Shown here: in pieces, positions 1 to 64,000 of the stretch | Numbering within the stretch: the stretch's first letter is position 1 | Layout of the letters: the number at the start of each line of letters is the position of its first letter | Assembly (NCBI RefSeq): GCF_006345805.1 | Contig: NC_043020.1 | Span: forward strand, 11,904,001-11,968,000 | Reading direction: 5' to 3' | Length of the DNA stretch: 64,000 nucleotides | From: Octopus sinensis | Lineage: Eukaryota | Program-made: the position numbers and the translations under genes | Notes under the pieces: model-generated | What the model was told of the DNA's origin: nothing | The model's database searches: none | Seen by the model: only the letters and a program-made list of their open reading frames with translations

Positions 1-650
1 TCAAAAGACTGATCAACAGGATAAACCTGGGTCCATCACTATGATCCATAGACCAAAGCCCAGTCGATGCAGTGAAAGCACCGTGACTCACCTCCTCAAA
101 GAAGGCAAGGGTGCAGCCTCCGCTGACAAGGTTATGCTCACAGTATTCTGGGACCAGTGAAGGAGGAGTAGTGATGACAGATTCCTGGCAAAGGGTACCA
201 CAATTACAGGAGCCTATTATGCTTCACTTTTGAGGAAATAAGAGAAGCTATCAAAATCAAGAGGCGGGGCAAGATCAGCAAAGGCATCCTCCCTCCTGCA
301 GGAAAACGCTACGGTCCACAACTCGCGTGTCGCCAGATCAGAAGCACAGGCGTGCAGCTATGAACTTCTCCCCTTGCACCCCTCTGATTTTACCTCTTCC
401 CTGCCATGAAGTTGATTTTGAAAGAAAGCGTTTCCCAGATGATGCAGCCTTGATTCTGAAGTCACGTCGTGGTTGGAGGACCAAAGCTGGGGTCTTCTTA
501 CAAAAACGGTCTCCAGAGCTGTATCAAACGATGGGAGAAATGCATAACTCTGGGTAGTTCCTATGTAGGAAAAGACTAATAACTGTGCCAAGTATCGTTG
601 AACTACTATGCTATGGGAAGGGTCAGGGGCATTACTATTGAACGCCCCTC

Positions 651-653
<3 letters not shown>
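1..653 (+). mobile_element. Degenerate mariner (Tc1/mariner) transposase 3' part and right TIR
   Basis: Frameshifted translation gives mariner-like TWVHHYDP, KVMLTVFWD, GTTITGAYYASLL; ends in ...TATTGAACGCCCCTCGTA (mariner-type TIR plus TA) at ~630-653, followed by (TA)n. Confidence 0.8.
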
Positions 654-694
<41 letters not shown>

Positions 695-1318
695 TATGTA
701 TGTATGTATGTATGTATGTATGCATGTATACAGGGTGAGAGTGAATGTTAGGTTGTTGTGTGTGGTCTGTGTTTCTGTCTGTCGGCAGTAAAATACATTG
801 TTACCAGCTCGTAGCTTCGAGATTGCGAGAGTGTGATATGTTTTTTGAATGACAGGTCGGGTAGGTGTGAGAGGCCAGATATGGTCGGTTTAGATTTTAA
901 AATGAAACAAAGCAGAATATTTGAGTTGATTTGCTGGTTTAAATGCCAAAGTTTTGAAACCAGAAACTTAAATATTTGCTAATCAATTTATTTAATTTAA
1001 TTACTCTCTCAACGGCATTTTAATATTGTTGTGAGGGGCGATGAGGTGGCACAATCGTAGTATCGGATATCATGCCTCACCATATTTGTCCCTCGTCTAT
1101 ACCTTCTGAAGTCAAATCCCGCCGAGGTTAACTTTACGTTTCATTTCTTCGGAGTACGAGTCAAGGAATGGATTCAATGATTTCGACTAATCCCGCATCC
1201 TCTCCTCAAAAATGTCGGCTTTGTGCATAAAGAAGAAAACATTTTAATGCCTTTGTTATTTCATTTTTATTTTCGTTACTAGAACACCAGTTGTTCCTCC
1301 GGCCCATATAATGGTAGT

Positions 1319-4300
1319 CTAACAAATCACACAAATAGCCAATCTTTTACGCCTTTGAGAATTCTTTGGAACAGCTTTCACACATTTTCGTTTTCGAAAC
1401 TCCATATTCTGTGTCGTATCTTTTTTCATTATTGAACTCGATCTTTTAACCACACTGTCCTTTCGATCTCTCGGTATAGAAAGTGACTTTCGAGCCACAG
1501 GTATTCTACTTTTTGTACTATCACTACCCTCGTATGCATCCGTCCAAGACAGTCTGTTCTTTTTTGGCGTAGTTATCTGTACCTCTTTACTCTTCTTACG
1601 AACATTTTCGTTCTCCTTAATGGGAGATTTCACCGATATTTCGGATTTCAAAGAAGACTTCTTCGGAATGTTTTCAAACAAAACTTCATCTCTTTGAGAA
1701 ATTTCCCCAATCGAAAACCGTATGGTAGACGAACTTCTGTTGAATATATAATCACTGGAACGTGTTTGTGTGCTTTCCCGTCGTACTGGGTTCGGTGGTA
1801 AAATAACACGCGATGATCTTTTTATAGACAAAGGTTTTTCTAAACAGAGTGCATTTCTAAATGATTTTCCTTTTTCCTGCTCTAATTCCCGGCGTCTTTC
1901 GTAAAGAAGCTCATCGAAACAACTTGATCGTCTTGCTGTATAAGGCGACCTGTATAATGACGACTTGGAACGTGATGAAACTATAGTTTCTGATCCCGAG
2001 TAGTTCCCAGATTTTGTTAAAGTGGACGGTTGTCGTCTGAACACGTGTGGTTGTGGTTCATCGGGTGAGGCTTCACCAGTACGTGTAGCAGGTACATAAG
2101 TCTGAACAGATACTTCGCTTACAGTTGGGGATCGTTCATCGGTTTGACAATTCTTTGTTACTCTAGTAATCATCTCAGTTTCCGGTGAAACAGGTATTGT
2201 TAGATCATCCACAGTGACTAATTCTTCAATAGGATAAGAAAGTATGGTTTGGATGGTTTGTTGCTCTAGCACCACATTTAAATATGTCAGAACTGTCTGT
2301 GTGGCTACATTTACTTGTAACATCGGAGTAGTCGTACTCGATATCGGTACTCCTGAGTAAAACGTCTTTAAAGCTAATTCATACTCTTTCTTAATATCAA
2401 ATATTTCATCACCATTTGCAATACCAGCCCAGTGAGCTCTGTTGTCGAGCATCCCATGATATAAAGGCTCCAATTCTTCATGCAGTTCTGACAAAGTTTT
2501 ATAAAGCAGTGTACTCACAAAATCAATAAAACCAACTTGCATTTGTGGTATTTCGCGTATACAATTGCGATCCATTAACGGCAACAGAGGAATATCATAA
2601 GCTCTTTCCATGTCTCCTTGTGTAAAGAATTCCTCAGCCATTAACATGACTGAGAATTTTTGAAAATCCCATGGCTTGGTAATAGCTGTAAGATCAGCTG
2701 CAGTCATTATCATACTAGTTAATAATTCAACGCTTTCTCGAGACTCAAAAGTTTTGTTACCGTCTTCGATGTGTTTTCTAAAAGTGTTTCTTTTCAAAAA
2801 ATAATCTACAAGGTCTGTAGCGAGGATTGCTTTCTCGATAAATTTGAGAGCCTTCTTATATTTTTCAGCTGAAACGTTTTTTAAAATATTTGTATCTTCA
2901 TTTTGCAATATCATGATACTTCGATTTATATGATGGTTTTCCAACACAGACGTATTGTAGAGAGTAGCAAGAGGCGATGCTGTATTCACTTGGAATGCAT
3001 TATTGGTTCCTCTGTGATCAATGTCATGAAACAAGCAAGCTATTAGCAGACATATTAGTTCAAATTCTTTGAAATATACTTGTAATCTACCGGTGGTCAA
3101 CATACAAAACATTGCTTGAGTAACATTGACAGCATGCTGCCAATTATGGTAGGTAAGAGGACGATAGTTTTTTTTCACAGTTAGTATCCATCTATACAAA
3201 GTAAACTTGGATATTTTCAATGAATTTAGAGCGTTCATTTCTATAAAGATAAGAGCAGTCAATATAACCTGTTCGTCTTCTGAGTATAAATAACTAATAA
3301 AATTGTAAGAGTAAAGTTTATAGTGACTTGTTGTGCGAATGTCTTGATGTTGCATGTCATAAGCTTCTTCTTCTTCGCAAGTCGTGTGAAACTGAAGCAA
3401 TTCGTATGCGAAATCTTGGCTGGATGTTATTTTATTGCAACTTTTGTACAAATGGTCGTTATAAATCGCCAGTCCGCAGAAAATGGCAAATGTCTCCAAC
3501 ATATTAATGTCATTTTCACTAAAGGTATTAATCGTCTTCCTGAGAAACATCATATAACCAATTACACTATCGCGATCACCGTGTATTGTCACGCAAATTA
3601 TCCAATTTAGTATATCACCATCCAATGTGATTTTGGTTTTCCATTTGGTTCTATCATGTAAATTAGTCACGCTAACTACATTCACCATGCTAGCACTATT
3701 CATATTTCGTTCAATAAATGATATGAACATTGGGTCTATAGGAGTATTTTTTACTTTAGTGTCTCCCTTCAAAAGTTGTAAAACGTTCGCTGACTCGGTC
3801 AGTTGACGTGCATCGTCTATATCATCACTTAAATAGATGCTGATATTATCACAGTCCAGCATTTTGATGGCGTATTGAAGAATTTCAGATACAAGTCTCT
3901 GGAAATCCTCCCCCGTTTTCAAAAAACACCGACCGAGTTTCAATAACATTTGATGCCGTATTGTTTCTCCTTGGGCAGCTTTAAAGAACTGATCATTGTT
4001 GAGATTCAGAGCACAAATTTTCGAGAAACATTCGAATAAGTTTTCATCACTAGAATCGAAATTATCTCCATCCAATTTATTCAATGCTTTAGCTACTCCT
4101 ATCACACGATCGTTTTTATCGAAAATTGGTAGCGAAAGAATCGATCTAATTTGACAGTTAGTCTCTCTCATATTTTCCGTAAGGCGTGAATCACGCCACG
4201 CTTCTTTAATATTTACTAAACATTCGTTTTCCGCTACGAAACCAACAATTCCTTCGCCAAATGGTAGATGAACCGTGTCTTCTTCTGTATTATCTATTTC

Positions 4301-4428
4301 GCCAGGTTGAGATCTAGTTGAAATATTGTTGGTTTCCGAAATAAGAAATCGATTTTTACCAACTCCTTGGACCAAAAGAAGGCTCGTTGCATGACAACGA
4401 AGCAAAATGCAGGCGTTTTGAAGAATTT
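1319..4428 (-). CDS. Intronless GAF-GAF cyclic-nucleotide phosphodiesterase, PDE5/6/11 class, type A copy 1 (5' end lost in assembly gap)
   Basis: Uninterrupted ORF with GAF-A (LNKLDGDNFDSSDE), GAF-B and catalytic motifs YHNWQH, HDIDHRG, LENHH, ATDL, TAADL..ITKPW, EFFTQGD, MQVGFIDFV; ends KRLAICVIC (CaaX). Near-identical to 22126-25235. Confidence 0.92.
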
Positions 4429-4528
4429 NNNNNNNNNNNNNNNNNNNNNNNNNNNNNNNNNNNNNNNNNNNNNNNNNNNNNNNNNNNNNNNNNNNNNNNN
4501 NNNNNNNNNNNNNNNNNNNNNNNNNNNN
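4429..4528. other. Assembly gap (100 N)
   Basis: Run of exactly 100 N; sequence left of it matches A2 up to ~25235, sequence right of it is unrelated. Confidence 1.
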
Positions 4529-4787
4529 CATTAAAGAGCAACATTAAATCGTTGGAGGGTGTGTGTGAGAGTGTGTGTATGTGTGTGTGAGAGTGTGTGT
4601 GTGAGTGTGTGTATGTGAGAGTGTGTGTATGTATGTGTACGTGTGTGAGAGTGTGTGCATGTCTGTGTGTGAGTGTGTAATTTTAATATTTCTATTATTG
4701 AAAACAAGTGGATGTATTCCACCGTAACTAGGTAAATAGAATCTTCGAACGGAGACGGTCAGTAGCGACACCTGCAGGTCTGACTAC

Positions 4788-4830
4788 GCTGCATTGAGAA
4801 GGGGCAACAACCCTGAAACATGTCTGTAGC
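4788..4830 (+). ncRNA. Minimal type I hammerhead ribozyme motif (U3-A8 variant)
   Basis: GCTGCA-TTGAGAA-GGGG caacaa CCCT-GAAA-CATGT-C-TGTAGC: helix I 6 bp, helix II 4 bp, palindromic helix III ACATGT, GUC cleavage triplet, C3U/G8A covariation. Confidence 0.6.
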
Positions 4831-5062
4831 TGTCGGACTAGCAGGTTGAAGCGGCTGACCTCCCCTGTTCGAAGGTTAATAATGGACGCAGTTTGTGTGT
4901 CAAGTAGCTAGCTTGAGGCGATGGCTTCATGGAGCTAATCAGCGACAGCTTTATTCTTATTTTTAAGAATGCCATATTAGTATGGCGATAACTATTATAT
5001 ATAATATATATATATACATGTATATGTATATACACACATGTATATATATATATATATAATAT

Positions 5063-5117
<55 letters not shown>

Positions 5118-5671
5118 AGATTAATCAGCCGAAATTGCTAAGATGATCTGGTTCTTGACTGTTGACTGAGGGCTTCGAATGTCCCGTCCTGTGGTTCTTG
5201 TGTCGTCTCTGTGGTGTTTCATGTTCTTGTCCATGTCTGTAATTATTTTTACTGTTTACCTATATATATATATACATATATATATTTATTTATTTATGTA
5301 TACATACATACATACATACATACACACACTCATATATAGATGTGTGTATGCATGTACATATAATTCTGTATAAACATATACACTCACACATATATTCACA
5401 ATGAAGGGAGACATACACACTTATATATATTATATTTTATTATAATATAGTATATGAAATACATATGTTCGCATCGTTTTTGTTTATATAGGTTCTTACG
5501 TTTGAAGCTGACATCGTTACAAGCAAATAAATAGTCAATCTATTTTTCTCTCGTGTTCTTGAAATACTAAATAACTGAATAATTTCGTGAAAGGCTTACA
5601 TAATCCTTTGATTTGTATTCTTTATCTTTCTTTGAGTAAGTAAAGTAATTGTTCTCTCTTTTGCTGGGAAA

Positions 5672-8600
5672 CTAGAATATCATGCACATTTTGCTTTTTA
5701 AAACGGTTAGTCTTTGAGGAGGGTTTGGTTTCGCAGTGATTTTCGCGCATTTCCGTTGTCGATTATCGTTGTTCAAATTTGGATTTTTTAACTTCAAGTC
5801 TGCTTGCGGTTTAAAACCTTCAGTGTTTTCATTTCCTTCCGTGCTCTTAGGTTTTTCTGAGAGATTCTCTGGGATTCTGTAAGATTCTGTGTTTCCCTGT
5901 GTTTTTCTGTAAGATTCTGTGTTTCCCTGTGTTTTTCTGTCAGATTCTGTGTTTTTCTGTGTTTTTCTGTCAGATTCTGTGTTTTCCGGTGTGTTTCTGT
6001 CAGATTCTGTGTTTTCCTGTGTTTTTCTGTCAGACGATGCTTTTGAAAAACTTCCCCTTACAGTATATTGAGAACTAATTTCCGAGATGGTTTCGTCTGA
6101 TGTCATGCTTTTGATGCTTTTGTTATATTCGGGTTCTGAAGATGATAGTTTTTGCCGTACTGGTGGTTGAAAAACACGACTTATTCTTTTGAATGGTTGG
6201 GTGGTTCATCAGGTAAGGCATTCAGAGCCTGACTTCCTCGTCGGCTTTGTGATAATTCGCTACGTTTGTTCTCAGCAACTTCATCGATCCAACTAGTTCG
6301 TCTTTGCCGGTTGATTGGAGGCAAAGGCTGAGTTGGTTGTACATGATTACTGTAAGCTTTTCTCCGTAAAGATAACTTATCTTGTCCAATGTTAGATTCT
6401 TCTAGTGTTTCTAAAGATATCACTGGTTGTTCGTGTGGCATTGTAATCGGTAAGTGCTCTGATTCTCTCAAAGAAGGCCTTTCTGTTTGAGTTATTGCCG
6501 AAAACACTTTCAGAAGTCGAGGTTCAGTTTGACTATCCGCTGTTTTTGTCTCAACATTGTTCAAAGATGGTTTGGTAGTTTTTTGTTGACATATATCTAT
6601 TGGGATTGAAATATCAGTCTGAGTAACCTTTTGCTCTTGATTAAATGTGAAAAGAGTTTGGGTCGAAACACCCGTGTCTCCTATATCTTCGACTGTCATA
6701 GCACTATCCAGCGAAATGTTATATAAAACTAATTGGAATTCTCTATCAACATCAAATTTTTCCTCACCATTTGCAATATGAGACCAATGAGCTCTGTTTT
6801 CGAGCATCCCATCGTAAAGAGGTTTTAATTCCTCATGCACCTGATGAAGAAGTTTGTAAAGTAATGTACACACAAAATCAATAAAACCAACTTGCATTTT
6901 GGGCAATTCGTATCTTTTACTGCGATCCATCATAGGCAACACAGGATATTTACATTGGGTTTCTATGTCACCTTGTTCGAAGAATTCGGCTGCGACCATA
7001 ATAGCAGTCTTTCTTTGAACCTCCCATGGCTTAGTAATAGCTGAAAGGTCACACGCAGTCATCATCATGCTAATAAGTAAATCAATGGTTTCTTGAGATG
7101 ACAACGTTTGGTCTTCGACTTCTATTTTGCGTTTGAAAATATTTCTTCTCTCAAAATATACTACGAGATCCGTGGCAATGATTGCTTTCTCGATTAATTT
7201 GAGACCCTTCTGATATTTTTCAGCTGGAACGTTTTTAAAAATATTTGTATCTTCAGTTTTTAATATCCTGATACTTTGATCTATATGATGGTTTTCCAAC
7301 ACAGACGTACTGTAAAGAGTAGCAAGAGGAGATGCCGTCTTCACTTGAAATGCATTATTATATCCTCTATGATCAAGATCATGACACAAAGCAGCCACCA
7401 ATAGGCAAATCTGCTCAAATTCTGTGAAATAATTTTGCAATTTGCCAGTAGTCAACATACAAAACATCATTTGAGTAACATTGATAGCATGACGCCAATT
7501 ATGATAGATGACAGGTCGATAGTTCTTTTTAACAGTTAGTATCCACCTATATAATAATTCTTTAGATATGTTGAGAACGGGCAATGTTTTGGCATCTAAA
7601 AATATGCGAACGACCAACAAAACAGTGTCATCCTCTGAATATATGAAGTCATTGAAATCGAATCGATAAATTTGGTAAAAACCTGAAGATAGTACCTCCA
7701 TACTTAAAAAATTATCTACAATTTCTGGATAACAAGTAATATAGTAGCTAAGTACTTTGTTTGTAAATTCTAGCTGTTCCAGCATATTTGATGCAGTTTC
7801 ATAAAGACGGCAATTATAGATAGCTAAACCGCAGAACATTGCAAATATTTCCATCATGCTGATATCATTTTGACTAAAAATATCCTTTGAATCTTTGATG
7901 TATACGATCCAACCAAGAAAATTCTTACCGGCATCTCTAATAGCTAAACAAAGCAACTGACTCTCAATCTTATATTCGAGATTTACGCTGTCAGACTCAG
8001 TAAGGTTCCCCGAAAGAAATAAATCGAAAGTATTTCCGCTGTTAATATTTTGTTCAATTGCTTTCTTTACTTTAGGTGTTATAATTTGTTCTGAGATATC
8101 TGAAGCTCCTTTCAATAAGTGAAAAACTTTGGAAGAATCAGTTGGGCAAAGGTTATCCTTTTTCGGATCAATCAAATAAATGCTGATACTCTCACACTGT
8201 AACATTTCCATGGCGAGTTTGGTAATTTCGGACATTAGTTTCGGTAGAGAATTTTGATATTTTAGTATACATCGATTCAGTCTTAGTAATAACTTGTGTT
8301 GTGTGAATTCCTCAAATGATCTTCGCAAGAAAGTATTGCTTCTTATACTAATGGCACAAAAGGACAAAAAACTCTCGCAGATCATTTGGTCTTCAGCATC
8401 AAAATAGAGATTATCTCTTTTATTTATTATTTGAGCGACAGCTAACAACTATCATCAGTGTCTAGAATTGGCATGCATAGAATGCTTTTGGTACGATGTC
8501 CAATTTTTTCGTCGACTTCACTTAAGAAACGAGGATCCTGATACACATCCTTAATATTTAAGAGATACTTATTATCAGCTACAAATCCTGCAATACCTTT

Positions 8601-9080
8601 TCCGAAGGGAATGCGTAGTGCGTTTTCTTCAGTATGAAGTGATTGTTCAAGAGTAGAGTCAGATGTAATATCAAACAGGGTCGACATTAGATATTGAACT
8701 TTTCCAACTCCTCGAACCATAAAAAGATTTGCTCTTTCACTGTGAAGTAAGATACATAAATTCTGAAGAACTTTATGACAGACAAAGTGTATATGAATCT
8801 CGGAATTAAGAACTTTCAATATTTCTTTGTACTTTTCATTTGTAGTAAGAGATTCGGCTTGGTTTCTTCGGGAAAGTTTCTTATGAAACACTATGTTTTG
8901 TAAGAAGTCTATAAAGGAATCTACTGCTTCTTCCTTTAATTTTTGATTGTATAATTCTTCCCCCAAGTCACCCAGTCCTCGCCTAGAGAGCCATGATCTA
9001 ACGAATACTGGATTCTTCGACAAGAAATCATCCACATCTTCTTCAGTAAGTCCTGCTTTCTCAGTAAATTTTGTTGCCAT
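5672..9080 (-). CDS. Intronless GAF-GAF phosphodiesterase type B copy 1 (~1136 aa after correcting two 1-bp deletions)
   Basis: ORF pieces 8442-9104, 6181-8448 and 5672-6106 join when compared with intact B2: AAA->AA near 8450 and TTT->TT near 6205. First ATG at 9080 (track start 9104 is TTG). YHNWRH, HDLDH, TACD, MQVGFIDFV intact; ends KSKMCMIF. Confidence 0.88.
5882..6031 (-). repeat. Coding 30-bp tandem repeat, 5 units (DRKTQENTES-like) in B1 tail
   Basis: Units such as GACAGAAAAACACAGGAAAACACAGAATCT, in frame. Confidence 0.9.
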
Positions 9081-9248
9081 GTTTCTTTTAAGTTTAATTT
9101 CCAAACAAGGTTCAATGATGCTTCTAAGTATTCTAGAAAACGTTTCATGAAAATTTCTGTATTTCTTGATTTTATTTTAAATCAGTAGTCTTCGCTACTT
9201 GAAATTAGAAGCAGGCAGCAGACATGCTTTCGTGGTTTGTCTTCGAAA

Positions 9249-9276
9249 TGACGCCGAATAATCTGTTGTGACGTAA
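9249..9276. promoter_or_regulatory. CRE-like pair upstream of B1 (TGACGCCG at 9249, TGACGTAA at 9269)
   Basis: TGACGTAA lies 189 bp upstream of the ATG; the same site is at 44797-44804 in B2. Confidence 0.45.
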
Positions 9277-9531
9277 GCAAAATTATGACAAAATATTCAA
9301 AATCGTCAAACGATCGAGTTGTAGATGACACACCTGCATAATTTGCCCTTGGCTTTATTAGTCTAAGACAAAACGATCCTCACTATGAATCATATTATGT
9401 TCTGTGTAGTTGATAATAATCAAATCGAAAGTACAGTTGATGCTGGATCGAACCAAACACACTACGAAGAACGTGAATACATTGTTGCTGGAATTTGGTT
9501 CAATTCTCCACAGTATCTGAAACTTCCCCGC

Positions 9532-11983
<2,452 letters not shown>

Positions 11984-11996
11984 TGACATATGAATA

Positions 11997-12206
11997 GGGT
12001 GCTGAAACGTTCCTGGCTTTAGGTAAAAGGAAATACAGGAGGATCAGTTAGTTATGATTTTATTGAACATATTTCCCTCTCAGATTCACACCCTTATTGC
12101 AGGGGTCCTTCAGTTTTTCTAATCCCGGTTAAAGAGTTCGGAAGGGTGGGCCTTCAACCAGGCCTTTCGCGATACACTTAAAGCCAAGAACTTTTCAGCA
12201 ACACCC
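11997..12206. mobile_element. Mariner-like MITE (~210 bp)
   Basis: Imperfect TIRs GGGTGCTGAAACGTTCCTGGCTTTA / TAAAGCCAAGAACTTTTCAGCAACACCC; no ORF. Confidence 0.65.
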
Positions 12207-12237
12207 AAGCCCTCATACACACACACACACGCGCGCA

Positions 12238-12285
<48 letters not shown>

Positions 12286-12311
12286 CATATACAGATAGAC
12301 AGACAGGCAGG

Positions 12312-12389
<78 letters not shown>

Positions 12390-12654
12390 CATATGTAGTC
12401 GAATACTATATTACTTTTTATGGTATATAACAGGTCAGAATGTCACCGTTGGTTTCGCGCTGGCTATTGCACTTGGTAATATTGAGTGTGACTTATGGAC
12501 AACTAACTGATTATATACATACATATATACATACATATATACATATAATCACAAAGAAGTATACATATATTCACGTACATATTATTTATTTACGTTTGCT
12601 TTTTCGTTTGCAGCTGTTTCAGCTAATACAAAATGTTTGTTGCTCAATAATTAC

Positions 12655-15600
12655 TTATGAAATCTTACACACATACTTTTCCATAAAATCGTCCTGCCTT
12701 TTGGTTCTCTTGCTTGTAAGAACTGGTTTACTCCGTGGAATTTTCTTTAAACATTTTCTTCTTCGACCTTGATTGAGGTCTTTCACTGCAACATTAGAAA
12801 TTTTTTCTCTTTCTTCTGCACTCATTGTAAATCTTTCCATGTCTAGCGTCTGTTTAGAGATCACAGGTCTCAAAGCTCTCATCTTTTGTTCAGGCGTTTC
12901 AAATGTTACACAAGCAGCTGTCCAGCTACCTATGTCTGACGAACAACCCATCGCTTCTTGTTCTGCTCCATCGAGATTCATACTTGTAGGGAATTTATTT
13001 GTTTTTAACCATGAGTCTGAAAATGTTTTGGGTGGTTCAAGGGACATGGCTCTACTAAGAAATCCAGGTTGGCTACAGAACTCACTATCACCATTTGAAA
13101 ATTTCACTTGCGTCCCTATATTAATTTTTCGGATTCTTTTACCGATTGGCCTTACCGTTACTGCGAGAAGTTTTTCCGCATAAAAACTTTTTATGGCGTT
13201 CGTTAAAGCACGAGATTCGGAGTAAGACATTGTAGACAAATCATCATCCGTTTGAGATGTCTTTTGACGTAGTCGTTGACTTTCTTCAGCGAGAACAAAA
13301 GTAGTCTGAGTAGACGATGTTGCCATTCCTAACGCAACATTTTCAGAGTGAATCCGTGATATTTTAGGTGTTACAATTTTGTGATATTTTGCTCCTTTCA
13401 AACTCATTTCTTCATTATAAAGAGTCTCAATTTCGGAATCAATGTCAAAAAACTCGATGCCTTCAGCTATATGGGCCCAGTGATTTCGATTCTCCAATGC
13501 CCCTTCATACAGATGAGTCAGATTAGCATCCATTTCAGATAAAACTTGAAAAATCGGAACACATTGAGTATCAAAATACTTCACTTCCATTTCAGGAAAT
13601 TTGTATCTATTTTCACGATCCATGAGATCTTCGACATCTTTCTGTAAAGTTTTTTCTTGATCCCCCTGCTCGAAAAATTCAGCTGCAATCTTAACTGCAG
13701 CATTTCTTTCAAACGACCATGGCTTTGTAGTAGCTGAAAGATCACAGGCTGCCATTATAACGGTTATTAATAAATCAATGCTTTCTTGACACTGAAAACC
13801 TTTGTCGCCCTTTTTGATTTCCTCTCTAAAACTTTTAATTACTTCATTAAGATCTTTTACATCTGTGCCAAGAATCGCTTTCTCGATAAATTTAAGACCG
13901 TGCTGATAATTTTCAGCCGAGAGATTCTGGAATATATTGGTTTCGGCGGTGTTTAACATCCTGATAGCTCTATCTATATGATGGTGTTCCAAGACGGACG
14001 TATCGTATAATGTAGTGAGCGGAGATGATATCTTCACTTGAAATTTATTATTTGTCCCTCTGTGGTCAAGATCATGCAATAAAGAAGCAATAAGGGAACA
14101 AATCTGTTCAAATTCTGTGAAATAATATTGTATTCGTGAACAGGTCAAAAAATAAAACATCATTTGAAATACCAGTACACCGTGGCGCCAGTTATGGAAA
14201 ATATTTGGGCGATAATTCTTCTTTGCTGTTAAAATAAACCTGTATAAAATATCAATCGGTAAATTTAATATGGTCAAAGCATTTTTATCAAGAAACACAC
14301 GAGCACACAACGAAACAATTTCATCATCTGTAAATACAGATTCAATAAAGGCATAGGAATATAATTGATACTCTTCAGCGGATCGTGGCTCGACTTTTAA
14401 GAAAGGTTCGATAAGTTTCCGGTCGCATGTGGTATGAAATGCCAGCACATCGTTCATTACTTCTCCCTGTGCCAACATCCTAACAGAACGTTCATATATG
14501 CGACAATTATGAATACTGATTCCACAAATCAATGCAAACGTCTCCATTAGGTTGATGTCACTTTGGTCGAAAACATCTTTGGAATGTCTTTCAAATATTA
14601 TGCAACCGACGACCTCACTTGTAGCATTTGTTATTGTCATACACAGTAGCCAACGGCCGACATCACCTTCAACAGTGATTAACCTCTCTTTTGATTCACC
14701 TTGTAATCGAATTATATCGATTATATTGATACTTTTTAAATTTCGGCCAATTGGTATTATATATTTCGGATCTAACGGAACTTCCTCCACTTCTTCTTCA
14801 TCTTTTAATAACTGGAAAACGTTAGACGATATCGTCGGAGAGGCCGCATCCATTCTGTTTTCTGTCAAACAAACAGAAATCTTGCTACAGTCTAACATAT
14901 CCATGGCATGTCGAAGAATTTCTGATATAAGCTTTCGAAAATTGATTTGCTCTTTCAGAACAAATTTGACAAGTTTTAGCAATAACTTGTGGCGTTTAAA
15001 TTCCACTTGTGATATTTCTAACAACCGTTCGTTGATTATACTGATTCCGCAAAACGACAAAAAGTTCTGAAATATAATTTCATCATTCGAATCGAAATAA
15101 CGATCATGTTTCTTATTCAATGCTTGAGCTACACCTATTACGACGTCATCTCTATCCTTAATTGGTACAGATAGAATACTTTTCGTACAGAACCCCGTTG
15201 ATTTATCAATCTCATGTAAAAAACGTTCGTCTTCGTAGGCATCTTTAATGTTCAATAGACAACTGTATTCAGCTACATATCCGACAATTCCTTTCCGAAA
15301 GGAATGCGAATGGCATTTTCTTCGTTGTGAATTGTATCCTCCATAACCGAGGTGGCTGTAACGTCAAAGAGCTTGGAAACTAAGTGTAGCTTTTTAGCAG
15401 TTCCATGTAACAGAAATAGGCTCGCTCTCTCACAATCGAGGATGATACAAGCATTTTGAAGAATTTTATGACACTGTTTGTCGACATTGACTTCGAAAAC
15501 AGTGTCTTTTACAAACTCTCTGTATATTTCATTCTCTGTCACTACTGAACTATACCCTCTTGATTTTGATTTCACCTCCTGTAATACTGTATCACTTGTA

Positions 15601-15758
15601 GTTGCACTATAACCGGTCTCTCCCGGTACTTTCAACGTGCATTTAAGGCTTTGCCTTTTGACGTCCACTGTAAAATGCCGAGATTGCCATTTGCGAACGA
15701 AATCTGGATTATTCTGTAAGAAATTTTCAACCTCATCTTGCTGTAAATCATCCATCAT
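12655..15758 (-). CDS. Intronless GAF-GAF phosphodiesterase type C (~1034 aa after correcting one 1-bp deletion), atypical active site
   Basis: 15273-15758 and 12655-15255 join at IPFG-KGIVG (GGAAAAGGA read as GGAAAGGA near 15297). ATG at 15758 is preceded by an in-frame TAA. Metal ligands HNWRH, HDLDH, AACD retained; invariant Q replaced (MEVKYFD); ends KYVCKIS. Confidence 0.88.
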
Positions 15759-15969
15759 TTACTGGTGTAGTATCAAAATCGAAACCAATTATAGTTTTGT
15801 TGATGCTGATAATGATGAGGATATTGACCATATTTTTCTTACCAGAATCATTTGTATGGCAATGATGTTCATATCTTTGTATCTAGCCGTTTAATCTACA
15901 TAAAACTGCATTCTTTACAATGCTCTACCAAATGCTTTTCCATCAAAAGAACGGCAATTTTTCTAAACA

Positions 15970-15997
15970 TGACGTCAATCTCTAATGTATGACATCA
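15970..15997. promoter_or_regulatory. Perfect CRE (TGACGTCA, 15970-15977) plus TGACATCA 20 bp away, upstream of PDE C
   Basis: Palindromic octamer 212 bp upstream of the ATG. Confidence 0.55.
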
Positions 15998-16934
15998 CAC
16001 TATTAGTTTAAATCATTTAGGTTAATTAAAAGGAAACTGCATCTACATGAAAAATAATCATTAAGTATTAAATTGTAGTGGCATTAAATACCTAATTAGA
16101 AGTACTTAAGCCGTGAAAAAAGAAATCTCTAAATCTCTCTTTAGAAATGGTTTTGGTCCACTTCTTGCAGTGACATTGTACTGAAGGAAGGTGGCAAATC
16201 AAGTGAAAAGCGAACTCAGGAACCGTTGCCTTCAACCAGTAAGGAAGAAGGAGCATGACAGAAGAATGAAAACGAAAGAAGCAGCGAATTTGAGACAGAG
16301 AAAATTGTGTTGGACGAAGAGAATGGTGAAAGATATCAGAGAAAGGTACCTAGAAAGAGAAATTTACGAAACTTCGTAGAATACGAAAAAAGTGTTGAAA
16401 TCGAAAAGAGAGTAACAAAGATGAAAAATGTTATCAGAGTGAAATTGGTAAACTGAGAAGGTAAGAAGGGCGTGCTACTGGAGAGAGAAAGAGGGGAGAG
16501 ATTAGTAGAACTGTTAGGGGAAAAAAAAAGAGTTGTAATATCACCACTTCAGTTTAGATACGACGAGTTGCCGCCTGTTGTAATTTTCGACGATCTTATG
16601 CAATATTTGTTGTAATTGTATGTTTAAGAAACAAAAAGATACATGACTGTAAAGTGAACTGTAATTAAAAAGAACAATAAAATGAAACTGCTTGTTTTGG
16701 GGGGCGAATAAGCCATTTCATCCTCAGTTTTTTTTATCATAGTCATAGTCCATTCGATATGTGTTTTATATGTACCCCAATGTCTTGTTTCGTCTGTCCT
16801 TGTTGTGTCCCCTGAGTACAAAGGTTATGTGCCTTCCCCATCTCTCTTTTTCCCTTTCTTCTCCTCCCCCTTCAACTAACCACGTGGAAGTGTTACGGGT
16901 GGGCTAATTAACGGAGCGACAAGCAGAATTATTT

Positions 16935-17450
16935 TAAGATTGGGCGGAATTCTTCTTCAAGCAAGCTATATAACTCCTCATAACTTTTTTTACTTTTTGG
17001 AATCTTCAGAAAATTTTTCTGAATTTGTGTTCTACGCACGGGAATTCATACGGTTATGATCTCCTAACAAAATTTTGTGTGTGTGTGTGTGTGACTTAAG
17101 GGATATTTGCTGTTATTTTTAGTACATCTCACAACCACTTCTTATCATCCTCGTTCGTTCACCACTCTGACGTATTGATGTTTTTCAAAATCTTCCTTCC
17201 CATAAACATAAGGGTCTATTGATGGAATTTAACCCCAAAATTCGGACTGTCCATATTTTAAACTGTGATGTAAAACGAAATATTTCGAAATTATAATAAA
17301 AAAAAAAATCGAAAAATTAATTTTAAAAATGTATGTATGAATTCCCGTGTGTAGAACACAAATATGCAACAAATATTCTGAACATTCCAAAAAATAAAAA
17401 AGTTATGAAGGGTTATATGACGTGTTTAAGTCAGAATTCCACCAAATATT
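16935..17450. mobile_element. Degenerate foldback/MITE with ~115-bp imperfect inverted arms
   Basis: ATTTGTGTTCTACGCACGGGAATTCATAC (~17020) is inverted at ~17335-17365; the match extends outward to GGAATTC motifs at ~16950 and ~17440. Confidence 0.6.
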
Positions 17451-17494
17451 GTCAAAGCTTCTCCATTCCATTGGCATGAAGATACAAACAGAAA

Positions 17495-17936
17495 ATACTC
17501 TTTTACTTGTTTCAGTCATTTGACTTCGGCCATGCTGGAGCACCGCCTCTTTGTCGAACAAATCGACCCCAGGACTTATTCTTTGGAAGCCTAGTACTTA
17601 TTCTATCGGTCTCTTTTGCCGAACCGCTAAGTTACGGGGACTACGGGGACGTAAACACACCAGCATCGTTTGTCAAGCGATGTTGGGGGAACAAACACAG
17701 ACACACAAACATATACATACTCATACATACACACACATACACACACACACACATACACACACACATATACATACATATGACGGGCTTCTTTCAGTTTCCA
17801 TCTACCAAATCTACTCCCAAGTCTTTGGTCGGCCCGAGGCTATAGTAGAAGACACTTGCCCAAGGTGCCACGCAGTGGGACTGAACCCGGAACCATGTAG
17901 TTCGTAAGCAAGCTACTTACCACACAGCCACTCCTA
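17495..17936 (-). mobile_element. tRNA-derived SINE (head TAGGAGTGGCTGTGTGGTAAGTAGC family)
   Basis: Same family at 42424-42824(+), 54645-55018(-), partial at 30470-30680 and ~48880-48940. Confidence 0.85.
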
Positions 17937-18311
17937 CATTTACGCCTACTATTAATATATATTAAAACTATTAAAGGAGCACTGTATTTTCCAACGTATA
18001 AGGCACACTTTTGCATTAGGCATACCCCTATTTTACAAGCATAGTTTATAGCAAAAACAAATGTAGTACCTTTCATCGTATACATACATAAAGTTATTTT
18101 AAAGTAGTTTTGGAAGGAAAATATATGATTCTGTACATATAAATCATATAAATACAATATCGAATTAGATACATTTTAGAATGAAATTTAGAATAATTGT
18201 GATGCATTTTAGAATAAAATAAATTCGTTTTATACGCCGGCAAATACGGCTGTTAGTTCAGCATTACCTCGGACTAGCCGTGTTACTAAGCTGTTCTTTC
18301 GATATATTAAC

Positions 18312-18430
18312 ACTAGCTGACCCTGAGCCGTCAAAAATGACGGCTAATTGTAGCATTTTATATATAAATAAGGTAGAAAATAGGGTACCTAATAGTCACA
18401 GAAACAAACACTCACATACTTCCTTTATAC
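18312..18430 (+). mobile_element. Very short Helentron/DINE-1-like non-autonomous element
   Basis: Starts ACTAGCTGACCC, perfect 8-bp hairpin AGCCGTCA-AAAA-TGACGGCT at 18326-18345, ends CAAACACTCACATACTTCCTTTATA. Confidence 0.5.
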
Positions 18431-18629
18431 ATGCACACACATACACACATATACTCAGAGTTGATTTTTTTCACCCCTTCTCTCGATATTCATCATTCAC
18501 CCTTTCCTTTCTCCATTGCTATTACTTTCCCTCGCTACTTCTCCTTCACTGAATTACTATTTTCTCTGCCCCCACCACTTTCTCCTACTTCGTCCTACTC
18601 CTACTCTGTGACGTTCGACAAATATATAT

Positions 18630-18665
<36 letters not shown>

Positions 18666-19149
18666 CGTTTAAATATTTGTTGTGCAAGATTTTTTATGTG
18701 AAGTCGAGTGTTGAAACAGATATTGTTATATTTCGGAATGGTCATTTTGCCAGTTTAGCCAATAAAAACACACGCACTATATATTTGGTGTTACTTTGCT
18801 TCAGTGTTATTTATTTTTTACATTAATCTTAATCTTATTTCGGCCAGAATTCTTTCGTCACACTCCTGTGACCGCATCAGTGGTCCTTTGTTTTCTTCTC
18901 ACTTATTTGTGTCTCCCCTTACTAACCGTCAGCCATTTTGTATTTCTATTGTATGTCTTGATTTGCGCATGCTTATATATCTATGTGCGTTAATGTTTAT
19001 TTAGTGTGTGTATGTGGGGGATGCCTGTAATATTTGTATCTTCTGTTTATATATGTTCATGTAATTTGTAATTTTATATGTTCATGTAATTTGTATTTTG
19101 TATTTTTTTGTTTTTGTTTTTCCCATTTTTAATGCATTTTTTTGCTATT

Positions 19150-19229
19150 ATATAAGGGAAGTAACTCTCTAAAAATGCTTATATAGTTATTTCCCTTACA
19201 AACCCGAGCAACGCCGGGCGATACTGCTA

Positions 19230-19230
<1 letters not shown>
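19150..19230 (-). mobile_element. 5' end of Helentron/DINE-1-like element (same family as 30751-32335)
   Basis: Reverse complement reads ACTAGCAGTATCGCCCGGCGTTGCTCGGGTTTGTAAGGGAAATAACTAT. Confidence 0.7.
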
Positions 19231-19271
<41 letters not shown>

Positions 19272-19610
19272 CCATGACAGATCGTTAGCCACTACACACA
19301 TTTTTTTCTCTCTTTTTTTTCTCTCCTTGTTTCTCTCCTTCTTTTTTCTGAGTCCCTTTCTGTAGAAGAACGTAGGCTCGAAACGTCAAAGACATTACCA
19401 ATCTTCTCGAGCGTTAAATATGACCACCTCAGTCATTAGACTGTGGTCATGCTATGCTGAGACACCGCCTTGATGGCACAACCTCTTTCTTAATTGTGGA
19501 AAGGAGACTTCGGCTGTTCATTTTTCATCCGCTTCACCTAGCTACAAAGCCGACTAACCTTCTTCAAGACCATAAATCTTAAATACACTCCTCCCACATA
19601 TAGACAATAT

Positions 19611-19917
19611 CACGTGATCACGTGACCGACCAGACCAACAGATGCTGTTACACATCGCTGGTCACAATGCATTCGCATTGTTTTTAGCCTTCGAATGACG
19701 CCACCTCGCTGGCTAAGCAAGCAGGCCAACAGAAGAAAGAGTGGGAGAAAGTGTGGTGAAAGAGTACAGCAGGGATCACCACCCCCTGCCGGAGCCTCGT
19801 GGAGCTTTTAGGTGTTTTCGCTCAATAAACACTCACAACGCCCGGTCTTGGAATCGAAACCGCGATCCGACGACTGCGAGTCCGCTGCCCTAGCCACTGG
19901 GCCATTGCACCTCCACT
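19611..19917 (-). mobile_element. tRNA-derived SINE with 13-bp target-site duplication
   Basis: Head GAGGTGCAATGGCCCAGTGGCTAGGGCAGCGGACTC; ATATAGACAATAT at 19598-19610 and 19918-19930. Confidence 0.85.
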
Positions 19918-20427
19918 ATATAGACAATATAGACGAGTTAAATACACTCTTCCCACATATGTCGTACAAAACCACTTGAATTCGTTCTATTTTCATTTGG
20001 CAAACTAATTCTGTGAAGGGTATTGATCGTGGAGTCACAAAATATACACATGCCGTGGATTTAAATTTCTTCCAAGTGTTCTTAATTGCAAAATTTGTAT
20101 ATTCATGTGAAGAAAGCGTTTTTTTATAATGATATAATGTACACATTAAACAAATTCAAAAAAAATTCGTTAGAAACAGCTGTAATAAATTGACACCTAT
20201 CCATCATTTGTTATATAAATATATGTTGGACTCATATTAAACTCTGTTGGACTTTTGGATTTTACTCAAAGGATATTGAAATAATACACATATATACCAT
20301 TATGCCTATAAAACGGATTTTTGAACTCAATAACCATACATATCTTATATCTATTTTCTTTCCTCCACCTCACTCTCTATTTATATCACATCGAAACTAA
20401 CTTTGACTTAACTTTTCCTCTCACACC

Positions 20428-20482
20428 GTCTCCGATGAAGGGATATTATTATTAATAAATATCGTAGAAACAGCTGTAAGAC
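20428..20482 (+). ncRNA. Hammerhead-like motif, core variant CCGATGA
   Basis: GTCT-CCGATGA-..GATATT..AATATC..-GAAAC-AGCT-GTA-AGAC; palindromic helix III ACAGCTGT. Confidence 0.4.
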
Positions 20483-20549
20483 CTTCTATCTATAAATGCT
20501 CTAATATCAATACAGCCTTGGGGTTTTTTTTTATCTCATTACGCAAAAA

Positions 20550-20607
<58 letters not shown>

Positions 20608-21205
20608 AGAGTAACCACATAATTGCAAAACAAGGTGGAGAAATAGTACTCAAATACCAGAAGTAGAGTAATATGCTTTATCAAAAAGCAGCAAAAATAT
20701 CACAAAAAACTGTTACTCAGAGTTTCGCCTTCTCGTTCGTCGGACAGTTTTGTTTAGAATGGAACGAAAATAAGGTTATAAGCAAACATATACAATTAGT
20801 TTAATACATACACATTTGCAAATGGTTTTGTTTCATTGGTCCTTTTAACTAACGGTATATAGGGAGAGAGTCTTCGTATGTGAGTGAATCTTACGTTGTG
20901 TGTATATGTGTGTGTATGTGTGTGTGTGGTGTGTTTCTGTCTGTTAACATAAAATACATCGTTACCACCTCCAAACAGCGTCTCGCTTAACCTGACATTG
21001 GAACCCCACCACTGGGTGAAGATTTGGGCTCTACAGTTCGTGCCGTCCAATCGCATGTTGGCACATGCCAACCATCGATTAAATATATATATATATATGT
21101 ATGTATGTATGTATGTACATATATGTATGTATATATACACGTATATATTTTATTTATATTGTTATATGATTGAACGCCACGCATCCATTTCCAAGTAAGT
21201 TTAAT

Positions 21206-21244
<39 letters not shown>

Positions 21245-21357
21245 TATATATAGTTATCAGTAACAATGAAGGGTGAAATTAATTAATTTGGAATAATTAT
21301 CAATTACACCAAGGGTGAAATTAATTAATTTGGAATAATTATCAATTATATAGCCGA

Positions 21358-21439
<82 letters not shown>

Positions 21440-21453
<14 letters not shown>

Positions 21454-24400
21454 GTATTATGTATGTATGTATGTATGTATGTATGTATGTATGTATATTT
21501 TTATGTATGTATGTATGTATGTATGTATGTATACAGGGTGAGAGTGAATGTTAGGTTGTGTGTGTGGTCTGTGTTTCTGTCTGTCGGCAGTAAAATACAT
21601 TGTTACCAGCTCGTAGCTTCGAGATTTCGAGAGTGTGATTATGTTTTTTGAATGACATTGTCGGGTAGGTGTGAGAGGCCAGATATGGTCGGTTTAGATT
21701 TAAACATGAAACACAGCAGAATATTTGAGTTTGATTTGCTGGTTTAAATGCCAAAGTTTGAAACCAGAAACTTAAATATTTGCTAATCAATTTATTTAAT
21801 TTAATTACTCTCTCAACGGCATATTTTAATATCTTTTGTGAGGGCGATGAGGTGGCACAATCGTTAGTATCGGAATATATGCCTCACCATATTTGTCCCT
21901 CGTCTATACCTTCTGAAGTCAAATCCCGCCGAGGTTAACTTTACGTTACATTTCTTCGGAGTACGAGTCAAGGAATGGATTCAATGATTTCGACTAATCC
22001 CGCATCCTCTCCTCAAAAATGTCGGCTTTGTGCATAAAGAAGAAAACATTTTAATGCCTTTGTTATTTCATTTTTATTTTCGTTACTAGAACACCAGTTG
22101 TTCCTCCGGCCCATATAATGGTAGTCTAACAAACCACACAAATAACCAATCTTTTACGCCTTTGAGAATTCTTTGGAACAGCTTTCACACATTTTCGTTT
22201 TCGAAACTCCATATTCTGTGTCGTATCTTTTTTCATTATTGAACTCGATCTTTTAAACACACTGTCCTTTCGATCTCTCAGTATAGAAAGTGACTTTCGA
22301 GCCACAGGTATTCTACTTTTTGTACTATCACTACCCTCGTATGCATCCGTCCAAGACAGTCTGTTCTTTTTTGGCGTAGTTATCTGTACCTCTTTACTCT
22401 TCTTACGAACATTTTCGTTCTCCTTAATGGGAGATTTCACCGATATTTCGGATTTCAAAGAAGACTTCTTCGGAATGTTTTCAAACAAAACTTCATCTCT
22501 TTGAGAAATTTCCCCAATCGAAAACCGTATGGTAGACGAACTTCTGTTGAATATATAATCACTGGAACGTGTTTGTGTGCTTTCCCGTCGTACTGGGTTC
22601 GGTGGTAAAATAACACGCGATGATCTTTTTATAGACAAAGGTTTTTCTAAACAGAGTGCATTTCTAAATGATTTTCCTTTTTCCTGCTCTAATTCCCGGC
22701 GTCTTTCGTAAAGAAGCTCATCGAAACAACTTGATCGTCTTGCTGTATAAGGCGACCTGTATAATGACGACTTGGAACGTGATGAAACTATAGTTTCTGA
22801 TCCCGAGTAGTTCCCAGATTTTGTTAAAGTGGACGGTTGTCGTCTGAATACGTGTGGTTGTGGTTCATCGGGTGAGGCTTCACCTGTACGTGTAGCAGGT
22901 ACATAAGTCTGAACAGATACTTCGCTTACAGTTGGGGATCGTTCATCGGTTTGACAATTCTTTGTTACTCTAGTAATCATCTCAGTTTCCGGTGAAACAG
23001 GTATTGTTAGATCATCCACAGTGACTAATTCTTCAATAGGATAAGAAAGTATGGTTTGGATGGTTTGTTGCTCTAGCACCACATTTAAATATGTTAGAAC
23101 TGTCTGTGTGGCTACATTTACTTGTAACATCGGAGTAGTCGTACTCGATATCGGTACTCCTGAGTAAAACGTCTTTAAAGCTAATTCATACTCTTTCTTA
23201 ATATCAAATATTTCATCACCATTTGCAATACCAGCCCAGTGAGCTCTGTTGTCGAGCATCCCATGATATAAAGGCTCCAATTCTTCATGCAGTTCTGACA
23301 AAGTTTTATAAAGCAGTGTACTCACAAAATCAATAAAACCAACTTGCATTTGTGGTATTTCGCGTATACAATTGCGATCCATTAACGGCAACAGAGGAAT
23401 ATCATAAGCTCTTTCCATGTCTCCTTGTGTAAAGAATTCCTCAGCCATTAACATGACTGAGAATTTTTGAAAATCCCATGGCTTGGTAATAGCTGTAAGA
23501 TCAGCTGCAGTCATTATCATACTAGTTAATAATTCAACGCTTTCTCGAGACTCAAAAGTTTTGTTACCGTCTTCGATGTGTTTTCTAAAAGTGTTTCTTT
23601 TCAAAAAATAATCTACAAGGTCTGTAGCGAGGATTGCTTTCTCGATAAATTTGAGAGCCTTCTTATATTTTTCAGCTGAAACGTTTTTTAAAATATTTGT
23701 ATCTTCATTTTGCAATATCATGATACTTCGATTTATATGATGGTTTTCCAACACAGACGTATTGTAGAGAGTAGCAAGAGGCGATGCTGTATTCACTTGG
23801 AATGCATTATTGGTTCCTCTGTGATCAATGTCATGAAACAAGCAAGCTATTAGCAGACATATTAGTTCAAATTCTTTGAAATATACTTGTAATCTACCGG
23901 TGGTCAACATACAAAACATTGCTTGAGTAACATTGACAGCATGCTGCCAATTATGGTAGGTAAGAGGACGATAGTTTTTTTTCACAGTTAGTATCCATCT
24001 ATACAAAGTAAACTTGGATATTTTCAATGAATTTAGAGCGTTCATTTCTATAAAGATAAGAGCAGTCAATATAACCTGTTCGTCTTCTGAGTATAAATAA
24101 CTAATAAAATTGTAAGAGTAAAGTTTATAGTGACTTGTTGTGCGAATGTCTTGATGTTGCATGTCATAAGCTTCTTCTTCTTCGCAAGTCGTGTGAAACT
24201 GAAGCAATTCGTATGCGAAATCTTGGCTGGATGTTATTTTATTGCAACTTTTGTACAAATGGTCGTTATAAATCGCCAGTCCGCAGAAAATGGCAAATGT
24301 CTCCAACATATTAATGTCATTTTCACTAAAGGTATTAATCGTCTTCCTGAGAAACATCATATAACCAATTACACTATCGCGATCACCGTGTATTGTCACG

Positions 24401-25235
24401 CAAATTATCCAATTTAGTATATCACCATCCAATGTGATTTTGGTTTTCCATTTGGTTCTATCATGTAAATTAGTCACGCTAACTACATTCACCATGCTAG
24501 CACTATTCATATTTCGTTCAATAAATGATATGAACATTGGGTCTATAGGAGTATTTTTTACTTTAGTGTCTCCCTTCAAAAGTTGTAAAACGTTCGCTGA
24601 CTCGGTCAGTTGACGTGCATCGTCTATATCATCACTTAAATAGATGCTGATATTATCACAGTCCAGCATTTTGATGGCGTATTGAAGAATTTCAGATACA
24701 AGTCTCTGGAAATCCTCCCCCGTTTTCAAAAAACACCGACCGAGTTTCAATAACATTTGATGCCGTATTGTTTCTCCTTGGGCAGCTTTAAAGAACTGAT
24801 CATTGTTGAGATTCAGAGCACAAATTTTCGAGAAACATTCGAATAAGTTTTCATCACTAGAATCGAAATTATCTCCATCCAATTTATTCAATGCTTTAGC
24901 TACTCCTATCACACGATCGTTTTTATCGAAAATTGGTAGCGAAAGAATCGATCTAATTTGACAGTTAGTCTCTCTCATATTTTCCGTAAGGCGTGAATCA
25001 CGCCACGCTTCTTTAATATTTACTAAACATTCGTTTTCCGCTACGAAACCAACAATTCCTTCGCCAAATGGTAGATGAACCGTGTCTTCTTCTGTATTAT
25101 CTATTTCGCCAGGTTGAGATCTAGTTGAAATATTGTTGGTTTCCGAAATAAGAAATCGATTTTTACCAACTCCTTGGACCAAAAGAAGGCTCGTTGCATG
25201 ACAACGAAGCAAAATGCAGGCGTTTTGAAGAATTT
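21440..25235. repeat. Direct segmental duplication of PDE type A (partner ~670-4428)
   Basis: Near-identical from the (TATG)n/CAGGGTGAGAGTG flank to the gap edge. Confidence 0.92.
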
Positions 25236-25534
25236 TTTTAGTAACTCTCGTTGAATTAATGTCTGACTGAACCACTTTGAGTGTATCTCTGAACAAATTC
25301 ATCTTACTAACAGGTAACTCTGGTTCCTCAACCAAATTCTCAAGATATTCAGTTGGATCTTGTTTGGGAGACAGTTTAACCCCAAAATTTTAGGGCAGCT
25401 TTTGATAAAATCTTATGTTTCGAAAAATCGGGTGCTATTTCTTCCATGCCGTGTTCTGAAAGCCATTTATCAACGAATTCTGGGTTGTCATGAAGGAAAT
25501 CTCTTATGTCTTCTTCTGTCAGACCTGTAGACAT
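22126..25534 (-). CDS. Intronless GAF-GAF phosphodiesterase type A copy 2 (~1135 aa including N-terminus hidden by a 1-bp insertion)
   Basis: The track ORF starts at TTG 25335, but ATG 25534 encodes MSTGLTEEDIRDFLHDNPEFVDKWL (family N-terminal motif) and joins after removing one base in AAAATTTTGGGG (25380-25391). Catalytic motifs intact; ends KRLVICVVC. Confidence 0.9.
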
Positions 25535-25617
25535 TATTTCTTTAGTCTATTATTGAAGCAGCTGACTATATTCTATCGACACGAAGAAACGAAGTCTCTT
25601 TTACTTGCGTATTCCTT

Positions 25618-25714
<97 letters not shown>

Positions 25715-25730
25715 GTTCATACACTCACAG

Positions 25731-25782
<52 letters not shown>

Positions 25783-26002
25783 GCATACGTTTATGTATGT
25801 ATATGTACATATACATGCCTATCTATCAATGTATCTATCAATCTCTCCATTTTGGCCTAATTTTCCTTATTTTCATTTCTCCCTTTCTCTCTCTCCCTCT
25901 CCTCTGACTAAATCTCCTCCTTCCTCTCTCCCATTCTTTCTCTTACACATTTCTTTTAAAGATTAGACAGCACTTTTACAACTAAAACACTCCACTCACT
26001 TA

Positions 26003-26027
26003 TGATATCAACCTAACTATGACGTAA
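26003..26027. promoter_or_regulatory. CRE-like pair upstream of A2 (TGATATCA at 26003, TGACGTAA at 26020)
   Basis: ~470-490 bp upstream of ATG 25534, of which ~200 bp is an intervening microsatellite. Confidence 0.35.
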
Positions 26028-26039
26028 TATTAACAATGG

Positions 26040-26565
26040 TTTCCCATATTGGCACAGGACCGGTAATTTCAGGCGAGTGGGCAAATTGATTACATCGAAA
26101 CCGGAGTTCAACTGGTAGTTATTTTATCGATCCCGAAAGGATGAAAAGCAAATTCGACGTCGGCGAAATTTTAAACTTAGAACGTAAAGACGGACGAAAT
26201 GCCACTAATCTTTTTGTCCGGCGTACTATCAATTCTGCCAGCTTGCCACGGTGGCTTTTTTAATGGGTGGAGAGCTGAACCATCCTGGGGTACAGGGGAT
26301 TCGCAATCTAGACTAGGGTCTGAAAGTTTTACCACACCATAGTTCCATGGTTCCTCTGCTTTGTGGTAGATGTAGGAAGAAAGAGTGAGAGAAAGTTGTG
26401 GTGAAAGAGTACAGCGAGGTTCACCCCGCCACCAGCCGGAGCCTCGTAGACCTTAGGTGTTTTTGCTCAATAAACACTCCCAATGCCCAATGTCTTGGAA
26501 TCGAAACCGCGTTCTTACGACCGTGAGTCCGCTGCCCTAACCATCGGGCCACTGCGTCTCCACTC
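26040..26565 (-). mobile_element. Two SINE copies (CCTTTCATCCTTTCGGGGTCGAT family ~26040-26248; tRNA-head family ~26375-26565)
   Basis: Match to other copies at 43137-43350 and 63560-63750. Confidence 0.7.
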
Positions 26566-26859
26566 GCTATTGTTGTTGTTGGTCTTGATTGAGCAGACCA
26601 ATATTCAAGGCGTCCCGGAAATGATTATCCTGGTTTTTTTCTTCTTTTTTGTTTGGTATATCTCGGACTTTGTTACATCACGTGTCCTTTTCCGTAAATC
26701 ATTGAAGTGTGATTTGGGGAGTATTTGATCTGCTATTTCTAGCAAGTCGAGCTAACACAGTGAGGCTTCCTTGCTACGTCATTCAGTAGTGCGTGTGTAT
26801 ACGTATGTGTATGTGTAGGCATGTATGATTGTAAGTATGTGTCACTGTATATATATTCA

Positions 26860-26965
<106 letters not shown>

Positions 26966-26988
26966 CCTATCTACCTATCTATCTATCT

Positions 26989-29921
26989 GCACTAGCCATA
27001 GATAGAAATAGAGTAGAGGGTGAGCTAGTTAAGAAGCTAGAAGAGGCAATTAGAAGCGGCATCGCATCCGACGTTTTGGCGGCGAGGTTGGCCTCGACCA
27101 ACACTTCAACGCCAAACACGAAGGATGTGCTGTCAGCTAGGATGCGTGCTCTAAGGAACGAAGGTGTTGGAGCCGCGAGAGAGGCCCGGGTGGCAGAGGC
27201 GCAACAGGGCAACAAAGCCACCATTCGGTCACTGGTAGATGAACAGGGGCGCGAATTGCTCGAGCCAAGTAAAATGTGTGAGGCCTTTCAGCAGCATTTT
27301 GCCCGACTGTTCGGAACGAGTGGAGGGCAAGAACGTAGGGTGGACTTCAGTGCCTACCTACATAGCCTACCACGACTCTCGACAAGAAAGGCAGGGTGCT
27401 GCGAAGGTGCCATCACGGCGGCGCGGAAGTGCGGGAAGCGATGGCAGAATGCTCGAGGGACAAATCACCGGTTTGGATGGTCTACCCTACGAGCTTTACA
27501 ATTGTATGCAGACTTGTTTGGAGATCTCTTGGCGGCGGTGTACTGCAACTGGCAGCAAAACGGGAGCATTCCTGGTTTTGTGAGCCGAGGAGCCGTAACA
27601 CTGCTGAAGAAAGATCTAAACAAGGGAAATGTAATAGATAACTTTAGGCCCATCACTCTGCTTAATGCAGACTTGAAAATTTTGGCCAAGGTGCTAGCCA
27701 AGAGGTTGGCGCTTGTCATCGAGAAACTGGTCGACAAGCGCAAACATGCGCCGTGCCAGGCCGGACCATCCATGACAACCTCCATCTGATGCGCTACACA
27801 TCATAGACAGGGTAGTTAACGAACCTGGCATGGGTGGGGCCCTGATCAACTTGGATCAATCAAAAGCCTTTGATAGGGTAGACCATCGATACTTGGAGGC
27901 AGTCCTGAGAGCGGCTGGTTTCGGCCCCGTCTTCCGCGGCTGGATAGCTGCCTTGTACAGAGGCATCCGTTCGGTAATTCGCGTAAATGACATCTATCGA
28001 GACCTTTCGACATTGCACGTTCGGTCCGTCAGGGATGCCCCCTCTCGGCGCTTCTATACGTATTGACTCTTGAGCCACTACTGCGGAAGCTGGCGACTCT
28101 AAGGGGCATCCCGCGAGAATTGGGATGCGGGACGAGCGTGCCTGCATACGCGGACGACGTCACCGTCATAGTGTCTAGCCACGAGCACATCGAGCTGGTC
28201 GGCGAGACACTGAAAAACTACGAAGCGGTGACAGGAGCGAAAATCAACCGGGAAAAGTCAGTGGGCTTGCGACTAGGCACCTGGAGAAGCAAGCCCATGC
28301 CGTCCACCAGCGCCTCCGTCGTGGGACGCTGGACCGACGGCCCGGTTGAGTTGCTCGGGGTCTGGTTTGGTCCGGACCTCCAAGTGGAGAAGAACTGGAA
28401 CGAGATAACGAGTAGGGTGGTCACTCTCGCCCGGCAATGGGCCGAGAGGAAACTGTCCCTAAAAGGTCGAGCGGAGGTGGCGAACACGTACATTCGCGTC
28501 CGTCATCTACTACCGGCCTGACCGTCGTGCCTTGTCCCGACCCTACCATCACCAAACTACAACGCATCCTCTTTCGCTTCTTGTGGAAAGGATGCGTCCC
28601 GATGGTCAGGCGATCCATTTGCTGTCAACACCCGTTAAAAGGAGGGCTGGGCATGCCGTGGTTGATGATGCGCAGACACGCGCTGAGACTGCGACATCTC
28701 TGGCTCTATGTAGACGACGGTGAACAGGTGTGGTCGCCGTTTGTGAGGCACGCTTTCCCGCAGCTCGTCTCCATGACCGAACTGCAGTCGTGGATCAAAA
28801 AGAGGCCGAGGAAGGGCGAATGGCACCGCGAGTGTCGCGTTGCTCTCAAGCAACTCTGCCGTCCTGGGTCGACCTTAAGTGACTTCAACACAACCAAAGC
28901 ATTCTATAGGGGTTTAGTGGAGGGGAGGTACGACGACGAGCTCGGGGCGAACCTGGACGTCGACGAGGAGTACCTGACCCGCCTGTTCGGGACGACTTTC
29001 GGGCCAGGGCCCATGGACAACTTCCAGAGATCCCTGGCCTGGCAGTGCTACCGAGAAGCGCTACCCGTTCGGGATAAGCTCTACAGACACGGCTCGAGAA
29101 ACACGGGGCCGACCTGCCCGAGATGCGGTCAGAGCGACGAAACCGTTCTGCACGCACTCGTTCAGTGTCCAACAATTTCCGACCTGTGGGCTTATGTCGA
29201 ACAACTGCTGTCACGTGTGGGACGAGTCGGTTTATCAGCTGAGTCTATCGTCAATATTGTCACGCCTCCTTCTTCAACGGGAAGGAAGAGCTATTTTCAT
29301 CATCCTTGTGGCTATGGCGAAAGAATGTATCTGTGGACGCGTCTGAAAGGATTGGAGACAAACACTTTCCTCTCTGGTCAATCTCTCATCAACTTCTTCA
29401 AGTACCACTTGAAAGGAAGTGAGAGTAGAGAGGCAAGTTTTGTCTAGCGAATGTTTTAAAAAAAGATGGGTGAATGTAGCAAGAATGGCACGTATGAATG
29501 ACGAAGCCACCTTGAGCATAGTCCTATGAACCCAGAAATCGAAAACAGAGAGTTGCTTATTTGCAAAAAAAAAAAAAAAAAAGAAATATAAAATGTGACT
29601 TCATTGACCGAGGTTACCGTGGTCTTTTCCGCAGGCTTTTCTTTCCACGGGTAAACCTCACCTGTCCTCCCCTTTACACTTCATATTGACATTTCTGTGA
29701 TAACGATCCCTATTGATCATTTTTTTCCTCCCCCCCCCTTTTTTTTTTTTTTTTTTAACCCCCCTTATTTTTGTCCTCTTTCTCTCCTTTTACGATCCCT
29801 TTTGATCGAACGAACCTCCCCCTTCCTTTTTTTTTTTTTTTTTTTAATACCTTCAAAAGAAAAGCTCTACCTTGTAATTTGTTCTATCTGTGTGCAGCCC
29901 TGTGTGGCTAATAAAGAAACA
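26989..29921 (+). mobile_element. 5'-truncated Tx1/L1-clade LINE inserted inside a (TATC)n tract, multiply frameshifted
   Basis: RPITLLNAD, DQSKAFDRVDH, YADD, CPRCGQSDETVLHALVQC; AATAAA at 29910; (TATC)n on both sides (26860-26988, 29922-30420). Confidence 0.9.
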
Positions 29922-29952
29922 TATCTATCTATCTATCTATCTATCTATCTAC

Positions 29953-30007
<55 letters not shown>

Positions 30008-30008
30008 C

Positions 30009-30059
<51 letters not shown>

Positions 30060-30076
30060 CCTATTTATCTATCTAC

Positions 30077-30107
<31 letters not shown>

Positions 30108-30108
30108 C

Positions 30109-30151
<43 letters not shown>

Positions 30152-30152
30152 C

Positions 30153-30195
<43 letters not shown>

Positions 30196-30196
30196 C

Positions 30197-30243
<47 letters not shown>

Positions 30244-30244
30244 C

Positions 30245-30311
<67 letters not shown>

Positions 30312-30328
30312 CCTATCTATCTATCTAC

Positions 30329-30422
<94 letters not shown>

Positions 30423-30683
30423 GTCTGTCTATCTGTCTGTCCAAACCCATCTATCGCTCCGCCCGTCTGTGTGTCTGTGTTTGTCCCCCTAGCATTGCTT
30501 GACAACCGCTGCTGGTGTGTTCATGTCCCAGTCACTTAGCGGATCGGCAAAAGAGACCGATAGAGTAAGTACTGGGCATACAAAGAATAAGTCCCGGGGT
30601 CGATTTGCTCGATTAAAGGCGGTGCTCCAGCATGGCTGCAGTCAAATGACTGAAACAAGTAAAAGAATAAAGAGTAAGAGTAA

Positions 30684-30750
<67 letters not shown>

Positions 30751-30752
<2 letters not shown>

Positions 30753-31501
30753 TAGCAGTATCGCCCGGCGTTGCTCGGGTTTGTAAGGGAAATAACTATA
30801 AAGCATTTTTAGAGAGTTATAGCCAAAAAATAGCAAAAAAAATGGAAAATAAATTATGGTAAATTTATTTTTGAGAGTTAAAAAGATGGAGTTGCGTCCC
30901 CTAGACAGTCTGTGGTTTGTGTTTCTGATTCTCGACCCCATGTCGAATTTATCGATTTTTTTTCAGAACTGGGGGAACTTTTCAAAATTTTCGCTGCGTT
31001 AAGTTTTGAATTATGACATTGGGCTATGTGTGTGTCAAGTTTCATCAGAATCGGTTGAAAGCCGTGGTCAGGGTGAGGGTACAACCTAACAGACACACAG
31101 AAACACACAGAGACAAACTGCCGTTTATATATATACTAGCAGTATCGCCCGGCGTTGCTCAGGTTTGTAAGGTATATAACTATAAAGCATTTTTAGAGAG
31201 TTATAGCCAAAAAATAGCAAAAAAATGGAAAAAAAATGATGGTAAATTTTTTTTGAGAGTTAAAAAAGGTGGAGATGCGTCCCCTAGACGGTCTGTGGTT
31301 GGGTTTCTGATTCTCGACCCCATGTCGAATTTATCGATTTTTTTCAGAACTGGGGGAACTTTTCAAAATTTTCGCTGCGTTAGTTTTGAATTATGACATT
31401 GGGCTATGTGTGTGTCAAGTTTCATCAGAATCGGTTGAAAGCCGTGGTCAGAGTGAGGGTACGAGAAAACAGACACACAGAAAACGCACAGACAAACTGC
31501 C

Positions 31502-31580
<79 letters not shown>

Positions 31581-32335
31581 ATATATATAATATATATATA
31601 TATATATAATATATATATATATATATAGATATATAACATATATTACATATAGTTATGTGCAGGCACATGGCCTAGTGGTTAGAGCAGCGGGTTCGAATCT
31701 CAGACCGGGCGATGTGTGTGTTTACGAGTGAAACACCTAAGATCCACGCGGCTCCGGCAGAAGGTAATGGCAAAACTTCTGCTGACTCTTTCGCTACAAC
31801 TTTCTTTCACTCTTTCCTCTTGCATCTTGGAGCTAATCTGCGACGGACAGGCGTCCCGTCCAGGTGGGGAACCTATACCCCAAGGAAACCGGGAAACCGG
31901 CCCTTATGAGCCAGGCATGGCTCGAGAAGAAACAAACATATATTTATAAATATATATAACTAGCAGTATCGCCCGGCGTTGCTCGGGTTTGTAAGGGAAA
32001 TAACTATAAAGCACTTTTAGAGAGTTATAGCCAAAAAATAGCCAAAAAATGGAAAAAAATTATGGTAAATTTTTTTTGAGAGTTAAAACGGTTGAGTTGC
32101 GTCCCCTAGACAGTCTGTGGTTTGTGTTCCTGATTCTCGACCCCATGTCGAATTTATCGATTTTTTTCAGAACTGGGGGAACTTTTCAAACTTTTCGCTG
32201 CGTTAGTTTTGAATTATGACATTGGGCTATGTGTGTGTTAAGTTTCATCAGAATCGGTTGAAAGCCGTGGTCAGGGTGAGGGTACAACCTAACAGACACA
32301 CAGAAACACACACAGACAAACTGCCGTTTATATAT
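30751..32335 (+). mobile_element. Three near-tandem Helentron/DINE-1-like non-autonomous elements (~380 bp; starts 30751, 31135, 31959)
   Basis: Each begins ACTAGCAGTATCGCCCGGCGTTGCTCGGG (hairpin) and ends TTTCATCAGAATCGGTTGAAAGCC...CAGACA...CAAACTGCCGTTTATATA in (TA)n context. Confidence 0.7.
31657..31935 (+). mobile_element. tRNA-derived SINE between Helentron-like copies 2 and 3
   Basis: Head GGCACATGGCCTAGTGGTTAGAGCAGCGG; sister copy at 43715-44007(-). Confidence 0.8.
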
Positions 32336-32606
32336 AGAGAGAGATTTATATACACATTCATCTAAAATATTTGTGTGTGTGTGCGTGCATGTATGTATGT
32401 GTGTCTATGTATTGGCATTCCTTCGGTATTGGTCTCTAGAGTGTCAGAATGAAGAGACACTATCATTCACCCTCTTTTTCCAAACTAGTTTCTTTATCTA
32501 TGTCACGAAGGAAAGTTGGGCGGGTGAATGATGTCGTGTGTTAATATCGGAGGATTGCCTGTGTGTTTATATACACATGTGTACACGCATGCACACACAC
32601 ACATAT

Positions 32607-32680
<74 letters not shown>

Positions 32681-32764
32681 GCATACACACACACACATAC
32701 ACATCCCTGTAATATACAAATAAGTATTCTGTTTTATAATCGTTCATTCGTCCGAAGTTGAAGC

Positions 32765-33208
32765 ATGTGTGTTTGTGTGTGTGAGTGTGTGTGTGTGTGT
32801 GTGTGTATGCATCTTTGTATGATTGTATGTGTGTGTATGTGTGTTTGTGTTTGAGTGTTTGTGTATGTGTGTGTGTGTATGTGTGTTTGTATGTTGTGTG
32901 TGTTTGTATAGGTGTGTGTGTTTGTATGATTGTATGTGCGTGTATGTGTTTGTATGTTGTGTGTGTGTGTTTGTGTATGCGTGTTTGTAGTTGTATGTGT
33001 GTGTATGTGTGTTTGTATGTTGTGTGTGTTTGTGCATGCGTGTTTGTATGTGTGTGTGTGTGTGTTTGTATGATTGTATGTACGTGTATGTGTTTGTATG
33101 TTGTGCGTGTGTGTCTGTGCATGCGTGTTTGTATTTGTATGTGTGTGTGTGTGTTTGTAGTCGTATGTGTGTGTGTGTTTGTAGTCGTATGTGTGTGTGT
33201 GTGTGTGT
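32765..33208. repeat. Degenerate (GT)-rich minisatellite immediately upstream of the PDE D promoter
   Basis: Units such as GTGTGTATGTGTGTTTGTATGTT; ends ~25 bp before the CRE. Confidence 0.85.
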
Positions 33209-33233
33209 TTTCCTTAATCGCAGCAAACCTGAA

Positions 33234-33241
33234 TGACGTCA
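33234..33241. promoter_or_regulatory. Perfect CRE (TGACGTCA) upstream of PDE D
   Basis: 228 bp upstream of ATG 33469. Confidence 0.55.
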
Positions 33242-33468
33242 CAAAGCCGAGCACAAACCGATGAGAAATGAAATAGCAAGAGAGAAGGAGAGACAGAGAA
33301 TGAATGGGCAGTTGTGAAAGAGTAAGACAAAGAAAGAGAAAAAAAGAGAGGGAGAGAGAGTTCAAAGAGAGGGAAAGGTTAAAAAGAAAGTCAGTTTTTT
33401 AAACTGCTATAATACATCATTAATATTGACTTACTGTTATTTCTGTTGTCCCCTGGATATTCTCTGAC

Positions 33469-36400
33469 ATGGTGGACCCTATTTGCGCAGACGACGTGGA
33501 AAAGTTTTTAGAAGAAAATCCAGAATTCACTAAAAACTGGATTTCTAAAAACAATGCTAATACTTCTGAAGAGAAAGTTGTTGTGGTTCCGTCTTTAAGA
33601 CATTCATTTATAGATTGCGTTAAAATGATTATTTCTCGAAACAGCAGCATTGGTGTAAACAAGAAAACGGTATTAACCGCAAAGGACACTTACAGAGAAA
33701 TCATGAAGGAATTGGTTTCCGAGCTTAATGAAGATAAATTGTGTTATGCAATTCTTCAGAACACGTGTATTTTGCTCCAGTGTAGTAGCGCGAGTATTTA
33801 TTTGGCTCGAGGTACCGGAAAGACGCGTTATCTTTTATCTAAATACGTCGACGTGACCGCTACTTCTGACAGAAATGAAACCCTTCGTTCAGAACCCGAT
33901 ACCATTTGTATACCATTCGGTGAAGGAATCTTGGGTTATGTAGCTGAAAGTAAGCGTTCTTTGAACATCAAAGATGTCACTCGGTCTCATTATTCTTTAA
34001 GTGATGACAAATCGATTGGACTTCAAGTCCAAAGTATTTTTTGTATGCCGATTCTAAATAAAAACGATAATGTAATGGGTGTTGTTAATGTCCAGAACAG
34101 CAAAGAAAATACTAATTTTTCTTTAGAAGATGAAACATTATTTGAGAACTTATTATCCGTTTGTGGAATCAGTATAGATAATGCTCATTTGCTTCAAGTT
34201 TGTCTTGAAGAATTTAAACGCCACCAGTTATTACTAAAGCTCACGAACTGCATTTTGAAGGAACAGAACAATCTACCAAAGCTTATTTCTCAAATTTTGC
34301 ACCATGCCATGGCGCTGATTGAGAGTAGTAATATCAGCATCTATTTAACTGACAGTAACAAAGAAACAGTTGGTCCAAATATGAATTCTAAAGTGTTTCA
34401 ATTATTGAGAGAAGAGAAAGAAGCAAAAGAAGTGACAATAGATAGGAAATTTATAAAACCTGTTGAAAATAATTTGAAGAGTGAAAATGTATTCGATGTT
34501 TTCAATTTAAAATGTTCTTCTGAAATCTCGCTTCCAAATCTCAAAAACAGCGAAAGGTGGTTACTTGTTATGCCAATAAAAGATTCCACGGGAAACGCTA
34601 TTGGTTCTATTATGTTTGTCAGGGATTCGGTGGACAATTTCAGTGAAAATGATATCAATATGATGAAAGTATTTACAACATATTGCGGTTTGAGTATCTT
34701 CAACTGTCGTTTGTACGAGAGTTCAGCTAAGTCGGTGTCTCGGGCGAAAATAATCAATGATATTATTGCCTACCACGTGACGTGTGATCAAAAAACAATC
34801 GATCGTTTTCTATCAATGGAAATGAAATCTTCAGAACACTATCAAATATACAATTTTCACTTCGATGATTCATTATACACAGATGGTGATACTGTTTTAA
34901 TATGTGCCCGGTTGCTTTTAAATCTTGATGTTGTAAATGTTCTGAATATATCTATGGCTTATTTGTATAGGTTTATTGTAACAGTGAAAGACAACTATCG
35001 TCCACTTACCTACCATAACTGGCGCCATGTTTTAAACGTTACACAATCAATGTTCTGTATGTTGACTACAGGTAAATTACAGACTTACTACACGAAATTC
35101 CAAATGATTTGTTTATTAATTGCTTGTTTGCTTCATGATCTTGAGCACAGAGGGCAGAATAATTCGTTCCAAGTGAGAGTAGCATCTTCGCTTGCTACAT
35201 TGTACAGTACGTCTTTCCTAGAGCACCGTCATATAAGTCGAAGCATGATGCTATTGAACAAATCCGGAACTGATATCTTTAAAAATCTTCCGGTTGAAAA
35301 GTATCGAGAGGGTTTCAGACTAATAGAGAAAGCAATCCTTGCCACGGATCTCAGGAACCATTTTGAGAATAGGAGCATTTTTAAACATGAAATACAAAGT
35401 GATCACAGAACGTTTGATTCTCTTGAAAGTATTGATTTACTAATTGGCATGATGATGACTGCAGCTGATCTGTCGGTTGCGACTAAGCCATGGGAAATTC
35501 AAAGAAAGACCGCCATCAAAGTCATATCTGAATACTTCGATCAAGGAGAGCCGGGTAAAGCTTTAAAATCTTATGTGTTTCCTTTGGTGGATCGCGAGAA
35601 AAAATATGAAATAACTAAGGCACAAGTTGATTTTATTGATTTTGTGTGTATGCCGATTTATAAACTTTTGGTAAAGTTAGAAACGCGTTTGAGACCATTA
35701 TATGACGGGTGCATCGCAAACGGAACGCGCTGGCGTCTTATTGCTGCTGATAAAGAAAAGTTTAATATCGATGAAGAATTAAATTTTGTTTCACATCAGA
35801 GATTAAGAGTTAACCAACCAAAACAGTACCAAGAATTCCGAAGTAGCTCAATGGATATTCAAAATCGAAATAACAAGATTTTAGAACCAATATTAGATGA
35901 ATTTCGATCACCTATAGCATTAAATTTAATTACAGAACATAATCCCTCCCTATGGTGTCATTCACAACCATTGTTAGTGCCTAAACTAAACAAGCTTACT
36001 AAGTTAAAATCACCAATTTCTGCTTGTTCATGGCAAGAAAACATTGTGAAGTTAACTATGGCTGTGCCTCATAAAAAAGTTGAAATAAATGAGAAATCTT
36101 GTCAGACAGACATGCAAATCGTTAAATTACACCCCGGAAACACCGTACAAATATATAATCCCAAAGGTAAACTTACTTCAGAAGGTCCGATGAAAGTTAG
36201 TCTTCCAGTTAAAACAACTTATTCAACCACAGTTCATTCAGATATCAATGAATCTACGACTGGCAAACGCTCGAATAGCATTGCTAAATCTATGCAACGT
36301 CGAAATTATATCCCGACATTGGCTCTTTCACCGAATTCACTGGGAACACCAATAGGCGTGAAAACACTCATAAAACATACTAATTCGACTCGCCTTTTTG

Positions 36401-36630
36401 ATAATGTTAAACACGTCGTCACCGATGATATTTGTAGAGTTTCTGAAAAACTAAACGGGAAAATACGGCGAAATCTGACTGTAAATGAATATAATGAGGT
36501 TCCTACTGTAGAATATGACTTTACACCAAATATTAATCAGTTTCGAAGGCGAAAATGTTTGAAGAAAATTCCCATTAATATGAAGGACGAGCAAGTTATT
36601 TTGAAGAGTTATTTGTGTGTGATTTCATAA
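33469..36630 (+). CDS. Intronless GAF-GAF phosphodiesterase type D (1053 aa, intact ORF)
   Basis: MVDPICADDVEKFLEENPEF; YHNWRH, HDLEH, ATDL, TAADL..TKPW, AQVDFIDFV; ends RRRKCLKKIP...KSYLCVIS. Confidence 0.95.
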   Translation: MVDPICADDVEKFLEENPEFTKNWISKNNANTSEEKVVVVPSLRHSFIDCVKMIISRNSSIGVNKKTVLTAKDTYREIMKELVSELNEDKLCYAILQNTCILLQCSSASIYLARGTGKTRYLLSKYVDVTATSDRNETLRSEPDTICIPFGEGILGYVAESKRSLNIKDVTRSHYSLSDDKSIGLQVQSIFCMPILNKNDNVMGVVNVQNSKENTNFSLEDETLFENLLSVCGISIDNAHLLQVCLEEFKRHQLLLKLTNCILKEQNNLPKLISQILHHAMALIESSNISIYLTDSNKETVGPNMNSKVFQLLREEKEAKEVTIDRKFIKPVENNLKSENVFDVFNLKCSSEISLPNLKNSERWLLVMPIKDSTGNAIGSIMFVRDSVDNFSENDINMMKVFTTYCGLSIFNCRLYESSAKSVSRAKIINDIIAYHVTCDQKTIDRFLSMEMKSSEHYQIYNFHFDDSLYTDGDTVLICARLLLNLDVVNVLNISMAYLYRFIVTVKDNYRPLTYHNWRHVLNVTQSMFCMLTTGKLQTYYTKFQMICLLIACLLHDLEHRGQNNSFQVRVASSLATLYSTSFLEHRHISRSMMLLNKSGTDIFKNLPVEKYREGFRLIEKAILATDLRNHFENRSIFKHEIQSDHRTFDSLESIDLLIGMMMTAADLSVATKPWEIQRKTAIKVISEYFDQGEPGKALKSYVFPLVDREKKYEITKAQVDFIDFVCMPIYKLLVKLETRLRPLYDGCIANGTRWRLIAADKEKFNIDEELNFVSHQRLRVNQPKQYQEFRSSSMDIQNRNNKILEPILDEFRSPIALNLITEHNPSLWCHSQPLLVPKLNKLTKLKSPISACSWQENIVKLTMAVPHKKVEINEKSCQTDMQIVKLHPGNTVQIYNPKGKLTSEGPMKVSLPVKTTYSTTVHSDINESTTGKRSNSIAKSMQRRNYIPTLALSPNSLGTPIGVKTLIKHTNSTRLFDNVKHVVTDDICRVSEKLNGKIRRNLTVNEYNEVPTVEYDFTPNINQFRRRKCLKKIPINMKDEQVILKSYLCVIS

Positions 36631-36688
36631 TGTTTGTTGTTAACGTAGTTTGCTTAAAATGATTCTTGTTGGATTTGTACAGAGAGTA

Positions 36689-36754
<66 letters not shown>

Positions 36755-36936
36755 ATAAATATTAGGGAATAAATCCAAATTTACAGGAAAATCAGATTTA
36801 GGATTGAATCCAATTTTATAGTAAAATATGATATAATATTAATTAGAGACTATTATGCAAATCAAACAAAGAAAGACTTAATCCAATACATAAAAATTTT
36901 TATATAATTAAATATAATTAAGATTAATTAAGATAT

Positions 36937-36982
36937 CCACTACGATCGTTTCTTGTCACTTCAATGGACATTCATCAGGTGG
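36937..36982 (-). ncRNA. Minimal type I hammerhead ribozyme motif
   Basis: Minus strand CCAC-CTGATGA-aTGTC..GACAa-GAAAC-GATC-GTA-GTGG; palindromic helix III ACGATCGT, GUA triplet. Confidence 0.5.
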
Positions 36983-37068
36983 TTTCAAGACCTTCTATGC
37001 AATTTTGAACTATGAAGTTTTTTGTTTTATTTGCATAATAGTGGTTTTGTCTCTAATTAATATTATAT

Positions 37069-37149
<81 letters not shown>

Positions 37150-38194
37150 AGCATATCTCTTTATGTATGAATATGAATCATAGAGTTCGTGCCACAACGC
37201 AGATGTTGTATTCTCATTGGATAAATAAACAGATAACAAGCAGATGACCAGCAATCGATTTAACTTTCTAAAGATATTTTGTGCTAATCAATACTTATTT
37301 TCAGCCGAATCGATAAATCATTGGTTAAAATATCTTGCAGTTTTTATTTATCCGAAATCCCATCGAGTTCGATGTTGCCATTTTAGTAATCCGTTACTGG
37401 CAATTATTTAATGTATATGTCTACATCTCAAAATAGTAGAGGAGTAGGGGCCGAAACCGGACGTGGTTCCTCCTGATGATGTCTTCAGCTATAAAGGAGC
37501 TGTTGTGGTAGTAGACCACGAAACACGGTTGAAATTCCCCCCCATTCAGTAGAAATCAGGGGATCCGAAGGTTGGAAGCTCATAATGACTCGGCAGAGAG
37601 AGGTACAAATCCAGGAAAGCTATACAGTAATGATGTTGATAAAACAAAGGTGAATTCGAATTGCACCTCGTGTTGGTTCAACGCAAATAAGTAAGGGACA
37701 TCTATGGGTTCGCTTGTGATAATATCTCAAGTAATGGATAAGCAATTGCAGGTATATCTTTGCAGCCGCTTCTGAGATAGGTGTTCAGTAGAAGTAATTT
37801 TGCACATTGTGTCTTCGTATACATAAGGTAGATTGGTGCAAGTCACTGTACGTGTATACACTGTAAAAGTATAAATTGTACAAACAGTCCAGTCCATCGT
37901 CAGCAGAAGAATGAATTTATGTGGCGAAATTATATATAATTAGAGAGATATAAATAGACAGCTATTCAATTAAGTAGAGGAAGATATATTAATAAAATTG
38001 TTGCAAGGAATACGAGATAAAGAAGGAGATAGCTCTAGGAATGAGGGATCGAAGATAATTATCTTATAATAGACGAATATGGAAGAGAGGAGGAGGGTGA
38101 GAATTAAGGAAGATGATGTGGGTAAGAGGGAAAATGAAGAGGTGATAGTTATGAATGGTGTAGACAAATATCAATATAATCCTTTCTAATATAG

Positions 38195-38580
38195 GCACAA
38201 AGCCTGACATTTCGGGAGAGGGGGGTAAGTCTATTACATCGACCCCAGTGCTCAACTGGTACTTATTTTATCGACCCCGAAAGGATGAAAGGTAAAGTCG
38301 ACCTCGCCGGAATTTGAACCTAGAACGTGAAGACAGACGAAATACCTATTTCTTTATTACCCACAAGGGCTAAACATAGAGGGGACAAACAAGTACAGAC
38401 AAACGGATTAAGCCGATTATACCGACCCCAGTGCGTAACTGGTACTTATTAAATCGACCCCCGAAAGGATGAAAGGCAAAGTCGACCTCGGCGGAATTTG
38501 AACTCAGAATGTAGCGGCAGACGAAACACCGCTAAGCATTTCGACCGCTGTGCTAACGTTTCTACCAGCTTCCTGCCTAA
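38195..38580 (-). mobile_element. Stacked SINE fragments (CCTTTCATCCTTTCGGGGTCGAT family)
   Basis: Repeated TCGACCCCGAAAGGATGAAAGG(C/T)AAAGTCGACCTCG blocks. Confidence 0.75.
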
Positions 38581-38819
38581 TGCAGTAAATAAATTTCTGT
38601 GTCCATGAGTAGACTGGGTTTGATCGAGCAAACTAACGACGAAAGAGGAACGCTGATGTGTGCGGCCCTTTTGTTCAGAACGTGTGGCATTCAAGCACCG
38701 AGTCTTGGGACCTTACCCAACAATTGAAGGGTCAATGCTATAAAAAGAGCATCTCAGCTGCTGGGCCAATTCCTTCGTGGATTGGTGCGGGTCCTCGTGG
38801 ATGAGTTCGTTCGATCGAT

Positions 38820-39060
38820 CCTCATTGAACTGAATAAATTGGCCGAAATGTTAAGAGTCTGTGAGGTCGTATTTCTCATCCTTGAAGCGTGAAAACCATT
38901 TCTGTGCAATTCTTTCAGTAATAGAGCATTCTCTGTACACAGCGCAAAAACTCGAGCGATTTTGGCAGTTTTGGAACCTTGACTGAAAGCGATGAGAAGC
39001 GGGTGTCAAAATTGTCCATTTATTTTTATCTTTTTTTCTTGATACTCCATGACACTGTCT
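38820..39060 (-). mobile_element. Mariner transposase N-terminal (HTH) relic
   Basis: CAVYRECSITERIAQKWFSRFKDEKYDLTDS. Confidence 0.7.
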
Positions 39061-39074
39061 GAAAATAGCTTTAA

Positions 39075-39405
39075 AAAAAAAAAAGACTCCGCCGGTTACG
39101 ACGACGAGGGTCCCAGCTGATACGATCAACGGAACAGCCGGCTCGTGAAATTAACGTGCAAATGGCTGAGCATTCCACAGACACGTGTACCCTTAACGTA
39201 GTTCTCGGGGATAATCAGCGTGACACAGAGAGTGACAAGGCTGACCCTTTGAAATACAAGTACAACTCATTTTTGCCAGCTGAGTGGACTGGAGCAACGT
39301 GAAATAAAGTGTCTTGCTCAAGGACACAACGCGTCGCCGGGAATCGAACTCACAACCTTACGATCATGAGCCGAATGCCCTAACCACTAAGCCACGCGCC
39401 CTCAC
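39075..39405 (-). mobile_element. tRNA-derived SINE
   Basis: Head GAGGGCGCGTGGCTTAGTGGTTAGGGCATTCGGC...GTGAGTTCGATTCCCGG with A/B-box-like elements. Confidence 0.8.
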
Positions 39406-39587
39406 GAAAATAGCTTAAATTTATTCAGAATTCTAAACGGTAAACAGAAGTTGTAAGGGAAGAATAGAGTTGCAAAAATAACCTAGAACACTACTATAGA
39501 AAATAGCTTTCGTGTTAATTCAAATAGCATTGAAATGAAACGAGCGATTTTATTAGACAAAACAACAGGTAAATAGTTAATTTCAAT

Positions 39588-40600
39588 GTACGGGATGATA
39601 TCAAAAAGTTCCCGGACAAGTGAGGACGCTGGCAACGGGTAGTGTCAGAGCTATGCCGTCGGGAACTTCGGTTCCTGGTAGGGCCACCCAAGGCGGATTG
39701 GTCTGACACCGAGTGGTATTAGGGTCACAACCCGGCAGACGGGGCTCTGGTGAAAATCCTCGGAGTGTCTGCTTCGGCAACCGGCGGCTCCTCGGTCGTT
39801 CTGTCCATGCTTCTGCGGACAATCTGCGGCAAACAGTCCTCGATAATGGTCCTCGATATGAAGGCTGAGTCATCAGCGGCACTCTAACGGAGATCTCGAT
39901 AGACTTCGACGCGATGTTCTTTCTGCTCAGTGGTCAGCAGTCGGGGGACAAACTTAGCAGAGACACGCCACATGTTCAATTCAGACGTTAGGATTGCCTG
40001 CAAAGGCCCATACGACAGACCAAGAACATCGGCAATGTGTTGATTGTACTCCGACGATCCTCATGCACAACTTAATGAAATTTCCCTACATATCCGAGTA
40101 TGACGCTCGTGTGGAGTCTTCTAGATCGCTCATCGTCTTCCAGGGACGTTCTTCCGCTTTTAAAGTGCCCGTTCCACTCGAAGCATTATGTACAACTGTT
40201 GTGTGGGCACCCCCGGACGATGAAGTAGGCCAGCCCAATACGCAGATGTAGAGGGAGAAGCCTAGACATCAGAGTAGTAGAGAGCAGAGTCGAGCAGAGA
40301 AGAGTTGAGTAGAGGTCATCGGAATGTGCGACATAACAGTGGCGACGAGGATTTCGTAGCTCACACAGCCTCTGTGTAGTACTGCGACATAACAACAACC
40401 CATTGCCTCTTCGCCATAAGCTTGCCAAAGCATGCTCATTATCTCTGTAACAGATTTCCCAAGTTTAAAGCAAAATTTCGTGTTGGCTCTTTGTTCTAAC
40501 TTCATGTCCATGACAAATCGCAGACTACAGCATACACGTGACCACAAAAACACAAATTTCACAACTTGTGACGTAAACACAGCGATGCCGCTCGACACAC
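39588..40600 (-). mobile_element. Deleted/degenerate mariner element
   Basis: MKLEQRANTKFCFKLGKS.., AKFVPRLLTTEQKEHR; TIR-like TACGGGATGATATCAAAAAGTTCCCGG at 39588. Confidence 0.75.
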
Positions 40601-40829
40601 TGTCTCATGATAGTGAAGTAGAATTAGACGTCAAAGAATAGAAAAGGGGTAGATCGAAATATAGGGATTAAAGAGAGGAGTTTTGTTTCCAGGTACGCTC
40701 GCTGAACTGTCTGTCTATCATGTGGCTGCAAGCCGTGAGCCGTGTTCACTTTTAATAGAAGCATCTGAAGATAGACGCCAGCGGCTGTATCTGATAAGGG
40801 AATGGGATATAAATAGTAGCATTCAATTC

Positions 40830-42130
40830 ACAGTGGAATATAACAAAGAACAACTCCCATTTTTAGACATCATGATAAATAAAAGTTAACCATGAAATCA
40901 TAACTGACATTTATTATAAACCAACTGATTCAAAACAATATCTTCTCTTTAACTCACGCCACCCGAAACACGTCAAAATAAACATCCCTTTCAATTTAGC
41001 AAAAAGGATTTGCACAATAGTGTCTGATAGAACAACTCGGGACCTTCGTCTTCAAGACCTCAAAACAATGCTTATTGAAAGACAATATCCACCCTCACTT
41101 ATCGACGAGGGAATTAAACGTGCTAAACAATTAGACACAAAAACACTAAGAACAACAAAACACAACACCACACCTCAACTCAAAACATTACTATTCATAT
41201 CAACACACAACCCCAGAAACAGTGAGGCATTCAACACTATTGTGCAAACTCTTCCTTTACTGACTAGAGATCCAAAAATGAACGACATCCTGAAAACACA
41301 CAAACTTATCAAATGCAAATAACAAGACAAATCGCTAAAGAGACTACTAACAAATGCGAAGCTTTACAAAATAACCACGAAACCAACGGTCGAAAAATGT
41401 GGACGCCCAAACTGTGGAACCTCCCCCAACCTGCTTGAAGGCTCGGATTTGCTTTTCAAAGAAGGACAGAGGTTCACAATTAAAACTAGTTTCACTTGTG
41501 TCTCTGAGAACCTAATTTATGTAATAACCTGCTCGGGTTGCGGACACCATTACATTGGACGAACGAGAATGACCTTGAGAAAGAGAACCACTCTACATAA
41601 AGAGCAAATCCGTTTCCCGCATTACAGACAAATTCCTCTCAGTGAACATAGAGAAAAATGTGCAGATAACATCAAAGCAAATTTCACAGTCTTCCCTTTC
41701 TACTAGTGCAAAGACACAATCTCTCAACTAGGACGTTTAAATTGAGAAACGTTTTTTCCTTGAAAAATACGAAACACGTCTTAATATGCACGCATAACCA
41801 ACTTTTATCTTTTTACATATTTCAATTCACGATTACATCACTGTACATAAATCCCCTCACTAAACAAAGTTTTTGAAACTTGTCTCTGTCTGTAAACATA
41901 TATATTCCCCTCCCAATACCGAAAGTTGAACAGTTATCTCCCTTACCTACAACAGTAACAATAATAACGACAACCAATTACCTCCTTTTATTTATCTACT
42001 TGTGAAGTCATTCACTCGTAAATTCCATCACACACAACATGGACAAAATTTCTTCTTAACAAAAAGTATATAATCAAATAAGTAAAACATATCATGAATA
42101 ACGATAGCGAAACCGGTCGATATATTAAAA
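40830..42130 (+). mobile_element. Penelope-like element fragment (RT thumb plus GIY-YIG endonuclease) with degenerate hammerhead downstream
   Basis: LPFLDIMI, YYKPTDS..YL..NSRHP, NLIYVITCSGCGHHYIGRT; ATATC..ATGA..GAAACCGGTC-GATAT at ~42088-42125. Confidence 0.85.
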
Positions 42131-42233
42131 ATTATATTAAAACTATGTAAGTGTGCGTATTTTCCTTTTTTAATTTCTTATATACATTACAACTCACGAC
42201 GTGGGGATAATCGAAATTCCTCTTTTCTGTTAC

Positions 42234-42370
<137 letters not shown>

Positions 42371-42423
42371 ATATTATATATATATAATTTATATATATAT
42401 ATATTATATTATATATATATATA

Positions 42424-42821
42424 TAGGAGTGGCTGTGTGGTAAGTAGCCTGCTAACCAACCACATGGTTCAGGGTTCAGTCCCACTGCGTGGCAACTTGG
42501 GCAAGTGTCTTCTACTATAGCCCCGGGCCGACCAATGCCTTGTGAGTGGATTTGGTAGACGGAAACTGAAAGAAGCCCGTCGTATATATGTATATATATA
42601 TGTGTGTGTGTGTTTGTGTGTCTGTGTTTGTCCCCCTAGCATTGCTTGACAACCGATGCTGGCGTGTTTATGTCCCCGTCACTTAGCGGTTCGGCAAAAA
42701 AGACCGATAGAATAAATACTGGGCTTACAAAGAATAAGTCCTTGGGTCTAGTTGCTCGACGAAAGGCGGTGCTCCAGCATGGCCGCAGTCAAATGACTGA
42801 AACAAGTAAAAGAGTAAAAGA

Positions 42822-42824
<3 letters not shown>
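42424..42824 (+). mobile_element. tRNA-derived SINE (full length)
   Basis: TAGGAGTGGCTGTGTGG head to GAAACAAGTAAAAGAG tail. Confidence 0.85.
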
Positions 42825-42875
<51 letters not shown>

Positions 42876-43023
42876 TTATATATATATACATATATGTATG
42901 TGTACATATACATATACATATATATATATGTATGTGTATATATATACATATATATGTATGTGTGTGTATATATATATATATATACATATACACATACATA
43001 TATACATATATATATACATAAAT

Positions 43024-43107
<84 letters not shown>

Positions 43108-43136
43108 CTTAGAATAACTTATATTTATATATATAA

Positions 43137-43350
43137 AGGCGGCGAGCTGGCAGAAACGTTAGCACGTCGGCGAAATGCGTAGCTGTATTTCGTCTACCGT
43201 TACGTTCTGGGTTCAAATTCTGCCGAGGTCGACTTTGCCTTTCATCCCTTTCTGGGTCGATAAATTAAGTACCAGTTACGCACTGGGGTCGATGTAATCG
43301 ACTTAATCCGTTTGTCTGTCCTTGTTTGTCTCCTCTGTGTTTAGCCCCTT
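43137..43350 (+). mobile_element. SINE (GGCGGCGAGCTGGCAGAA head)
   Basis: Contains GCCTTTCATCCCTTTCTGGGTCGATAAATTAAGTACCAG body shared with other copies. Confidence 0.8.
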
Positions 43351-43714
43351 GTGGGTAGTAAAGAAATATATATATATATGCATACATACATACAATGGGC
43401 ATTTGCACATTTTCTATGAACCAAACTCACTCACAAAGCATTGGCCATGTTGGAAGTACAGCCGAAGGCGCATGCTCAAGATGCGGCCAAGCTGTATTGA
43501 ACTTCTCGATCACGTGGCTGCGCTTATCATTCATTTTCTGTCTCTTGGGGATTTTTTAAATAAGTCACTAAATTTGTATGTTCGTTTGATGAGACGTGAA
43601 TACTGTTTCTTTGAACTCTGGTACTTTTTTTGTTGATATTTTAATAAATATCTGGTAGCATGTTAAGCAAGTTGAGACGATATAACGCCAAACCAGATTC
43701 ATTAATATTTCTTT

Positions 43715-44007
43715 TGCTCCTTCTCGAGCCATGCCTGGCTCATAAAGGCCGGTTTCCTTGGCGTATAGGTTCCCCACCTGGACGGGACGCCGGTCCGTCG
43801 CAGGTGAGCTCCAAGATGCAAGAGGAAAGAGTGAGAGAAAGTTGTGGCGAAAGAGTTAGCAGAAGCTTTGCCATTACCTTCTGCCGGAGCCGCGTACAGT
43901 TTAGGTGTTTCGCTCATAAACACACACATCACCCGGTCTGAGATTCGAACCCGCGATCCCTCGACTACAAGTCCGCTGCTCTAACCACTAGGCCATGTGC
44001 CTCCACA
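43715..44007 (-). mobile_element. tRNA-derived SINE
   Basis: Sister of 31657-31935. Confidence 0.8.
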
Positions 44008-44160
44008 GATTCATTAATATTGAATTGATTCAGTCAATGCTGCCTTCGAACATGGGTTTTAAACTTAAAGAAAGGAAAAAACATCAAGATACTGGCGGGG
44101 AAGTTCCAGATACTGTGGAGAATTGAACCAAATTCCAGCAACAATGTATTCACGTTCTTC

Positions 44161-44541
44161 CGCGGAAGACGGGACCGAAGCCAGCAGCCCTGAGGACGGC
44201 CGCCAAGTACCGATGGTCGACCCTATCGAAGGCTTTAGACTGATCCAAATTGATCAGCGCCCCACCCATGCCAGGATCCTTAACTACTCTGTCCACAATG
44301 TAGCGCATCAGATGGAGGTTGTCATGTATGGTTCTGCCCGGCACGGCGCATGTTTGCGCCCTGTCGACCAGTTTACCAATGACAAGTGCCAACCTCTCGG
44401 CTATTACTTTGGCCAAAATTTTCAAATCTGCGTTGAGCAGAGTGATAGGCCTGAAATTATCTATAAAATTCCCCTTGTTTGGGTCTTTCTTCAGCAACGT
44501 CACTGCACCTCGGCTCACGAAACCGGGGATTCTCCCGTTCA
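44161..44541 (-). mobile_element. 381-bp internal Tx1 RT fragment flanked by 66-bp direct repeats
   Basis: Matches 9532-9910; identical 66-bp flanks at 44095-44160 and 44542-44607. Confidence 0.9.
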
Positions 44542-44992
44542 GCGGGGAAGTTCCAGATACTGTGGAGAATTGAACCAAATTCCAGCAACAATGTATTCAC
44601 GTTCTTCGTAGTGTGTTTGGTTCGATCCAGCATCAACTGTACTTTCGATTTGATTATTATCAACAACACAGAACATAATATGATTCAGAGTGAGGATCGT
44701 TTTGTCTTAGACTAATAAAGCCAAGGGCAAATTATGCAGGTGTGTCATCTACAACTCGATCGTTTGACGATTTTGAATATTTTGTCATAATTTTACTTAC
44801 GTCACAACAGATTATTCGGCGTCATTTCGAAGACAAACCACGAAAGCATGTCTGCTGCCTGCTTCTAATTTCAAGTAGCGAAGACTACTGATTTAAAATA
44901 AAATCAAGAAATACAGAAATTTTCATGAAACGTTTTCTAGAATACTTAGAAGCATCATTGTACCTTGTTTGGAAATTAAACTTAAAAGAAAC

Positions 44993-47900
44993 ATGGAAAC
45001 AAAATTTACTGAGAAAGCAGGACTTACTGAAGAAGATGTGGATGATTTCTTGTCGAAGAATCCAGAATTCGTTAGATCATGGCTCTCTAGGCGAGGACTG
45101 GGTGACTTGGGGGAAGATTTATACAATCAAAAATTAAAGGAAGAAGCAGTAGATTCCTTTATAGGTTTTGTACAAAACATTTTCATTCATAAGAAACTTT
45201 CCCGAAGATACCAAGCCGAATCTCTTACTACAAATGAAAAGTACAAAGAAATATTGAAAGTTCTTAATTCCGAGATTCATATACACTTTGTCTGTCATAA
45301 AGTTCTTCAGAATTTATGTATCTTACTTCACAGTGAAAGAGCAAATCTTTTTATGGTTCGAGGAGTTGGAAAAGTTCAATATCTAATGTCGACCCTGTTT
45401 GATATTACACCTGACTCTACTCTTGAACAATCACTTCATACTGAAGAAAACGCACTACGCATTCCCTTCGGAAAAGGTATTTCAGGATTTGTAGCTCAAA
45501 ATAGATGTCTATTAAATATTAAGGATGTGTATCAGGATCCTCGTTTCTTAAGTGAAGTCGACGAAAAAATTGGACATCGTACCAAAAGCATTCTATGCAT
45601 GCCAATTCTAGACAATGATGATAGTTTGTTAGCTGTCGCTCAAATAATAAATAAAAGAGATAATCTCTATTTTGATGCTGAAGACCAAATGATCTGCGAG
45701 AGTTTTTTGTCCTTTTGTGCCATTAGTATAAGAAGCAATACTTTCTTGCGAAGATCATTTGAGGAATTCACACAACACAAGTTATTACTAAGACTGAATC
45801 GATGTATACTAAAATATCAAAATTCTCTACCGAAACTAATGTCCGAAATTACCAAACTCGCCATGGAAATGTTACAGTGTGAGAGTATCAGCATTTATTT
45901 GATTGATCCGAAAAAGGATAACCTTTGCCCAACTGATTCTTCCAAAGTTTTTCACTTATTGAAAGGAGCTTCAGATATCTCAGAACAAATTATAACACCT
46001 AAAGTAAAGAAAGCAATTGAACAAAATATTAACAGCGGAAATACTTTCGATTTATTTCTTTCGGGGAACCTTACTGAGTCTGACAGCGTAAATCTCGAAT
46101 ATAAGATTGAGAGTCAGTTGCTTTGTTTAGCTATTAGAGATGCCGGTAAGAATTTTCTTGGTTGGATCGTATACATCAAAGATTCAAGGGATATTTTTAG
46201 TCAAAATGATATCAGCATGATGGAAATATTTGCAATGTTCTGCGGTTTAGCTATCTATAATTGCCGTCTTTATGAAACTGCATCAAATATGCTGGAACAG
46301 CTAGAATTTACAAACAAAGTACTTAGCTACTATATTACTTGTTATCCAGAAATTGTAGATAATTTTTTAAGTATGGAGGTACTATCTTCAGGTTTTTACC
46401 AAATTTATCGATTCGATTTCAATGACTTCATATATTCAGAGGATGACACTGTTTTGTTGGTCGTTCGCATATTTTTAGATGCCAAAACATTGCCCGTTCT
46501 CAACATATCTAAAGAATTATTATATAGGTGGATACTAACTGTTAAAAAGAACTATCGACCTGTCATCTATCATAATTGGCGTCATGCTATCAATGTTACT
46601 CAAATGATGTTTTGTATGTTGACTACTGGCAAATTGCAAAATTATTTCACAGAATTTGAGCAGATTTGCCTATTGGTGGCTGCTTTGTGTCATGATCTTG
46701 ATCATAGAGGATATAATAATGCATTTCAAGTGAAGACGGCATCTCCTCTTGCTACTCTTTACAGTACCTCTGTGTTGGAAAATCATCATATAGATCGAAG
46801 TATCAGGATATTAAAAACTGAAGATACAAATATTTTTAAAAACGTTCCAGCTGAAAAATATCAGAAGGGTCTCAAATTAATCGAGAAAGCAATCATTGCT
46901 ACGGATCTCGTAGTATATTTTGAGAAAAAAAATATTTTCAAACGCAAAATAGAAGTCGAAGACCAAACGTTGTCATCTCAAGAAACCATTGATTTACTTA
47001 TTAGCATGATGATGACTGCGTGTGACCTTTCAGCTATTACTAAGCCATGGGAGGTTCAAAGAAAGACTGCTATTATGGTCGCAGCCGAATTCTTCGAACA
47101 AGGTGACATAGAAACCAAATGTAAATATTTTGTGTTGCCTATGATGGATCGCAGTAAAAGATACGAATTGCCCAAAATGCAAGTTGGTTTTATTGATTTT
47201 GTGTGTACATTACTTTACAAACTTCTTCATCAGGTGCATGAGGAATTAAAACCTCTTTACGATGGGATGCTCGAAAACAGAGCTCATTGGTCTCATATTG
47301 CAAATGGTGAGGAAGAATTTGATGTTGATAGAGAGTTCCAATTAGTTTTACATAACATTTCGCTGGATAGTGCTATGACAGTCGGAGATATAGGAGACAC
47401 GGGTGTTTCGACCCAAACTCTTTTCACATTTAATCAAGAGCAAAAGGTTACTCAGACTGATATTTCAATCCCAATAGATATATGTCAACAAAAAACTACC
47501 AAACCATCTTTGAACAATGTTGAGACAAAAACAGCGGATAGTCAAACTGAACCTCGACTTCTGAAAGTGTCTTCGGCAATAACTCAAACAGAAAGGCCTT
47601 CTTTGAGAGAATCAGAGCACTTACCGATTACAATGCCACACGAACAACCAGTGATATCTTTAGAAACACTAGAAGAATCTAACATTGGACAAGATAAGTT
47701 ATCTTTACGGAGAAAAGCTTACAGTAATCATGCACAACCAACTCAGCCTTTGCCTCCAATCAACCGGCAAAGACGAACTAGTTGGATCGATGAAGTTGCT
47801 GAGAACAAACGTAGCGAATTATCACAAAGCCGACGAGGAAGTCAGGCTCTGAATGCCTTACCTGATGAAACCACCCAACCATTCAAAAGAATAAGTCGTG

Positions 47901-48463
47901 TTTTTCAACCACCAGTACGGCAAAAACTATCATCTTCAGAACCCGAATATAACAAAAGCATCAAAAGCATGACATCAGACGAAACCATCTCGGAAATTAG
48001 TTCTCAATATACTGTAAGGGGAAGTTTTTCAAAAGCATCGTTTGACAGAAAAACACAGGAAAACACAGAATCTGACAGAAACACACAGGAAAACCCAGAA
48101 TCTGACAGAAAAACACAGAAAAACACAGAATCTGACAGAAAAACACAGGGAAACACAGAATCTGACAGAAAAACACAGGGAAACAGAGAATCTTACAGAA
48201 AAACACAGGAAAACACAGAATCTGACAGAAAAACACAGGGAAACACAGAATCTTACAGAATCCCAGAGAATCTCTCAGAAAAACCTAAGAGCACGGAAGG
48301 AAATGAAAACACTGAAGGTTTTAAACCGCAAGCAGACTTGAAGTTAAAAAATCCAAATTTGAACAACGATAATCGACAACGGAAATGCGCGAAAATCACT
48401 GCGAAACCAAACCCTCCTCAAAGACTAACCGTTTTAAAAAGCAAAATGTGCATGATATTCTAG
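44993..48463 (+). CDS. Intronless GAF-GAF phosphodiesterase type B copy 2 (1156 aa, intact ORF)
   Basis: ATG at 44993 (track start 44969 is TTG); GLTEEDVDDFLSKNPEF, LFDI, DPRF, YHNWRH, HDLDH, TACD, LPKMQVGFIDFVC; ends KSKMCMIF. Confidence 0.96.
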   Translation: METKFTEKAGLTEEDVDDFLSKNPEFVRSWLSRRGLGDLGEDLYNQKLKEEAVDSFIGFVQNIFIHKKLSRRYQAESLTTNEKYKEILKVLNSEIHIHFVCHKVLQNLCILLHSERANLFMVRGVGKVQYLMSTLFDITPDSTLEQSLHTEENALRIPFGKGISGFVAQNRCLLNIKDVYQDPRFLSEVDEKIGHRTKSILCMPILDNDDSLLAVAQIINKRDNLYFDAEDQMICESFLSFCAISIRSNTFLRRSFEEFTQHKLLLRLNRCILKYQNSLPKLMSEITKLAMEMLQCESISIYLIDPKKDNLCPTDSSKVFHLLKGASDISEQIITPKVKKAIEQNINSGNTFDLFLSGNLTESDSVNLEYKIESQLLCLAIRDAGKNFLGWIVYIKDSRDIFSQNDISMMEIFAMFCGLAIYNCRLYETASNMLEQLEFTNKVLSYYITCYPEIVDNFLSMEVLSSGFYQIYRFDFNDFIYSEDDTVLLVVRIFLDAKTLPVLNISKELLYRWILTVKKNYRPVIYHNWRHAINVTQMMFCMLTTGKLQNYFTEFEQICLLVAALCHDLDHRGYNNAFQVKTASPLATLYSTSVLENHHIDRSIRILKTEDTNIFKNVPAEKYQKGLKLIEKAIIATDLVVYFEKKNIFKRKIEVEDQTLSSQETIDLLISMMMTACDLSAITKPWEVQRKTAIMVAAEFFEQGDIETKCKYFVLPMMDRSKRYELPKMQVGFIDFVCTLLYKLLHQVHEELKPLYDGMLENRAHWSHIANGEEEFDVDREFQLVLHNISLDSAMTVGDIGDTGVSTQTLFTFNQEQKVTQTDISIPIDICQQKTTKPSLNNVETKTADSQTEPRLLKVSSAITQTERPSLRESEHLPITMPHEQPVISLETLEESNIGQDKLSLRRKAYSNHAQPTQPLPPINRQRRTSWIDEVAENKRSELSQSRRGSQALNALPDETTQPFKRISRVFQPPVRQKLSSSEPEYNKSIKSMTSDETISEISSQYTVRGSFSKASFDRKTQENTESDRNTQENPESDRKTQKNTESDRKTQGNTESDRKTQGNRESYRKTQENTESDRKTQGNTESYRIPENLSEKPKSTEGNENTEGFKPQADLKLKNPNLNNDNRQRKCAKITAKPNPPQRLTVLKSKMCMIF
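48044..48253 (+). repeat. Coding 30-bp tandem repeat, 7 units, in B2 tail
   Basis: DRKTQENTES-like x7 versus x5 in B1. Confidence 0.92.
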
Positions 48464-48982
48464 TTTCCCAGCAAAAGAGAGAACAATTACTTTACTTACT
48501 CAAAGAAAGATAAAGAATATAAATCAAAGGATTATGTAAGCCTTTCACGAAATTATTCAGTTATTTAGTATTTCAAGAACACGATAGAAAAATAGATTGA
48601 CTATTTATTTGCTTGTTACGATGTCAGCTTCAAACGTAAGAACCTATATAAACAAAAACGATGCGAACATATGTATTTCATATACTATATTATAATAAAA
48701 TATAATATATATAAGTGTGTATGTCTCCCTTCATTGTGAATATATGTGTGAGTGTATATGTTTATACAGAATTATATGTACATGCATACACACATCTATA
48801 TATGAGTGTGTGTATGTATGTATGTATGTATGTATGTATGTATGTATGTATGTATGTATGTATGTATGTATGTATGTTTTGTTTTGTTTTTGTTTTTCCA
48901 GTTTCAGCTCTTGAGCTGTGGCCATGCTGGGGCACCGCCATTATGTATTTATGTATGTATTTATGTATGTATGTATGTATAC

Positions 48983-49101
<119 letters not shown>

Positions 49102-49272
49102 GTGTGTATATACATATACATGTATATATATATTATATATATTATATAGATATATAGGTAGATAGAAATATAGAAAGAGATTTTTCTATGAGTTATGTGT
49201 ATAGACAACGTGTGTACCGTTGGCGATTTTTTTCCCTCCGTCTTCCCTTCTCTGGATCTTTCCTTTTCCTAA

Positions 49273-49308
49273 GTTTCTGACGAAGAGCTCCGCTCGAAAC
49301 GTTTAAAC
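49273..49308 (+). ncRNA. Minimal hammerhead-like motif
   Basis: GTTT-CTGACGA-aGAGC tcc GCTC-GAAACGTT-tAAAC. Confidence 0.4.
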
Positions 49309-49406
49309 CTCCTTCTTCCCTTCCTTCCTGAGCGTCCAATAATACTATATGTGTTCCACGTCCTCGCGTTGTTGTGTTTTCTCTTTGTGCTTTCATGTTT
49401 GGATTA

Positions 49407-49497
<91 letters not shown>

Positions 49498-49509
49498 CAT
49501 ATATTGTGA

Positions 49510-49968
49510 CCCCCTCCGAGGCACATGTCTGGGCAAGGTTGTTTATGGAAGGCCAGCACCGCCCATGCATACTGGACTCCCCTCTCCACGACACCAGTGT
49601 TATCGAAGAGAAAGGCAAAGGCCGATACACCTTGGCACCATTGACGTCGTAGCTCATTTAATTACGTGCAAGTGGCTGAGCACTCCACAGACACGTGTAC
49701 TCTTAACGTAGTTCACGGGGAGATTCAGCGTGACACAGAGTGTGACAAGGTTGGCCCTTTGAAATGCAAGTACAAGAGAAATAGGAAGAAAGAGTGAGAG
49801 AAAGTTGTGGTGAAAGAGTACAGCAAAGTTTACCACCACCCCCTGCCGGAGCATCGTGAAGCTTTAGGTGTTTTCGCTCAATAAACACTCACAATACCCG
49901 GTCTGGGAATCGAAAACACGATTCTACGACCGCGAGTCCGCTACCCTAACCACTGGGCCATTGCGCCT

Positions 49969-50044
<76 letters not shown>

Positions 50045-50348
50045 GTCACCGTGACTGACCAGGTTATTAGATGTTGTTACACATCGCTGGTCACAATGCG
50101 CTTCGCATTGTTTTAGCCTTCAAATGACGCCACCCGGCTGGCTAAGCGAGCAGGCCAACAGAAGAAAGAGTGAGAGAAAGTTGTGGCGTAAGAGTACAAC
50201 AGGGTTCGCCACCACCCCCTGCCGGAGCCTCGTAGAGCTTTAGGTGTTTTCGCTCAATAAACACACACAACGCCCGGTCTGGGAATCGAAACCGCGATCC
50301 TCCGACCGCGAGTCCGCTGCCCTAACCACTGGGCCATTGCGCCTCCAC
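49510..50348 (-). mobile_element. Two tRNA-derived SINEs (~49510-49970 and ~50045-50348)
   Basis: Heads GAGGCGCAATGGCCCAGTGGTTAGGG..; same family as 19611-19917. Confidence 0.8.
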
Positions 50349-50800
50349 TGTTGTTGCTGTTGTTGCTGTCTTCTTCTTCTTCTTCTTCTTCTTCTTCTTC
50401 TTCTTCTTCTTCTAATTCGGACTCACGCCATTAGCCACTAAGAATAATCTCTAATTCGAACCACAGTGTGTATATAATTTCTCCCTCTCCACTGCTTCGT
50501 TATATTATATATCCAATGCTAGGATATAAAAGTTTTACAGTCCTATATTTAAGAGATGGGGAATTAAGTTCATTATTTACATTATTTACATTTAACGGAT
50601 ATTTGTCCTCATCTTGTTTGTTGTTAACACAGCATTTCGGCTGATATACCCTCCAGCCTTCTTCAGGTGTTTGGGGAAATTTCGAACTTGGGTTCTCATT
50701 CCTAAGGTATTTTACGATGTTATTATTATTATTATTATTATTATATTATTATTATTATTATTATTATTATATTATTATTATTATATTATTAATAATATTA

Positions 50801-50842
<42 letters not shown>

Positions 50843-50855
50843 TATTATTATTATT

Positions 50856-50901
<46 letters not shown>

Positions 50902-50923
50902 TAATAATAATAATAACAATAAC

Positions 50924-50977
<54 letters not shown>

Positions 50978-51059
50978 GTTATTATTATTGTTAAGTTTCA
51001 GGTCAGCGCGCTCTTAACCACTACGCCATATGACATCGGGCATATGGCGTTTGTGGTTT

Positions 51060-51540
51060 CTCTTTGATGAAACAATAAACCATCTTGTCTCAGGATGTCC
51101 TGTGTTGGCACCAAACGAATACAAAAGCCGCCACGATGAGATAGGAAGGTATTTACATTGGAGAATATGTAAGCACTACAAAATCAGCTCTCTCGCTAAC
51201 TGGTATGAACATCATCCTGAGCCTGTCGTTGAAGATAAAAACGTCACTATCCTCTGGAGTTTTCCAGTCACCAGCGACAGAATTATCCAGGCTAAACGAC
51301 CAGACATAGTCATTAAATACCGAGAAGAAAATACTTATAGACTGTTAGGTGTAAGTGTTCCCACTGATAGAAATATAACTGTAAAGGGACTTGACAAATT
51401 AAGTAAATATAAGGACCCGGAAATTGAAATACAAAAGATGTGGCATCTTAAAGCAAGAACTGTTCCTGTTATTGTGGGTGCCCTAAGTATGATAAGAAAG
51501 GGATGCCAAACGCATCTTGTTTATCTCAAGGGCCTTGAGT
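51060..51540 (+). mobile_element. 3' fragment of an R4/Dong-like (RLE-encoding) non-LTR retrotransposon
   Basis: ETINHLVSGC, RHD..LHW, RPDIVIK, KLSKYKD, PVIVGAL: zinc knuckle remnant plus restriction-like endonuclease. Confidence 0.8.
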
Positions 51541-51716
51541 AGCAAGTTATGTGGGACGCTGTTAAATGCTTTCCTGTCGTCTATTCATGCCATACTCAGG
51601 TTCTTCTTGTTGCTCCGGCAATTCTCTACAATCGTTTTATTTATGAGTAATTGATCTTTGCATCCATAAGAATCCGTCGTCGGCGTCATAATGGTCATCA
51701 TCGTCATCTACTTTCA

Positions 51717-52093
51717 GAAAAGTCTCCCAGACAATGTATACTCAAAAGTAATTCACGCAGGTATAGAGGGAAAAATAACGAATGATCACACGTACATCGA
51801 TTAGTTGAGAACGCCGCTTCTGGATCAGTTGGATATATTTTGAATTCGTTAGTACTGGCAGTCGAAGATGGTTTGTCTGGGATTACTCATATCAGACGGG
51901 TATGTTCGATTTTTAGTGCTCTCTAATTCAAACCTAAAGAAATCTTGGGCTGATGACGGAAATGTTGATCTCTATATCCAACTAATCCAGAAGCGGCGTC
52001 CTCAACTAATCGATGTACGTGTGATCTTTCGTTATTTTTCCCTCTATACTTGCGTGAATTATTTTTGAGTATACATTGTCTGGGAAACTTTTC
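51717..52093. mobile_element. Foldback element/MITE with 121-bp inverted arms
   Basis: 51717-51837 is the reverse complement of 51973-52093 with about 6 mismatches. Confidence 0.85.
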
Positions 52094-52286
52094 TTATAGT
52101 AGATGAAATGGCTAAACTTGTTTGGCTGCTATTTCTAAAAGTTCGGTGTGTGGTAAAGTAAATTATTTTACTGAACCCTAATTATATAACGTAATGTTTT
52201 AAATATACCGTTAATGGATCTTTTTACATACTAAACACTACTTGGTAAAATTATTAATTAATAATTAATTTTACCCTTTTATTATT

Positions 52287-52331
<45 letters not shown>

Positions 52332-52375
52332 TATATATTATATATATTATATATATATATATATATTATATATAT

Positions 52376-53133
<758 letters not shown>

Positions 53134-53877
53134 TTGAAAAAGGAGAAAACTTTTGATCAACAAACAAACAAAAAGAAAATTCCGAAAATAGTTTTCGTGA
53201 ATATTATTTTCGGAATTTTCTTTGTAAGCACCGATCGACATCGGCAGCCGAAACGGCCGTAAGAAATGTTATGTTATGTTATGTTGTGTATTAAAAAATA
53301 ATCAACCGATGTTGGTCAATTTGTTTATTTGTTGATCAAAAGTTTTCTTCATTTTCTGCTAATTTAAATTTGATTCCTGATACGGTTATTCCAACCGCTA
53401 ACTCTGTTTACCTTTACGATCAGGCAAATCCTTAGGTATAAAAAGGGGTCAACTTCTGAACGCAACAGTAAAATTGTAAAATCAGTGAATTACGTAACAT
53501 TCAAGGATGAAATTATGTAACGAAAATGTGTTTTATATAAGTCAATTAAAAGATATATTTGATAATTCAGCGATCCATTTGCACATAAATTAATATCCAA
53601 AGAATTTAATGTCCAGTATTTGATTGTTCAAAGATATATTGTAAAGGGTTCGATCCGTATGCAGCTCTTTTCATCTCTCTTTCTTTACTATCAACGCCAA
53701 TCCGTTAAAAGAGAACAGTTGTCTAGGCAACGTCATTTCAACTCTCATCACAAAACGCTTATCTCCCCTCAAACAGAGTTCTCTCCCTTCATTATACTTT
53801 CTCATTTGCACTGATTGTAGATATACTTAAATTTCTCCCGCTTAAAGGAAGAAAGTTGAACGCAGGGAAAACTTTCT

Positions 53878-54308
53878 TGGATCTTTTCGGTTTGAACGGC
53901 AGTTTTTTTAAAATTATTTCCACGTAACTAAACACTTTTAAACTTCGTATACAGGTAGAATGTGTTTATAAAACATCTTTTTCTTTTGACTTTCTTGAGA
54001 AAATTCTATAGTTTGTAAGATATTTGTTGTTGTTTTTCTTCAATTTCTGCAATTTCAACCAATCAATGACATCCATTTCGGGTGAAAACATTTTGTGTCG
54101 TATGAATATGTCCTTCGTTTAAGAAACTGATTGGGTTTATTTACATTTGTGAAGAAAAAAAGATACCCTTCCCCCCACCACTAACCCTAACTAACCCTAA
54201 CCCTAAAACAGATTGAAATGCAATAGATCGATACTAGGGTCATAATTATGGGTGACAATTTCATATGACACCGCTAGAAAAAACTGCCGTTCAAACCGAA
54301 AGGATCCA
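53878..54308. mobile_element. MITE with 30-bp TIRs and internal (CTAACC)n
   Basis: TGGATC(T/C)TTTCGGTTTGAACGGCAGTTTTT at both ends in inverted orientation. Confidence 0.8.
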
Positions 54309-54379
54309 CATTCGTATTTGCAATGACAAAATTTGAGAACTGCATAAGGAATGCAAATACATTTAACATACCGACACAA

Positions 54380-54645
54380 TCAGCGGACTCGAAATATTGC
54401 ATCTGCAATGACATTGTCTTTACCTTTAATATGTTGAATATTGAGATTAAATTCTTGCAAAGATAAACTCCATCTCATTAATCTCTGATTTTTGTTCTTC
54501 ATCTTGTGCAGATAAGTCAGCGGATTGTGGCCAGTGAACACTTCAATGGGATACTTGGTGGTTCCCAAATATACGTCAAAATCTTGCAATGACAACAACA
54601 AAACAAGGGTTTCTTCCTCAATGGTAGAATAATTTCGCTGGTGTT
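54380..54645 (-). mobile_element. Ty3/gypsy RNase H relic
   Basis: HQRNYSTIEEE, VFTGHNPL, RLMRWSLSLQEFNLNIQHIKGKDNVIADA. Confidence 0.85.
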
Positions 54646-55018
54646 TACTCTTTTACTCTTTTACTTGTTTCAGTCATTTTGACTGTGGCCATGCTGGAGC
54701 ACCGCAAATCGACCCCAGAACTTATTCATTGTAAGCCTAGTACTTATTGTATGGGGCTCCTTTTACCGAACCGCCAAGATACGGGGACGTAAACACATCA
54801 GCATCGGTTGTCAAGCGATGTTGGGGGGTACAAACACAGACACACACACATACATACGACGGGCTTCTTTCAGTTTCCGTCTACCAAATCCACTCACAAG
54901 GCTTTGGTCGGCCCGAGGCTATAGTAGAAGACACTTGCCCAACGTGCCATGCAGTGGGACTGAACCCGGAACCGTGTGGCTCGTAAGCAAGCAACTTACC
55001 ACACAGCCACTCCTACGC
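54645..55018 (-). mobile_element. tRNA-derived SINE
   Basis: Same family as 42424-42824. Confidence 0.8.
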
Positions 55019-55307
55019 CTATAATTTATTTATTTATATTTATCATTTTGTTTTCGTTTCGTTTTTTGCTCTCTCTTATTCTTTCTTTCTTTTTTTCTTT
55101 TCCGAATAAAAGGTCGTTTTATACAAGACTTCGTGGTCCGCTGGCCGTGCTGTCTGAAATTTATAAGAGGAAAAACTGGGAATAAAAAAGTTAAAAAATA
55201 AAAGAAAATAGTCTAATAATGGGGTATATAAGCCCCTGACATATATGTGTATGCGTATGTATGTATGTATGTATGTATGTATGTATGTATGTATGTATGT
55301 ATGTATG

Positions 55308-55462
<155 letters not shown>

Positions 55463-56104
55463 TTATCCGACTCCCTACGAAAAATACGAAATACGAAAAA
55501 TGAATCCAAGCTAAGCAATCTATATTTAATTTCAACCCGTGTACCTACTTAACTATCTGCAACTGATCTGATCTTTTAGTTAGCCCTGTTCTATCTCTAT
55601 TAGTATTATTGTTATGACTTGTGTAATTTAGCCTCACGCCTTGTGTTTTTTTTATATGTACATATAATTCTATAGTTCATCTTAATTATATATCGTTGTC
55701 TCATGTCTTGTGTTAAATATATATTTAATCTTAAAGCTTGCCCCTAATTTTATTTTATCGATCAGTCTCACGCCTCGTAGATATAGAATAAATGTATTTA
55801 TAATTTATAGCTCTTTATCGCTCACGCTTCTCCCATAGATTAGGTAAAATTTAGGTATTTATAGCTACTAATAACTATTTCTCTCCTAAGAAAGGAATGG
55901 CTGCCGGCCGGTTTTCGCGGTGCACCCGCCCTCCCACCCCCTCCACCGGTACAGGAAGTCCTAAATTTTCTCATCCTTGTCTCCCTTGTACACTTCAAAG
56001 TCTTACGCCACCCCCACCTCCTTCCATAAAAGGTAGTGGTCAGTCATTGCAAGATATGTTTAGTGTTGTGTACGAGGTTTGAACTTAAGTTCTATTGTTT
56101 GTCT

Positions 56105-59100
56105 ATGAATACTGCCAAACGCGAGTTTTCTTTTCAGGTCCATGACGCTATTAGGGCCAATACCACTTCCACCCCCACCCACAGCCTCAGGGTTGGCACC
56201 CTCAACGTTGGCACACTGAAAGGCAGATCTGGCGAGATAGCTGAATTGCTTGAACGGAGGTGGGTTGATATATGCTGCATTCAAGAAGTGAGGTGGAGAG
56301 GAGGTTCTGCTAGGTTCCTCACAGGCAAAGGACAGAGGTACAAGATTTTCTGGGCTGGGAATACTGACGGAGTCGGGGGTGTGGGCATGCTTATCGCCGA
56401 AAAATGGGTAGATAAGGTAATCGAGGTAGTCAGAGTAAGTGACAGAATAATTAAGATTAGATTAGTGCTCCATCATAGTTTAGCAACTATTATATCGGCC
56501 TATGCCCCTCAGCCAGGGCTACCTGACGGACAGAAAGACTGTTTCTATGACACCCTACTGCAGACCACATCATTGACGAACGACAGGGACCTTCTCTTTG
56601 TGGCTGGTGACTTCAATGGGCATGTTGGACGATGTGCTGGGGGCTTCCATGGCGTGCATGGAGGCTACGGTTATGATTCCCGCAACGAGGAGGGAACCAG
56701 GCTGCTGGAGTTCTGCGATGCGAATAGTCTTATGGTTTGCAACACTAACTTCAGGAAACCGACAAGCCACCTGGTCACCTACCGATCGGGCCGGCATACT
56801 AGCCAAATCGACTACATCCTTGCCAGAAAAAGGGAAAGATGGCTGCTTATAAATGCCAAAACCTTCCCAGGTGAAGAATGCACCCCACAACATAGACTGG
56901 TAGTTAGTGACTTTAGGATCAGGACTAAGAGGGCGACTAGAAGACGACCAACATGGAGAAGAAGGGTCTGGAAGCTTAAAGACCCTGCGAATGGACAGAG
57001 ATTTAGAGATATGTTATTTGAAGCCTTAGACGAAATAGAAGGGAGTATAGCTACGCATGGGGTAGAAGACAACTGGACGCTTCTGAGGGACAACCTGCTT
57101 AAAGCTGCTGACCAGATCTGTGGCTGGTGCAAAGTCCCCTTAAGACCCAAAATAACGTGGTGGTGGAACAATATTGTTGACAGGGCTATTAGACAAAAGA
57201 AACAGGCTTGGAAGGCCTGGAAGAACGGTGGTAGCAGGGAAGTGTATCAGTCTGCCAGAAGGAAGCCAGGAGACAGGTCTATCTAGCCAGAGGGGAGGCA
57301 GATAAGGAAAAATTTGCCAATGTCCTGCGTCGTGAGGATGAAAGACTTGAGGTATTTCGTGTTGCAAGACAGTGTGTGAGAGAGAATCGTGACGTGGTAG
57401 AGAAAGAAAAATGTGTTCGCAAGGATGACGGTTCACTTGCGCTTAATGAGGATGCAAAGAGAGAGGCTTGGAGACGCCACTATGATAGGTTGCTGAATGA
57501 AGAAAATGAATGGGATAAAGAGAGTCTGCCGAATGTCGACCCAACAGAGGGACCAGCAATCCGAGTTAACAGTTCTTTAGTAGATAAGGCAATTAGAAGC
57601 ATGAAAACAGGGAAAGCCCCAGGCCCATCAGGAATACTGCAGAGATGCTCAAAATATCTGGTGGTGTCGGCTATAGCTTAGTCACCCGTATAGTTAACCA
57701 GGTGATACACGAGGGGGTCATACCCAATGACTGGTGTAGCAGCATAATAGTCAACTGCTACAAAGGTAAAGGCGACGCCCTAGAGACAAATAACTACAGG
57801 GGCATGAAGCTGCTGGATCAGGTAATGAAGGTTACGGAGAGGGTTATAGCCCAACTAATTAGAGAGAGAGTTAGCTTAGATGATATGCAGTTTGGGTTCG
57901 TGCCAGGGAAAAGTACTACTGATGCTATATTCCTGGTAAGACAGCTGCAGGAGAAATACCTAGCCAAAGATAAGCCCTTGTACCTGGCTTTTGTTGACTT
58001 GGAGAAAGCCTTTGACAGGGTCCCCCGATCCCTTATCTGGTGGTCAATGAGGAAACTAGGGATAGATGAATGGTTGGTGAGAGCTGTGCAAGCCATGTAC
58101 AGAGACGCTGCTAGTAAGGTGAGGGTTGGCAACGAGTACAATGAAGAATTCCGGGTAGAGGTTGGGGTCCACCAAGGTTCAGTCCTCAGTCCCCTCCTAT
58201 TTATCATAGTCCTCCAGGCAATAACGGAGGAATTCAAGACAGGTTGCCCCTGGGAGCTCCTCTATGCTGATGACCTTGCTCTAATTGCTGAGTCACTATC
58301 AGAACTGGAGGAGAAGTTTCAGGTGTGGAAACAAGGATTAGAATCGAAGGGCCTTAGAATCAACCTAGCCAAAACCAAAGTCCTAATAAGTAGGAAGGTA
58401 GATCAATCACAAACGCCTTCAGGTAGATGGCCCTGCTCGATCTGTAAAAAAGGTGTAGGTAGAAACTCTATAAGATGCACCAAGTGTAAGCTATGGACAC
58501 ATAAGAGGTGCAGCAGCAATGTCAAAGGAAGGCTAACTAGGAAAATAGTTTTTGTCTGTGGCAAATGCTCAGGAGCAATAAACACTGGAAATGTGCAGAG
58601 ACCAACTTCTGCCACGTTCCAGGGAGACAAACTAGAAGTAGTTGATAGCTTCCGCTACCTAGGAGACCAAGTCAGTAGCGGGGGTGGGTGTGCTGAAAGT
58701 GTAACTGCTAGAGTAAGAATAGCCTGGGCAAAGTTTAGAGAGCTCTTACCCCTGCTGGTGACAAAAGGCCTCTCGCTCAGAGTAAAAGGCAGACTGTATG
58801 ATGCATGTGTACGTACAGCCATGCTACATGGTAGTGAAACATGGGCCGTGACTGCTGAGGATATGCGTAAGCTCGCAAGAAATGAAGCCAGTATGCTCCG
58901 ATGGATGTGTAATGTCAGTGTTCATAATCGTCAGAGTGTAAGTTCCTTGAGAGAAAAGTTGAACCTAAGAAGCGTCAGTTGTGGTGTGCAAGAGAGACGG
59001 CTGCGCTGGTATGGTCATGTGACGAGAAAGGCTGAAGATAGTTGTGTGCAAAAGTGCTACACCCTAGCAGTTGAGGAACCTGTGGAAGAGGTAGACCCAG

Positions 59101-60813
59101 GAAAACCTGGGACGAGGTGGTGAAGCACGACCTTCGAACTTTAGGTCTCACTAAGGAAATGTCTAGAGACCGAGACCTATGGAAGTATGCTGTGCGTGAG
59201 AAGACCCGGCAAGACTAGTCAGGCCATAACCCGTGGCCCTACCTGGGACGTAGTCAGTCCACCTGTGCATACCTTCCTCTTGTGACACTTATGAAGACCT
59301 GTTGAGGCAGTGAAAATCAAATCAAAACAAATCAAAATAGATGAACATCAATGGAATTGTATCTTTGTGGTACCAGTGCCGGTGGCACACAAGAAAACCA
59401 CCCGAACGTGGCCGTAGCCAGTACCGCATCGACTGGCCTCCGTGCTGTGGGCACAACAAACACCATCCGATCGTGGCCGTTCGCCAGCCTCATCTGGCAC
59501 CTGTGTCGGTGGCACATAAAAACACCATCCGAAGACCCGGCGACGTAGTCAGTCCACCTGTGCATACCTTCCCTCTTATGACACTGTGAAGACCTGTTGA
59601 GGCAAGTGTGTGACTTGTGAAGACCTGTTGAGGCAGAGGCAAGTGTGTGACACTTGTGAAGACCTGTTGAGGCAGAGGCAAGTGTGTGTGACACTTGTGG
59701 AGACCTGTTGAGGCAAGTGTGTGACACTTGTGAAGACCTGTTGAGGCAAGTGAAAATCAAACCAAATCAAAATAGATGAACATCAATGAAATTTGTATCT
59801 TTGTGGTACCAGTACCGGTGGCACACAAGAAAACCATCCGAACGTGGCCGTAGCCAGTACCGCATCGACTGGCCTCCGTGCTGTGGGCACAACAAACACC
59901 ATCCGATCGTGGCCGTTCGCCAGCCTCATCTGGCACCTGTGTCGGTGGCACATAAAAACACCATCCGAAGACCCGGCGACGTAGTCAGTCCACCTGTGCA
60001 TACCTTCCTTCTTATGACACTTGTGAAGACATGTTGAGGCAAGTGTGTGACACTTGTTGAGGCAAGTGTGTGACACTTGTGAAGACCTTTTGAGGCAGAG
60101 GCAAGTGTGTGATACTTTGTGAAGACCTGTTGAGGCAGAGGCAAGTGTGTGACACTTGTGAAGACCTGTTGAGGCAAGTGAAAATCAAATCAAACCAAAT
60201 CAAAATAGATGAACATCAATGGAATTTGTATCTTTGTGGTACCAGTACCGGTGGCACACAAGAAAACCATCCGAACGTGGCCGTAGCCAGTACCGCATCG
60301 ACTGGCCTCTGTGATGTGGGCACATAACAAACACCATCCGATCGTGGTGGCCCCTACCTAGGACGTAGTCAGTCCACCTGTTGCATACCTTCCTTCTTGT
60401 GACACTTGTGAAGACCTGTTGAGGCAAGTGAAAATCAACAAATCAACAAATCAACAATCAAAAAATCAAAACAATCAAAATAGATGAACATCAATGGAAT
60501 CTGTATCTCTGTGGTACCAGTGCCGGTGGCACACAAGAAAACCATCCGAACGTGGCTGTAGCCAGTACCGCATCGACTGGCCTCCGTGCTGTGGGCACAT
60601 AACAAACGCCATCCGATCGTGGCCGTTCGCCAGCCTCATCTGGCACCTGTCCGAAGACCCGGCAAGACTAGTCAGGCCATAGCCCGTGGCCCCTTCCTGG
60701 GACGTAGTCAGTCCACCTGTGCATACCTTCCTTCTTATGACACTTGTGAAGACCTGTTAAGGCAAGTGCTAATCAAATCAAATGACACTTGTGAAGACCT
60801 GTTGAGGCAAGTG

Positions 60814-60869
<56 letters not shown>

Positions 60870-61802
60870 CATAATCAAATCAAATCAAAACAAATCAAAA
60901 TAGATGAACATCAATGGAATTTGTATCTTTGTGGTACCAATGCCGGTGGCACACAAGAAAACCATCCGAACGTGGCGGTAGCCAGTACCACATCGACTGG
61001 CCTCCGTGCTGTGGGCACGTAACAAACACCATCCGATCGTGGCCGTTCGCCAGCCTCATCTGGCACCTGTGTTGGTGGCACATAAAAACACCATCCAAAG
61101 ACCCGGCAAGACTAGTCAGGCCATAACCCGTGGCCCATACCTGGGACGTAGTCAGTCTACCTGTGCATACCTTCCTTCTTATGACACTTGTGAAGACCTG
61201 TTGAGGCAAGTATGTGACACTTGTGAAGACCTGTTGACGCAAGTGTGTGACAGTTGTGAAGACCTGTTGAGGCAAGTGAAAATCAAACCAAATCAAAATA
61301 GATGAACATCAATGGAATTTGTATCTTTGTGGTACCAGTGCCGGTGGCACACAAGAAAACCATCCGAACGTGGCCGTAGCCAGTACCGCATCGACTGGCC
61401 TGCGTGCTGTGGGCACGTAACAAACACCATCCGGGCACGTAAAAAAACACCATCCGATCGTGGCCGTTCGCCAGCCTCATCTGGCACTTGTGTCGGTGGC
61501 ACATAAAAACACCATCCGAGCGTGGCCGTCTGCCAGCCTCGTCTGGCACCTGTGTCGGTGGCACATAAAAAAAAAACACCATCCGAGCGTGGCCGTTCGC
61601 CAGCCTCGTCTGGCACCTGTGTCGGTGGCACATAAAATCACCCACTACACTCTCGGAGTGGCTGGCGTTAGGAAGGGCATCCAGCTGTAGAAACACTGCC
61701 AGATCTGACTGGCCTGGTGCAGCCTTCGGGCTCCCCAGACTCCAGTTGAACCGTCCAACCCATGCTAGCATGGAAGCGGACGTTAAATGAGGATGATGAT
61801 GA

Positions 61803-61805
<3 letters not shown>
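56105..61805 (+). mobile_element. RTE-clade LINE: APE-RT ORF (~1038 aa, 56105-59218 after three 1-bp corrections), expanded 3' UTR and (GAT)n tail
   Basis: LRVGTLNVGTL, CIQEVRW, GDFNGHVG, SQIDY, PQHRLV; FVDLEKAFDRVPR, HQGSVLSP, YADD; Cys/His-rich finger inside RT; ends AACCCATGCTAGCATGGAAGCGGACGTTAAATGAGGATGATGAT. Confidence 0.9.
59215..61640 (+). repeat. Nested tandem array in the RTE 3' UTR (six major units)
   Basis: Anchor ATAGATGAACATCAATG at 59337, 59772, 60205, 60480, 60900, 61298 (spacings 435, 433, 275, 420, 398) with internal ~33-40-bp and ~62-bp subrepeats. Confidence 0.92.
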
Positions 61806-61879
<74 letters not shown>

Positions 61880-62010
61880 GCATGTATGTATGTATGGATG
61901 GATGGATGGATGGACGGATTGTATGTATGTATGATGTATGTATGTATGTATGTATGTATGTATGTGTGTGTATGTATGTATGTGTGTATGTATGTATGTA
62001 TGCATGTATG

Positions 62011-62045
<35 letters not shown>

Positions 62046-62124
62046 GTGTGTGTATGTATGTGTGTATGTATGCATATATGTATGTTGTATGTATGTATGC
62101 ATATATATATGTATGTCTGTATGC

Positions 62125-62157
<33 letters not shown>

Positions 62158-62685
62158 TGTATGTATGTATGTATGTATGTGTGTGTATGTGTGTATGTAT
62201 GTATGTATGTGTTTGTGTGTGTATGTGTGTATGTATGTATGTATGTATATATGTATGTATTTATGTATGTATGTATGTATGTATGTATGTATGTATGTAT
62301 GTATGTATGTGTGTATGTGTGTATCCCTACATCCATCCCCTTTGTCCGCTTTTCCCGGGTGAGTTGTCCAGCACCTCCTCCATAGGGACCTACAAGAAGC
62401 AACTGCCATTATACTTTCCTGCTCGATTCAGAAGTGTAACCAACCATGGATATCATCCAACCAGTTCGTTCTTGGTCTACCCTTTGGTCTTCTGTCCGTT
62501 CGCTCGGTTTGAAGAGAATCTGTCTTGCGATTCCTTCCTGCGGCATTCTAATCTCATATATGTAGTGCAGAAACTATGATCTCTCAACGATGAGAACATT
62601 GTGGCGTGTGTGACCTGGGGACACTCCACTGTACTCCGAACTACGCATCCTGTCGAACAACGTTGCTCCAGAGATCCTTATAGGA

Positions 62686-62728
<43 letters not shown>

Positions 62729-62871
62729 TAGACAGACGGGGGGACGGACGGGCAGACGGACAGACGGACGGGCAGACGGGCGGACGGGTAGACGGACAGA
62801 CAGAAGGACGGACGGAGCGATAGATGGGTTTGGATAGACAGACAGACAGACAGATAGATAGATAGATAGAC

Positions 62872-62934
<63 letters not shown>

Positions 62935-62939
62935 CAGAC

Positions 62940-62981
<42 letters not shown>

Positions 62982-63032
62982 ACAGACAGACAGACAGACA
63001 GACAGACGGACGGACGGACGGACGGACGGTCG

Positions 63033-63115
<83 letters not shown>

Positions 63116-63185
63116 GGACGGACGGACGGACGGACGGACGGACAGACAGACAGACAGACAGACACACAGACAGACACACAGACAG

Positions 63186-63225
<40 letters not shown>

Positions 63226-63260
63226 TGATAGATAGATAGATAGATATAGATAGATAGATA
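61806..63260. repeat. Compound microsatellites (TA)n, (TATG)n, (GACA/GATA/GACG)n
   Basis: Direct reading; source of the long spurious ORFs in the track. Confidence 0.95.
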
Positions 63261-63878
63261 TGAATATATATACAGTGACACATACTTACAATCATACATG
63301 CCTACACATACACATACGTATACACACGCACTACTGAATGACGTAGCAAGGAAGCCTCACTGTGTTAGCTCGACTTGCTAGAAATAGCAGATCAAATACT
63401 CCCCAAATCACACTTCAATGATTTACGGAAAAGGACACGTGACGTAACAAAGTCCGAGATATACCAAACAAAAAAGAAGAAAAAAACCAGGATAATCATT
63501 TCCGGGACGCCTTTGAATATTGGTCTGCTCAATGAAGACCAACAACAACAATAGCGAGTGGAGACGCAGTGGCCCAGTGGTTAGGGCAGCGGACTCGCGG
63601 TCGTAAGAACGCGGTTTCGATTCCCAGACCGGGCATTGGGAGTGTTTATTGAGCAAAAACACCTAAGGTCTACGAGGTTCCGACAGGTGGCGGTGTGAAC
63701 CCCGCTGTACTCTTTCACCACAACTTTCTCTCACTCTTTCTTCCTACATCTACCACAAAGCAGAGGAACCATGGTGTAACCCACTATGGCGTGGTAAAAC
63801 TTTCAGACCCTAGTCTAGATTGCGAATCCCCTGTACCCCAGGATGGTTCTGCTCTCCACCTGTTAAAAAAGCCACCGT
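62805..63878 (-). repeat. Inverted paralog of the region upstream of A2, lacking the LINE
   Basis: Reverse complement matches 26248-26860, then (TATC)n, then CCAAACCCATCTATCGCTCCG as at ~30441. Confidence 0.88.
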
Positions 63879-64000
63879 TTACGGAATGAGGATAACAACG
63901 TAGCTTTCGCGCCCGTGTAACTGCCATCCATCGCGTGTGGTGGGTGGATCTTCAAGTTGCCGCACGCATTCTTAGTAGCTTCGAGTAGGTTCGAATTAGA

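What the first reader, a model, noticed from the sequence alone, without database searches (positions are those of the whole stretch)
1319..48463. Tandem cluster of six intronless, PDE6-like GAF-GAF phosphodiesterases in four divergent types
Seen: six ~3.1-3.5 kb single-exon reading frames (A1, B1, C, A2 on -, D and B2 on +), each with N-terminal FLxxNP(E/D)F, two GAF domains, an HD catalytic domain and a CaaX end. Established: animal PDE5/6/11 genes are normally multi-exon and low-copy; the N-terminal motif (PDE6A AEEVEKFLDSN, PDE6B FLDQNPDF), LPKxQVGFIDFVC and C-terminal prenylation are PDE6-like traits. Inference: one processed retrocopy of the invertebrate PDE5/6 gene founded a lineage-specific family that then diversified strongly. 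Cephalopod eyes use Gq/PLC rhabdomeric phototransduction, so this would be a cGMP-control system used elsewhere (sperm/testis is my leading guess).
Basis: partly seen in the sequence, partly recalled or inferred. Interest (0 to 1): 0.9.

Follow-up and report, generated by a model that had tools for sequence, protein, structure and literature searches.

The report
Octopus intronless PDE5/6 gene cluster

Summary
Confirmed in substance. The window (Octopus sinensis, C24:11.904-11.968 Mb) carries six GAF-GAF-PDEase loci of four types (A, B, C, D), 37-48% identical to each other. Only D and B2 are uninterrupted ORFs. A1 loses its first 298 coding bases at the assembly gap, which is not a continuous join. 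A2, B1 and C each carry single-base indels in short homopolymers.

The six are part of a ~175-kb cluster of 15 assembled copies. Some of those may be haplotig artefacts. O. vulgaris has the same six genes in the same order; O. bimaculoides shows the D-B-A part of it; Argonauta hians shares the B-A pair. Every copy checked is single-exon, whereas a bivalve PDE5/6 gene has at least 14 exons over 42 kb.

Trees place the family as one clade (100/100) sister to canonical mollusc PDE5/6 (95/97), apart from PDE11. No clear intron-bearing PDE5/6 parent was found in the genome. Metal ligands are kept in all types; type C has lost the substrate-reading glutamine. The tails are disordered and end in CaaX. 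A CRE-like octamer sits upstream of every copy. Evolution is fast (dN/dS 0.46-0.72). Testis use remains a guess with one weak literature hint.

The parts
1319..4428 (-). A1: type-A PDE gene, from coding base 299 to the stop (ends CVIC). The 5' end is lost in the assembly gap.
   Evidence: 0.32% different from A4 and missing the first 298 nt of the CDS. tblastn 99.6% to A2.
4429..4528 (.). Assembly gap (100 N). It is a scaffold join, not a small hole. A1's 5' end and the B-to-A spacer are missing.
   Evidence: The spacer is 9.2 kb in O. vulgaris.
5672..9080 (-). B1: type-B PDE gene, read in three frames because of two 1-nt deletions (about 8449 and about 6207). Ends CMIF.
   Evidence: 0.82% different from the intact O. 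vulgaris B (CAI9740194).
9269..9276 (-). CRE-like octamer TTACGTCA, about 190 nt upstream of the B1 start codon.
9477..11570 (+). LINE-type reverse-transcriptase fragment lying between B1 and C.
   Evidence: Pfam RVT_1, E 1.2e-28.
12655..15758 (-). C: type-C PDE gene with one 1-nt deletion at about 15296. The substrate-reading glutamine is replaced (MEVKYFD). Ends CKIS.
   Evidence: The same deletion occurs in the 99.3% twin copy outside the window.
15970..15977 (-). CRE octamer TGACGTCA, about 212-219 nt upstream of the C start codon.
22126..25534 (-). A2: type-A PDE gene. The ATG is at 25534 (MSTGLTEEDIRDFLHDNPEF). A 1-nt insertion at about 25379 shifts the frame. Ends CVVC.
26020..26027 (-). 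CRE-like octamer TTACGTCA, about 485 nt upstream of the A2 start codon. The flank CATAG is shared with Argonauta.
26764..29447 (+). Degraded LINE fragments (RT and zf-RVT) between A2 and D.
33234..33241 (+). CRE octamer TGACGTCA, 235 nt upstream of the D start codon.
33469..36630 (+). D: intact type-D PDE gene, 1053 aa. It has GAF-A, GAF-B and a catalytic domain, a disordered tail (residues 815-1053) and a CVIS end.
   Evidence: 88% identical to the single-ORF O. bimaculoides D.
44797..44804 (+). CRE-like octamer TTACGTCA, 196 nt upstream of the B2 start codon.
44993..48463 (+). B2: intact type-B PDE gene, 1156 aa, ending CMIF.
48043..48260 (+). 30-nt coding tandem repeat (TESDRKTQxN, 7.3 copies) in the B2 tail, two units longer than in B1 and O. 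vulgaris B.
56030..59123 (+). LINE element (endonuclease plus reverse-transcriptase ORFs) downstream of B2.
   Evidence: Pfam Exo_endo_phos and RVT_1.

Best explanation
The six loci belong to an octopod family of intron-free PDE5/6-clade genes.

WHAT EACH GENE ENCODES. Each encodes an N-terminal helix (FLxxNPxF), a GAF-A domain (regulatory, with the cGMP-binding type of motif), a GAF-B domain and a class-I HD phosphodiesterase domain. A 230-400-residue disordered tail follows, ending in a basic stretch and a CaaX box. The predicted product is a prenylated, membrane-tethered enzyme that probably hydrolyses cGMP.

ORIGIN. The family descends from the molluscan PDE5/6 gene after loss of all coding introns. 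The simplest route is a reverse-transcribed copy. It then grew by DNA-level tandem and inverted duplication that carried a short promoter with a CRE-like element, and the copies diverged quickly. The intron-bearing gene seems to have been replaced. Most types should still be active enzymes. Type C has a remodelled substrate pocket and may be inactive or have a changed specificity.

SHOWN: domain content, clade placement, absence of coding introns, the cluster and its conservation across species, the promoter motif, and the evolutionary rates.

INFERRED: the retro-copy route, prenylation, cGMP as substrate, CREB/ATF-type control, and the tissue of use.
For: - DOMAINS. Pfam finds GAF x2 and PDEase_I. 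The best solved relatives are PDE5A at 440 bits and PDE6 at 400 bits.
- STRUCTURE. The AlphaFold model of D is confident in the three domains and disordered from residue 815. Foldseek matches full-length PDE6 (TM 0.62-0.68) and the PDE5 catalytic domain (TM 0.90-0.96).
- SINGLE EXON. Gene range equals 3 x aa + 3 in O. bimaculoides, O. vulgaris and Argonauta. An unidentified ENA sample has contiguous ORFs. By contrast, Tegillarca PDE5/6 has at least 14 exons over 42 kb and octopus PDE11 is read exon by exon over about 290 kb.
- TREES. The family is one clade (100/100), sister to mollusc PDE5/6 (95/97), with PDE11 apart (100/99).
- CaaX. The 'KS..Caax' end is shared with the PDE5/6 clade and absent from PDE11 and PDE10-like proteins.
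- CLUSTER. There are 15 copies on C24 at 11.905-12.082 Mb. O. vulgaris has the same gene order, O. bimaculoides has D-B-A and Argonauta has B-A.
- CATALYTIC RESIDUES. Metal ligands are kept in A, B, B', C', D and F.
- SELECTION. dN/dS is below 1 in the structured core: D 0.46, B 0.67. ORFs of 1,050-1,156 codons remain open at dS 0.09-0.16.
- PROMOTER MOTIF. In 224 kb there are 21 T[GT]ACGTCA sites, and 14 of them lie within 620 nt upstream of the 14 start codons that have upstream sequence. The flanks around the motif are otherwise unalignable between types.
Against: - No retroposition hallmark is left: no poly(A) tract, and target-site duplications were not examined. In-situ intron loss cannot be excluded.
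- A multi-exon GAF-PDE at C17:48.96-49.11 Mb could not be classified. It is 43-56% identical to chiton PDE5/6, 37-68% to chiton PDE11 and 34-54% to the family. It could be a divergent parent.
- dN/dS is high (0.58-0.72 overall; about 1 in the D tail, 0.83 in the B tail).
- Three of the six window copies have frame breaks, so some copies may be dying.
- The tree contains no vertebrate PDE5 or PDE6 rows. The clade's name rests on source annotations and on similarity to solved structures.
- No enzyme or prenylation data exist, and there is no expression evidence that can be assigned to these genes.
Confidence: 0.72

Rival explanations
1. Much of the copy number is an assembly artefact. Near-identical copies would be alternative haplotypes or mis-scaffolded contigs, and the frame breaks would be uncorrected long-read indel errors.
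For: - Window 4529-27049 is a 99.3% inverted copy of DNA 67-90 kb to the right, and both arms start exactly at assembly gaps. A further 18.7-kb block is a 99.0% direct copy.
- O. vulgaris has 10-11 gene models against 15 copies here. The extra block matches the mirrored arm.
- All frame breaks are 1-nt indels in runs of 2-3 identical bases.
- RefSeq flags one B model as LOW QUALITY PROTEIN.
Against: - The six genes inside the window match six O. vulgaris genes one to one, in the same order and orientation. A x2 and B x2 within the window are therefore real.
- O. vulgaris has three distinct A proteins.
- The four types are 37-48% identical and cannot be alleles.
- The C deletion and one B deletion are shared by both twin copies, so they are not random errors.
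Confidence: 0.45
2. The cluster is a graveyard: retro-derived copies that are decaying and have no present function.
For: - dN/dS is 0.58-0.72. The tails evolve near neutrality.
- Three of the six window copies have frame breaks.
- A3 has lost its CaaX box.
- Type C has lost the invariant glutamine, and one ENA member has lost metal ligands.
- A degraded copy lies on C8845.
Against: - Every type has at least one intact ORF of 1,026-1,156 codons in each Octopus species examined. A and B also have intact ORFs in Argonauta, despite deep divergence.
- Core dN/dS is below 1.
- Metal ligands and the CaaX box are conserved.
- The CRE-like motif is kept while its flanks have diverged.
- No other PDE5/6 gene was found that could do the job.
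Confidence: 0.1
3. An intron-bearing PDE5/6 parent still exists, and the cluster is an added, testis- or sperm-specific retrogene family.
For: - An unclassified multi-exon GAF-PDE lies on C17.
- A 'cGMP-specific PDE-like' gene is testis-biased in O. sinensis: FPKM 13.9 against 0 in ovary (PMC11202624).
- Intronless genes with CRE-bearing short promoters are typical of mammalian spermatid genes. This point is from my own knowledge and is an analogy only.
Against: - The C17 exons are no closer to the family or to chiton PDE5/6 than PDE11 is.
- The family itself sits at the position expected for the cephalopod PDE5/6 orthologue.
- No cephalopod protein falls in the canonical mollusc clade in three large searches.
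- The testis-biased gene could not be mapped to a locus.
Confidence: 0.2

Closest known systems
[quoted passage not shown]
   Same: - The architecture is the same: FLxxNPxF helix, GAF-A, GAF-B, HD catalytic domain, C-terminal extension and a 'KS..Caax' prenylation end.
- They fall in the same clade in the trees.
   Different: - The canonical genes are multi-exon (at least 14 exons over 42 kb in Tegillarca) and occur as one or two canonical PDE5/6 types per species in my sample (two in Patella and Haliotis). The octopod genes are single-exon and number 10-15 in one cluster.
- The octopod proteins have a long stem branch (0.65 substitutions per site) and are 35-41% identical to chiton PDE5/6.
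- Their tails are much longer.
Vertebrate PDE5A and PDE6 (rod alpha/beta, cone alpha')
   Same: - These are the best solved relatives by sequence (440 and about 400 bits) and by fold.
- PDE6 also ends in CaaX.
   Different: - There is no evidence for a P-gamma-type inhibitory partner or for a role in vision.
- Nothing here places the octopod proteins nearer to PDE6 than to PDE5. The PDE5/PDE6 split is a vertebrate matter (my own knowledge).
- The vertebrate genes are multi-exon.
PDE11 (present in the same genome at C3:13.58-13.87 Mb)
   Same: The GAF-GAF-catalytic architecture, at 34-40% identity.
   Different: - It forms a separate clade (100/99).
- It has no CaaX end.
- It is multi-exon over about 290 kb.
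- It evolves slowly: 95.5% identical between O. sinensis and O. bimaculoides, against 78-92% for the family.
Retrogene-founded, tandemly amplified gene families, and octopus tandem expansions such as protocadherins and C2H2 zinc fingers (own knowledge)
   Same: Lineage-specific clusters of near-identical and divergent copies interspersed with LINEs, with fast evolution.
   Different: - Here the amplified gene is a core second-messenger enzyme.
- The intron-bearing original seems to be gone.
- I found no published description of it in the held library.

Membership tests
Class I cyclic-nucleotide phosphodiesterase (Pfam PF00233) | A PDEase_I domain scoring above the curated cut-off. | tested here: met
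   228-285 bits against a cut-off of 24.8 for all six loci.
Class I cyclic-nucleotide phosphodiesterase (Pfam PF00233) | The metal-binding H/D residues: YHNWxH, HDxxH, E..H and the TKPW-loop D. | tested here: met
   Kept in A, B, B', C, C', D and F. Lost only in one member from the ENA sample.
Class I cyclic-nucleotide phosphodiesterase (Pfam PF00233) | The invariant purine-reading glutamine (Q817 of PDE5). | tested here: inconclusive
   Kept in A, B, B', C', D and F. Replaced by E in type C, together with F>Y at the clamp position.
PDE5/6 clade of GAF-PDEs | Tandem GAF-A and GAF-B domains N-terminal to the catalytic domain. | tested here: met
   Pfam GAF, two stretches. The AlphaFold model shows two GAF folds. 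Full-length PDE6 is the best fold match.
PDE5/6 clade of GAF-PDEs | Branches with PDE5/6-type proteins rather than with PDE11, PDE10 or PDE2. | tested here: met
   The PDE5/6 clade including the family has 100/98-99 support. The family is sister to the mollusc PDE5/6 proteins at 95/97. Limitation: no vertebrate rows and no PDE2 rows in the tree.
PDE5/6 clade of GAF-PDEs | A C-terminal CaaX prenylation box. | tested here: met
   All six window genes end in CaaX, as does nearly every PDE5/6-clade row from cnidarians to deuterostomes. No PDE11 or PDE10-like row does. Prenylation itself was not tested.
PDE5/6 clade of GAF-PDEs | The GAF-A NKFDE signature for cGMP binding. | tested here: inconclusive
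   Intact in A, C, C', B' and F. D has NS in place of NK. B2 has DQ in place of DE.
PDE5/6 clade of GAF-PDEs | cGMP-selective hydrolysis. | not testable with these tools
   This needs recombinant enzyme assays.
Vertebrate PDE6 proper | Inhibition by a P-gamma subunit and a role in transducin-coupled phototransduction. | not tested
   No search for a P-gamma-like gene was made. From my own knowledge, P-gamma is a vertebrate novelty.
Processed retrogene | The coding region lacks the introns of its relatives. | tested here: met
Processed retrogene | An identifiable intron-bearing parent elsewhere in the genome. | tested here: not met
   Six-frame searches with chiton PDE5/6, its GAF-A domain, chiton PDE11 and a family member found only PDE11 (C3), a PDE10-like gene (C7), a PDE2-like gene (C13) and an unclassified C17 gene.
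Processed retrogene | A poly(A) remnant and target-site duplications. | tested here: not met
   No run of nine or more A within 1.5 kb 3' of the stop codons, apart from one 13-A run 950 nt downstream of C, well past its poly(A) signal. This is expected for an old event followed by DNA-level duplication. Target-site duplications were not looked for.

The most novel reading that the evidence does not exclude
Octopods discarded the ancestral multi-exon PDE5/6 gene. They run cGMP breakdown through a retro-derived, CRE-controlled, rapidly diversifying set of membrane-tethered isoenzymes. The set includes variants with a rebuilt substrate pocket (type C) that act as pseudo-enzymes or have a new specificity. 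It would be used in a lineage-specific setting such as sperm signalling.
Probability: 0.2. Interest if true: 0.65.

Novelty: new variant of a known kind. Interest (0 to 1): 0.5.

Why it matters
PDE5/6 is a conserved second-messenger enzyme; in my sample of animals its gene was found in one or two canonical types per species. Here a whole lineage appears to have swapped it for an intron-free copy and multiplied that copy into at least seven divergent, fast-evolving types.

This gives a natural experiment in three things:
- how a core signalling enzyme is sub-functionalised;
- how a retro-derived gene gains and keeps a promoter (the CRE-like element);
- how cGMP signalling is organised in cephalopods, whose eyes do not use it for phototransduction.

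It also matters practically. The region is mis-assembled in the O. sinensis reference, and automatic annotation there (truncated models and a 'LOW QUALITY PROTEIN' flag) under-describes the family.

Tried and rejected
1. PARENT GENE. Four six-frame genome searches turned up only PDE11 (C3), a PDE10-like gene (C7) and a PDE2-like gene (C13). They also found an unclassifiable gene on C17.

2. PDE11 ORIGIN. Rejected by the trees and by the absence of a CaaX end in PDE11.

3. RETROPOSITION HALLMARKS. No poly(A) remnants were found.

4. THE UNNAMED ORGANISMS. I tried to identify the ENA sample ERZ21867824 and the SRA runs SRR11869384/85/91. No paper mentions them. DNA similarity to octopus is confined to the coding sequence for the ENA contigs, and is 88% for the SRA contig, which points to another octopus species.

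5. EXPRESSION EVIDENCE. Exact look-ups of D and B2 in public assemblies found nothing. The testis-biased gene in PMC11202624 carries an in-house identifier that cannot be mapped.

6. PDE6-SPECIFIC MOTIFS.

7. C8845 PSEUDOGENE. I considered it a recent PDE11 retrocopy and rejected that. Its best match is to canonical PDE5/6.

8. FAILED CALLS. The genome search failed twice with B2 as the query.


Full report
SOURCE AND OBSERVATION. The window is C24:11,904,001-11,968,000 of a 2.72-Gb assembly. The organism is therefore O. sinensis.

Pfam finds GAF (mostly two stretches) and PDEase_I in all of them. The best solved relatives of B2 are PDE5A (440 bits) and PDE6 (about 400 bits), well ahead of PDE2 (273) and PDE10 (224). 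An AlphaFold model of D is confident for GAF-A, GAF-B and the catalytic domain, and disordered from residue 815 to the end. Its best fold matches are full-length PDE6 and the PDE5 catalytic domain.

THE GAP. The 1070-aa 'ORF' across 4429-4528 is an artefact.
- Left of the gap, A1 matches A2 and A4 only from coding base 299.
- Right of the gap, the DNA is the 3' flank of B1.
- In O. vulgaris the B-to-A spacer is 9.2 kb. Here it would be about 1.2 kb.

The gap is therefore a scaffold join that hides sequence or is a misjoin. A1's N-terminus and promoter are not in the assembly.

STATE OF THE SIX GENES. Only D (1053 aa) and B2 (1156 aa) are uninterrupted.
- B1 has two 1-nt deletions.
- C has one 1-nt deletion.
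- A2 has one 1-nt insertion.

All of these lie in runs of two or three identical bases, judged against O. vulgaris orthologues or intact twins. The C deletion and one B deletion are shared with 99.3%-identical copies outside the window. The others are private to one copy. In a noisy-long-read assembly of near-identical repeats, these cannot be told apart from errors without reads.

THE CLUSTER IS LARGER. PF00233 finds 15 uninterrupted catalytic domains on C24 between 11.906 and 12.081 Mb. After fetching 224 kb, tblastn resolves this order: A1 B1 C A2 D B2 | A3 A4 C B3 A5 C' (fragment) C C' F. A B' type lies on the unplaced contig C1653.

Self-comparison shows that window 4529-27049 is a 99.3% inverted copy of DNA to the right, and both arms begin at assembly gaps. 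There is also an 18.7-kb direct copy at 99.0%. O. vulgaris has 11 consecutive gene models, CAI9740185-195. Two of them are pieces of one B gene, and CAI9740191 is taken from its position to be D. Its loci show B(split)-D and C-B-A, with room for one A between D and C. That is exactly the six genes of the window, in the same order and orientation. The window's six are therefore corroborated. The extra mirrored block may be a haplotig.

INTRONS. For B in O. bimaculoides, for C and B in O. vulgaris and for the A-like gene in Argonauta, the annotated gene range equals three times the protein length plus a stop codon. O. bimaculoides D and the Argonauta B-like copy were each read as one uninterrupted frame; for O. 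vulgaris D only its 3' end was seen. Two members from an unidentified ENA sample are contiguous ORFs. By contrast, the Tegillarca PDE5/6 gene spans 41.9 kb with at least 14 coding exons. The octopus PDE11 gene is hit exon by exon over about 290 kb.

PHYLOGENY. Careful maximum-likelihood trees give these results (quick version):
- The family, including Argonauta and the ENA members, is one clade (100/100) on a long stem.
- It lies inside the PDE5/6 clade (100/98-99) and is sister to canonical mollusc PDE5/6 (95/97).
- PDE11 is separate (100/99).
- A, B, B', D and F have 1:1 orthologues in O. bimaculoides.
- The Argonauta A-like protein is sister to A (100/99), and the B-like protein is sister to B+B' (100/100).
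- The Argonauta pair lies in the same B-then-A order as in Octopus.

The family therefore predates the Octopus-Argonauta split. The 'KS..Caax' end is shared with PDE5/6 proteins from cnidarians to deuterostomes and is missing in PDE11 and PDE10-like proteins.

THE PARENT. Six-frame searches of the genome with chiton PDE5/6, its GAF-A domain, chiton PDE11 and a family member found these loci (naming):
- PDE11 on C3;
- a PDE10-like gene on C7;
- a PDE2-like gene on C13;
- one multi-exon GAF-PDE on C17 that is no closer to PDE5/6 or to the family than PDE11 is.

No cephalopod protein falls among canonical mollusc PDE5/6 in three large searches. The family thus looks like the octopod PDE5/6 itself. 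A degraded intron-free copy on C8845 matches canonical PDE5/6 best.

FUNCTION-RELATED FEATURES.
- Metal ligands are kept in all window types. The glutamine switch is kept in A, B and D.
- Type C has Q>E and F>Y in the substrate clamp.
- D and B2 deviate in the GAF-A NKFDE motif.
- dN/dS between O. sinensis and O. bimaculoides is 0.58 for D (core 0.46, tail 0.97) and 0.72 for B (core 0.67).
- Protein identity between the two species is 78-92% for the family, against 95.5% for PDE11.

These values point to fast evolution, but the long ORFs kept over deep divergence argue for function.

PROMOTER MOTIF. TGACGTCA or TTACGTCA lies at a type-specific distance upstream of every start codon: C/C' about -210, D -235, B -196, A about -490, F about -410. 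It is also present in O. vulgaris, O. bimaculoides, Argonauta, another octopus species and one ENA member. Of 21 sites in 224 kb, 14 lie in the 3.9% of the DNA just upstream of the genes, while the sequence around the motif is not alignable between types. This indicates DNA-level duplication with the promoter included, and probable control by a CREB/ATF-type factor. The latter is an inference.

LITERATURE. No paper in the held library describes the cluster. One gonad transcriptome study lists a testis-biased 'cGMP-specific PDE-like' gene in O. sinensis (PMC11202624), but it cannot be mapped to a locus.

VERDICT. This is a real, octopod-wide, intron-free and expanded PDE5/6 family. It is wrong on scope and age, and probably wrong on the survival of a parent gene. 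The tissue role remains open.

Noticed in passing
window 9269-9276, 15970-15977, 26020-26027, 33234-33241, 44797-44804: A CRE-like octamer T[GT]ACGTCA lies upstream of every PDE copy. Fourteen of the 21 sites in 224 kb fall within 620 nt of a start codon. The motif is conserved in O. vulgaris, O. bimaculoides, Argonauta and other relatives, while its flanks have diverged.
   Followed up: yes
window 4529-27049, against C24:11,975,869-11,998,446 (outside the window): A 22.5-kb inverted duplicate at 99.3% identity, with both arms starting exactly at 100-N assembly gaps. A further 18.7-kb direct duplicate is 99.0% identical. This is either a possible haplotig or mis-scaffold, or a real young palindrome.
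   Followed up: partly
window 12655-15758 (type C); also C24:12,047,368-12,050,445: Type C replaces the invariant substrate-reading glutamine and the phenylalanine clamp (MQVGFID becomes MEVKYFD) while keeping all metal ligands. It may be a pseudo-enzyme or have a changed specificity.
   Followed up: partly
window 48043-48260: A 30-nt coding tandem repeat (TESDRKTQxN) in the B tail varies in copy number. B2 has 60 nt more than B1, B3 and O. vulgaris B.
   Followed up: partly
window 9477-11570, 26764-29447, 56030-59123: LINE-type elements (reverse transcriptase, zf-RVT, endonuclease) of higher G+C content lie between the PDE genes. Long (TCTA)n, (GT)n and (TA)n microsatellites produce spurious 'SIYLSIYL' ORFs.
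   Followed up: partly
G000:C8845:81,217-83,650 (L026): A degraded intron-free GAF-PDE copy with many stop codons. Its best match is canonical mollusc PDE5/6, not the octopus PDE11 gene or the living cluster. It may be a fossil of an early copy.
   Followed up: partly
G000:C17:48,955,016-49,112,075: A multi-exon GAF-PDE gene of unclear family. It is 43-56% identical to chiton PDE5/6, 37-68% to chiton PDE11 and 34-54% to the cluster. I could not fetch its DNA.
   Followed up: partly
L002 10355-13822 and L052 10001-13768 (ENA ERZ21867824, organism unknown): Two further intron-free family members on separate contigs, branching near type F. One has lost catalytic residues (HDLDYEG, EHQV, and M in place of Q) but keeps a CaaX end (CSII).
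   Followed up: partly
L056 1329-3959 and 10001-13018 (Argonauta hians BAAFZT010000077.1): An intron-free B-like and A-like pair in the same order as in Octopus. The A-like copy is extremely divergent (end branch 1.54 substitutions per site).
   Followed up: yes
C24:11,969,031-11,972,441 (copy A3, outside the window): A 14-nt deletion at the very 3' end removes the CaaX box, so the protein ends ...RLLFV.
   Followed up: no
C24:11,893,645-11,896,004 (L036/L037, minus strand): Two similar ORFs upstream of the cluster. By eye they look like first exons of a sugar or inositol transporter-type membrane protein. Neither was searched.
   Followed up: no

What the first reader, a model, noticed from the sequence alone, without database searches (positions are those of the whole stretch)
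13540..14215. PDE type C has lost the invariant substrate-recognising glutamine
Seen: where A and B read MQVGFIDFV, C reads MEVKYFDTQ (Glu codon at 13585-13587); YHN is FHN and TDL is TDV, while the metal ligands (HNWRH, HD, AACD) remain and the catalytic domain has no stop codon. Established: this Gln (Q817 in human PDE5A) hydrogen-bonds the purine and the Phe three residues later (F820) stacks on it; both are nearly invariant in class I PDEs. Inference: C has altered nucleotide specificity, or is a pseudo-enzyme or cyclic-nucleotide sensor. Several neighbouring residues changed together, so a single base-call error is unlikely.
Basis: partly seen in the sequence, partly recalled or inferred. 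Interest (0 to 1): 0.7.

Follow-up and report, generated by a model that had tools for sequence, protein, structure and literature searches.

The report
Octopus phosphodiesterase lacking the invariant glutamine
One type of octopus cyclic-nucleotide phosphodiesterase gene has replaced the "invariant" base-recognising glutamine, and that glutamine's partner, with glutamates; the change is real, shared by three Octopus species and kept by selection, so it is probably a working enzyme with altered substrate recognition, although this particular copy carries an upstream one-base frameshift that may be an assembly error.

Summary
The window is Octopus sinensis chromosome CM016882.1. It holds a tandem array of intronless GAF-GAF-PDE genes with CaaX ends, of the PDE5/PDE6 type.

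**What changed in type C (12655-15758, minus strand)**
- It reads MEVKYFD where all paralogues read MQV.FID. The Glu codon GAA lies at 13585-13587.
- The same GAA occurs in every type C sequence I could inspect: DNA of four gene copies from O. sinensis, O. vulgaris and O. bimaculoides, and seven protein models.
- All 96 other aligned PDE5/6/11-type proteins keep Gln.
- The eight metal-pocket residues are intact.

**Evidence for selection**
- Catalytic-domain dN/dS is about 0.55-0.65. That is below 1 and matches the Gln-bearing paralogues (0.41-0.58).
- The reading frame has stayed open far longer than chance allows.

**Likely function**
- Engineered human PDE9 Q453E stays active, with 25-fold weaker cGMP Km and reduced selectivity.
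- My best reading is therefore an active PDE with weakened or re-tuned purine recognition. A pseudo-enzyme or heterodimer partner is not excluded.

**Caveat:** this copy has a 1-nt deletion (GGG to GG, 15295-15296) in GAF-A. It may be an assembly error.

The parts
12655..15255 (-). Main open frame of type C PDE (866 codons plus stop): end of GAF-A, GAF-B, catalytic domain, disordered tail, CaaX
   Evidence: 96% identical to O. vulgaris P0001; identical to the matching part of gene model XP_029650737.1 (P0121)
15273..15758 (-). N-terminal open frame of the same gene (161 aa; N-terminus and first half of GAF-A), out of frame with the rest
   Evidence: aligns to residues 1-154 of the orthologues
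15295..15296 (-). Frameshift site: GG where O. vulgaris C1, C2 and the sibling have GGG (TTCGG-AAAGG). Shared by the second O. sinensis copy, L003
13504..14199 (-). Pfam PDEase_I catalytic domain
   Evidence: E = 1.1e-67; PDB best hit human PDE5A, 1.5e-64; AlphaFold model pLDDT 87.9, TM 0.87-0.88 to PDE6C/PDE5
13585..13587 (-). GAA = Glu at the position of the invariant Gln (PDE5A Q817)
13708..13710 (-). GAA = Glu at PDE5A Q775, the residue that positions Q817
14197..14199 (-). TTC = Phe at PDE5A Y612 (Q-pocket residue)
13573..13578 (-). TAT TTT = Tyr-Phe at PDE5A F820-I821 (stacking clamp residue and its neighbour)
13687..13689 (-). ATT = Ile at PDE5A V782 (Q-pocket residue)
13858..13860 (-). 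GTA = Val at PDE5A L725 (TDL to TDV)
14182..14196 (-). HNWRH: H613 and H617 of the metal pocket, retained
14062..14076 (-). HDLDH: H653, D654 and H657 of the metal pocket, retained
13978..13989 (-). EHHH: E682 and H685 of the metal pocket, retained
13741..13743 (-). D764 of the metal pocket (AACD), retained
12658..12669 (-). C-terminal CaaX box CKIS (prenylation signal, as in PDE6); CTIS in O. bimaculoides

Best explanation
Type C is a real, selectively maintained paralogue type found so far only in Octopus. It sits within an intronless, tandemly duplicated family of PDE5/PDE6-like enzymes (GAF-A, GAF-B, catalytic domain, CaaX). After it split from a Gln-bearing sibling gene, its purine-binding Q pocket was rebuilt: Q817E together with the partner change Q775E, plus Y612F, V782I, F820Y, I821F and L725V. 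The two-metal hydrolytic centre was left untouched.

The most likely consequence (inferred, not shown) is a still-active cyclic-nucleotide phosphodiesterase. Its Glu accepts hydrogen bonds from the base but cannot donate one to guanine O6 unless it is protonated. That predicts a much higher Km for cGMP and weaker cGMP/cAMP discrimination, possibly dependent on pH because two carboxylates face each other.

Its regulatory N-terminal half is kept almost identical to the sibling's by gene conversion. The same GAF input is therefore coupled to two different catalytic pockets.

The copy in this window (C2 of O. sinensis) also carries a 1-nt deletion in GAF-A. That deletion is either an assembly error or a very recent inactivation of this one copy. 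Intact type C genes exist in O. sinensis (C1) and O. vulgaris (C1, C2).
For: SHOWN
- Identity of the Glu codon and alignment to PDE5 Q817.
- GAA in type C of three species against CAA in all paralogues.
- E817 and E775 in 7 of 7 type C proteins; Q817 in 96 of 96 other hits.
- All eight metal-pocket residues are retained (the list of eight comes from PMC5617230).
- Catalytic dN/dS is 0.55-0.65 with Fisher p = 0.017-0.05. That is comparable to the sibling (0.41-0.55), B (0.58) and D (0.48).
- The frame is open in both lineages despite 195 substitutions. Random placement gives a mean of 7.2 stops, and only 1 of 5000 trials was stop-free. All indels are in frame.
- The CaaX box is kept.
- Changes on the C stem are concentrated in the pocket. 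All 4 Q-pocket residues changed. Counts are 4 of 12 named pocket residues against 17 of 292 others (p = 0.006), or 6 of 20 against 15 of 284 (p = 0.001) (pocket list from PMC10536424).
- The fold is confidently PDE-like.
- Synonymous divergence between C and the sibling is 0-0.12 in GAF-B but 0.5-0.8 or more in the catalytic domain (nucleotide identities).

PRECEDENT
Human PDE9A2 Q453E remains active. Km for cGMP rises from 0.113 to 2.8 uM, kcat halves, and the cGMP/cAMP efficiency ratio falls from 337 to 29. Its Glu453 lies 3.2 A from the natural partner Glu406, which the authors propose is protonated (PMC3069055).
Against: - No activity, expression or protein data exist for any type C gene. 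I found no transcript contigs.
- Keeping eight metal residues is only weak evidence for catalysis. At roughly 19% change per site on the C lineage, chance retention has p of about 0.2 (my rough estimate, based counts).
- dN/dS of about 0.6 is weak constraint, and one comparison has p = 0.05.
- Pocket residues 768, 786, 816, 819 and 823 still vary among type C copies. That could mean relaxed constraint on ligand binding.
- The pocket-enrichment test used a residue list chosen after seeing the data.
- The PDE9 partner Glu406 is not at the sequence position of PDE5 Q775 (by numbering from memory it is nearer I768). The Glu-Glu analogy is therefore functional, not positional, and I could not measure distances in the model.
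- This copy itself is frameshifted.
Confidence: 0.55

Rival explanations
1. Type C is a pseudo-enzyme or regulatory subunit. It binds cyclic nucleotide poorly or not at all at the catalytic site. It acts through its GAF domains, or as a heterodimer partner of the Gln-bearing sibling. GAF-PDEs dimerise through their N-terminal halves, and here those halves are nearly identical to the sibling's.
For: - The base-recognising Gln and its partner are both lost, and all four Q-pocket residues changed.
- Further pocket residues vary among type C copies.
- The N-terminal regulatory half is 95-99% identical in DNA to the sibling's, which would preserve a dimer interface.
- Retention of the metal residues is not statistically compelling.
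Against: - All eight metal-pocket residues and the general-acid His are intact in every copy.
- The stacking residue is conservatively Tyr, not lost.
- The same Q-to-E change in PDE9 leaves an active enzyme (PMC3069055).
- Catalytic-domain constraint equals that of canonical paralogues.
Confidence: 0.2
2. The window's copy (O. sinensis C2) is a young pseudogene. The 1-nt deletion in GAF-A is real and ends translation after 161 codons. In this species, type C function rests on the intact C1 gene.
For: - The deletion is present in both 99.4%-identical O. sinensis copies (window and L003), which differ from each other elsewhere.
- NCBI's model XP_029650737.1 needs an artificial-looking roughly 190-nt intron and 21 out-of-frame residues to get past it.
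- The neighbouring B' copy also has frame-breaking 1-nt deletions.
Against: - All six 1-nt indels seen in the C and B' genes against O. vulgaris are deletions on the O. sinensis side, in short homopolymer runs. Three of them are private to one of the two near-identical copies. That is the signature of unpolished long-read consensus errors in duplicated sequence.
- The O. vulgaris orthologue P0123 is intact, with only 21 substitutions over 3.1 kb.
- There are no other stops or indels in 3.1 kb.
Confidence: 0.4
3. Type C as a whole is decaying, and the Glu is one neutral hit among many.
For: - dN/dS is only moderately below 1.
- The tail evolves with pN/pS of 2.0-2.4.
- The family is recently expanded and redundant.
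Against: - An open frame of about 1030 codons is kept in O. vulgaris (two loci), O. sinensis C1 and O. bimaculoides since a duplication with dS of about 0.7.
- Only in-frame indels are seen.
- The CaaX box is kept.
- Glu, and its exact codon, is fixed in all copies.
- Catalytic omega equals that of the Gln-bearing paralogues.
Confidence: 0.05
4. The Glu codon is a sequencing or assembly artefact.
For: None beyond the general indel error rate of this assembly.
Against: The same substitution, with six co-varying neighbours, is found in four independent assemblies of three species.
Confidence: 0.01

Closest known systems
Human PDE5A catalytic domain (e.g. PDB 7FAQ, 1T9S, 2H42)
   Same: - Best sequence match among solved structures (E = 1.5e-64, gap-free around the pocket).
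- Model TM-score 0.87.
- GAF-A/GAF-B plus catalytic architecture.
- All metal ligands and the general-acid His are the same.
   Different: - Q817E, Q775E, Y612F, V782I, F820Y, I821F, L725V, I768T/A/V, G819K/E.
- Has a C-terminal CaaX box, which PDE5 lacks.
- Intronless gene.
PDE6 (vertebrate photoreceptor PDE) and the prenylated invertebrate 'Pde6' orthology group
   Same: - GAF-GAF-catalytic layout with a C-terminal CaaX prenylation box.
- Foldseek top hits are PDE6C (TM 0.88).
- Closest named invertebrate relatives are annotated cGMP-specific PDE or 'phosphodiesterase 6'.
   Different: - PDE6 keeps the invariant Gln.
- I did not look for an inhibitory gamma subunit.
- The octopus genes form a lineage-specific intronless array.
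Engineered human PDE9A2 Q453E (PDB 3QI3, 3QI4; Hou et al. 2011, PMC3069055)
   Same: The same Gln-to-Glu replacement at the invariant position, facing a second Glu. The mutant is folded and active, with 25-fold higher Km for cGMP and about 12-fold lower cGMP/cAMP selectivity.
   Different: - A laboratory point mutant in a different PDE family.
- Its partner Glu406 is natural and lies at a different sequence position from PDE5 Q775.
- Type C carries at least six further pocket changes that may compensate or redirect binding.
The Gln-bearing sibling paralogue (O. vulgaris CAI9740187.1 = P0003; O. sinensis XP_029650745.1; O. bimaculoides XP_014788894.2)
   Same: - N-terminal 1.1 kb is 95-99% identical in DNA.
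- 61% amino-acid identity across the catalytic domain.
- Same CaaX type (CTIS).
- Adjacent on the chromosome.
   Different: - Keeps Y612, L725, Q775, V782, Q817, F820 and I821.
- Different tail.

Membership tests
Class I cyclic-nucleotide phosphodiesterase (Pfam PF00233, HD-type) | Significant match to the PDEase_I profile and the 16-helix fold | tested here: met
   Pfam E = 1.1e-67 over profile positions 1-236 of 238. AlphaFold pLDDT 87.9; TM 0.87-0.88 to PDE5/PDE6/PDE2.
Class I cyclic-nucleotide phosphodiesterase (Pfam PF00233, HD-type) | Eight strictly conserved metal-pocket residues (PDE5 H613, H617, H653, D654, H657, E682, H685, D764) | tested here: met
   All eight are present in the window's C and in O. 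vulgaris and O. bimaculoides C. The list comes from PMC5617230.
Class I cyclic-nucleotide phosphodiesterase (Pfam PF00233, HD-type) | Invariant purine-scanning glutamine (PDE5 Q817) | tested here: not met
   Glu (GAA) in all seven type C proteins; Gln in 96 of 96 other aligned hits.
Class I cyclic-nucleotide phosphodiesterase (Pfam PF00233, HD-type) | Hydrophobic clamp with an aromatic residue stacking on the base (PDE5 F820, with V782) | tested here: inconclusive
   F820Y and V782I are conservative and keep aromatic and aliphatic character. Whether stacking is preserved cannot be read from sequence.
Class I cyclic-nucleotide phosphodiesterase (Pfam PF00233, HD-type) | Hydrolysis of 3',5'-cAMP or cGMP | not testable with these tools
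   Needs an enzyme assay.
PDE5/6/11 group (GAF-containing, cGMP-directed) | Tandem GAF-A and GAF-B N-terminal to the catalytic domain | tested here: met
   Pfam GAF hits in C and all paralogues. The NKx5Fx3DE motif is present in C GAF-A (NKKHDRYFDSNDE, read). In this copy GAF-A is interrupted by the 1-nt deletion; it is intact in orthologues P0123 and P0001.
PDE5/6/11 group (GAF-containing, cGMP-directed) | Gln partner that fixes the invariant Gln for cGMP (PDE5 Q775) | tested here: not met
   Glu in all type C proteins. Of the 17 sequences lacking Gln here, the other ten have S (4), A (3) or a gap (3).
PDE6-like prenylated PDEs | C-terminal CaaX box | tested here: met
   CKIS at 12658-12669; CTIS in O. 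bimaculoides; A has CVIC/CVVC, B has CMIF, D has CVIS. Prenylation itself was not tested.

The most novel reading that the evidence does not exclude
Type C has evolved a natural Glu-Glu (carboxyl-carboxylate) base sensor in place of the Gln-Gln pair. This gives either a proton-gated (pH-dependent) dual-specificity PDE or an enzyme aimed at a different cyclic nucleotide than cGMP or cAMP. It would work as a heterodimer with its Gln-bearing sibling, with the shared GAF module kept compatible by gene conversion. That would be an invertebrate parallel to the PDE6 alpha-beta heterodimer, but with two chemically different active sites.
Probability: 0.15. Interest if true: 0.8.

Novelty: new variant of a known kind. 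Interest (0 to 1): 0.55.

Why it matters
The glutamine is treated as invariant across class I PDEs, from Giardia to humans. It anchors both substrates and nearly all PDE drugs. Its role in telling cGMP from cAMP (the "glutamine switch") has been argued over for twenty years using laboratory mutants.

Type C offers a naturally evolved, selectively maintained enzyme in which that residue and its positioning partner are both glutamate. A closely related Gln-bearing sibling shares the same regulatory half. The pair is a ready-made natural experiment: swapping residues between the two paralogues would show what the Gln actually contributes, and whether other pocket changes compensate for losing it.

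It also shows that octopuses carry a fast-evolving, intronless expansion of PDE5/6-type genes whose biology is unexplored.

Tried and rejected
1. I first thought the window's C was a deletion chimera between the sibling and C. Its first 700 nt match the O. vulgaris sibling better than O. vulgaris C1. I rejected this once the cluster listing revealed a second O. vulgaris type C locus (P0123/L004). That locus is the true orthologue and has the same N-terminus. The pattern is gene conversion among paralogues, not a deletion.
2. A second homologue search with a 264-aa fragment specific to C returned nothing at all, not even the known orthologues. I treat this as a tool limitation. It gives no information on how widely type C occurs.
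3. Look-ups of O. bimaculoides P0014 and Haliotis P0016, meant to compare intron content, found no record. Patella P0018 worked.
4. YN00 estimates failed for saturated or near-identical pairs, so I used NG86 counts with Fisher tests.
5. Comparison of O. sinensis with O. vulgaris has no power for selection: only 4 non-synonymous and 2 synonymous changes in the catalytic domain.
6. The structure model confirms the fold, but the tool returns no coordinates. The Glu-Glu distance and docking could not be assessed.
7. Literature searches found no report of an octopus PDE expansion and no natural class I PDE lacking the Gln.
8. I found no transcript-derived contigs encoding type C, so expression is untested.
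Full report
**What the window is**

The 64-kb window is AT-rich (about 36% G+C) with G+C-rich retrotransposon islands. It carries six long intron-free reading frames. Each encodes GAF, GAF and PDEase_I domains and ends in a CaaX box.

| Gene | Coordinates | Strand | Note |
|---|---|---|---|
| A | 1319-4531 | minus | abuts a 100-N gap at 4429-4528 |
| B' | 6181-9104 | minus | frame-broken |
| C | 12655-15758 | minus | the finding |
| A' | 22126-25335 | minus | |
| D | 33469-36630 | plus | |
| B | 44969-48463 | plus | |

A protein search places the window in Octopus. The best hit is an O. vulgaris protein at 96% identity, then O. bimaculoides at 77%. Other molluscs and insects ("cGMP-specific PDE", "phosphodiesterase 6") follow at 35-40%. 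Cluster membership and contig length identify the source as O. sinensis assembly GCA_006345805.1, chromosome CM016882.1. They also identify the window's C as gene model XP_029650737.1.

**Checking the observation**

On the minus strand C reads ...RYKFPEMEVKYFDTQ... with Glu encoded by GAA at 13585-13587. A and B read MQVGFIDFV and D reads AQVDFIDFV.

phmmer against all PDB chains gives human PDE5A as the best match (E = 1.5e-64). It aligns C "pemevkyfdtqc" to "psmqvgfidaic" without gaps, so the Glu sits at Q817 and the Tyr at F820 (numbering checked).

FHN for YHN, TDV for TDL, and the retained HNWRH, HD and AACD motifs are all as described. The catalytic domain has no stop. The Gln is conserved even in Giardia (PMC5617230).

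*The pocket change is much wider and is coupled.* In the same PDB alignment "kpwsfern" pairs with "kpwpiqqr", so PDE5 Q775 is also Glu (GAA, 13708-13710). From my memory of the PDE5 structural and mutagenesis literature, Q775 hydrogen-bonds to Q817 and fixes its orientation. PMC10367598 says only that both residues are implicated in substrate specificity. The PDE5 review defines the core "Q pocket" as Gln817, Phe820, Val782 and Tyr612. All four are changed in C: E, Y, I and F.

*The gene in this window is not one open frame.* The first 161 codons (15273-15758) are out of frame with the remaining 866. The cause is one missing G in TTCGGGAAAGG (GG at 15295-15296), inside GAF-A.

**Is the Glu real and conserved?**

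I fetched DNA for four relatives:
- O. vulgaris C1 (L001)
- O. vulgaris C2, the true orthologue, intact at 1033 aa (L004)
- a second O. sinensis copy (L003)
- O. bimaculoides C (L002)

The codon at position 817 is GAA in O. sinensis C2, O. vulgaris C1 and O. bimaculoides C. It is CAA in the sibling paralogue of two species and in A, B and D.

In an alignment of 107 PDE catalytic domains from the search, all seven type C proteins have F612, V725, E775, I782, E817, Y820 and F821. All 96 other sequences with a residue at position 817 have Gln. The flanking residues still differ between species (MEVKYFDTQ against IEVEYFDSL). The Glu is therefore held while its surroundings drift.

**Is type C under selection?**

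Non-synonymous/synonymous ratios, comparing O. vulgaris or O. sinensis with O. bimaculoides:

| Gene | Catalytic domain dN/dS | C-terminal tail |
|---|---|---|
| C | 0.55-0.65 (Fisher p = 0.017 and 0.05) | 2.0-2.4 by pN/pS (dN/dS 1.7-2.5) |
| Sibling (Gln) | 0.41-0.55 | 1.2-1.5 |
| B (Gln) | 0.58 | 0.82 |
| D (Gln) | 0.48 | 1.04 |

For C, adding the end of GAF-B gives 0.49-0.57 (p = 0.002-0.006). The whole array evolves fast, and C is no more relaxed than its canonical relatives.

The frame is open in both lineages despite 195 nucleotide differences over 2 kb. Placing the same number of substitutions at random produced a mean of 7.2 stop codons, and only 1 of 5000 trials was stop-free. All indels are multiples of three. 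The CaaX box is kept.

**How the change arose**

The nearest paralogue (the "sibling": P0003, P0126, P0128) lies next to C1 in O. vulgaris and head-to-head with C in O. bimaculoides.

Synonymous divergence between C and the sibling is 0-0.12 across GAF-B. It rises through the linker to 0.5-0.8 or more in the catalytic domain. DNA identity is 95-99% over the first 1.1 kb, 67-80% over the catalytic domain and under 50% in the tail. So the regulatory half is being homogenised by gene conversion, while an old, distinct catalytic half is preserved. That half split about five times earlier than the species compared.

Polarising amino-acid differences with A, B, D and human PDE5 gives 21 changes on the C stem against 10 on the sibling stem (p = 0.07). 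The C-stem changes are enriched in named pocket residues: 4 of 12 against 17 of 292 (p = 0.006), or 6 of 20 against 15 of 284 (p = 0.001). I chose the residue list after seeing the data, so this is supportive rather than proof. All eight metal-pocket residues are unchanged.

**Mechanism**

Shown: the fold (pLDDT 87.9; TM 0.87-0.88 to PDE6C and PDE5), the intact hydrolytic centre and the rebuilt purine pocket.

Inferred: a carboxylate at position 817 can accept hydrogen bonds from guanine N1-H, or from adenine N6-H2. It cannot donate to guanine O6 unless it is protonated. A second carboxylate at 775 next to it should raise one of the two pKa values.

The nearest experimental precedent is human PDE9A2 Q453E (PMC3069055):
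- The mutant is folded and active.
- Km for cGMP rises 25-fold and kcat halves.
- The cGMP/cAMP efficiency ratio falls from 337 to 29.
- Glu453 lies 3.2 A from the natural partner Glu406, which the authors propose is protonated.

By analogy, I expect type C to be an active PDE with a higher Km and weaker discrimination, perhaps sensitive to pH. The extra changes (Y612F, F820Y, I821F, V782I, L725V) may compensate or redirect binding.

Caveat: by residue numbering from memory, PDE9 Glu406 corresponds more nearly to PDE5 I768 than to Q775. The analogy is one of role, not of position, and I could not measure distances in the model.

**The frameshift**

Both O. sinensis copies of the A-C-B' block share the missing G. 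These are the window and L003, which are 99.3-99.4% identical across the 21-kb block and differ by 2 nt in the C gene. O. vulgaris C1, C2 and the sibling all have GGG.

Sharing argues for a real mutation. Against that, all six 1-nt indels in the C and B' genes relative to O. vulgaris are deletions on the O. sinensis side in short homopolymers. Three are private to one copy. That pattern is typical of residual long-read consensus errors in duplicated sequence, where short-read polishing fails.

The NCBI model avoids the frameshift with a roughly 190-nt intron and 21 out-of-frame residues, which does not look biological. I cannot decide between the two readings. I put a real lesion at about 0.4. 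Either way, O. sinensis has an intact type C gene (C1, XP_029650744.1, 1025 aa).

**Comparison with known families**

Type C works like, and descends from, the GAF-containing PDE5/6/11 group. With its CaaX box it is closest to the prenylated PDE6-type enzymes of invertebrates.

- It meets the profile, fold, metal-pocket, GAF and CaaX criteria.
- It fails the invariant-Gln criterion and the Q775 criterion.
- The stacking residue is conservatively replaced.
- Activity cannot be tested here.

I therefore file it as a new variant of a known kind: a class I PDE by descent and architecture, but an exception to one of the family's defining residues. I found no report of a natural class I PDE lacking this Gln, nor of the octopus expansion. 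Those searches cover open-access text only.

**Verdict**

- Type C is a real, conserved, selected variant (high confidence).
- That it is an active enzyme with altered purine recognition is the best-supported reading (about 0.55).
- A pseudo-enzyme or heterodimer partner remains possible (about 0.2).
- Whole-type decay or artefact is essentially excluded.
- Interest is moderate to high for PDE biochemists, because it offers a natural test of what the "invariant" glutamine does. It is limited by the absence of any expression or activity data.

Noticed in passing
window 1319-48463 (six genes): All GAF-GAF-PDE genes of the array have single-exon coding regions of 3.1-3.5 kb. So do their O. vulgaris and O. 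bimaculoides orthologues (gene spans equal CDS length). The limpet Patella caerulea homologue, by contrast, spans 64 kb for 968 aa. This suggests the octopus family arose from a retrocopy and then expanded in tandem.
   Followed up: partly
window 12291-25746 and 4529-12393, against L003 (CM016882.1:11,977,172-12,000,272): The whole A-C-B' block occurs a second time on the same chromosome at 99.3-99.4% identity. Within the window, 656-4428 repeats 21458-25235 (99.0%, direct) and 5875-9913 repeats 44160-48200 (98.6%, inverted). A 100-N scaffold gap (4429-4528) sits exactly at a repeat edge. These are either very recent segmental duplications or haplotype copies assembled in series.
   Followed up: partly
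window 6181-9104 (B'): This B-type copy is split into two frames (8442-9104 and 6181-8448) and ends early. The cause is 1-nt homopolymer deletions relative to the intact 1136-aa O. vulgaris orthologue. One deletion is private to the window, one is shared with L003, and L003 has two of its own.
   Followed up: partly
window 12658-13503 (C tail), and the tails of the sibling, B and D: The disordered C-terminal tails evolve very fast. pN/pS is 2.0-2.4 for type C (Fisher p = 0.002-0.013), 1.15 for the sibling (dN/dS 1.2-1.5), 1.04 for D and 0.82 for B. A basic RRRKC motif and the CaaX box at the very end stay fixed. Possible positive selection on the tail.
   Followed up: partly
window 14200-15758 against L001:3164-4300: The N-terminal (GAF-A/GAF-B) half of type C is 95-99% identical in DNA to the Gln-bearing sibling, with synonymous divergence of 0-0.12. 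The catalytic half has dS of 0.5-0.8 or more. The gene-conversion boundary lies near the GAF-B/catalytic linker.
   Followed up: yes
L001:3164-6492 (O. vulgaris sibling gene): In the O. vulgaris assembly the sibling itself shows a 1-nt deletion (GGGGTT-TGT) that splits it between two gene models, although protein CAI9740187.1 reads through. I did not check whether this is an error or real.
   Followed up: no
window 48043-48260 and 5875-6034: A 30-nt tandem repeat (7.3 and 5.3 copies) encodes a decapeptide repeat (TESDRKTQGN-like) in the tail of the B-type proteins.
   Followed up: no
window 9495-11000, 26821-30539, 56036-59123: G+C-rich (45-50%) non-LTR retrotransposon remnants lie between the PDE genes: reverse transcriptase (RVT_1), endonuclease (Exo_endo_phos) and zf-RVT ORFs. 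The element at 9534-11485 is also present at the orthologous O. vulgaris site.
   Followed up: partly
window 33469-36630 (D) and 22126-25335 (A'): Other paralogues keep the Gln but carry their own unusual active-site residues. D has M816A, G819D, A767V, I768A, F786Y, HDLEH and LEHRH. A has HNWQH and V782M.
   Followed up: no
window 13579-13581 (codon 819): O. sinensis and O. vulgaris encode AAG (Lys) where O. bimaculoides encodes GAG (Glu). Coleoids edit A to I extensively, and an edited AAG would read as GAG. The genomic residue here, and elsewhere in the pocket, may therefore not be the residue in the protein. Editing cannot turn GAA into a Gln codon.
   Followed up: no

What the first reader, a model, noticed from the sequence alone, without database searches (positions are those of the whole stretch)
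36540..36630. Conserved bipartite membrane anchor: RxRKCxK basic motif plus CaaX with differing X residues
Seen: all six proteins end in CaaX (A1 CVIC, A2 CVVC, B CMIF, C CKIS, D CVIS). About 20-30 residues upstream all have a basic motif with a Cys (A RKRKCVK, B RQRKCAK, C and D RRRKCLKKIP), although the ~300-aa tails around it have diverged beyond recognition. Established: X=S/C favours farnesylation and X=F/L permits geranylgeranylation; vertebrate rod PDE6 alpha and beta are differentially prenylated; polybasic stretches and nearby palmitoylated Cys act as second membrane signals. Inference: selected membrane targeting, with B prenylated differently from A, C and D.
Basis: partly seen in the sequence, partly recalled or inferred. 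Interest (0 to 1): 0.72.

Follow-up and report, generated by a model that had tools for sequence, protein, structure and literature searches.

The report
Octopus PDE tail lipid-anchor module
The flagged 90 bases encode the end of an octopus cGMP phosphodiesterase, where a prenylation signal already known for this enzyme family sits about 20 residues after a selected basic-plus-cysteine motif, whose cysteine replaces a likely phosphorylation site found in other animals.

Summary
The window is octopus DNA carrying six intronless PDE5/6-type genes (GAF-GAF-PDEase). All end in Cxxx, and all have R-x-R-K-C-x-K 17-28 residues before the CaaX cysteine. Only four are independent: A1/A2 and B/B2 are about 99% identical recent duplicates, and B2 is frameshifted.

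The CaaX box is not new. 89 of 114 invertebrate PDE5/6-like relatives, from cnidarians to amphioxus, end in Cxxx, and Drosophila PDE6 prenylation is published.

The upstream motif is clearly selected. The tails evolve near-neutrally (dN/dS 0.8-2.3) and are predicted disordered. Across five octopus paralogues, four of the five invariant tail columns are the motif's R, R, C and the CaaX Cys.

New here: in gastropods, hemichordates, urchins, amphioxus, a horseshoe crab and an anemone, the same position (17-23 residues upstream) holds a [KR][KR]x[S/T] kinase-type site. The octopus cysteine therefore replaces a phospho-acceptor.

The claim that B is prenylated differently is weak. O. bimaculoides B ends CMIS rather than CMIF, a single-base difference.

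Best reading: a prenyl anchor plus a basic second membrane signal, with the cysteine possibly S-acylated. Lipidation is untested. It is a new variant of a known kind, of moderate interest.

The parts
33469..36630 (+). Gene D: intronless 1053-aa PDE5/6-type cGMP phosphodiesterase (GAF-A, GAF-B, PDEase_I, then a disordered tail of about 285 aa)
   Evidence: ORF. Pfam PDEase_I E=6.8e-71 and GAF E=1.2e-18. Best PDB matches are PDE5 and PDE6. The AF2 core has pLDDT 75-97 and the tail (residues 782-1053) is below 50. The O. bimaculoides orthologue P0002 is 88% identical.
36544..36564 (+). D basic-Cys motif RRRKCLK (aa 1026-1032), preceded by Phe at 36541-36543
   Evidence: Conserved as R[KR]RKCLK in two other octopods (P0002, P0003), with a synonymous TGT/TGC change at the Cys codon.
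36616..36630 (+). D CaaX box CVIS plus the TAA stop
   Evidence: CVIS is identical in three octopod species. AATAAA signals lie 124 and 138 nt downstream.
1319..4531 (-). Gene A1 (1070-codon ORF containing a 100-N assembly gap at 4429-4528). Motif RKRKCVK at 1376-1396. CaaX CVIC at 1322-1333.
   Evidence: Lies in a duplication (656-4428 matching 21458-25235, 99.0% identical) with A2.
22126..25335 (-). Gene A2 (1069-aa ORF; the N-terminal 52 aa are encoded at 25534-25379 in another frame). Motif RKRKCVK at 22183-22203. CaaX CVVC at 22129-22140.
   Evidence: 96-97% identical over this ORF to three O. vulgaris proteins (P0006, P0155, P0156), which end CVVC, CVIC and CVIC.
44969..48463 (+). Gene B (1164 aa). 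The tail contains a 10-aa tandem repeat TQxNTESDRK. Motif RQRKCAK at 48374-48394. CaaX CMIF at 48449-48460.
   Evidence: The O. bimaculoides orthologue P0166 has RRRKCAK ... CMIS.
5672..9104 (-). B2: a 98.6% identical inverted copy of B with two frameshifts (near 8448 and near 6205) and a 60-nt repeat deletion. It is either a young pseudogene or an assembly error. The tail frame keeps RQRKCAK (5741-5761) and CMIF (5675-5686).
12655..15758 (-). Gene C (866-aa ORF at 12655-15255, plus an N-terminal piece at 15291-15758 in another frame). Motif RRRKCLK at 12745-12765. CaaX CKIS at 12658-12669.
   Evidence: The O. bimaculoides orthologue P0010 has RRRKCLR ... CTIS.

Best explanation
The flagged bases encode the C-terminal targeting module of an octopus PDE5/6-type cGMP phosphodiesterase. 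The enzyme core (GAF-A, GAF-B, catalytic domain) is followed by a disordered, fast-evolving tail of 260-380 residues. The last 30-40 residues of that tail form a conserved short-linear-motif module.

Step 1 follows from family knowledge. The CaaX cysteine is prenylated. X = S, C or A predicts farnesyl. X = F is ambiguous between farnesyl and geranylgeranyl. This tethers the enzyme to membranes on a long flexible leash, as in vertebrate PDE6 and Drosophila PDE6.

Step 2 is inference. The basic patch R-x-R-K-C-hydrophobic-K carries a net charge of about +4 to +6. Lying 17-28 residues upstream, it supplies the second, electrostatic membrane contact that a farnesyl group alone needs.

Step 3 is shown by comparison. 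This patch is the octopus form of an older element, [KR][KR]x[S/T], placed 17-23 residues before the CaaX Cys in PDE5/6-like enzymes of several other phyla. There it looks like a PKA/PKG/PKC-type site that could act as a prenyl-electrostatic switch.

Step 4 is inference and the weakest step. In the octopus clade the phospho-acceptor became Cys and was then kept. This removes the phospho-switch and may create an S-acylation site, giving constitutive or acylation-controlled rather than kinase-controlled membrane binding.
For: - Domain identity.
- The tail is predicted disordered and the module does not dock on the core.
- Tail dN/dS between octopus species is 0.78-2.27, against 0.36-0.66 for the core.
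- Four of the five invariant tail columns across five paralogues are R, R, C of the motif and the CaaX Cys. Shuffled tails give a mean of 1.1 invariant columns.
- The motif and CaaX are kept in orthologues from O. bimaculoides, O. vulgaris and a third octopod, in the unlinked paralogue E (FRERKRRCLQK ... CVIA) and in ENA protein P0018 (EKRKCAPR ... CSII).
- Synonymous differences at the motif codons (TGT/TGC, CGA/CGG/AGA) and unrelated flanking codons argue against gene conversion.
- CaaX is ancestral. 89 of 114 relatives end in Cxxx, and K/R is enriched at -4 (85%) and -2 (64%).
- A prenylation site that governs localisation is reported for Drosophila PDE6, with a C1128S mutant allele (Day et al. 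2008, cited in PMC4595086).
- [KR][KR]x[S/T] with the S/T at -17 to -26 occurs in 13 of 61 dereplicated relatives. Whole-tail shuffles give 2.3±1.5. No shuffle of 500 reaches the observed best window family-wise. Local shuffles give 4.9±2.1.
- Anchored on the CaaX Cys, gastropod GKRKT/KKRT (d=18-20) lines up with octopus RKRKC/RRRKC (d=17-21).
- A basal clade member, P0009, has RRVT instead of the Cys motif.
- Prenyl-electrostatic switches and prenyl-phospho hybrid motifs are established in other proteins (PMC8361095, PMC3690454).
Against: - No lipidation, localisation or expression data exist for any of these proteins.
- The motif lies 17-28 residues from the CaaX. That is further than the classical polybasic or palmitoyl second signals of Ras and Rho proteins, as far as I recall.
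- The linker between motif and CaaX is not consistently basic. It is acidic in D and E.
- The Argonauta A-like protein keeps RVRKK and CITS but has lost the Cys.
- Outside the octopus clade there is no enrichment of Cys at -10 to -32 (1.0% against 0.4-2.0% elsewhere), so acylation there is not a family trait.
- The [KR][KR]x[S/T] enrichment counts related lineages, and the distance window was chosen after looking. The local-shuffle control reached 14 once in 1000, against 13 observed.
- Core dN/dS of 0.4-0.66 and a frameshifted copy show that the whole gene family is under fairly relaxed constraint.
Confidence: 0.55

Rival explanations
1. The motif is a protein-docking element rather than a membrane contact. 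It would be a former basophilic kinase site turned into a non-phosphorylatable pseudosubstrate-like or docking site for PKA, PKG or PKC, or a calmodulin-binding polybasic-lipidated terminus. The CaaX box alone would provide anchoring.
For: The Cys occupies the phospho-acceptor position of a [KR][KR]x[S/T] element seen in other phyla. The pattern basic(-2), basic(-1), C, hydrophobic(+1), K(+2) resembles basophilic kinase consensus sites (my own knowledge). Two further RRxS-type islands in the tails of A, B and E suggest a kinase-regulated disordered region. Calmodulin binding to polybasic-lipidated termini is described in PMC7216078.
Against: No partner is known. Pseudosubstrates usually act within a kinase, not on its substrate. 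The module does not dock on the catalytic core in the AF2 model. Its constant closeness to the prenyl site across phyla fits a membrane-proximal role more simply.
Confidence: 0.15
2. The motif is a nuclear localisation signal. Together with farnesylation it would send the enzyme to the nuclear envelope, as the NLS plus CaaX combination does in lamins.
For: Runs of four basic residues (RKRK, RRRK, RKRR) occur in A, C, D, E and in O. bimaculoides B.
Against: The strict monopartite consensus K-[KR]-x-[KR] is not met in A, B or D, read directly from the sequences. B in the window has only RQRK. An NLS does not explain the invariant Cys or the constant spacing to the CaaX Cys.
Confidence: 0.08
3. 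The invariant R-x-R is an arginine-based ER retrieval (COPI) signal. It would hold the prenylated enzyme on the ER or endomembranes, placed at the distance from the membrane that such signals need.
For: R-x-R is invariant in octopus paralogues A to E. It is preceded by Phe in A, D and E, which fits the hydrophobic/R-R-x-R form. The spacing of 17-28 residues from the lipid anchor fits the reported need for distance from the bilayer (my own knowledge of this signal class, not checked here).
Against: P0018 (EKRKC) and the gastropod forms (GKRKT) lack R-x-R. The acidic x in E (RER) is unfavourable. The signal is described for multimeric transmembrane proteins, not prenyl-anchored enzymes. It does not explain the Cys or the K at +2.
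Confidence: 0.07
4. The motif has no specific function. Its similarity would be left over from common descent, kept by chance or by gene conversion among clustered paralogues.
For: The genes are clustered and recently duplicated. Constraint on the family is relaxed.
Against: The rest of the tail has diverged to shuffle level while the motif and CaaX columns stay invariant across five paralogues, including the unlinked E. Codons differ at synonymous sites and the flanking codons are unrelated, so no conversion tract is seen. The motif persists between species where the tail dN/dS is about 1.
Confidence: 0.04

Closest known systems
Drosophila PDE6 (CG8279) and the invertebrate 'cGMP-specific PDE5/6-like' enzymes, including sea urchin sperm PDE5
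   Same: The same GAF-GAF-PDEase core. A long C-terminal tail, giving proteins of about 900-1250 aa. A C-terminal CaaX box preceded by K/R at -4 and -2. For the fly enzyme, a prenylation site whose loss (the C1128S allele) alters subcellular localisation is reported (Day et al. 2008, cited in PMC4595086).
   Different: The octopus genes are intronless, tandemly amplified and fast-evolving: about 36-38% core identity to a snail enzyme, against 51% between starfish and snail. Their X residue is mostly S, C or A (farnesyl type), whereas L dominates elsewhere. They carry Cys where relatives have S/T in the upstream basic element. In the fly enzyme the basic KKRS element lies directly next to the CaaX box.
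Vertebrate rod and cone PDE6 catalytic subunits
   Same: A related catalytic core and C-terminal CaaX prenylation. Alpha is farnesylated and beta geranylgeranylated, which is established knowledge. The bird PDE6B sequences retrieved here end CSIL.
   Different: Vertebrate PDE6 has a short tail. No R-x-R-K-C-x-K motif was seen in the bird PDE6B tails. In a rough NJ tree the octopus clade does not nest inside vertebrate PDE6. The paralogue-specific difference in prenyl type is fixed in vertebrates, but for octopus B it is not conserved between species.
Two-signal C-terminal anchors of Ras/Rho GTPases (K-Ras4B polybasic plus farnesyl; H-Ras and K-Ras4A palmitoyl-Cys plus farnesyl; Rac1 polybasic plus Cys178) and their phospho-switches (K-Ras4B S181, RhoA S188, Rnd3)
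   Same: The same logic of CaaX plus an upstream basic patch and/or an acylatable Cys. In relatives, a basophilic S/T site sits in or near the patch (the details of the GTPases are from my own knowledge, PMC8361095 and PMC3690454).
   Different: The second element lies 17-28 residues from the CaaX Cys rather than about 2-11. The module ends a 300-residue disordered tail of an enzyme rather than a GTPase hypervariable region. This is a functional analogy only, with no homology.

Membership tests
Class I cyclic-nucleotide PDE, PDE5/6/11 (tandem-GAF) group | PDEase_I catalytic domain with the HD(x)xH metal-binding signature | tested here: met
   Pfam PF00233 at E=1e-67 to 1e-85 in all copies. HNW(R/Q)H and HD[LI][DE]HRG are read directly in the translations.
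Class I cyclic-nucleotide PDE, PDE5/6/11 (tandem-GAF) group | Two N-terminal GAF domains | tested here: met
   Pfam GAF hits. The AF2 model shows two alpha/beta GAF-like modules joined by long helices, with pLDDT 75-91. Full-length matches to PDE5 structures 9lss and 3bjc cover residues 76-770.
Invertebrate PDE5/6-like (DmPDE6-type) subfamily | Groups with DmPDE6-type, mollusc and echinoderm PDE5-like enzymes rather than PDE11, PDE2 or PDE10 | tested here: inconclusive
   An NJ tree on 751 columns places the octopus clade with the PDE5/6-like group and apart from PDE11. It is a distance tree with long branches and no support values.
CaaX prenylation substrates | Cys at position -4 from a genuine C-terminus | tested here: met
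   True of all six copies. The same stops are used in NCBI gene models of O. bimaculoides and O. vulgaris. AATAAA lies 48-231 nt downstream. No transcript data were available.
CaaX prenylation substrates | Aliphatic a2 residue, with X deciding between FTase (S, C, A, M, Q) and GGTase-I (L, with F able to serve either) | tested here: met
   a2 is I or V in every copy. X is C (A1, A2), F (B, B2) or S (C, D). The enzyme preference is inferred from established rules, not measured.
CaaX prenylation substrates | Covalent isoprenoid on the Cys | not testable with these tools
   This needs metabolic or click labelling, or mass spectrometry.
Ras/Rho-type two-signal anchors | Polybasic stretch or palmitoyl-Cys within about a dozen residues of the CaaX Cys | tested here: not met
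   The motif Cys lies 17, 21, 28 and 20 residues upstream. The intervening linker is acidic or neutral in D and E. So this works like such an anchor at most; it is not a member.
Basophilic (PKA/PKG/PKC-type) phosphorylation site [KR][KR]x[S/T] | Ser or Thr acceptor after two or three basic residues | tested here: not met
   The octopus copies have Cys at the acceptor position. Relatives in six other groups have S/T there.
Classical monopartite NLS | K-[KR]-x-[KR] | tested here: not met
   Reading the motifs: RKRKCVK, RQRKCAK and RRRKCLK contain no K-[KR]-x-[KR]. Only the looser 'four basic residues in a row' rule is met, and not by B.
Arginine-based ER retrieval signal | [hydrophobic or R]-R-x-R exposed in the cytosol | tested here: inconclusive
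   FRKR (A), FRRR (D) and FRER (E) fit. C (GRRR) and B (NRQR) fit only the minimal R-x-R. P0018 (EKRK) does not fit.

The most novel reading that the evidence does not exclude
A metazoan-wide regulatory element, a basophilic phospho-acceptor about 20 residues upstream of the prenylated cysteine of PDE5/6-like phosphodiesterases (a prenyl-electrostatic switch that would let PKA or PKG release the enzyme from membranes), was converted in the octopus retrogene family into an S-acylatable cysteine. A kinase-controlled membrane switch would thus have been exchanged for a lipid-controlled one, and the exchange was then fixed in every paralogue.
Probability: 0.2. Interest if true: 0.6.

Novelty: new variant of a known kind. 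Interest (0 to 1): 0.38.

Why it matters
If the module works as proposed, it does three things.

First, it defines a compact, portable membrane-targeting tag of 30-40 residues for cephalopod cGMP phosphodiesterases.

Second, it points to an element in invertebrate PDE5/6-like enzymes that I did not find described: a basophilic S/T site at a fixed distance from the prenyl-Cys. Such a site could couple cyclic-nucleotide kinases to the membrane residence of the enzyme that degrades their activator.

Third, it gives a natural S/T-to-Cys swap with which to test how phosphorylation and acylation substitute for each other next to a prenyl anchor.

It does not change the general picture. PDE6-type enzymes are already known to be prenylated, and two-signal anchors are textbook.

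Tried and rejected
- (1) 'Fossil CaaX'. The idea was that RKRK-C-V-K-A is an old polybasic-CaaX terminus extended by stop-codon loss. Rejected, because gastropods, hemichordates, urchins and others already have both the upstream basic element and the distal CaaX at the same spacing.
- (2) Gene conversion as the cause of motif identity. Rejected on codon differences and unrelated flanks.
- (3) An upstream Cys as a general family trait. Tested and not found: Cys frequency at -10 to -32 is 1.0%, no higher than elsewhere in the tails. Echinoderms do have their own conserved QCKEAL Cys at -14.
- (4) Docking of the module onto the catalytic domain, in the manner of the vertebrate inhibitory gamma subunit. 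The AF2 model gives no support: the tail has pLDDT 25-36.
- (5) O. bimaculoides paralogue F (P0007) lacks a CaaX box. Its ORF runs into a microsatellite and an assembly gap, so this is inconclusive.
- (6) Logan contigs as transcript evidence. They are colinear with the genome and end at microsatellites, so they say nothing about mRNA ends.
- (7) Literature. No paper was found on octopus PDE amplification or on C-terminal phosphorylation of invertebrate PDE5/6. The hits in PMC12607849 concern unrelated venom ENPP-type enzymes. The sea urchin PDE5 paper was not held.
- (8) The species behind ENA assembly ERZ21867824 (P0018, P0009) and the Logan runs SRR118693xx could not be identified.

Full report
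WHAT IS THERE

The window is AT-rich eukaryotic DNA with microsatellites and LINE-type retrotransposon remains. The flagged bases 36540-36630 are the last 29 codons and the stop of a 1053-codon uninterrupted ORF, gene D at 33469-36630 (+). It has Pfam GAF and PDEase_I domains. Its best matches among solved structures are full-length PDE5, then PDE6. Its closest database relative is an Octopus bimaculoides 'cGMP-specific 3',5'-cyclic phosphodiesterase', 88% identical. Other copies are 95-98% identical to O. vulgaris proteins. The window therefore comes from an octopus of the O. vulgaris/sinensis group.

The window holds six such genes: A1, A2, B, B2, C and D. All are single-exon over essentially the whole protein. 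Their relatives are also single-exon in O. bimaculoides and Argonauta, and the two related proteins from an unidentified ENA assembly likewise lie in continuous ORFs.

A1/A2 lie in a 99.0% identical duplication and B/B2 in a 98.6% identical inverted duplication. B2 has two frameshifts. In C and A2 the N-terminal coding piece lies in another frame than the main ORF. The six copies are therefore four independent paralogues.

THE OBSERVATION

It holds. Every copy has R-x-R-K-C-x-K and ends in Cxxx, with 17-28 residues between the two cysteines. B2 does too, once its tail is read in the frame of B. The CaaX boxes are CVIC, CVVC, CMIF (twice), CKIS and CVIS.

IS IT SELECTED?

Between octopus species the catalytic core has dN/dS 0.36-0.66. 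The tail has 0.78-2.27, which is close to neutral. AlphaFold2 with a 36-sequence alignment folds the core well (pLDDT 75-97). It gives pLDDT 25-36 for residues 782-1053, so the tail is predicted disordered and the terminal module does not pack on the enzyme.

I aligned the tails of five paralogues: A to D plus E. E is an unlinked fifth paralogue found in O. bimaculoides (P0167, FRERKRRCLQK ... CVIA). Only 5 of 429 columns are invariant, and four of them are R, R and C of the motif and the CaaX Cys. Shuffled tails give 1.1 invariant columns on average.

The motif codons differ at synonymous sites between paralogues and between species (TGT/TGC, CGA/CGG/AGA), and the neighbouring codons are unrelated. 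Recent gene conversion therefore does not explain the identity. The module is a selected short linear motif at the end of a drifting disordered tail.

THE CaaX BOX IS ANCESTRAL AND KNOWN

A profile search of 1.84 billion representative proteins and a named search of the 5.8-billion set recovered the invertebrate PDE5/6-like family. Of 114 close relatives, 89 end in Cxxx. They include anemones and corals, echinoderms (among them sea urchin 'sperm phosphodiesterase 5'), hemichordates, amphioxus, molluscs, an annelid, a nemertean, arthropods and rotifers.

K/R is found at -4 in 85% and at -2 in 64% of dereplicated tails. The octopus copies share this proximal K-S-x-hydrophobic-C pattern. [quoted passage not shown] Prenylation of vertebrate PDE6 is established knowledge. 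This half of the finding is a new instance of something known.

THE X RESIDUE

B ends CMIF in the window and in O. vulgaris but CMIS in O. bimaculoides, a single TTC/TCC difference. C ends CKIS here and CTIS there. The copies of A vary between CVIC and CVVC. Across the family X is L (28), S (10), V (7), I (7), M (5) and others. The inference that B is prenylated differently as a selected property of that paralogue is therefore weak. At most it is a recent change in one species group. From my own recollection, not checked here, X = F can serve both transferases.

WHAT THE UPSTREAM MOTIF IS

Outside the octopus clade, Cys is not enriched 10-32 residues before the CaaX Cys. Basic residues are: K/R frequency shows a second bump around -20 to -25.

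The pattern [KR][KR]x[S/T], with the S/T at -17 to -26, occurs in 13 of 61 dereplicated relatives. Whole-tail shuffles give 2.3±1.5. No shuffle of 500 reaches the observed best window family-wise. Shuffling only the last 40 residues gives 4.9±2.1.

Anchored on the CaaX Cys, the sequences line up:
- Caenogastropods: GKRKT, d = 19-20.
- Heterobranchs: KKRT and related forms, d = 17-18.
- Hemichordates: RRTS and RRSS, d = 19.
- Sea urchins: KKRAS and KKRGS, d = 20.
- Amphioxus: KKIS, d = 23.
- A horseshoe crab: RRNS, d = 19.
- An anemone: KKSS, d = 17.
- Octopus: RKRKC, RQRKC, RRRKC and RKRRC, d = 17-21, and 28 in C.

The octopus cysteine therefore stands where relatives have the acceptor of a basophilic kinase consensus. 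Within the clade, ENA protein P0018 has EKRKC plus CSII. Its companion from the same assembly, P0009, has RRVT and no CaaX. The Argonauta A-like protein keeps RVRKK and CITS but has lost the Cys.

The enrichment counts related lineages and the distance window was chosen after inspection. I treat the homology of the element as well supported within molluscs and as suggestive beyond them.

MECHANISM

The reading I commit to is a prenyl anchor on a long flexible leash, helped by a basic patch that contacts acidic lipids. In the octopus clade the central residue of the patch changed from a phosphorylatable S/T to Cys. That would abolish a prenyl-electrostatic switch of the kind known for K-Ras4B, RhoA and Rnd3 (PMC8361095, PMC3690454). 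It may also create an S-acylation site.

- Shown: domain identity, conservation, disorder of the tail, spacing, and the positional equivalence to S/T sites.
- Inferred: prenylation, by family precedent.
- Inferred more weakly: the electrostatic role of the patch.
- Weakest inference: acylation of the Cys.

Against the classical two-signal model, the patch is further from the CaaX than in Ras or Rho proteins, and the linker is acidic in D and E.

The rivals are a kinase- or calmodulin-docking element, an NLS, an R-x-R ER-retrieval signal, and no function. They are listed with their tests. None explains the invariant Cys together with the constant spacing any better.

VERDICT

The CaaX part is already known for the family. 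The differential-prenylation claim does not survive comparison between species. The upstream motif is a real, selected element whose likely ancestry, a phospho-acceptor site near the prenyl anchor, I did not find described. It is a new variant of a known kind, with interest about 0.38.

Noticed in passing
window 33234-33241 and 15970-15977: A perfect cAMP-response-element palindrome, TGACGTCA, lies 228 bp upstream of the ATG of gene D and 212 bp upstream of the N-terminal ORF of gene C. These are the only two copies in 64 kb (0.83 expected by chance; 21 of 100 shuffles had 2 or more). The D copy is conserved in another octopod (L008). Two TGACGTC sites lie upstream of paralogue E in L003. This may mean cAMP/CREB-responsive promoters for these PDE genes.
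   Followed up: partly
window 22711-22743 and 22600-22629 (A2, minus strand); 47771-47818 and 47885-47914 (B): Two further conserved islands lie in otherwise divergent tails. One is RR[ST]S..DE[ILV] (ARRSSCFDELL in A, QRRTSWIDEVA in B). The other is [KR]RxS..V[IF]xPP (KRSSRVILPP in A, KRISRVFQPP in B). Forms of them also occur in paralogue E and in the unassigned ENA clade members P0018 and P0009; not every one of these carries both. C and D lack them. Both look like RRxS kinase sites.
   Followed up: partly
window 5672-9104 (-): B2 is a 98.6% identical inverted duplicate of B with two 1-bp frameshifts and a 60-nt repeat contraction. It is either a very young pseudogene or an assembly error in homopolymer runs.
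   Followed up: partly
window about 48070-48310 (B tail): B has a tandem 30-nt (10-aa) repeat, TQ(E/G/K)NTESDRK, in about eight copies in its tail. B2 has two fewer. The O. bimaculoides and O. vulgaris B proteins differ in length here. The region is a rapidly changing low-complexity insert.
   Followed up: no
window 9495-11000, 27559-29504, 56036-59123: These are LINE-type retrotransposon remains: RVT_1, zf-RVT and an Exo_endo_phos endonuclease. They are GC-richer (0.47-0.51) than the surrounding DNA (0.30-0.39). The segments 9534-11485 and 27559-29504 are 83% identical copies. Such elements could have supplied the reverse transcriptase for the retroposition that made this intronless gene family.
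   Followed up: partly
loci L001, L007, L009 (O. bimaculoides CM046624.1, 10.42-11.09 Mb) and L006 (Argonauta hians): The cluster is conserved in O. bimaculoides, where C, D and B appear in the same order on one strand within 23 kb. There is also an extra C-like copy, and a B-like paralogue F about 650 kb away. Argonauta has an intronless A-like gene. No multi-exon 'parent' PDE5/6-like gene from a cephalopod appeared among the top hits.
   Followed up: partly
relatives P0207, P0219, P0263, P0267, P0268 (echinoderms): Echinoderm PDE5-like tails carry their own conserved cysteine in Q-C-K-[ED]-A-L-A, 14 residues before the CaaX Cys and just downstream of the KKRGS site. In the one Diadema sequence the Cys is replaced by Tyr.
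   Followed up: no
window 32900-33200 and 36690-36750: Long (TG)n-rich and (TA)n microsatellites bracket gene D. Contigs from other octopods break at the same repeats (L008).
   Followed up: no

What the first reader, a model, noticed from the sequence alone, without database searches (positions are those of the whole stretch)
47400..47595. Clusters of TQT-type dynein light chain (LC8) motifs in the PDE tails
Seen: right after the catalytic domain every type carries (S/T/C)-Q-T motifs in a low-complexity tail. B: GVSTQTL, QKVTQTDI, ADSQTEP, AITQTER. A: NVATQTV, KNCQTDE, VSVQTY. C: SSTQTT, KTSQTDD, NIGTQVK. D: EKSCQTDM. The surrounding tails are otherwise unalignable between types. Established: (K/R)xTQT and G(I/T)QV are the LC8/DYNLL binding consensus, multivalent arrays occur in disordered LC8 clients, and LC8 is also an axonemal component. 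I know of no PDE5/6/11 with such an array. Inference: the enzymes are dimer-stabilised or targeted by LC8, possibly in flagella.
Basis: partly seen in the sequence, partly recalled or inferred. Interest (0 to 1): 0.8.

Follow-up and report, generated by a model that had tools for sequence, protein, structure and literature searches.

The report
Conserved TQT-like motif arrays, octopus PDEs
A cluster of intronless octopus cGMP-phosphodiesterase genes carries, just after the catalytic domain, a conserved and lineage-specific array of short "x-Gln-Thr" motifs that look like weak-to-moderate docking sites for the dimeric hub protein LC8, which would zip the enzyme's two disordered, membrane-anchored tails together; binding has not been tested.

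Summary
The window is Octopus sinensis and holds six intronless GAF-GAF-PDE genes (PDE5/6/11-like, CaaX-terminated). All four B1 motifs lie at 47399-47593, and the A, C and D motifs are also as quoted.

The motifs exceed chance. TQT occurs 6 times against 0.53 expected. In 88 non-octopod homologues the tails show no enrichment. The proximal tails are only 16-28% identical between paralog types and between Octopus and Argonauta. There, Q and T of the xQT slots are almost the only conserved columns, and slot order and spacing (13-16, about 30-35, 13-15 residues) are kept. Position -1 varies only among T, I, V, S and C, which matches the LC8 anchor rule. AlphaFold2 predicts disorder.

LC8 binding remains a prediction. 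A PSSM rebuilt from the published LC8 training set puts most sites low among strong binders and level with anchor-containing non-binders, with about one good site per protein. The most conserved slot has S or C at -1. Conserved residues outside the 8-mer are unexplained.

Best reading (about 0.5): multivalent LC8 sites bridging the two tails of the PDE dimer. Flagellar targeting has no support here.

The parts
44993..48463 (+). Gene B1: intronless GAF-GAF-PDEase_I phosphodiesterase, 1156 aa from the ATG, ending in CaaX (CMIF)
   Evidence: ORF. Pfam GAF and PDEase_I, E=2e-82. PDE5 and PDE6 structures are the best PDB matches. The exact protein is found in GCA_006345805.1 CM016882.1.
47399..47422 (+). 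B1 slot m1: TGVSTQTL (TQT anchor, hydrophobic +2)
   Evidence: PSSM score 7.9. Conserved in O. bimaculoides as KGISTQTI.
47438..47461 (+). B1 slot m3: EQKVTQTD (K at -3, TQT, D at +2), followed by ISIP of the conserved [DN][IL].IP block
   Evidence: No violation of the published positional rules. Orthologous sites: KQMDTQTD, GQKDIQTD, GDENVQTN.
47528..47551 (+). B1 slot m2: KTADSQTE, a member of the [SC]-Q-T-[DE] slot present in every paralog type
47570..47593 (+). B1 slot m4: SSAITQTE, the best-scoring B1 site
   Evidence: PSSM 13.1, the 38th percentile of strong binders. Orthologous sites: SSALTQTE, CSAMVQTD, QSIGIQTY, SEVSVQTY.
47771..47794 (+). B1 conserved tail module RRTSWIDE (RRxS basophilic-kinase-type consensus followed by a predicted helix)
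   Evidence: AF2 helix at model residues 470-487. Related modules occur in A and in P0009, P0011 and P0021.
48449..48460 (+). B1 C-terminal CaaX box CMIF
22126..25335 (-). Gene A1: intronless GAF-GAF-PDE, CaaX CVVC
22903..23121 (-). A1 motif array: VNVATQTV (23098-23121), EQQTIQTI (23050-23073), VTKNCQTD (22945-22968), SEVSVQTY (22903-22926). Q-to-Q spacing 16/35/14.
   Evidence: The Argonauta A-like copy keeps KNKGIQTE, EQQTSQTI and VTKECQTS with spacing 16/34.
1319..4531 (-). Gene A2: near-identical copy of A1 with an N run in its 5' part, CaaX CVIC
2096..2314 (-). A2 motif array, the same four motifs as A1
6181..9104 (-). Gene B2: copy of B1 split over two reading frames, with a truncated tail and no CaaX. 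Probably a pseudogene or an assembly error.
6481..6675 (-). B2 motif array: TGVSTQTL, EQKVTQTD, KTADSQTE, FSAITQTE
12655..15758 (-). Gene C: GAF-PDE split over two frames in this assembly, CaaX CKIS
13102..13323 (-). C motif array: ATSSTQTT (13300-13323), RQKTSQTD (13246-13269), INIGTQVK (13102-13125)
   Evidence: The first and third 8-mers are identical in O. bimaculoides P0024. The middle one differs at one flanking residue (RQKISQTD). All anchors are kept.
33469..36630 (+). Gene D: intronless GAF-GAF-PDE, CaaX CVIS
36088..36156 (+). D motifs: NEKSCQTD (36088-36111) and PGNTVQIY (36133-36156), 15 residues apart. D is the type poorest in motifs.
   Evidence: Conserved in O. bimaculoides P0008.

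Best explanation
The proximal C-terminal tails of an octopod-specific family of intronless PDE5/6/11-type phosphodiesterases carry 2-4 short linear motifs with the core [T/I/V/S/C]-Q-T. The proteins are built as GAF-A, GAF-B, catalytic domain, a roughly 250-390-residue disordered tail, a polybasic stretch and a CaaX prenylation box.

The motifs keep a conserved order and spacing inside sequence that otherwise diverges fast. The most likely reader is the dimeric hub protein LC8 (DYNLL).

Proposed mechanism. Each motif would add as a beta-strand to one groove of an LC8 dimer. Enzymes of this type are parallel homodimers held by their GAF domains, so each LC8 dimer would take the same motif from both tails. 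The result would be a short ladder of two closely stacked pairs of LC8 dimers. The ladder would zip and stiffen about 60-100 residues between the catalytic heads and the membrane-anchored C-termini.

Individually the sites are weak to moderate. Occupancy would depend on the bivalency of the dimer and on multivalency.

Shown here: existence, enrichment, lineage restriction, positional conservation, anchor degeneracy, predicted disorder.

For: 1. Enrichment. TQT is 6 observed against 0.53 expected, and [STC]QT is 10 against 1.29.

2. Lineage specificity.
- 88 non-octopod homologues with tails of at least 60 aa (13,023 residues) have 16 anchors, against 21.6 expected from composition, and none score at or above 11.6 on the PSSM.
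- Seven octopod types (2,034 residues) have 25 anchors against 8.1 expected, and six sites score at or above 11.6.

3. Deep conservation.
- Tails are 16-28% identical. In a MAFFT alignment of eight types, only seven columns reach 6 of 8 identity, and five of those are the Q or T of xQT.
- Shuffled tails give 1.56 such columns on average, and 0 of 150 shuffles reach seven.
- The majority consensus of the proximal tail reads only TQT, D..IP and T..SQT.
- Two Argonauta hians paralogs keep the slots.

4. Conserved spacing. A 16/35/14; Argonauta A-like 16/34; B 13/30/14; B2 31/14; Argonauta B-like 29/13; D 15. This lies within the range seen between validated neighbouring LC8 sites in the training table, which is 11-36 residues.

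5. [quoted passage not shown] Over 27 slot instances:
- Position 0 is Q in 27 of 27.
- Position +1 is T 24, I 2, V 1.
- Position -1 is T 7, S 6, C 5, I 5, V 4 and nothing else. That residue set makes up 36% of tail composition.
- K is the commonest residue at -3 (8 of 27), and D or E stands at +2 in 11 of 27.
- G precedes I at -1 in KGIQTE, KGIQTI and IGIQTY, as in the GIQV class.

6. Some sites are close to textbook: KNKGIQTE 14.5, TSICTQT[NT] 14.5-15.7, SSAITQTE 13.1, KSKGIQTI 12.7.

7. Flank scores are far above those of random anchors in homologues (median 0.8 against -6.6, p=4e-7).

8. Disorder. With a 79-sequence alignment AF2 gives the catalytic domain pLDDT 93-99. The motif region gets pLDDT 27-41 with no secondary structure and no docking.

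9. Published context. LC8 binds dimeric partners much more tightly, and weak motifs are rescued by neighbouring motifs (PMC6607443).
Against: 1. No binding data exist, and no LC8-peptide complex could be modelled with these tools.

2. My re-implemented PSSM (leave-one-out AUROC 0.82) places most sites at the 0-38th percentile of strong binders. Their flanks cannot be distinguished from ITC-negative anchor peptides (p=0.48) and score lower than binders (p=3e-5).

3. The single slot shared by all types, [SC]QT[DE], never has T, I or V at -1. Cys at -1 has no precedent among the 79 binders.

4. Slot m1 has a hydrophobic +2, which is disfavoured.

5. Conserved residues lie outside the LC8 8-mer: QTILSYP, TQT.[LF].[FL] and [DN][IL].IP. 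The last is kept in A-types even though they lack the QT there.

6. Between O. sinensis and O. bimaculoides dS is only 0.10-0.24, so conservation at that depth says little. Omega in the proximal tail is about 1.

7. Type D has only one plausible site.
Confidence: 0.5

Rival explanations
1. The xQT slots are real functional short linear motifs, but their reader is not LC8. One option is an unknown partner. The other is an intramolecular or inter-subunit contact, in which beta-strand-like segments of the tail dock on the catalytic or GAF domains as a regulatory element.
For: - The universally conserved slot has S or C at -1, not T, I or V.
- Conservation extends beyond the 8-residue LC8 footprint: EQQT.QTILSYP, TQT.[LF].[FL], and [DN][IL].IP, which is kept without QT in A-types.
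- Sequence scores overlap those of non-binders.
Against: - No other reader of a [TIVS]-Q-T core is known to me (own knowledge).
- AF2 shows no docking of the segment on the catalytic domain, with pLDDT 27-41. The alignment is shallow in that region, so this is weak evidence.
- The T/I/V/S spectrum at -1, K at -3, D/E at +2 and the G-I pairing are all LC8-specific traits.
Confidence: 0.3
2. The motifs are phosphorylation sites. Either they form an SQ/TQ cluster domain for ATM/ATR-type kinases, or acidophilic-kinase sites on the +1 Thr (QT[DE]).
For: - B1 has four [ST]Q within 60 residues, which meets the usual count criterion for an SQ/TQ cluster (the criterion is from own knowledge).
- Many sites are followed by D or E.
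- The tail also has RRxS sites.
Against: - Position -1 is I, V or C, which cannot be phosphorylated, in 14 of 27 slot instances, while Q is invariant.
- A kinase acting on the +1 Thr would not explain an invariant Gln before it.
- The proteins are prenylated cytoplasmic enzymes, not DNA-damage factors.
- ASCIZ is a precedent in which such a 'cluster' is a run of LC8 sites.
Confidence: 0.07
3. There is no function. The motifs are chance products of S/T/Q-rich composition, or neutral relics in fast-evolving and possibly decaying retrogene copies.
For: - Omega is 0.62-1.04 along the B gene.
- Two of the six copies in the window are broken.
- Paralogs share ancestry, so raw motif counts are inflated.
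Against: - Shuffle tests.
- The control with 88 other tails of similar type.
- The alignment-shuffle control.
- Retention of slots, spacing and the restricted -1 alphabet between Octopus and Argonauta and across paralog types, at 16-28% tail identity.
- ORFs of more than 1000 codons stay open in four species, with all catalytic invariants kept.
Confidence: 0.08

Closest known systems
ASCIZ/ATMIN (multivalent LC8 client)
   Same: A run of TQT-type motifs of unequal strength in a disordered region that was first read as an SQ/TQ cluster. Weak motifs bind thanks to their neighbours (training table; PMC6607443; PMC5963919 and PMC10046861 abstracts).
   Different: ASCIZ is a transcription factor with 7-11 validated sites, almost all with T at -1. 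Here an enzyme tail carries 2-4 unvalidated sites, many with S, C, I or V at -1.
RSP3 radial-spoke protein and dynein intermediate chain (axonemal or dynein LC8 clients)
   Same: Dimeric proteins whose disordered segment holds several LC8 sites about 20-25 residues apart. RSP3 includes IQT and TQI anchors like those seen here (PMC3392930).
   Different: Those are structural axonemal or motor subunits. No evidence here places the octopus PDEs in an axoneme.
KANK1 L2 linker (preprint PMC12803091)
   Same: A cortex- or membrane-anchored protein whose long disordered linker is proposed to be turned into a rod by multivalent LC8 binding (abstract). This is the closest analogue of the 'stiff stalk between membrane anchor and head' idea.
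   Different: KANK1 is a scaffold, not an enzyme, and is anchored through protein contacts instead of a prenyl group plus polybasic stretch. It has experimental support.
Neuronal NO synthase (PIN/LC8 site, GIQVD class)
   Same: A dimeric enzyme of the NO-cGMP pathway with an LC8 site (Nos1 entry). GIQT and GTQV sites occur in types C and E and in the Argonauta copies.
   Different: nNOS has a single N-terminal site and acts on the synthesis side of the pathway, not on degradation.
Vertebrate PDE6, PDE5 and insect Pde6-type cGMP phosphodiesterases
   Same: GAF-A/GAF-B/catalytic architecture, all catalytic invariants, and a C-terminal CaaX in many members.
   Different: Their C-terminal tails show no xQT enrichment: 16 anchors against 21.6 expected in 13,023 residues. 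The octopod genes are also intronless, tandemly clustered and fast-evolving.

Membership tests
LC8/DYNLL-binding short linear motif (TQT class), multivalent client | Anchor triplet: Gln at 0 with a mid-sized H-bonding or hydrophobic residue at -1 and +1 | tested here: met
   27 of 27 slot instances have Q. Position +1 is T, I or V. Position -1 is T, I, V or S in 22 instances and C in 5. The rule is quoted from PMC6607443. Cys at -1 has no precedent in the training set.
LC8/DYNLL-binding short linear motif (TQT class), multivalent client | Flank preferences: large or basic residue at -3, polar at -4, D/E/P at +2, no internal Pro, overall PSSM score in the binder range | tested here: inconclusive
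   The PSSM was rebuilt from the 79 binders and 32 non-binders, with AUROC 0.82. Sites score -9.5 to 15.7. About one per protein scores 12 or more, and most score 6-10, which is around the 10th percentile of binders and the median of non-binders. Flank median is 0.8, against 3.6 for binders and -1.8 for non-binders. This is not the original LC8Pred, so its published thresholds do not apply.
LC8/DYNLL-binding short linear motif (TQT class), multivalent client | Motif lies in an intrinsically disordered, accessible region | tested here: met
   AF2 with 79 sequences gives the catalytic domain pLDDT 93-99 and B1 residues about 809-937 pLDDT 27-41 with no secondary structure. The tails are more hydrophilic than the bodies. 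Caveat: alignment depth is low in the tail.
LC8/DYNLL-binding short linear motif (TQT class), multivalent client | Motif conserved relative to its disordered surroundings | tested here: met
LC8/DYNLL-binding short linear motif (TQT class), multivalent client | Client is dimeric or oligomeric, so that one LC8 dimer takes two identical strands | not tested
   Inferred from homology. Tandem GAF domains are present.
LC8/DYNLL-binding short linear motif (TQT class), multivalent client | Direct, Gln-dependent physical binding to LC8 | not testable with these tools
   No complex prediction or experiment was possible.
PDE5/6/11-type GAF phosphodiesterase | Tandem GAF domains followed by a class I PDE catalytic domain with the metal-binding His/Asp invariants and the invariant Gln | tested here: met
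   Pfam GAF and PDEase_I. PDB best hits are PDE5 at 2e-130 and PDE6. The invariant H..H, HD..H, E..H, D and MQVGFID columns are kept.
Prenylated (PDE6-like) phosphodiesterase | C-terminal CaaX box | tested here: met
   CVVC/CVIC, CMIF, CKIS and CVIS, each preceded by R(R/K)(R/K)KC. Prenylation itself was not tested.
SQ/TQ cluster domain (PIKK substrate region) | The phospho-acceptor Ser or Thr before Gln is the conserved element | tested here: not met
   The position before Gln is I, V or C in 14 of 27 instances, while Gln and the following Thr are conserved.

The most novel reading that the evidence does not exclude
An LC8 ladder on the paired tails acts as a stiff spacer of defined length between a prenyl/polybasic membrane anchor and the two cGMP-hydrolysing heads. 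On this reading it was invented once in octopods, in a fast-evolving and possibly male-germline retrogene family. This would be the first cyclic-nucleotide phosphodiesterase whose geometry at the membrane is set by LC8.

Alternatively, the invariant [SC]-Q-T-[DE] slot and the flanking conserved blocks define a new motif-reader pair unrelated to LC8.
Probability: 0.2. Interest if true: 0.65.

Novelty: new member of a known kind. Interest (0 to 1): 0.5.

Why it matters
If the sites bind LC8, these would be the first phosphodiesterases among LC8 clients. They would also be a clean natural example of a multivalent LC8 array arising de novo in one animal lineage, on an enzyme that is already dimeric and membrane-anchored. 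That is a useful test case for the idea that LC8 turns disordered linkers into rods of set length.

It would also give a handle on an unstudied, octopod-specific expansion of intronless cGMP-PDE genes. Their high dN/dS and one unmapped testis-biased transcript hint at a reproductive role.

If the sites do not bind LC8, the strictly conserved x-Q-T slots still mark an unknown functional motif.

Tried and rejected
- A tail-only profile search of the 5.8-billion-protein set returned only P0024. The full-length profile search missed several known family members, because the word prefilter is lossy. More octopod orthologs therefore could not be gathered that way. A second Argonauta paralog was found by reading the flank of P0016.
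- Exact-protein look-ups meant to find transcript contigs returned only genome records, so there is no expression evidence.
- The supplements of the O. sinensis gonad paper hold neither the gene id nor the PDE name, so the testis-biased PDE cannot be mapped to this cluster.
- The sources of relatives P0009, P0021 and P0011 could not be identified.
- The first AF2 run, with an 8-sequence alignment, was uninformative at mean pLDDT 40.7 even in the catalytic domain. It was repeated with 79 sequences.
- A combined binder/non-binder score ranked non-anchor peptides highly. It was dropped in favour of the binder-only PSSM restricted to anchor-containing 8-mers.
- DNA-repeat origin of the motifs was rejected, because the codons differ and TRF finds only the downstream 30-nt repeat.
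- The SQ/TQ kinase-site reading was rejected on the -1 residue spectrum.
- O. sinensis versus O. bimaculoides conservation was down-weighted after dS proved to be only 0.10-0.24.
Full report
**What the window is**

The 64-kb window carries six long single-exon ORFs:
- A1 22126-25335(-)
- A2 1319-4531(-)
- B1 44969-48463(+)
- B2 6181-9104(-)
- C 12655-15758(-)
- D 33469-36630(+)

Each encodes two GAF domains followed by a class I cyclic-nucleotide phosphodiesterase domain (Pfam PDEase_I E=1e-67 to 2e-82). The best solved relatives are PDE5 (2e-130) and PDE6. Each intact copy ends in a polybasic stretch and a CaaX box.

The B1 protein, read from its ATG at 44993, occurs exactly in GCA_006345805.1, CM016882.1. 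From memory this is the Octopus sinensis assembly. That fits the 95% identity to O. vulgaris P0001 and the O. sinensis partial hit P0004. The O. bimaculoides B ortholog is also a single uninterrupted ORF, and so are two paralogs in Argonauta hians. Non-LTR retrotransposon ORFs (endonuclease, RVT_1, zf-RVT) lie between the genes.

**The observation**

The four B1 motifs are at 47399-47422 (TGVSTQTL), 47438-47461 (EQKVTQTD), 47528-47551 (KTADSQTE) and 47570-47593 (SSAITQTE). This matches the finding's 47400-47595. All motifs quoted for A, C and D are present, and a few more were missed. Apart from one match in C, every [TSCVI]Q[TV] match in the four proteins lies in the tail.

**Is it more than chance?**

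Composition-preserving shuffles of the four tails gave the following:

| Pattern | Observed | Expected |
|---|---|---|
| TQT | 6 | 0.53 |
| [STC]QT | 10 | 1.29 |
| K..QTD | 4 | 0.02 |

None of 20,000 shuffles reached the observed total for any of these three patterns.

The paralogs are related, so I added controls that do not assume independence.

1. Other tails of the same enzyme family.
   - 88 non-octopod PDE5/6/11-type homologues with tails of at least 60 residues (13,023 residues) hold 16 anchors against 21.6 expected from composition. They hold four TQT and no site with PSSM score at or above 11.6.
   - Seven octopod types (2,034 residues) hold 25 anchors against 8.1 expected, and six such high-scoring sites.
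2. An alignment-shuffle control. In a MAFFT alignment of the proximal tails of eight types, only seven columns reach 6 of 8 identity, and five of them are the Q or T of xQT. Shuffled tails give 1.56 such columns on average, and none of 150 shuffles reaches seven.

The array is therefore real, specific to octopods in the available data, and the main conserved feature of the proximal tail.

**Anatomy**

Alignment of the tails and the Argonauta copies resolve recurrent slots:
- m0: [AG][TI]QT, in A-types.
- m1: [STC][TIS]QT followed by a hydrophobic pattern, in A, B, C and E.
- m3: [TIV]QT[DN], fused to a [DN][IL].IP block, in B-types.
- m2: [SC]QT[DE], in every type including D and both Argonauta copies.
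- m4: [TVI]Q[TI], in A, B and D types.
- m5: G[IT]Q[TV], in C and E.

Slot correspondence for C and E is ambiguous, because the two alignments differ.

Q-to-Q spacing is conserved:

| Type | Spacing (residues) |
|---|---|
| A | 16/35/14 |
| Argonauta A-like | 16/34 |
| B, both Octopus species | 13/30/14 |
| B2 | 31/14 |
| Argonauta B-like | 29/13 |
| D | 15 |

Residue use over 27 slot instances:

| Position | Residues |
|---|---|
| 0 | Q 27 |
| +1 | T 24, I 2, V 1 |
| -1 | T 7, S 6, C 5, I 5, V 4 |
| -3 | K in 8 of 27 (commonest residue) |
| +2 | D or E in 11 of 27 |

The -1 residue set makes up 36% of tail composition.

With a 79-sequence alignment AF2 models the catalytic domain at pLDDT 93-99. 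It leaves B1 residues about 809-937 at pLDDT 27-41 with no secondary structure and no docking. A helix follows at the RRTSWIDEVAENK module. An earlier run with eight sequences was uninformative.

The published rules (PMC6607443) ask for:
- Gln at 0, flanked by mid-sized H-bonding or hydrophobic residues.
- A large or basic residue at -3.
- A polar residue at -4.
- D, E or P at +2.
- No bulky aromatic at -2.

The anchors comply, and several sites are near-textbook (KNKGIQTE, TSICTQTN, SSAITQTE, KSKGIQTI, EQKVTQTD).

I rebuilt a PSSM from the paper's 79 binders and 32 anchor-containing non-binders. Its leave-one-out AUROC is 0.82. It is not the original LC8Pred.
- About one site per protein scores 12-15.7, which is the 30th-80th percentile of strong binders.
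- Most sites score 6-10, roughly the 10th percentile of binders and the median of non-binders.
- Flank-only scores have a median of 0.8. This lies between strong binders (3.6) and ITC non-binders (-1.8). It is far above random anchors in homologues (-6.6, p=4e-7). It is not separable from non-binders (p=0.48).

The training set was restricted to Kd below 25 µM. The authors state that weak motifs bind when the partner is dimeric or when sites are clustered. Both conditions would hold here.

Points against:
- The one slot shared by all types has S or C at -1 and never T. Cys there has no precedent.
- m1 has a hydrophobic +2.
- Conserved residues lie outside the 8-mer. These include a [DN][IL].IP block that A-types keep without the QT.

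**Evolutionary rate**

Between the O. sinensis and O. bimaculoides B orthologs dS is only 0.10-0.24. Omega is 0.65 in the GAF region, 0.62 in the catalytic domain, 0.82 in the tail and 1.04 in the proximal tail.
- The perfect anchor conservation between those two species (12 of 12) therefore carries little weight. The argument rests on the deep comparisons.
- These are fast-evolving genes. Even so, ORFs of more than 1000 codons remain open in four species with all catalytic invariants, so at least some copies are functional.
- B2 and C are split across reading frames in this assembly.

**Mechanism proposed**

The best reading, at about 0.5, is a multivalent array of weak-to-moderate LC8 sites. 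The enzyme should be a parallel GAF-mediated dimer. This is inferred from homology and was not tested. Each LC8 dimer would bind the same slot on both tails, giving two closely stacked pairs of LC8 dimers. They would zip and stiffen the segment between the catalytic heads and the prenyl/polybasic membrane anchor. This resembles the rod formation proposed for other multivalent clients (abstracts).

**Rival explanations**

- A different, unknown reader or an intramolecular contact (0.3).
- Phosphorylation sites (0.07). This is disfavoured because position -1 cannot be phosphorylated in 14 of 27 instances.
- No function (0.08). The controls above contradict this.

The 'flagella' inference has no support here. 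The only related item is a testis-biased 'cGMP-specific PDE-like' transcript in O. sinensis gonads, at 13.93 against 0 FPKM (PMC11202624). I could not map it to this cluster.

**Comparison and novelty**

Full-text searches found no paper linking a phosphodiesterase to LC8 or to TQT motifs. The only co-mentions concern unrelated radial-spoke proteomics. Relatives of unknown source (P0009, P0011, P0021) share the distal tail modules but have E/K-rich sequence where the octopod proteins have xQT slots.

I rate this a probable new member of a known kind, namely multivalent LC8 clients. It sits on an unusual carrier: a prenylated, dimeric cGMP phosphodiesterase from an octopod-specific retrogene-like cluster. 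It stays unproven until binding is measured.

Noticed in passing
window 1319-48463 (six genes); L002 3001-6276; L008 1320-4523 and 10001-13018: PDE5/6/11-type genes normally have many introns. Here six copies sit as single uninterrupted ORFs in 48 kb, including two near-identical pairs (A1/A2, B1/B2). Orthologs in O. bimaculoides and Argonauta hians are also intronless. This looks like a retrogene-derived, tandemly amplified, octopod-specific family.
   Followed up: partly
window 6181-9104 (-) and 12655-15758 (-): B2 is split over two reading frames, and its tail ends early (…ALNALPDEPPNHSKE*) with no CaaX. C is also split over two frames (15273-15758 and 12655-15255). Each is either a pseudogene or an assembly indel error.
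   Followed up: no
window 48043-48260 (+): A 30-nt tandem repeat of 7.3 copies lies inside the B1 tail and encodes the decapeptide ESDRKTQxNT. O. vulgaris P0001 has five copies and O. bimaculoides P0002 has none, so copy number changes quickly. The TQ here is followed by E, G or K and is not an LC8-type anchor.
   Followed up: partly
window 9495-11000 (+), 28437-29447 (+), 56036-59123 (+): Non-LTR retrotransposon ORFs (RVT_1; zf-RVT; endonuclease plus RVT_1) lie in GC-richer islands between the AT-rich PDE genes.
   Followed up: partly
window 47771-47794 (B1), 22717-22740 (A1); also P0009, P0011, P0021: A conserved distal tail module RR[ST]S..(D/E)E(L/I/V) is followed by a predicted helix. Further on there is a PPNP(V/I)R-like element and then R(R/K)(R/K)KC + CaaX. 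These modules are shared with intronless relatives of unknown source that lack the xQT array. They suggest basophilic-kinase (PKA/PKG-type) regulation and K-Ras-like membrane anchoring of the tail.
   Followed up: no
window 44993-48460 versus L002 3001-6273: dN/dS between the O. sinensis and O. bimaculoides B orthologs is high along the whole gene, at 0.62-0.65 in the GAF and catalytic domains and about 1 in the proximal tail. This is unusual for a signalling enzyme and typical of reproductive or recently duplicated genes.
   Followed up: partly
window 23023-23049 (A1, approx.), 47456-47473 (B1): A conserved block [DN]-[IL]-x-I-P (DLTIP, DLIIP, DISIP, DITIP, NISIP) directly follows the B-type m3 motif. 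A-types keep the block although they lack the QT there. It is an unexplained second conserved element of the proximal tail.
   Followed up: no
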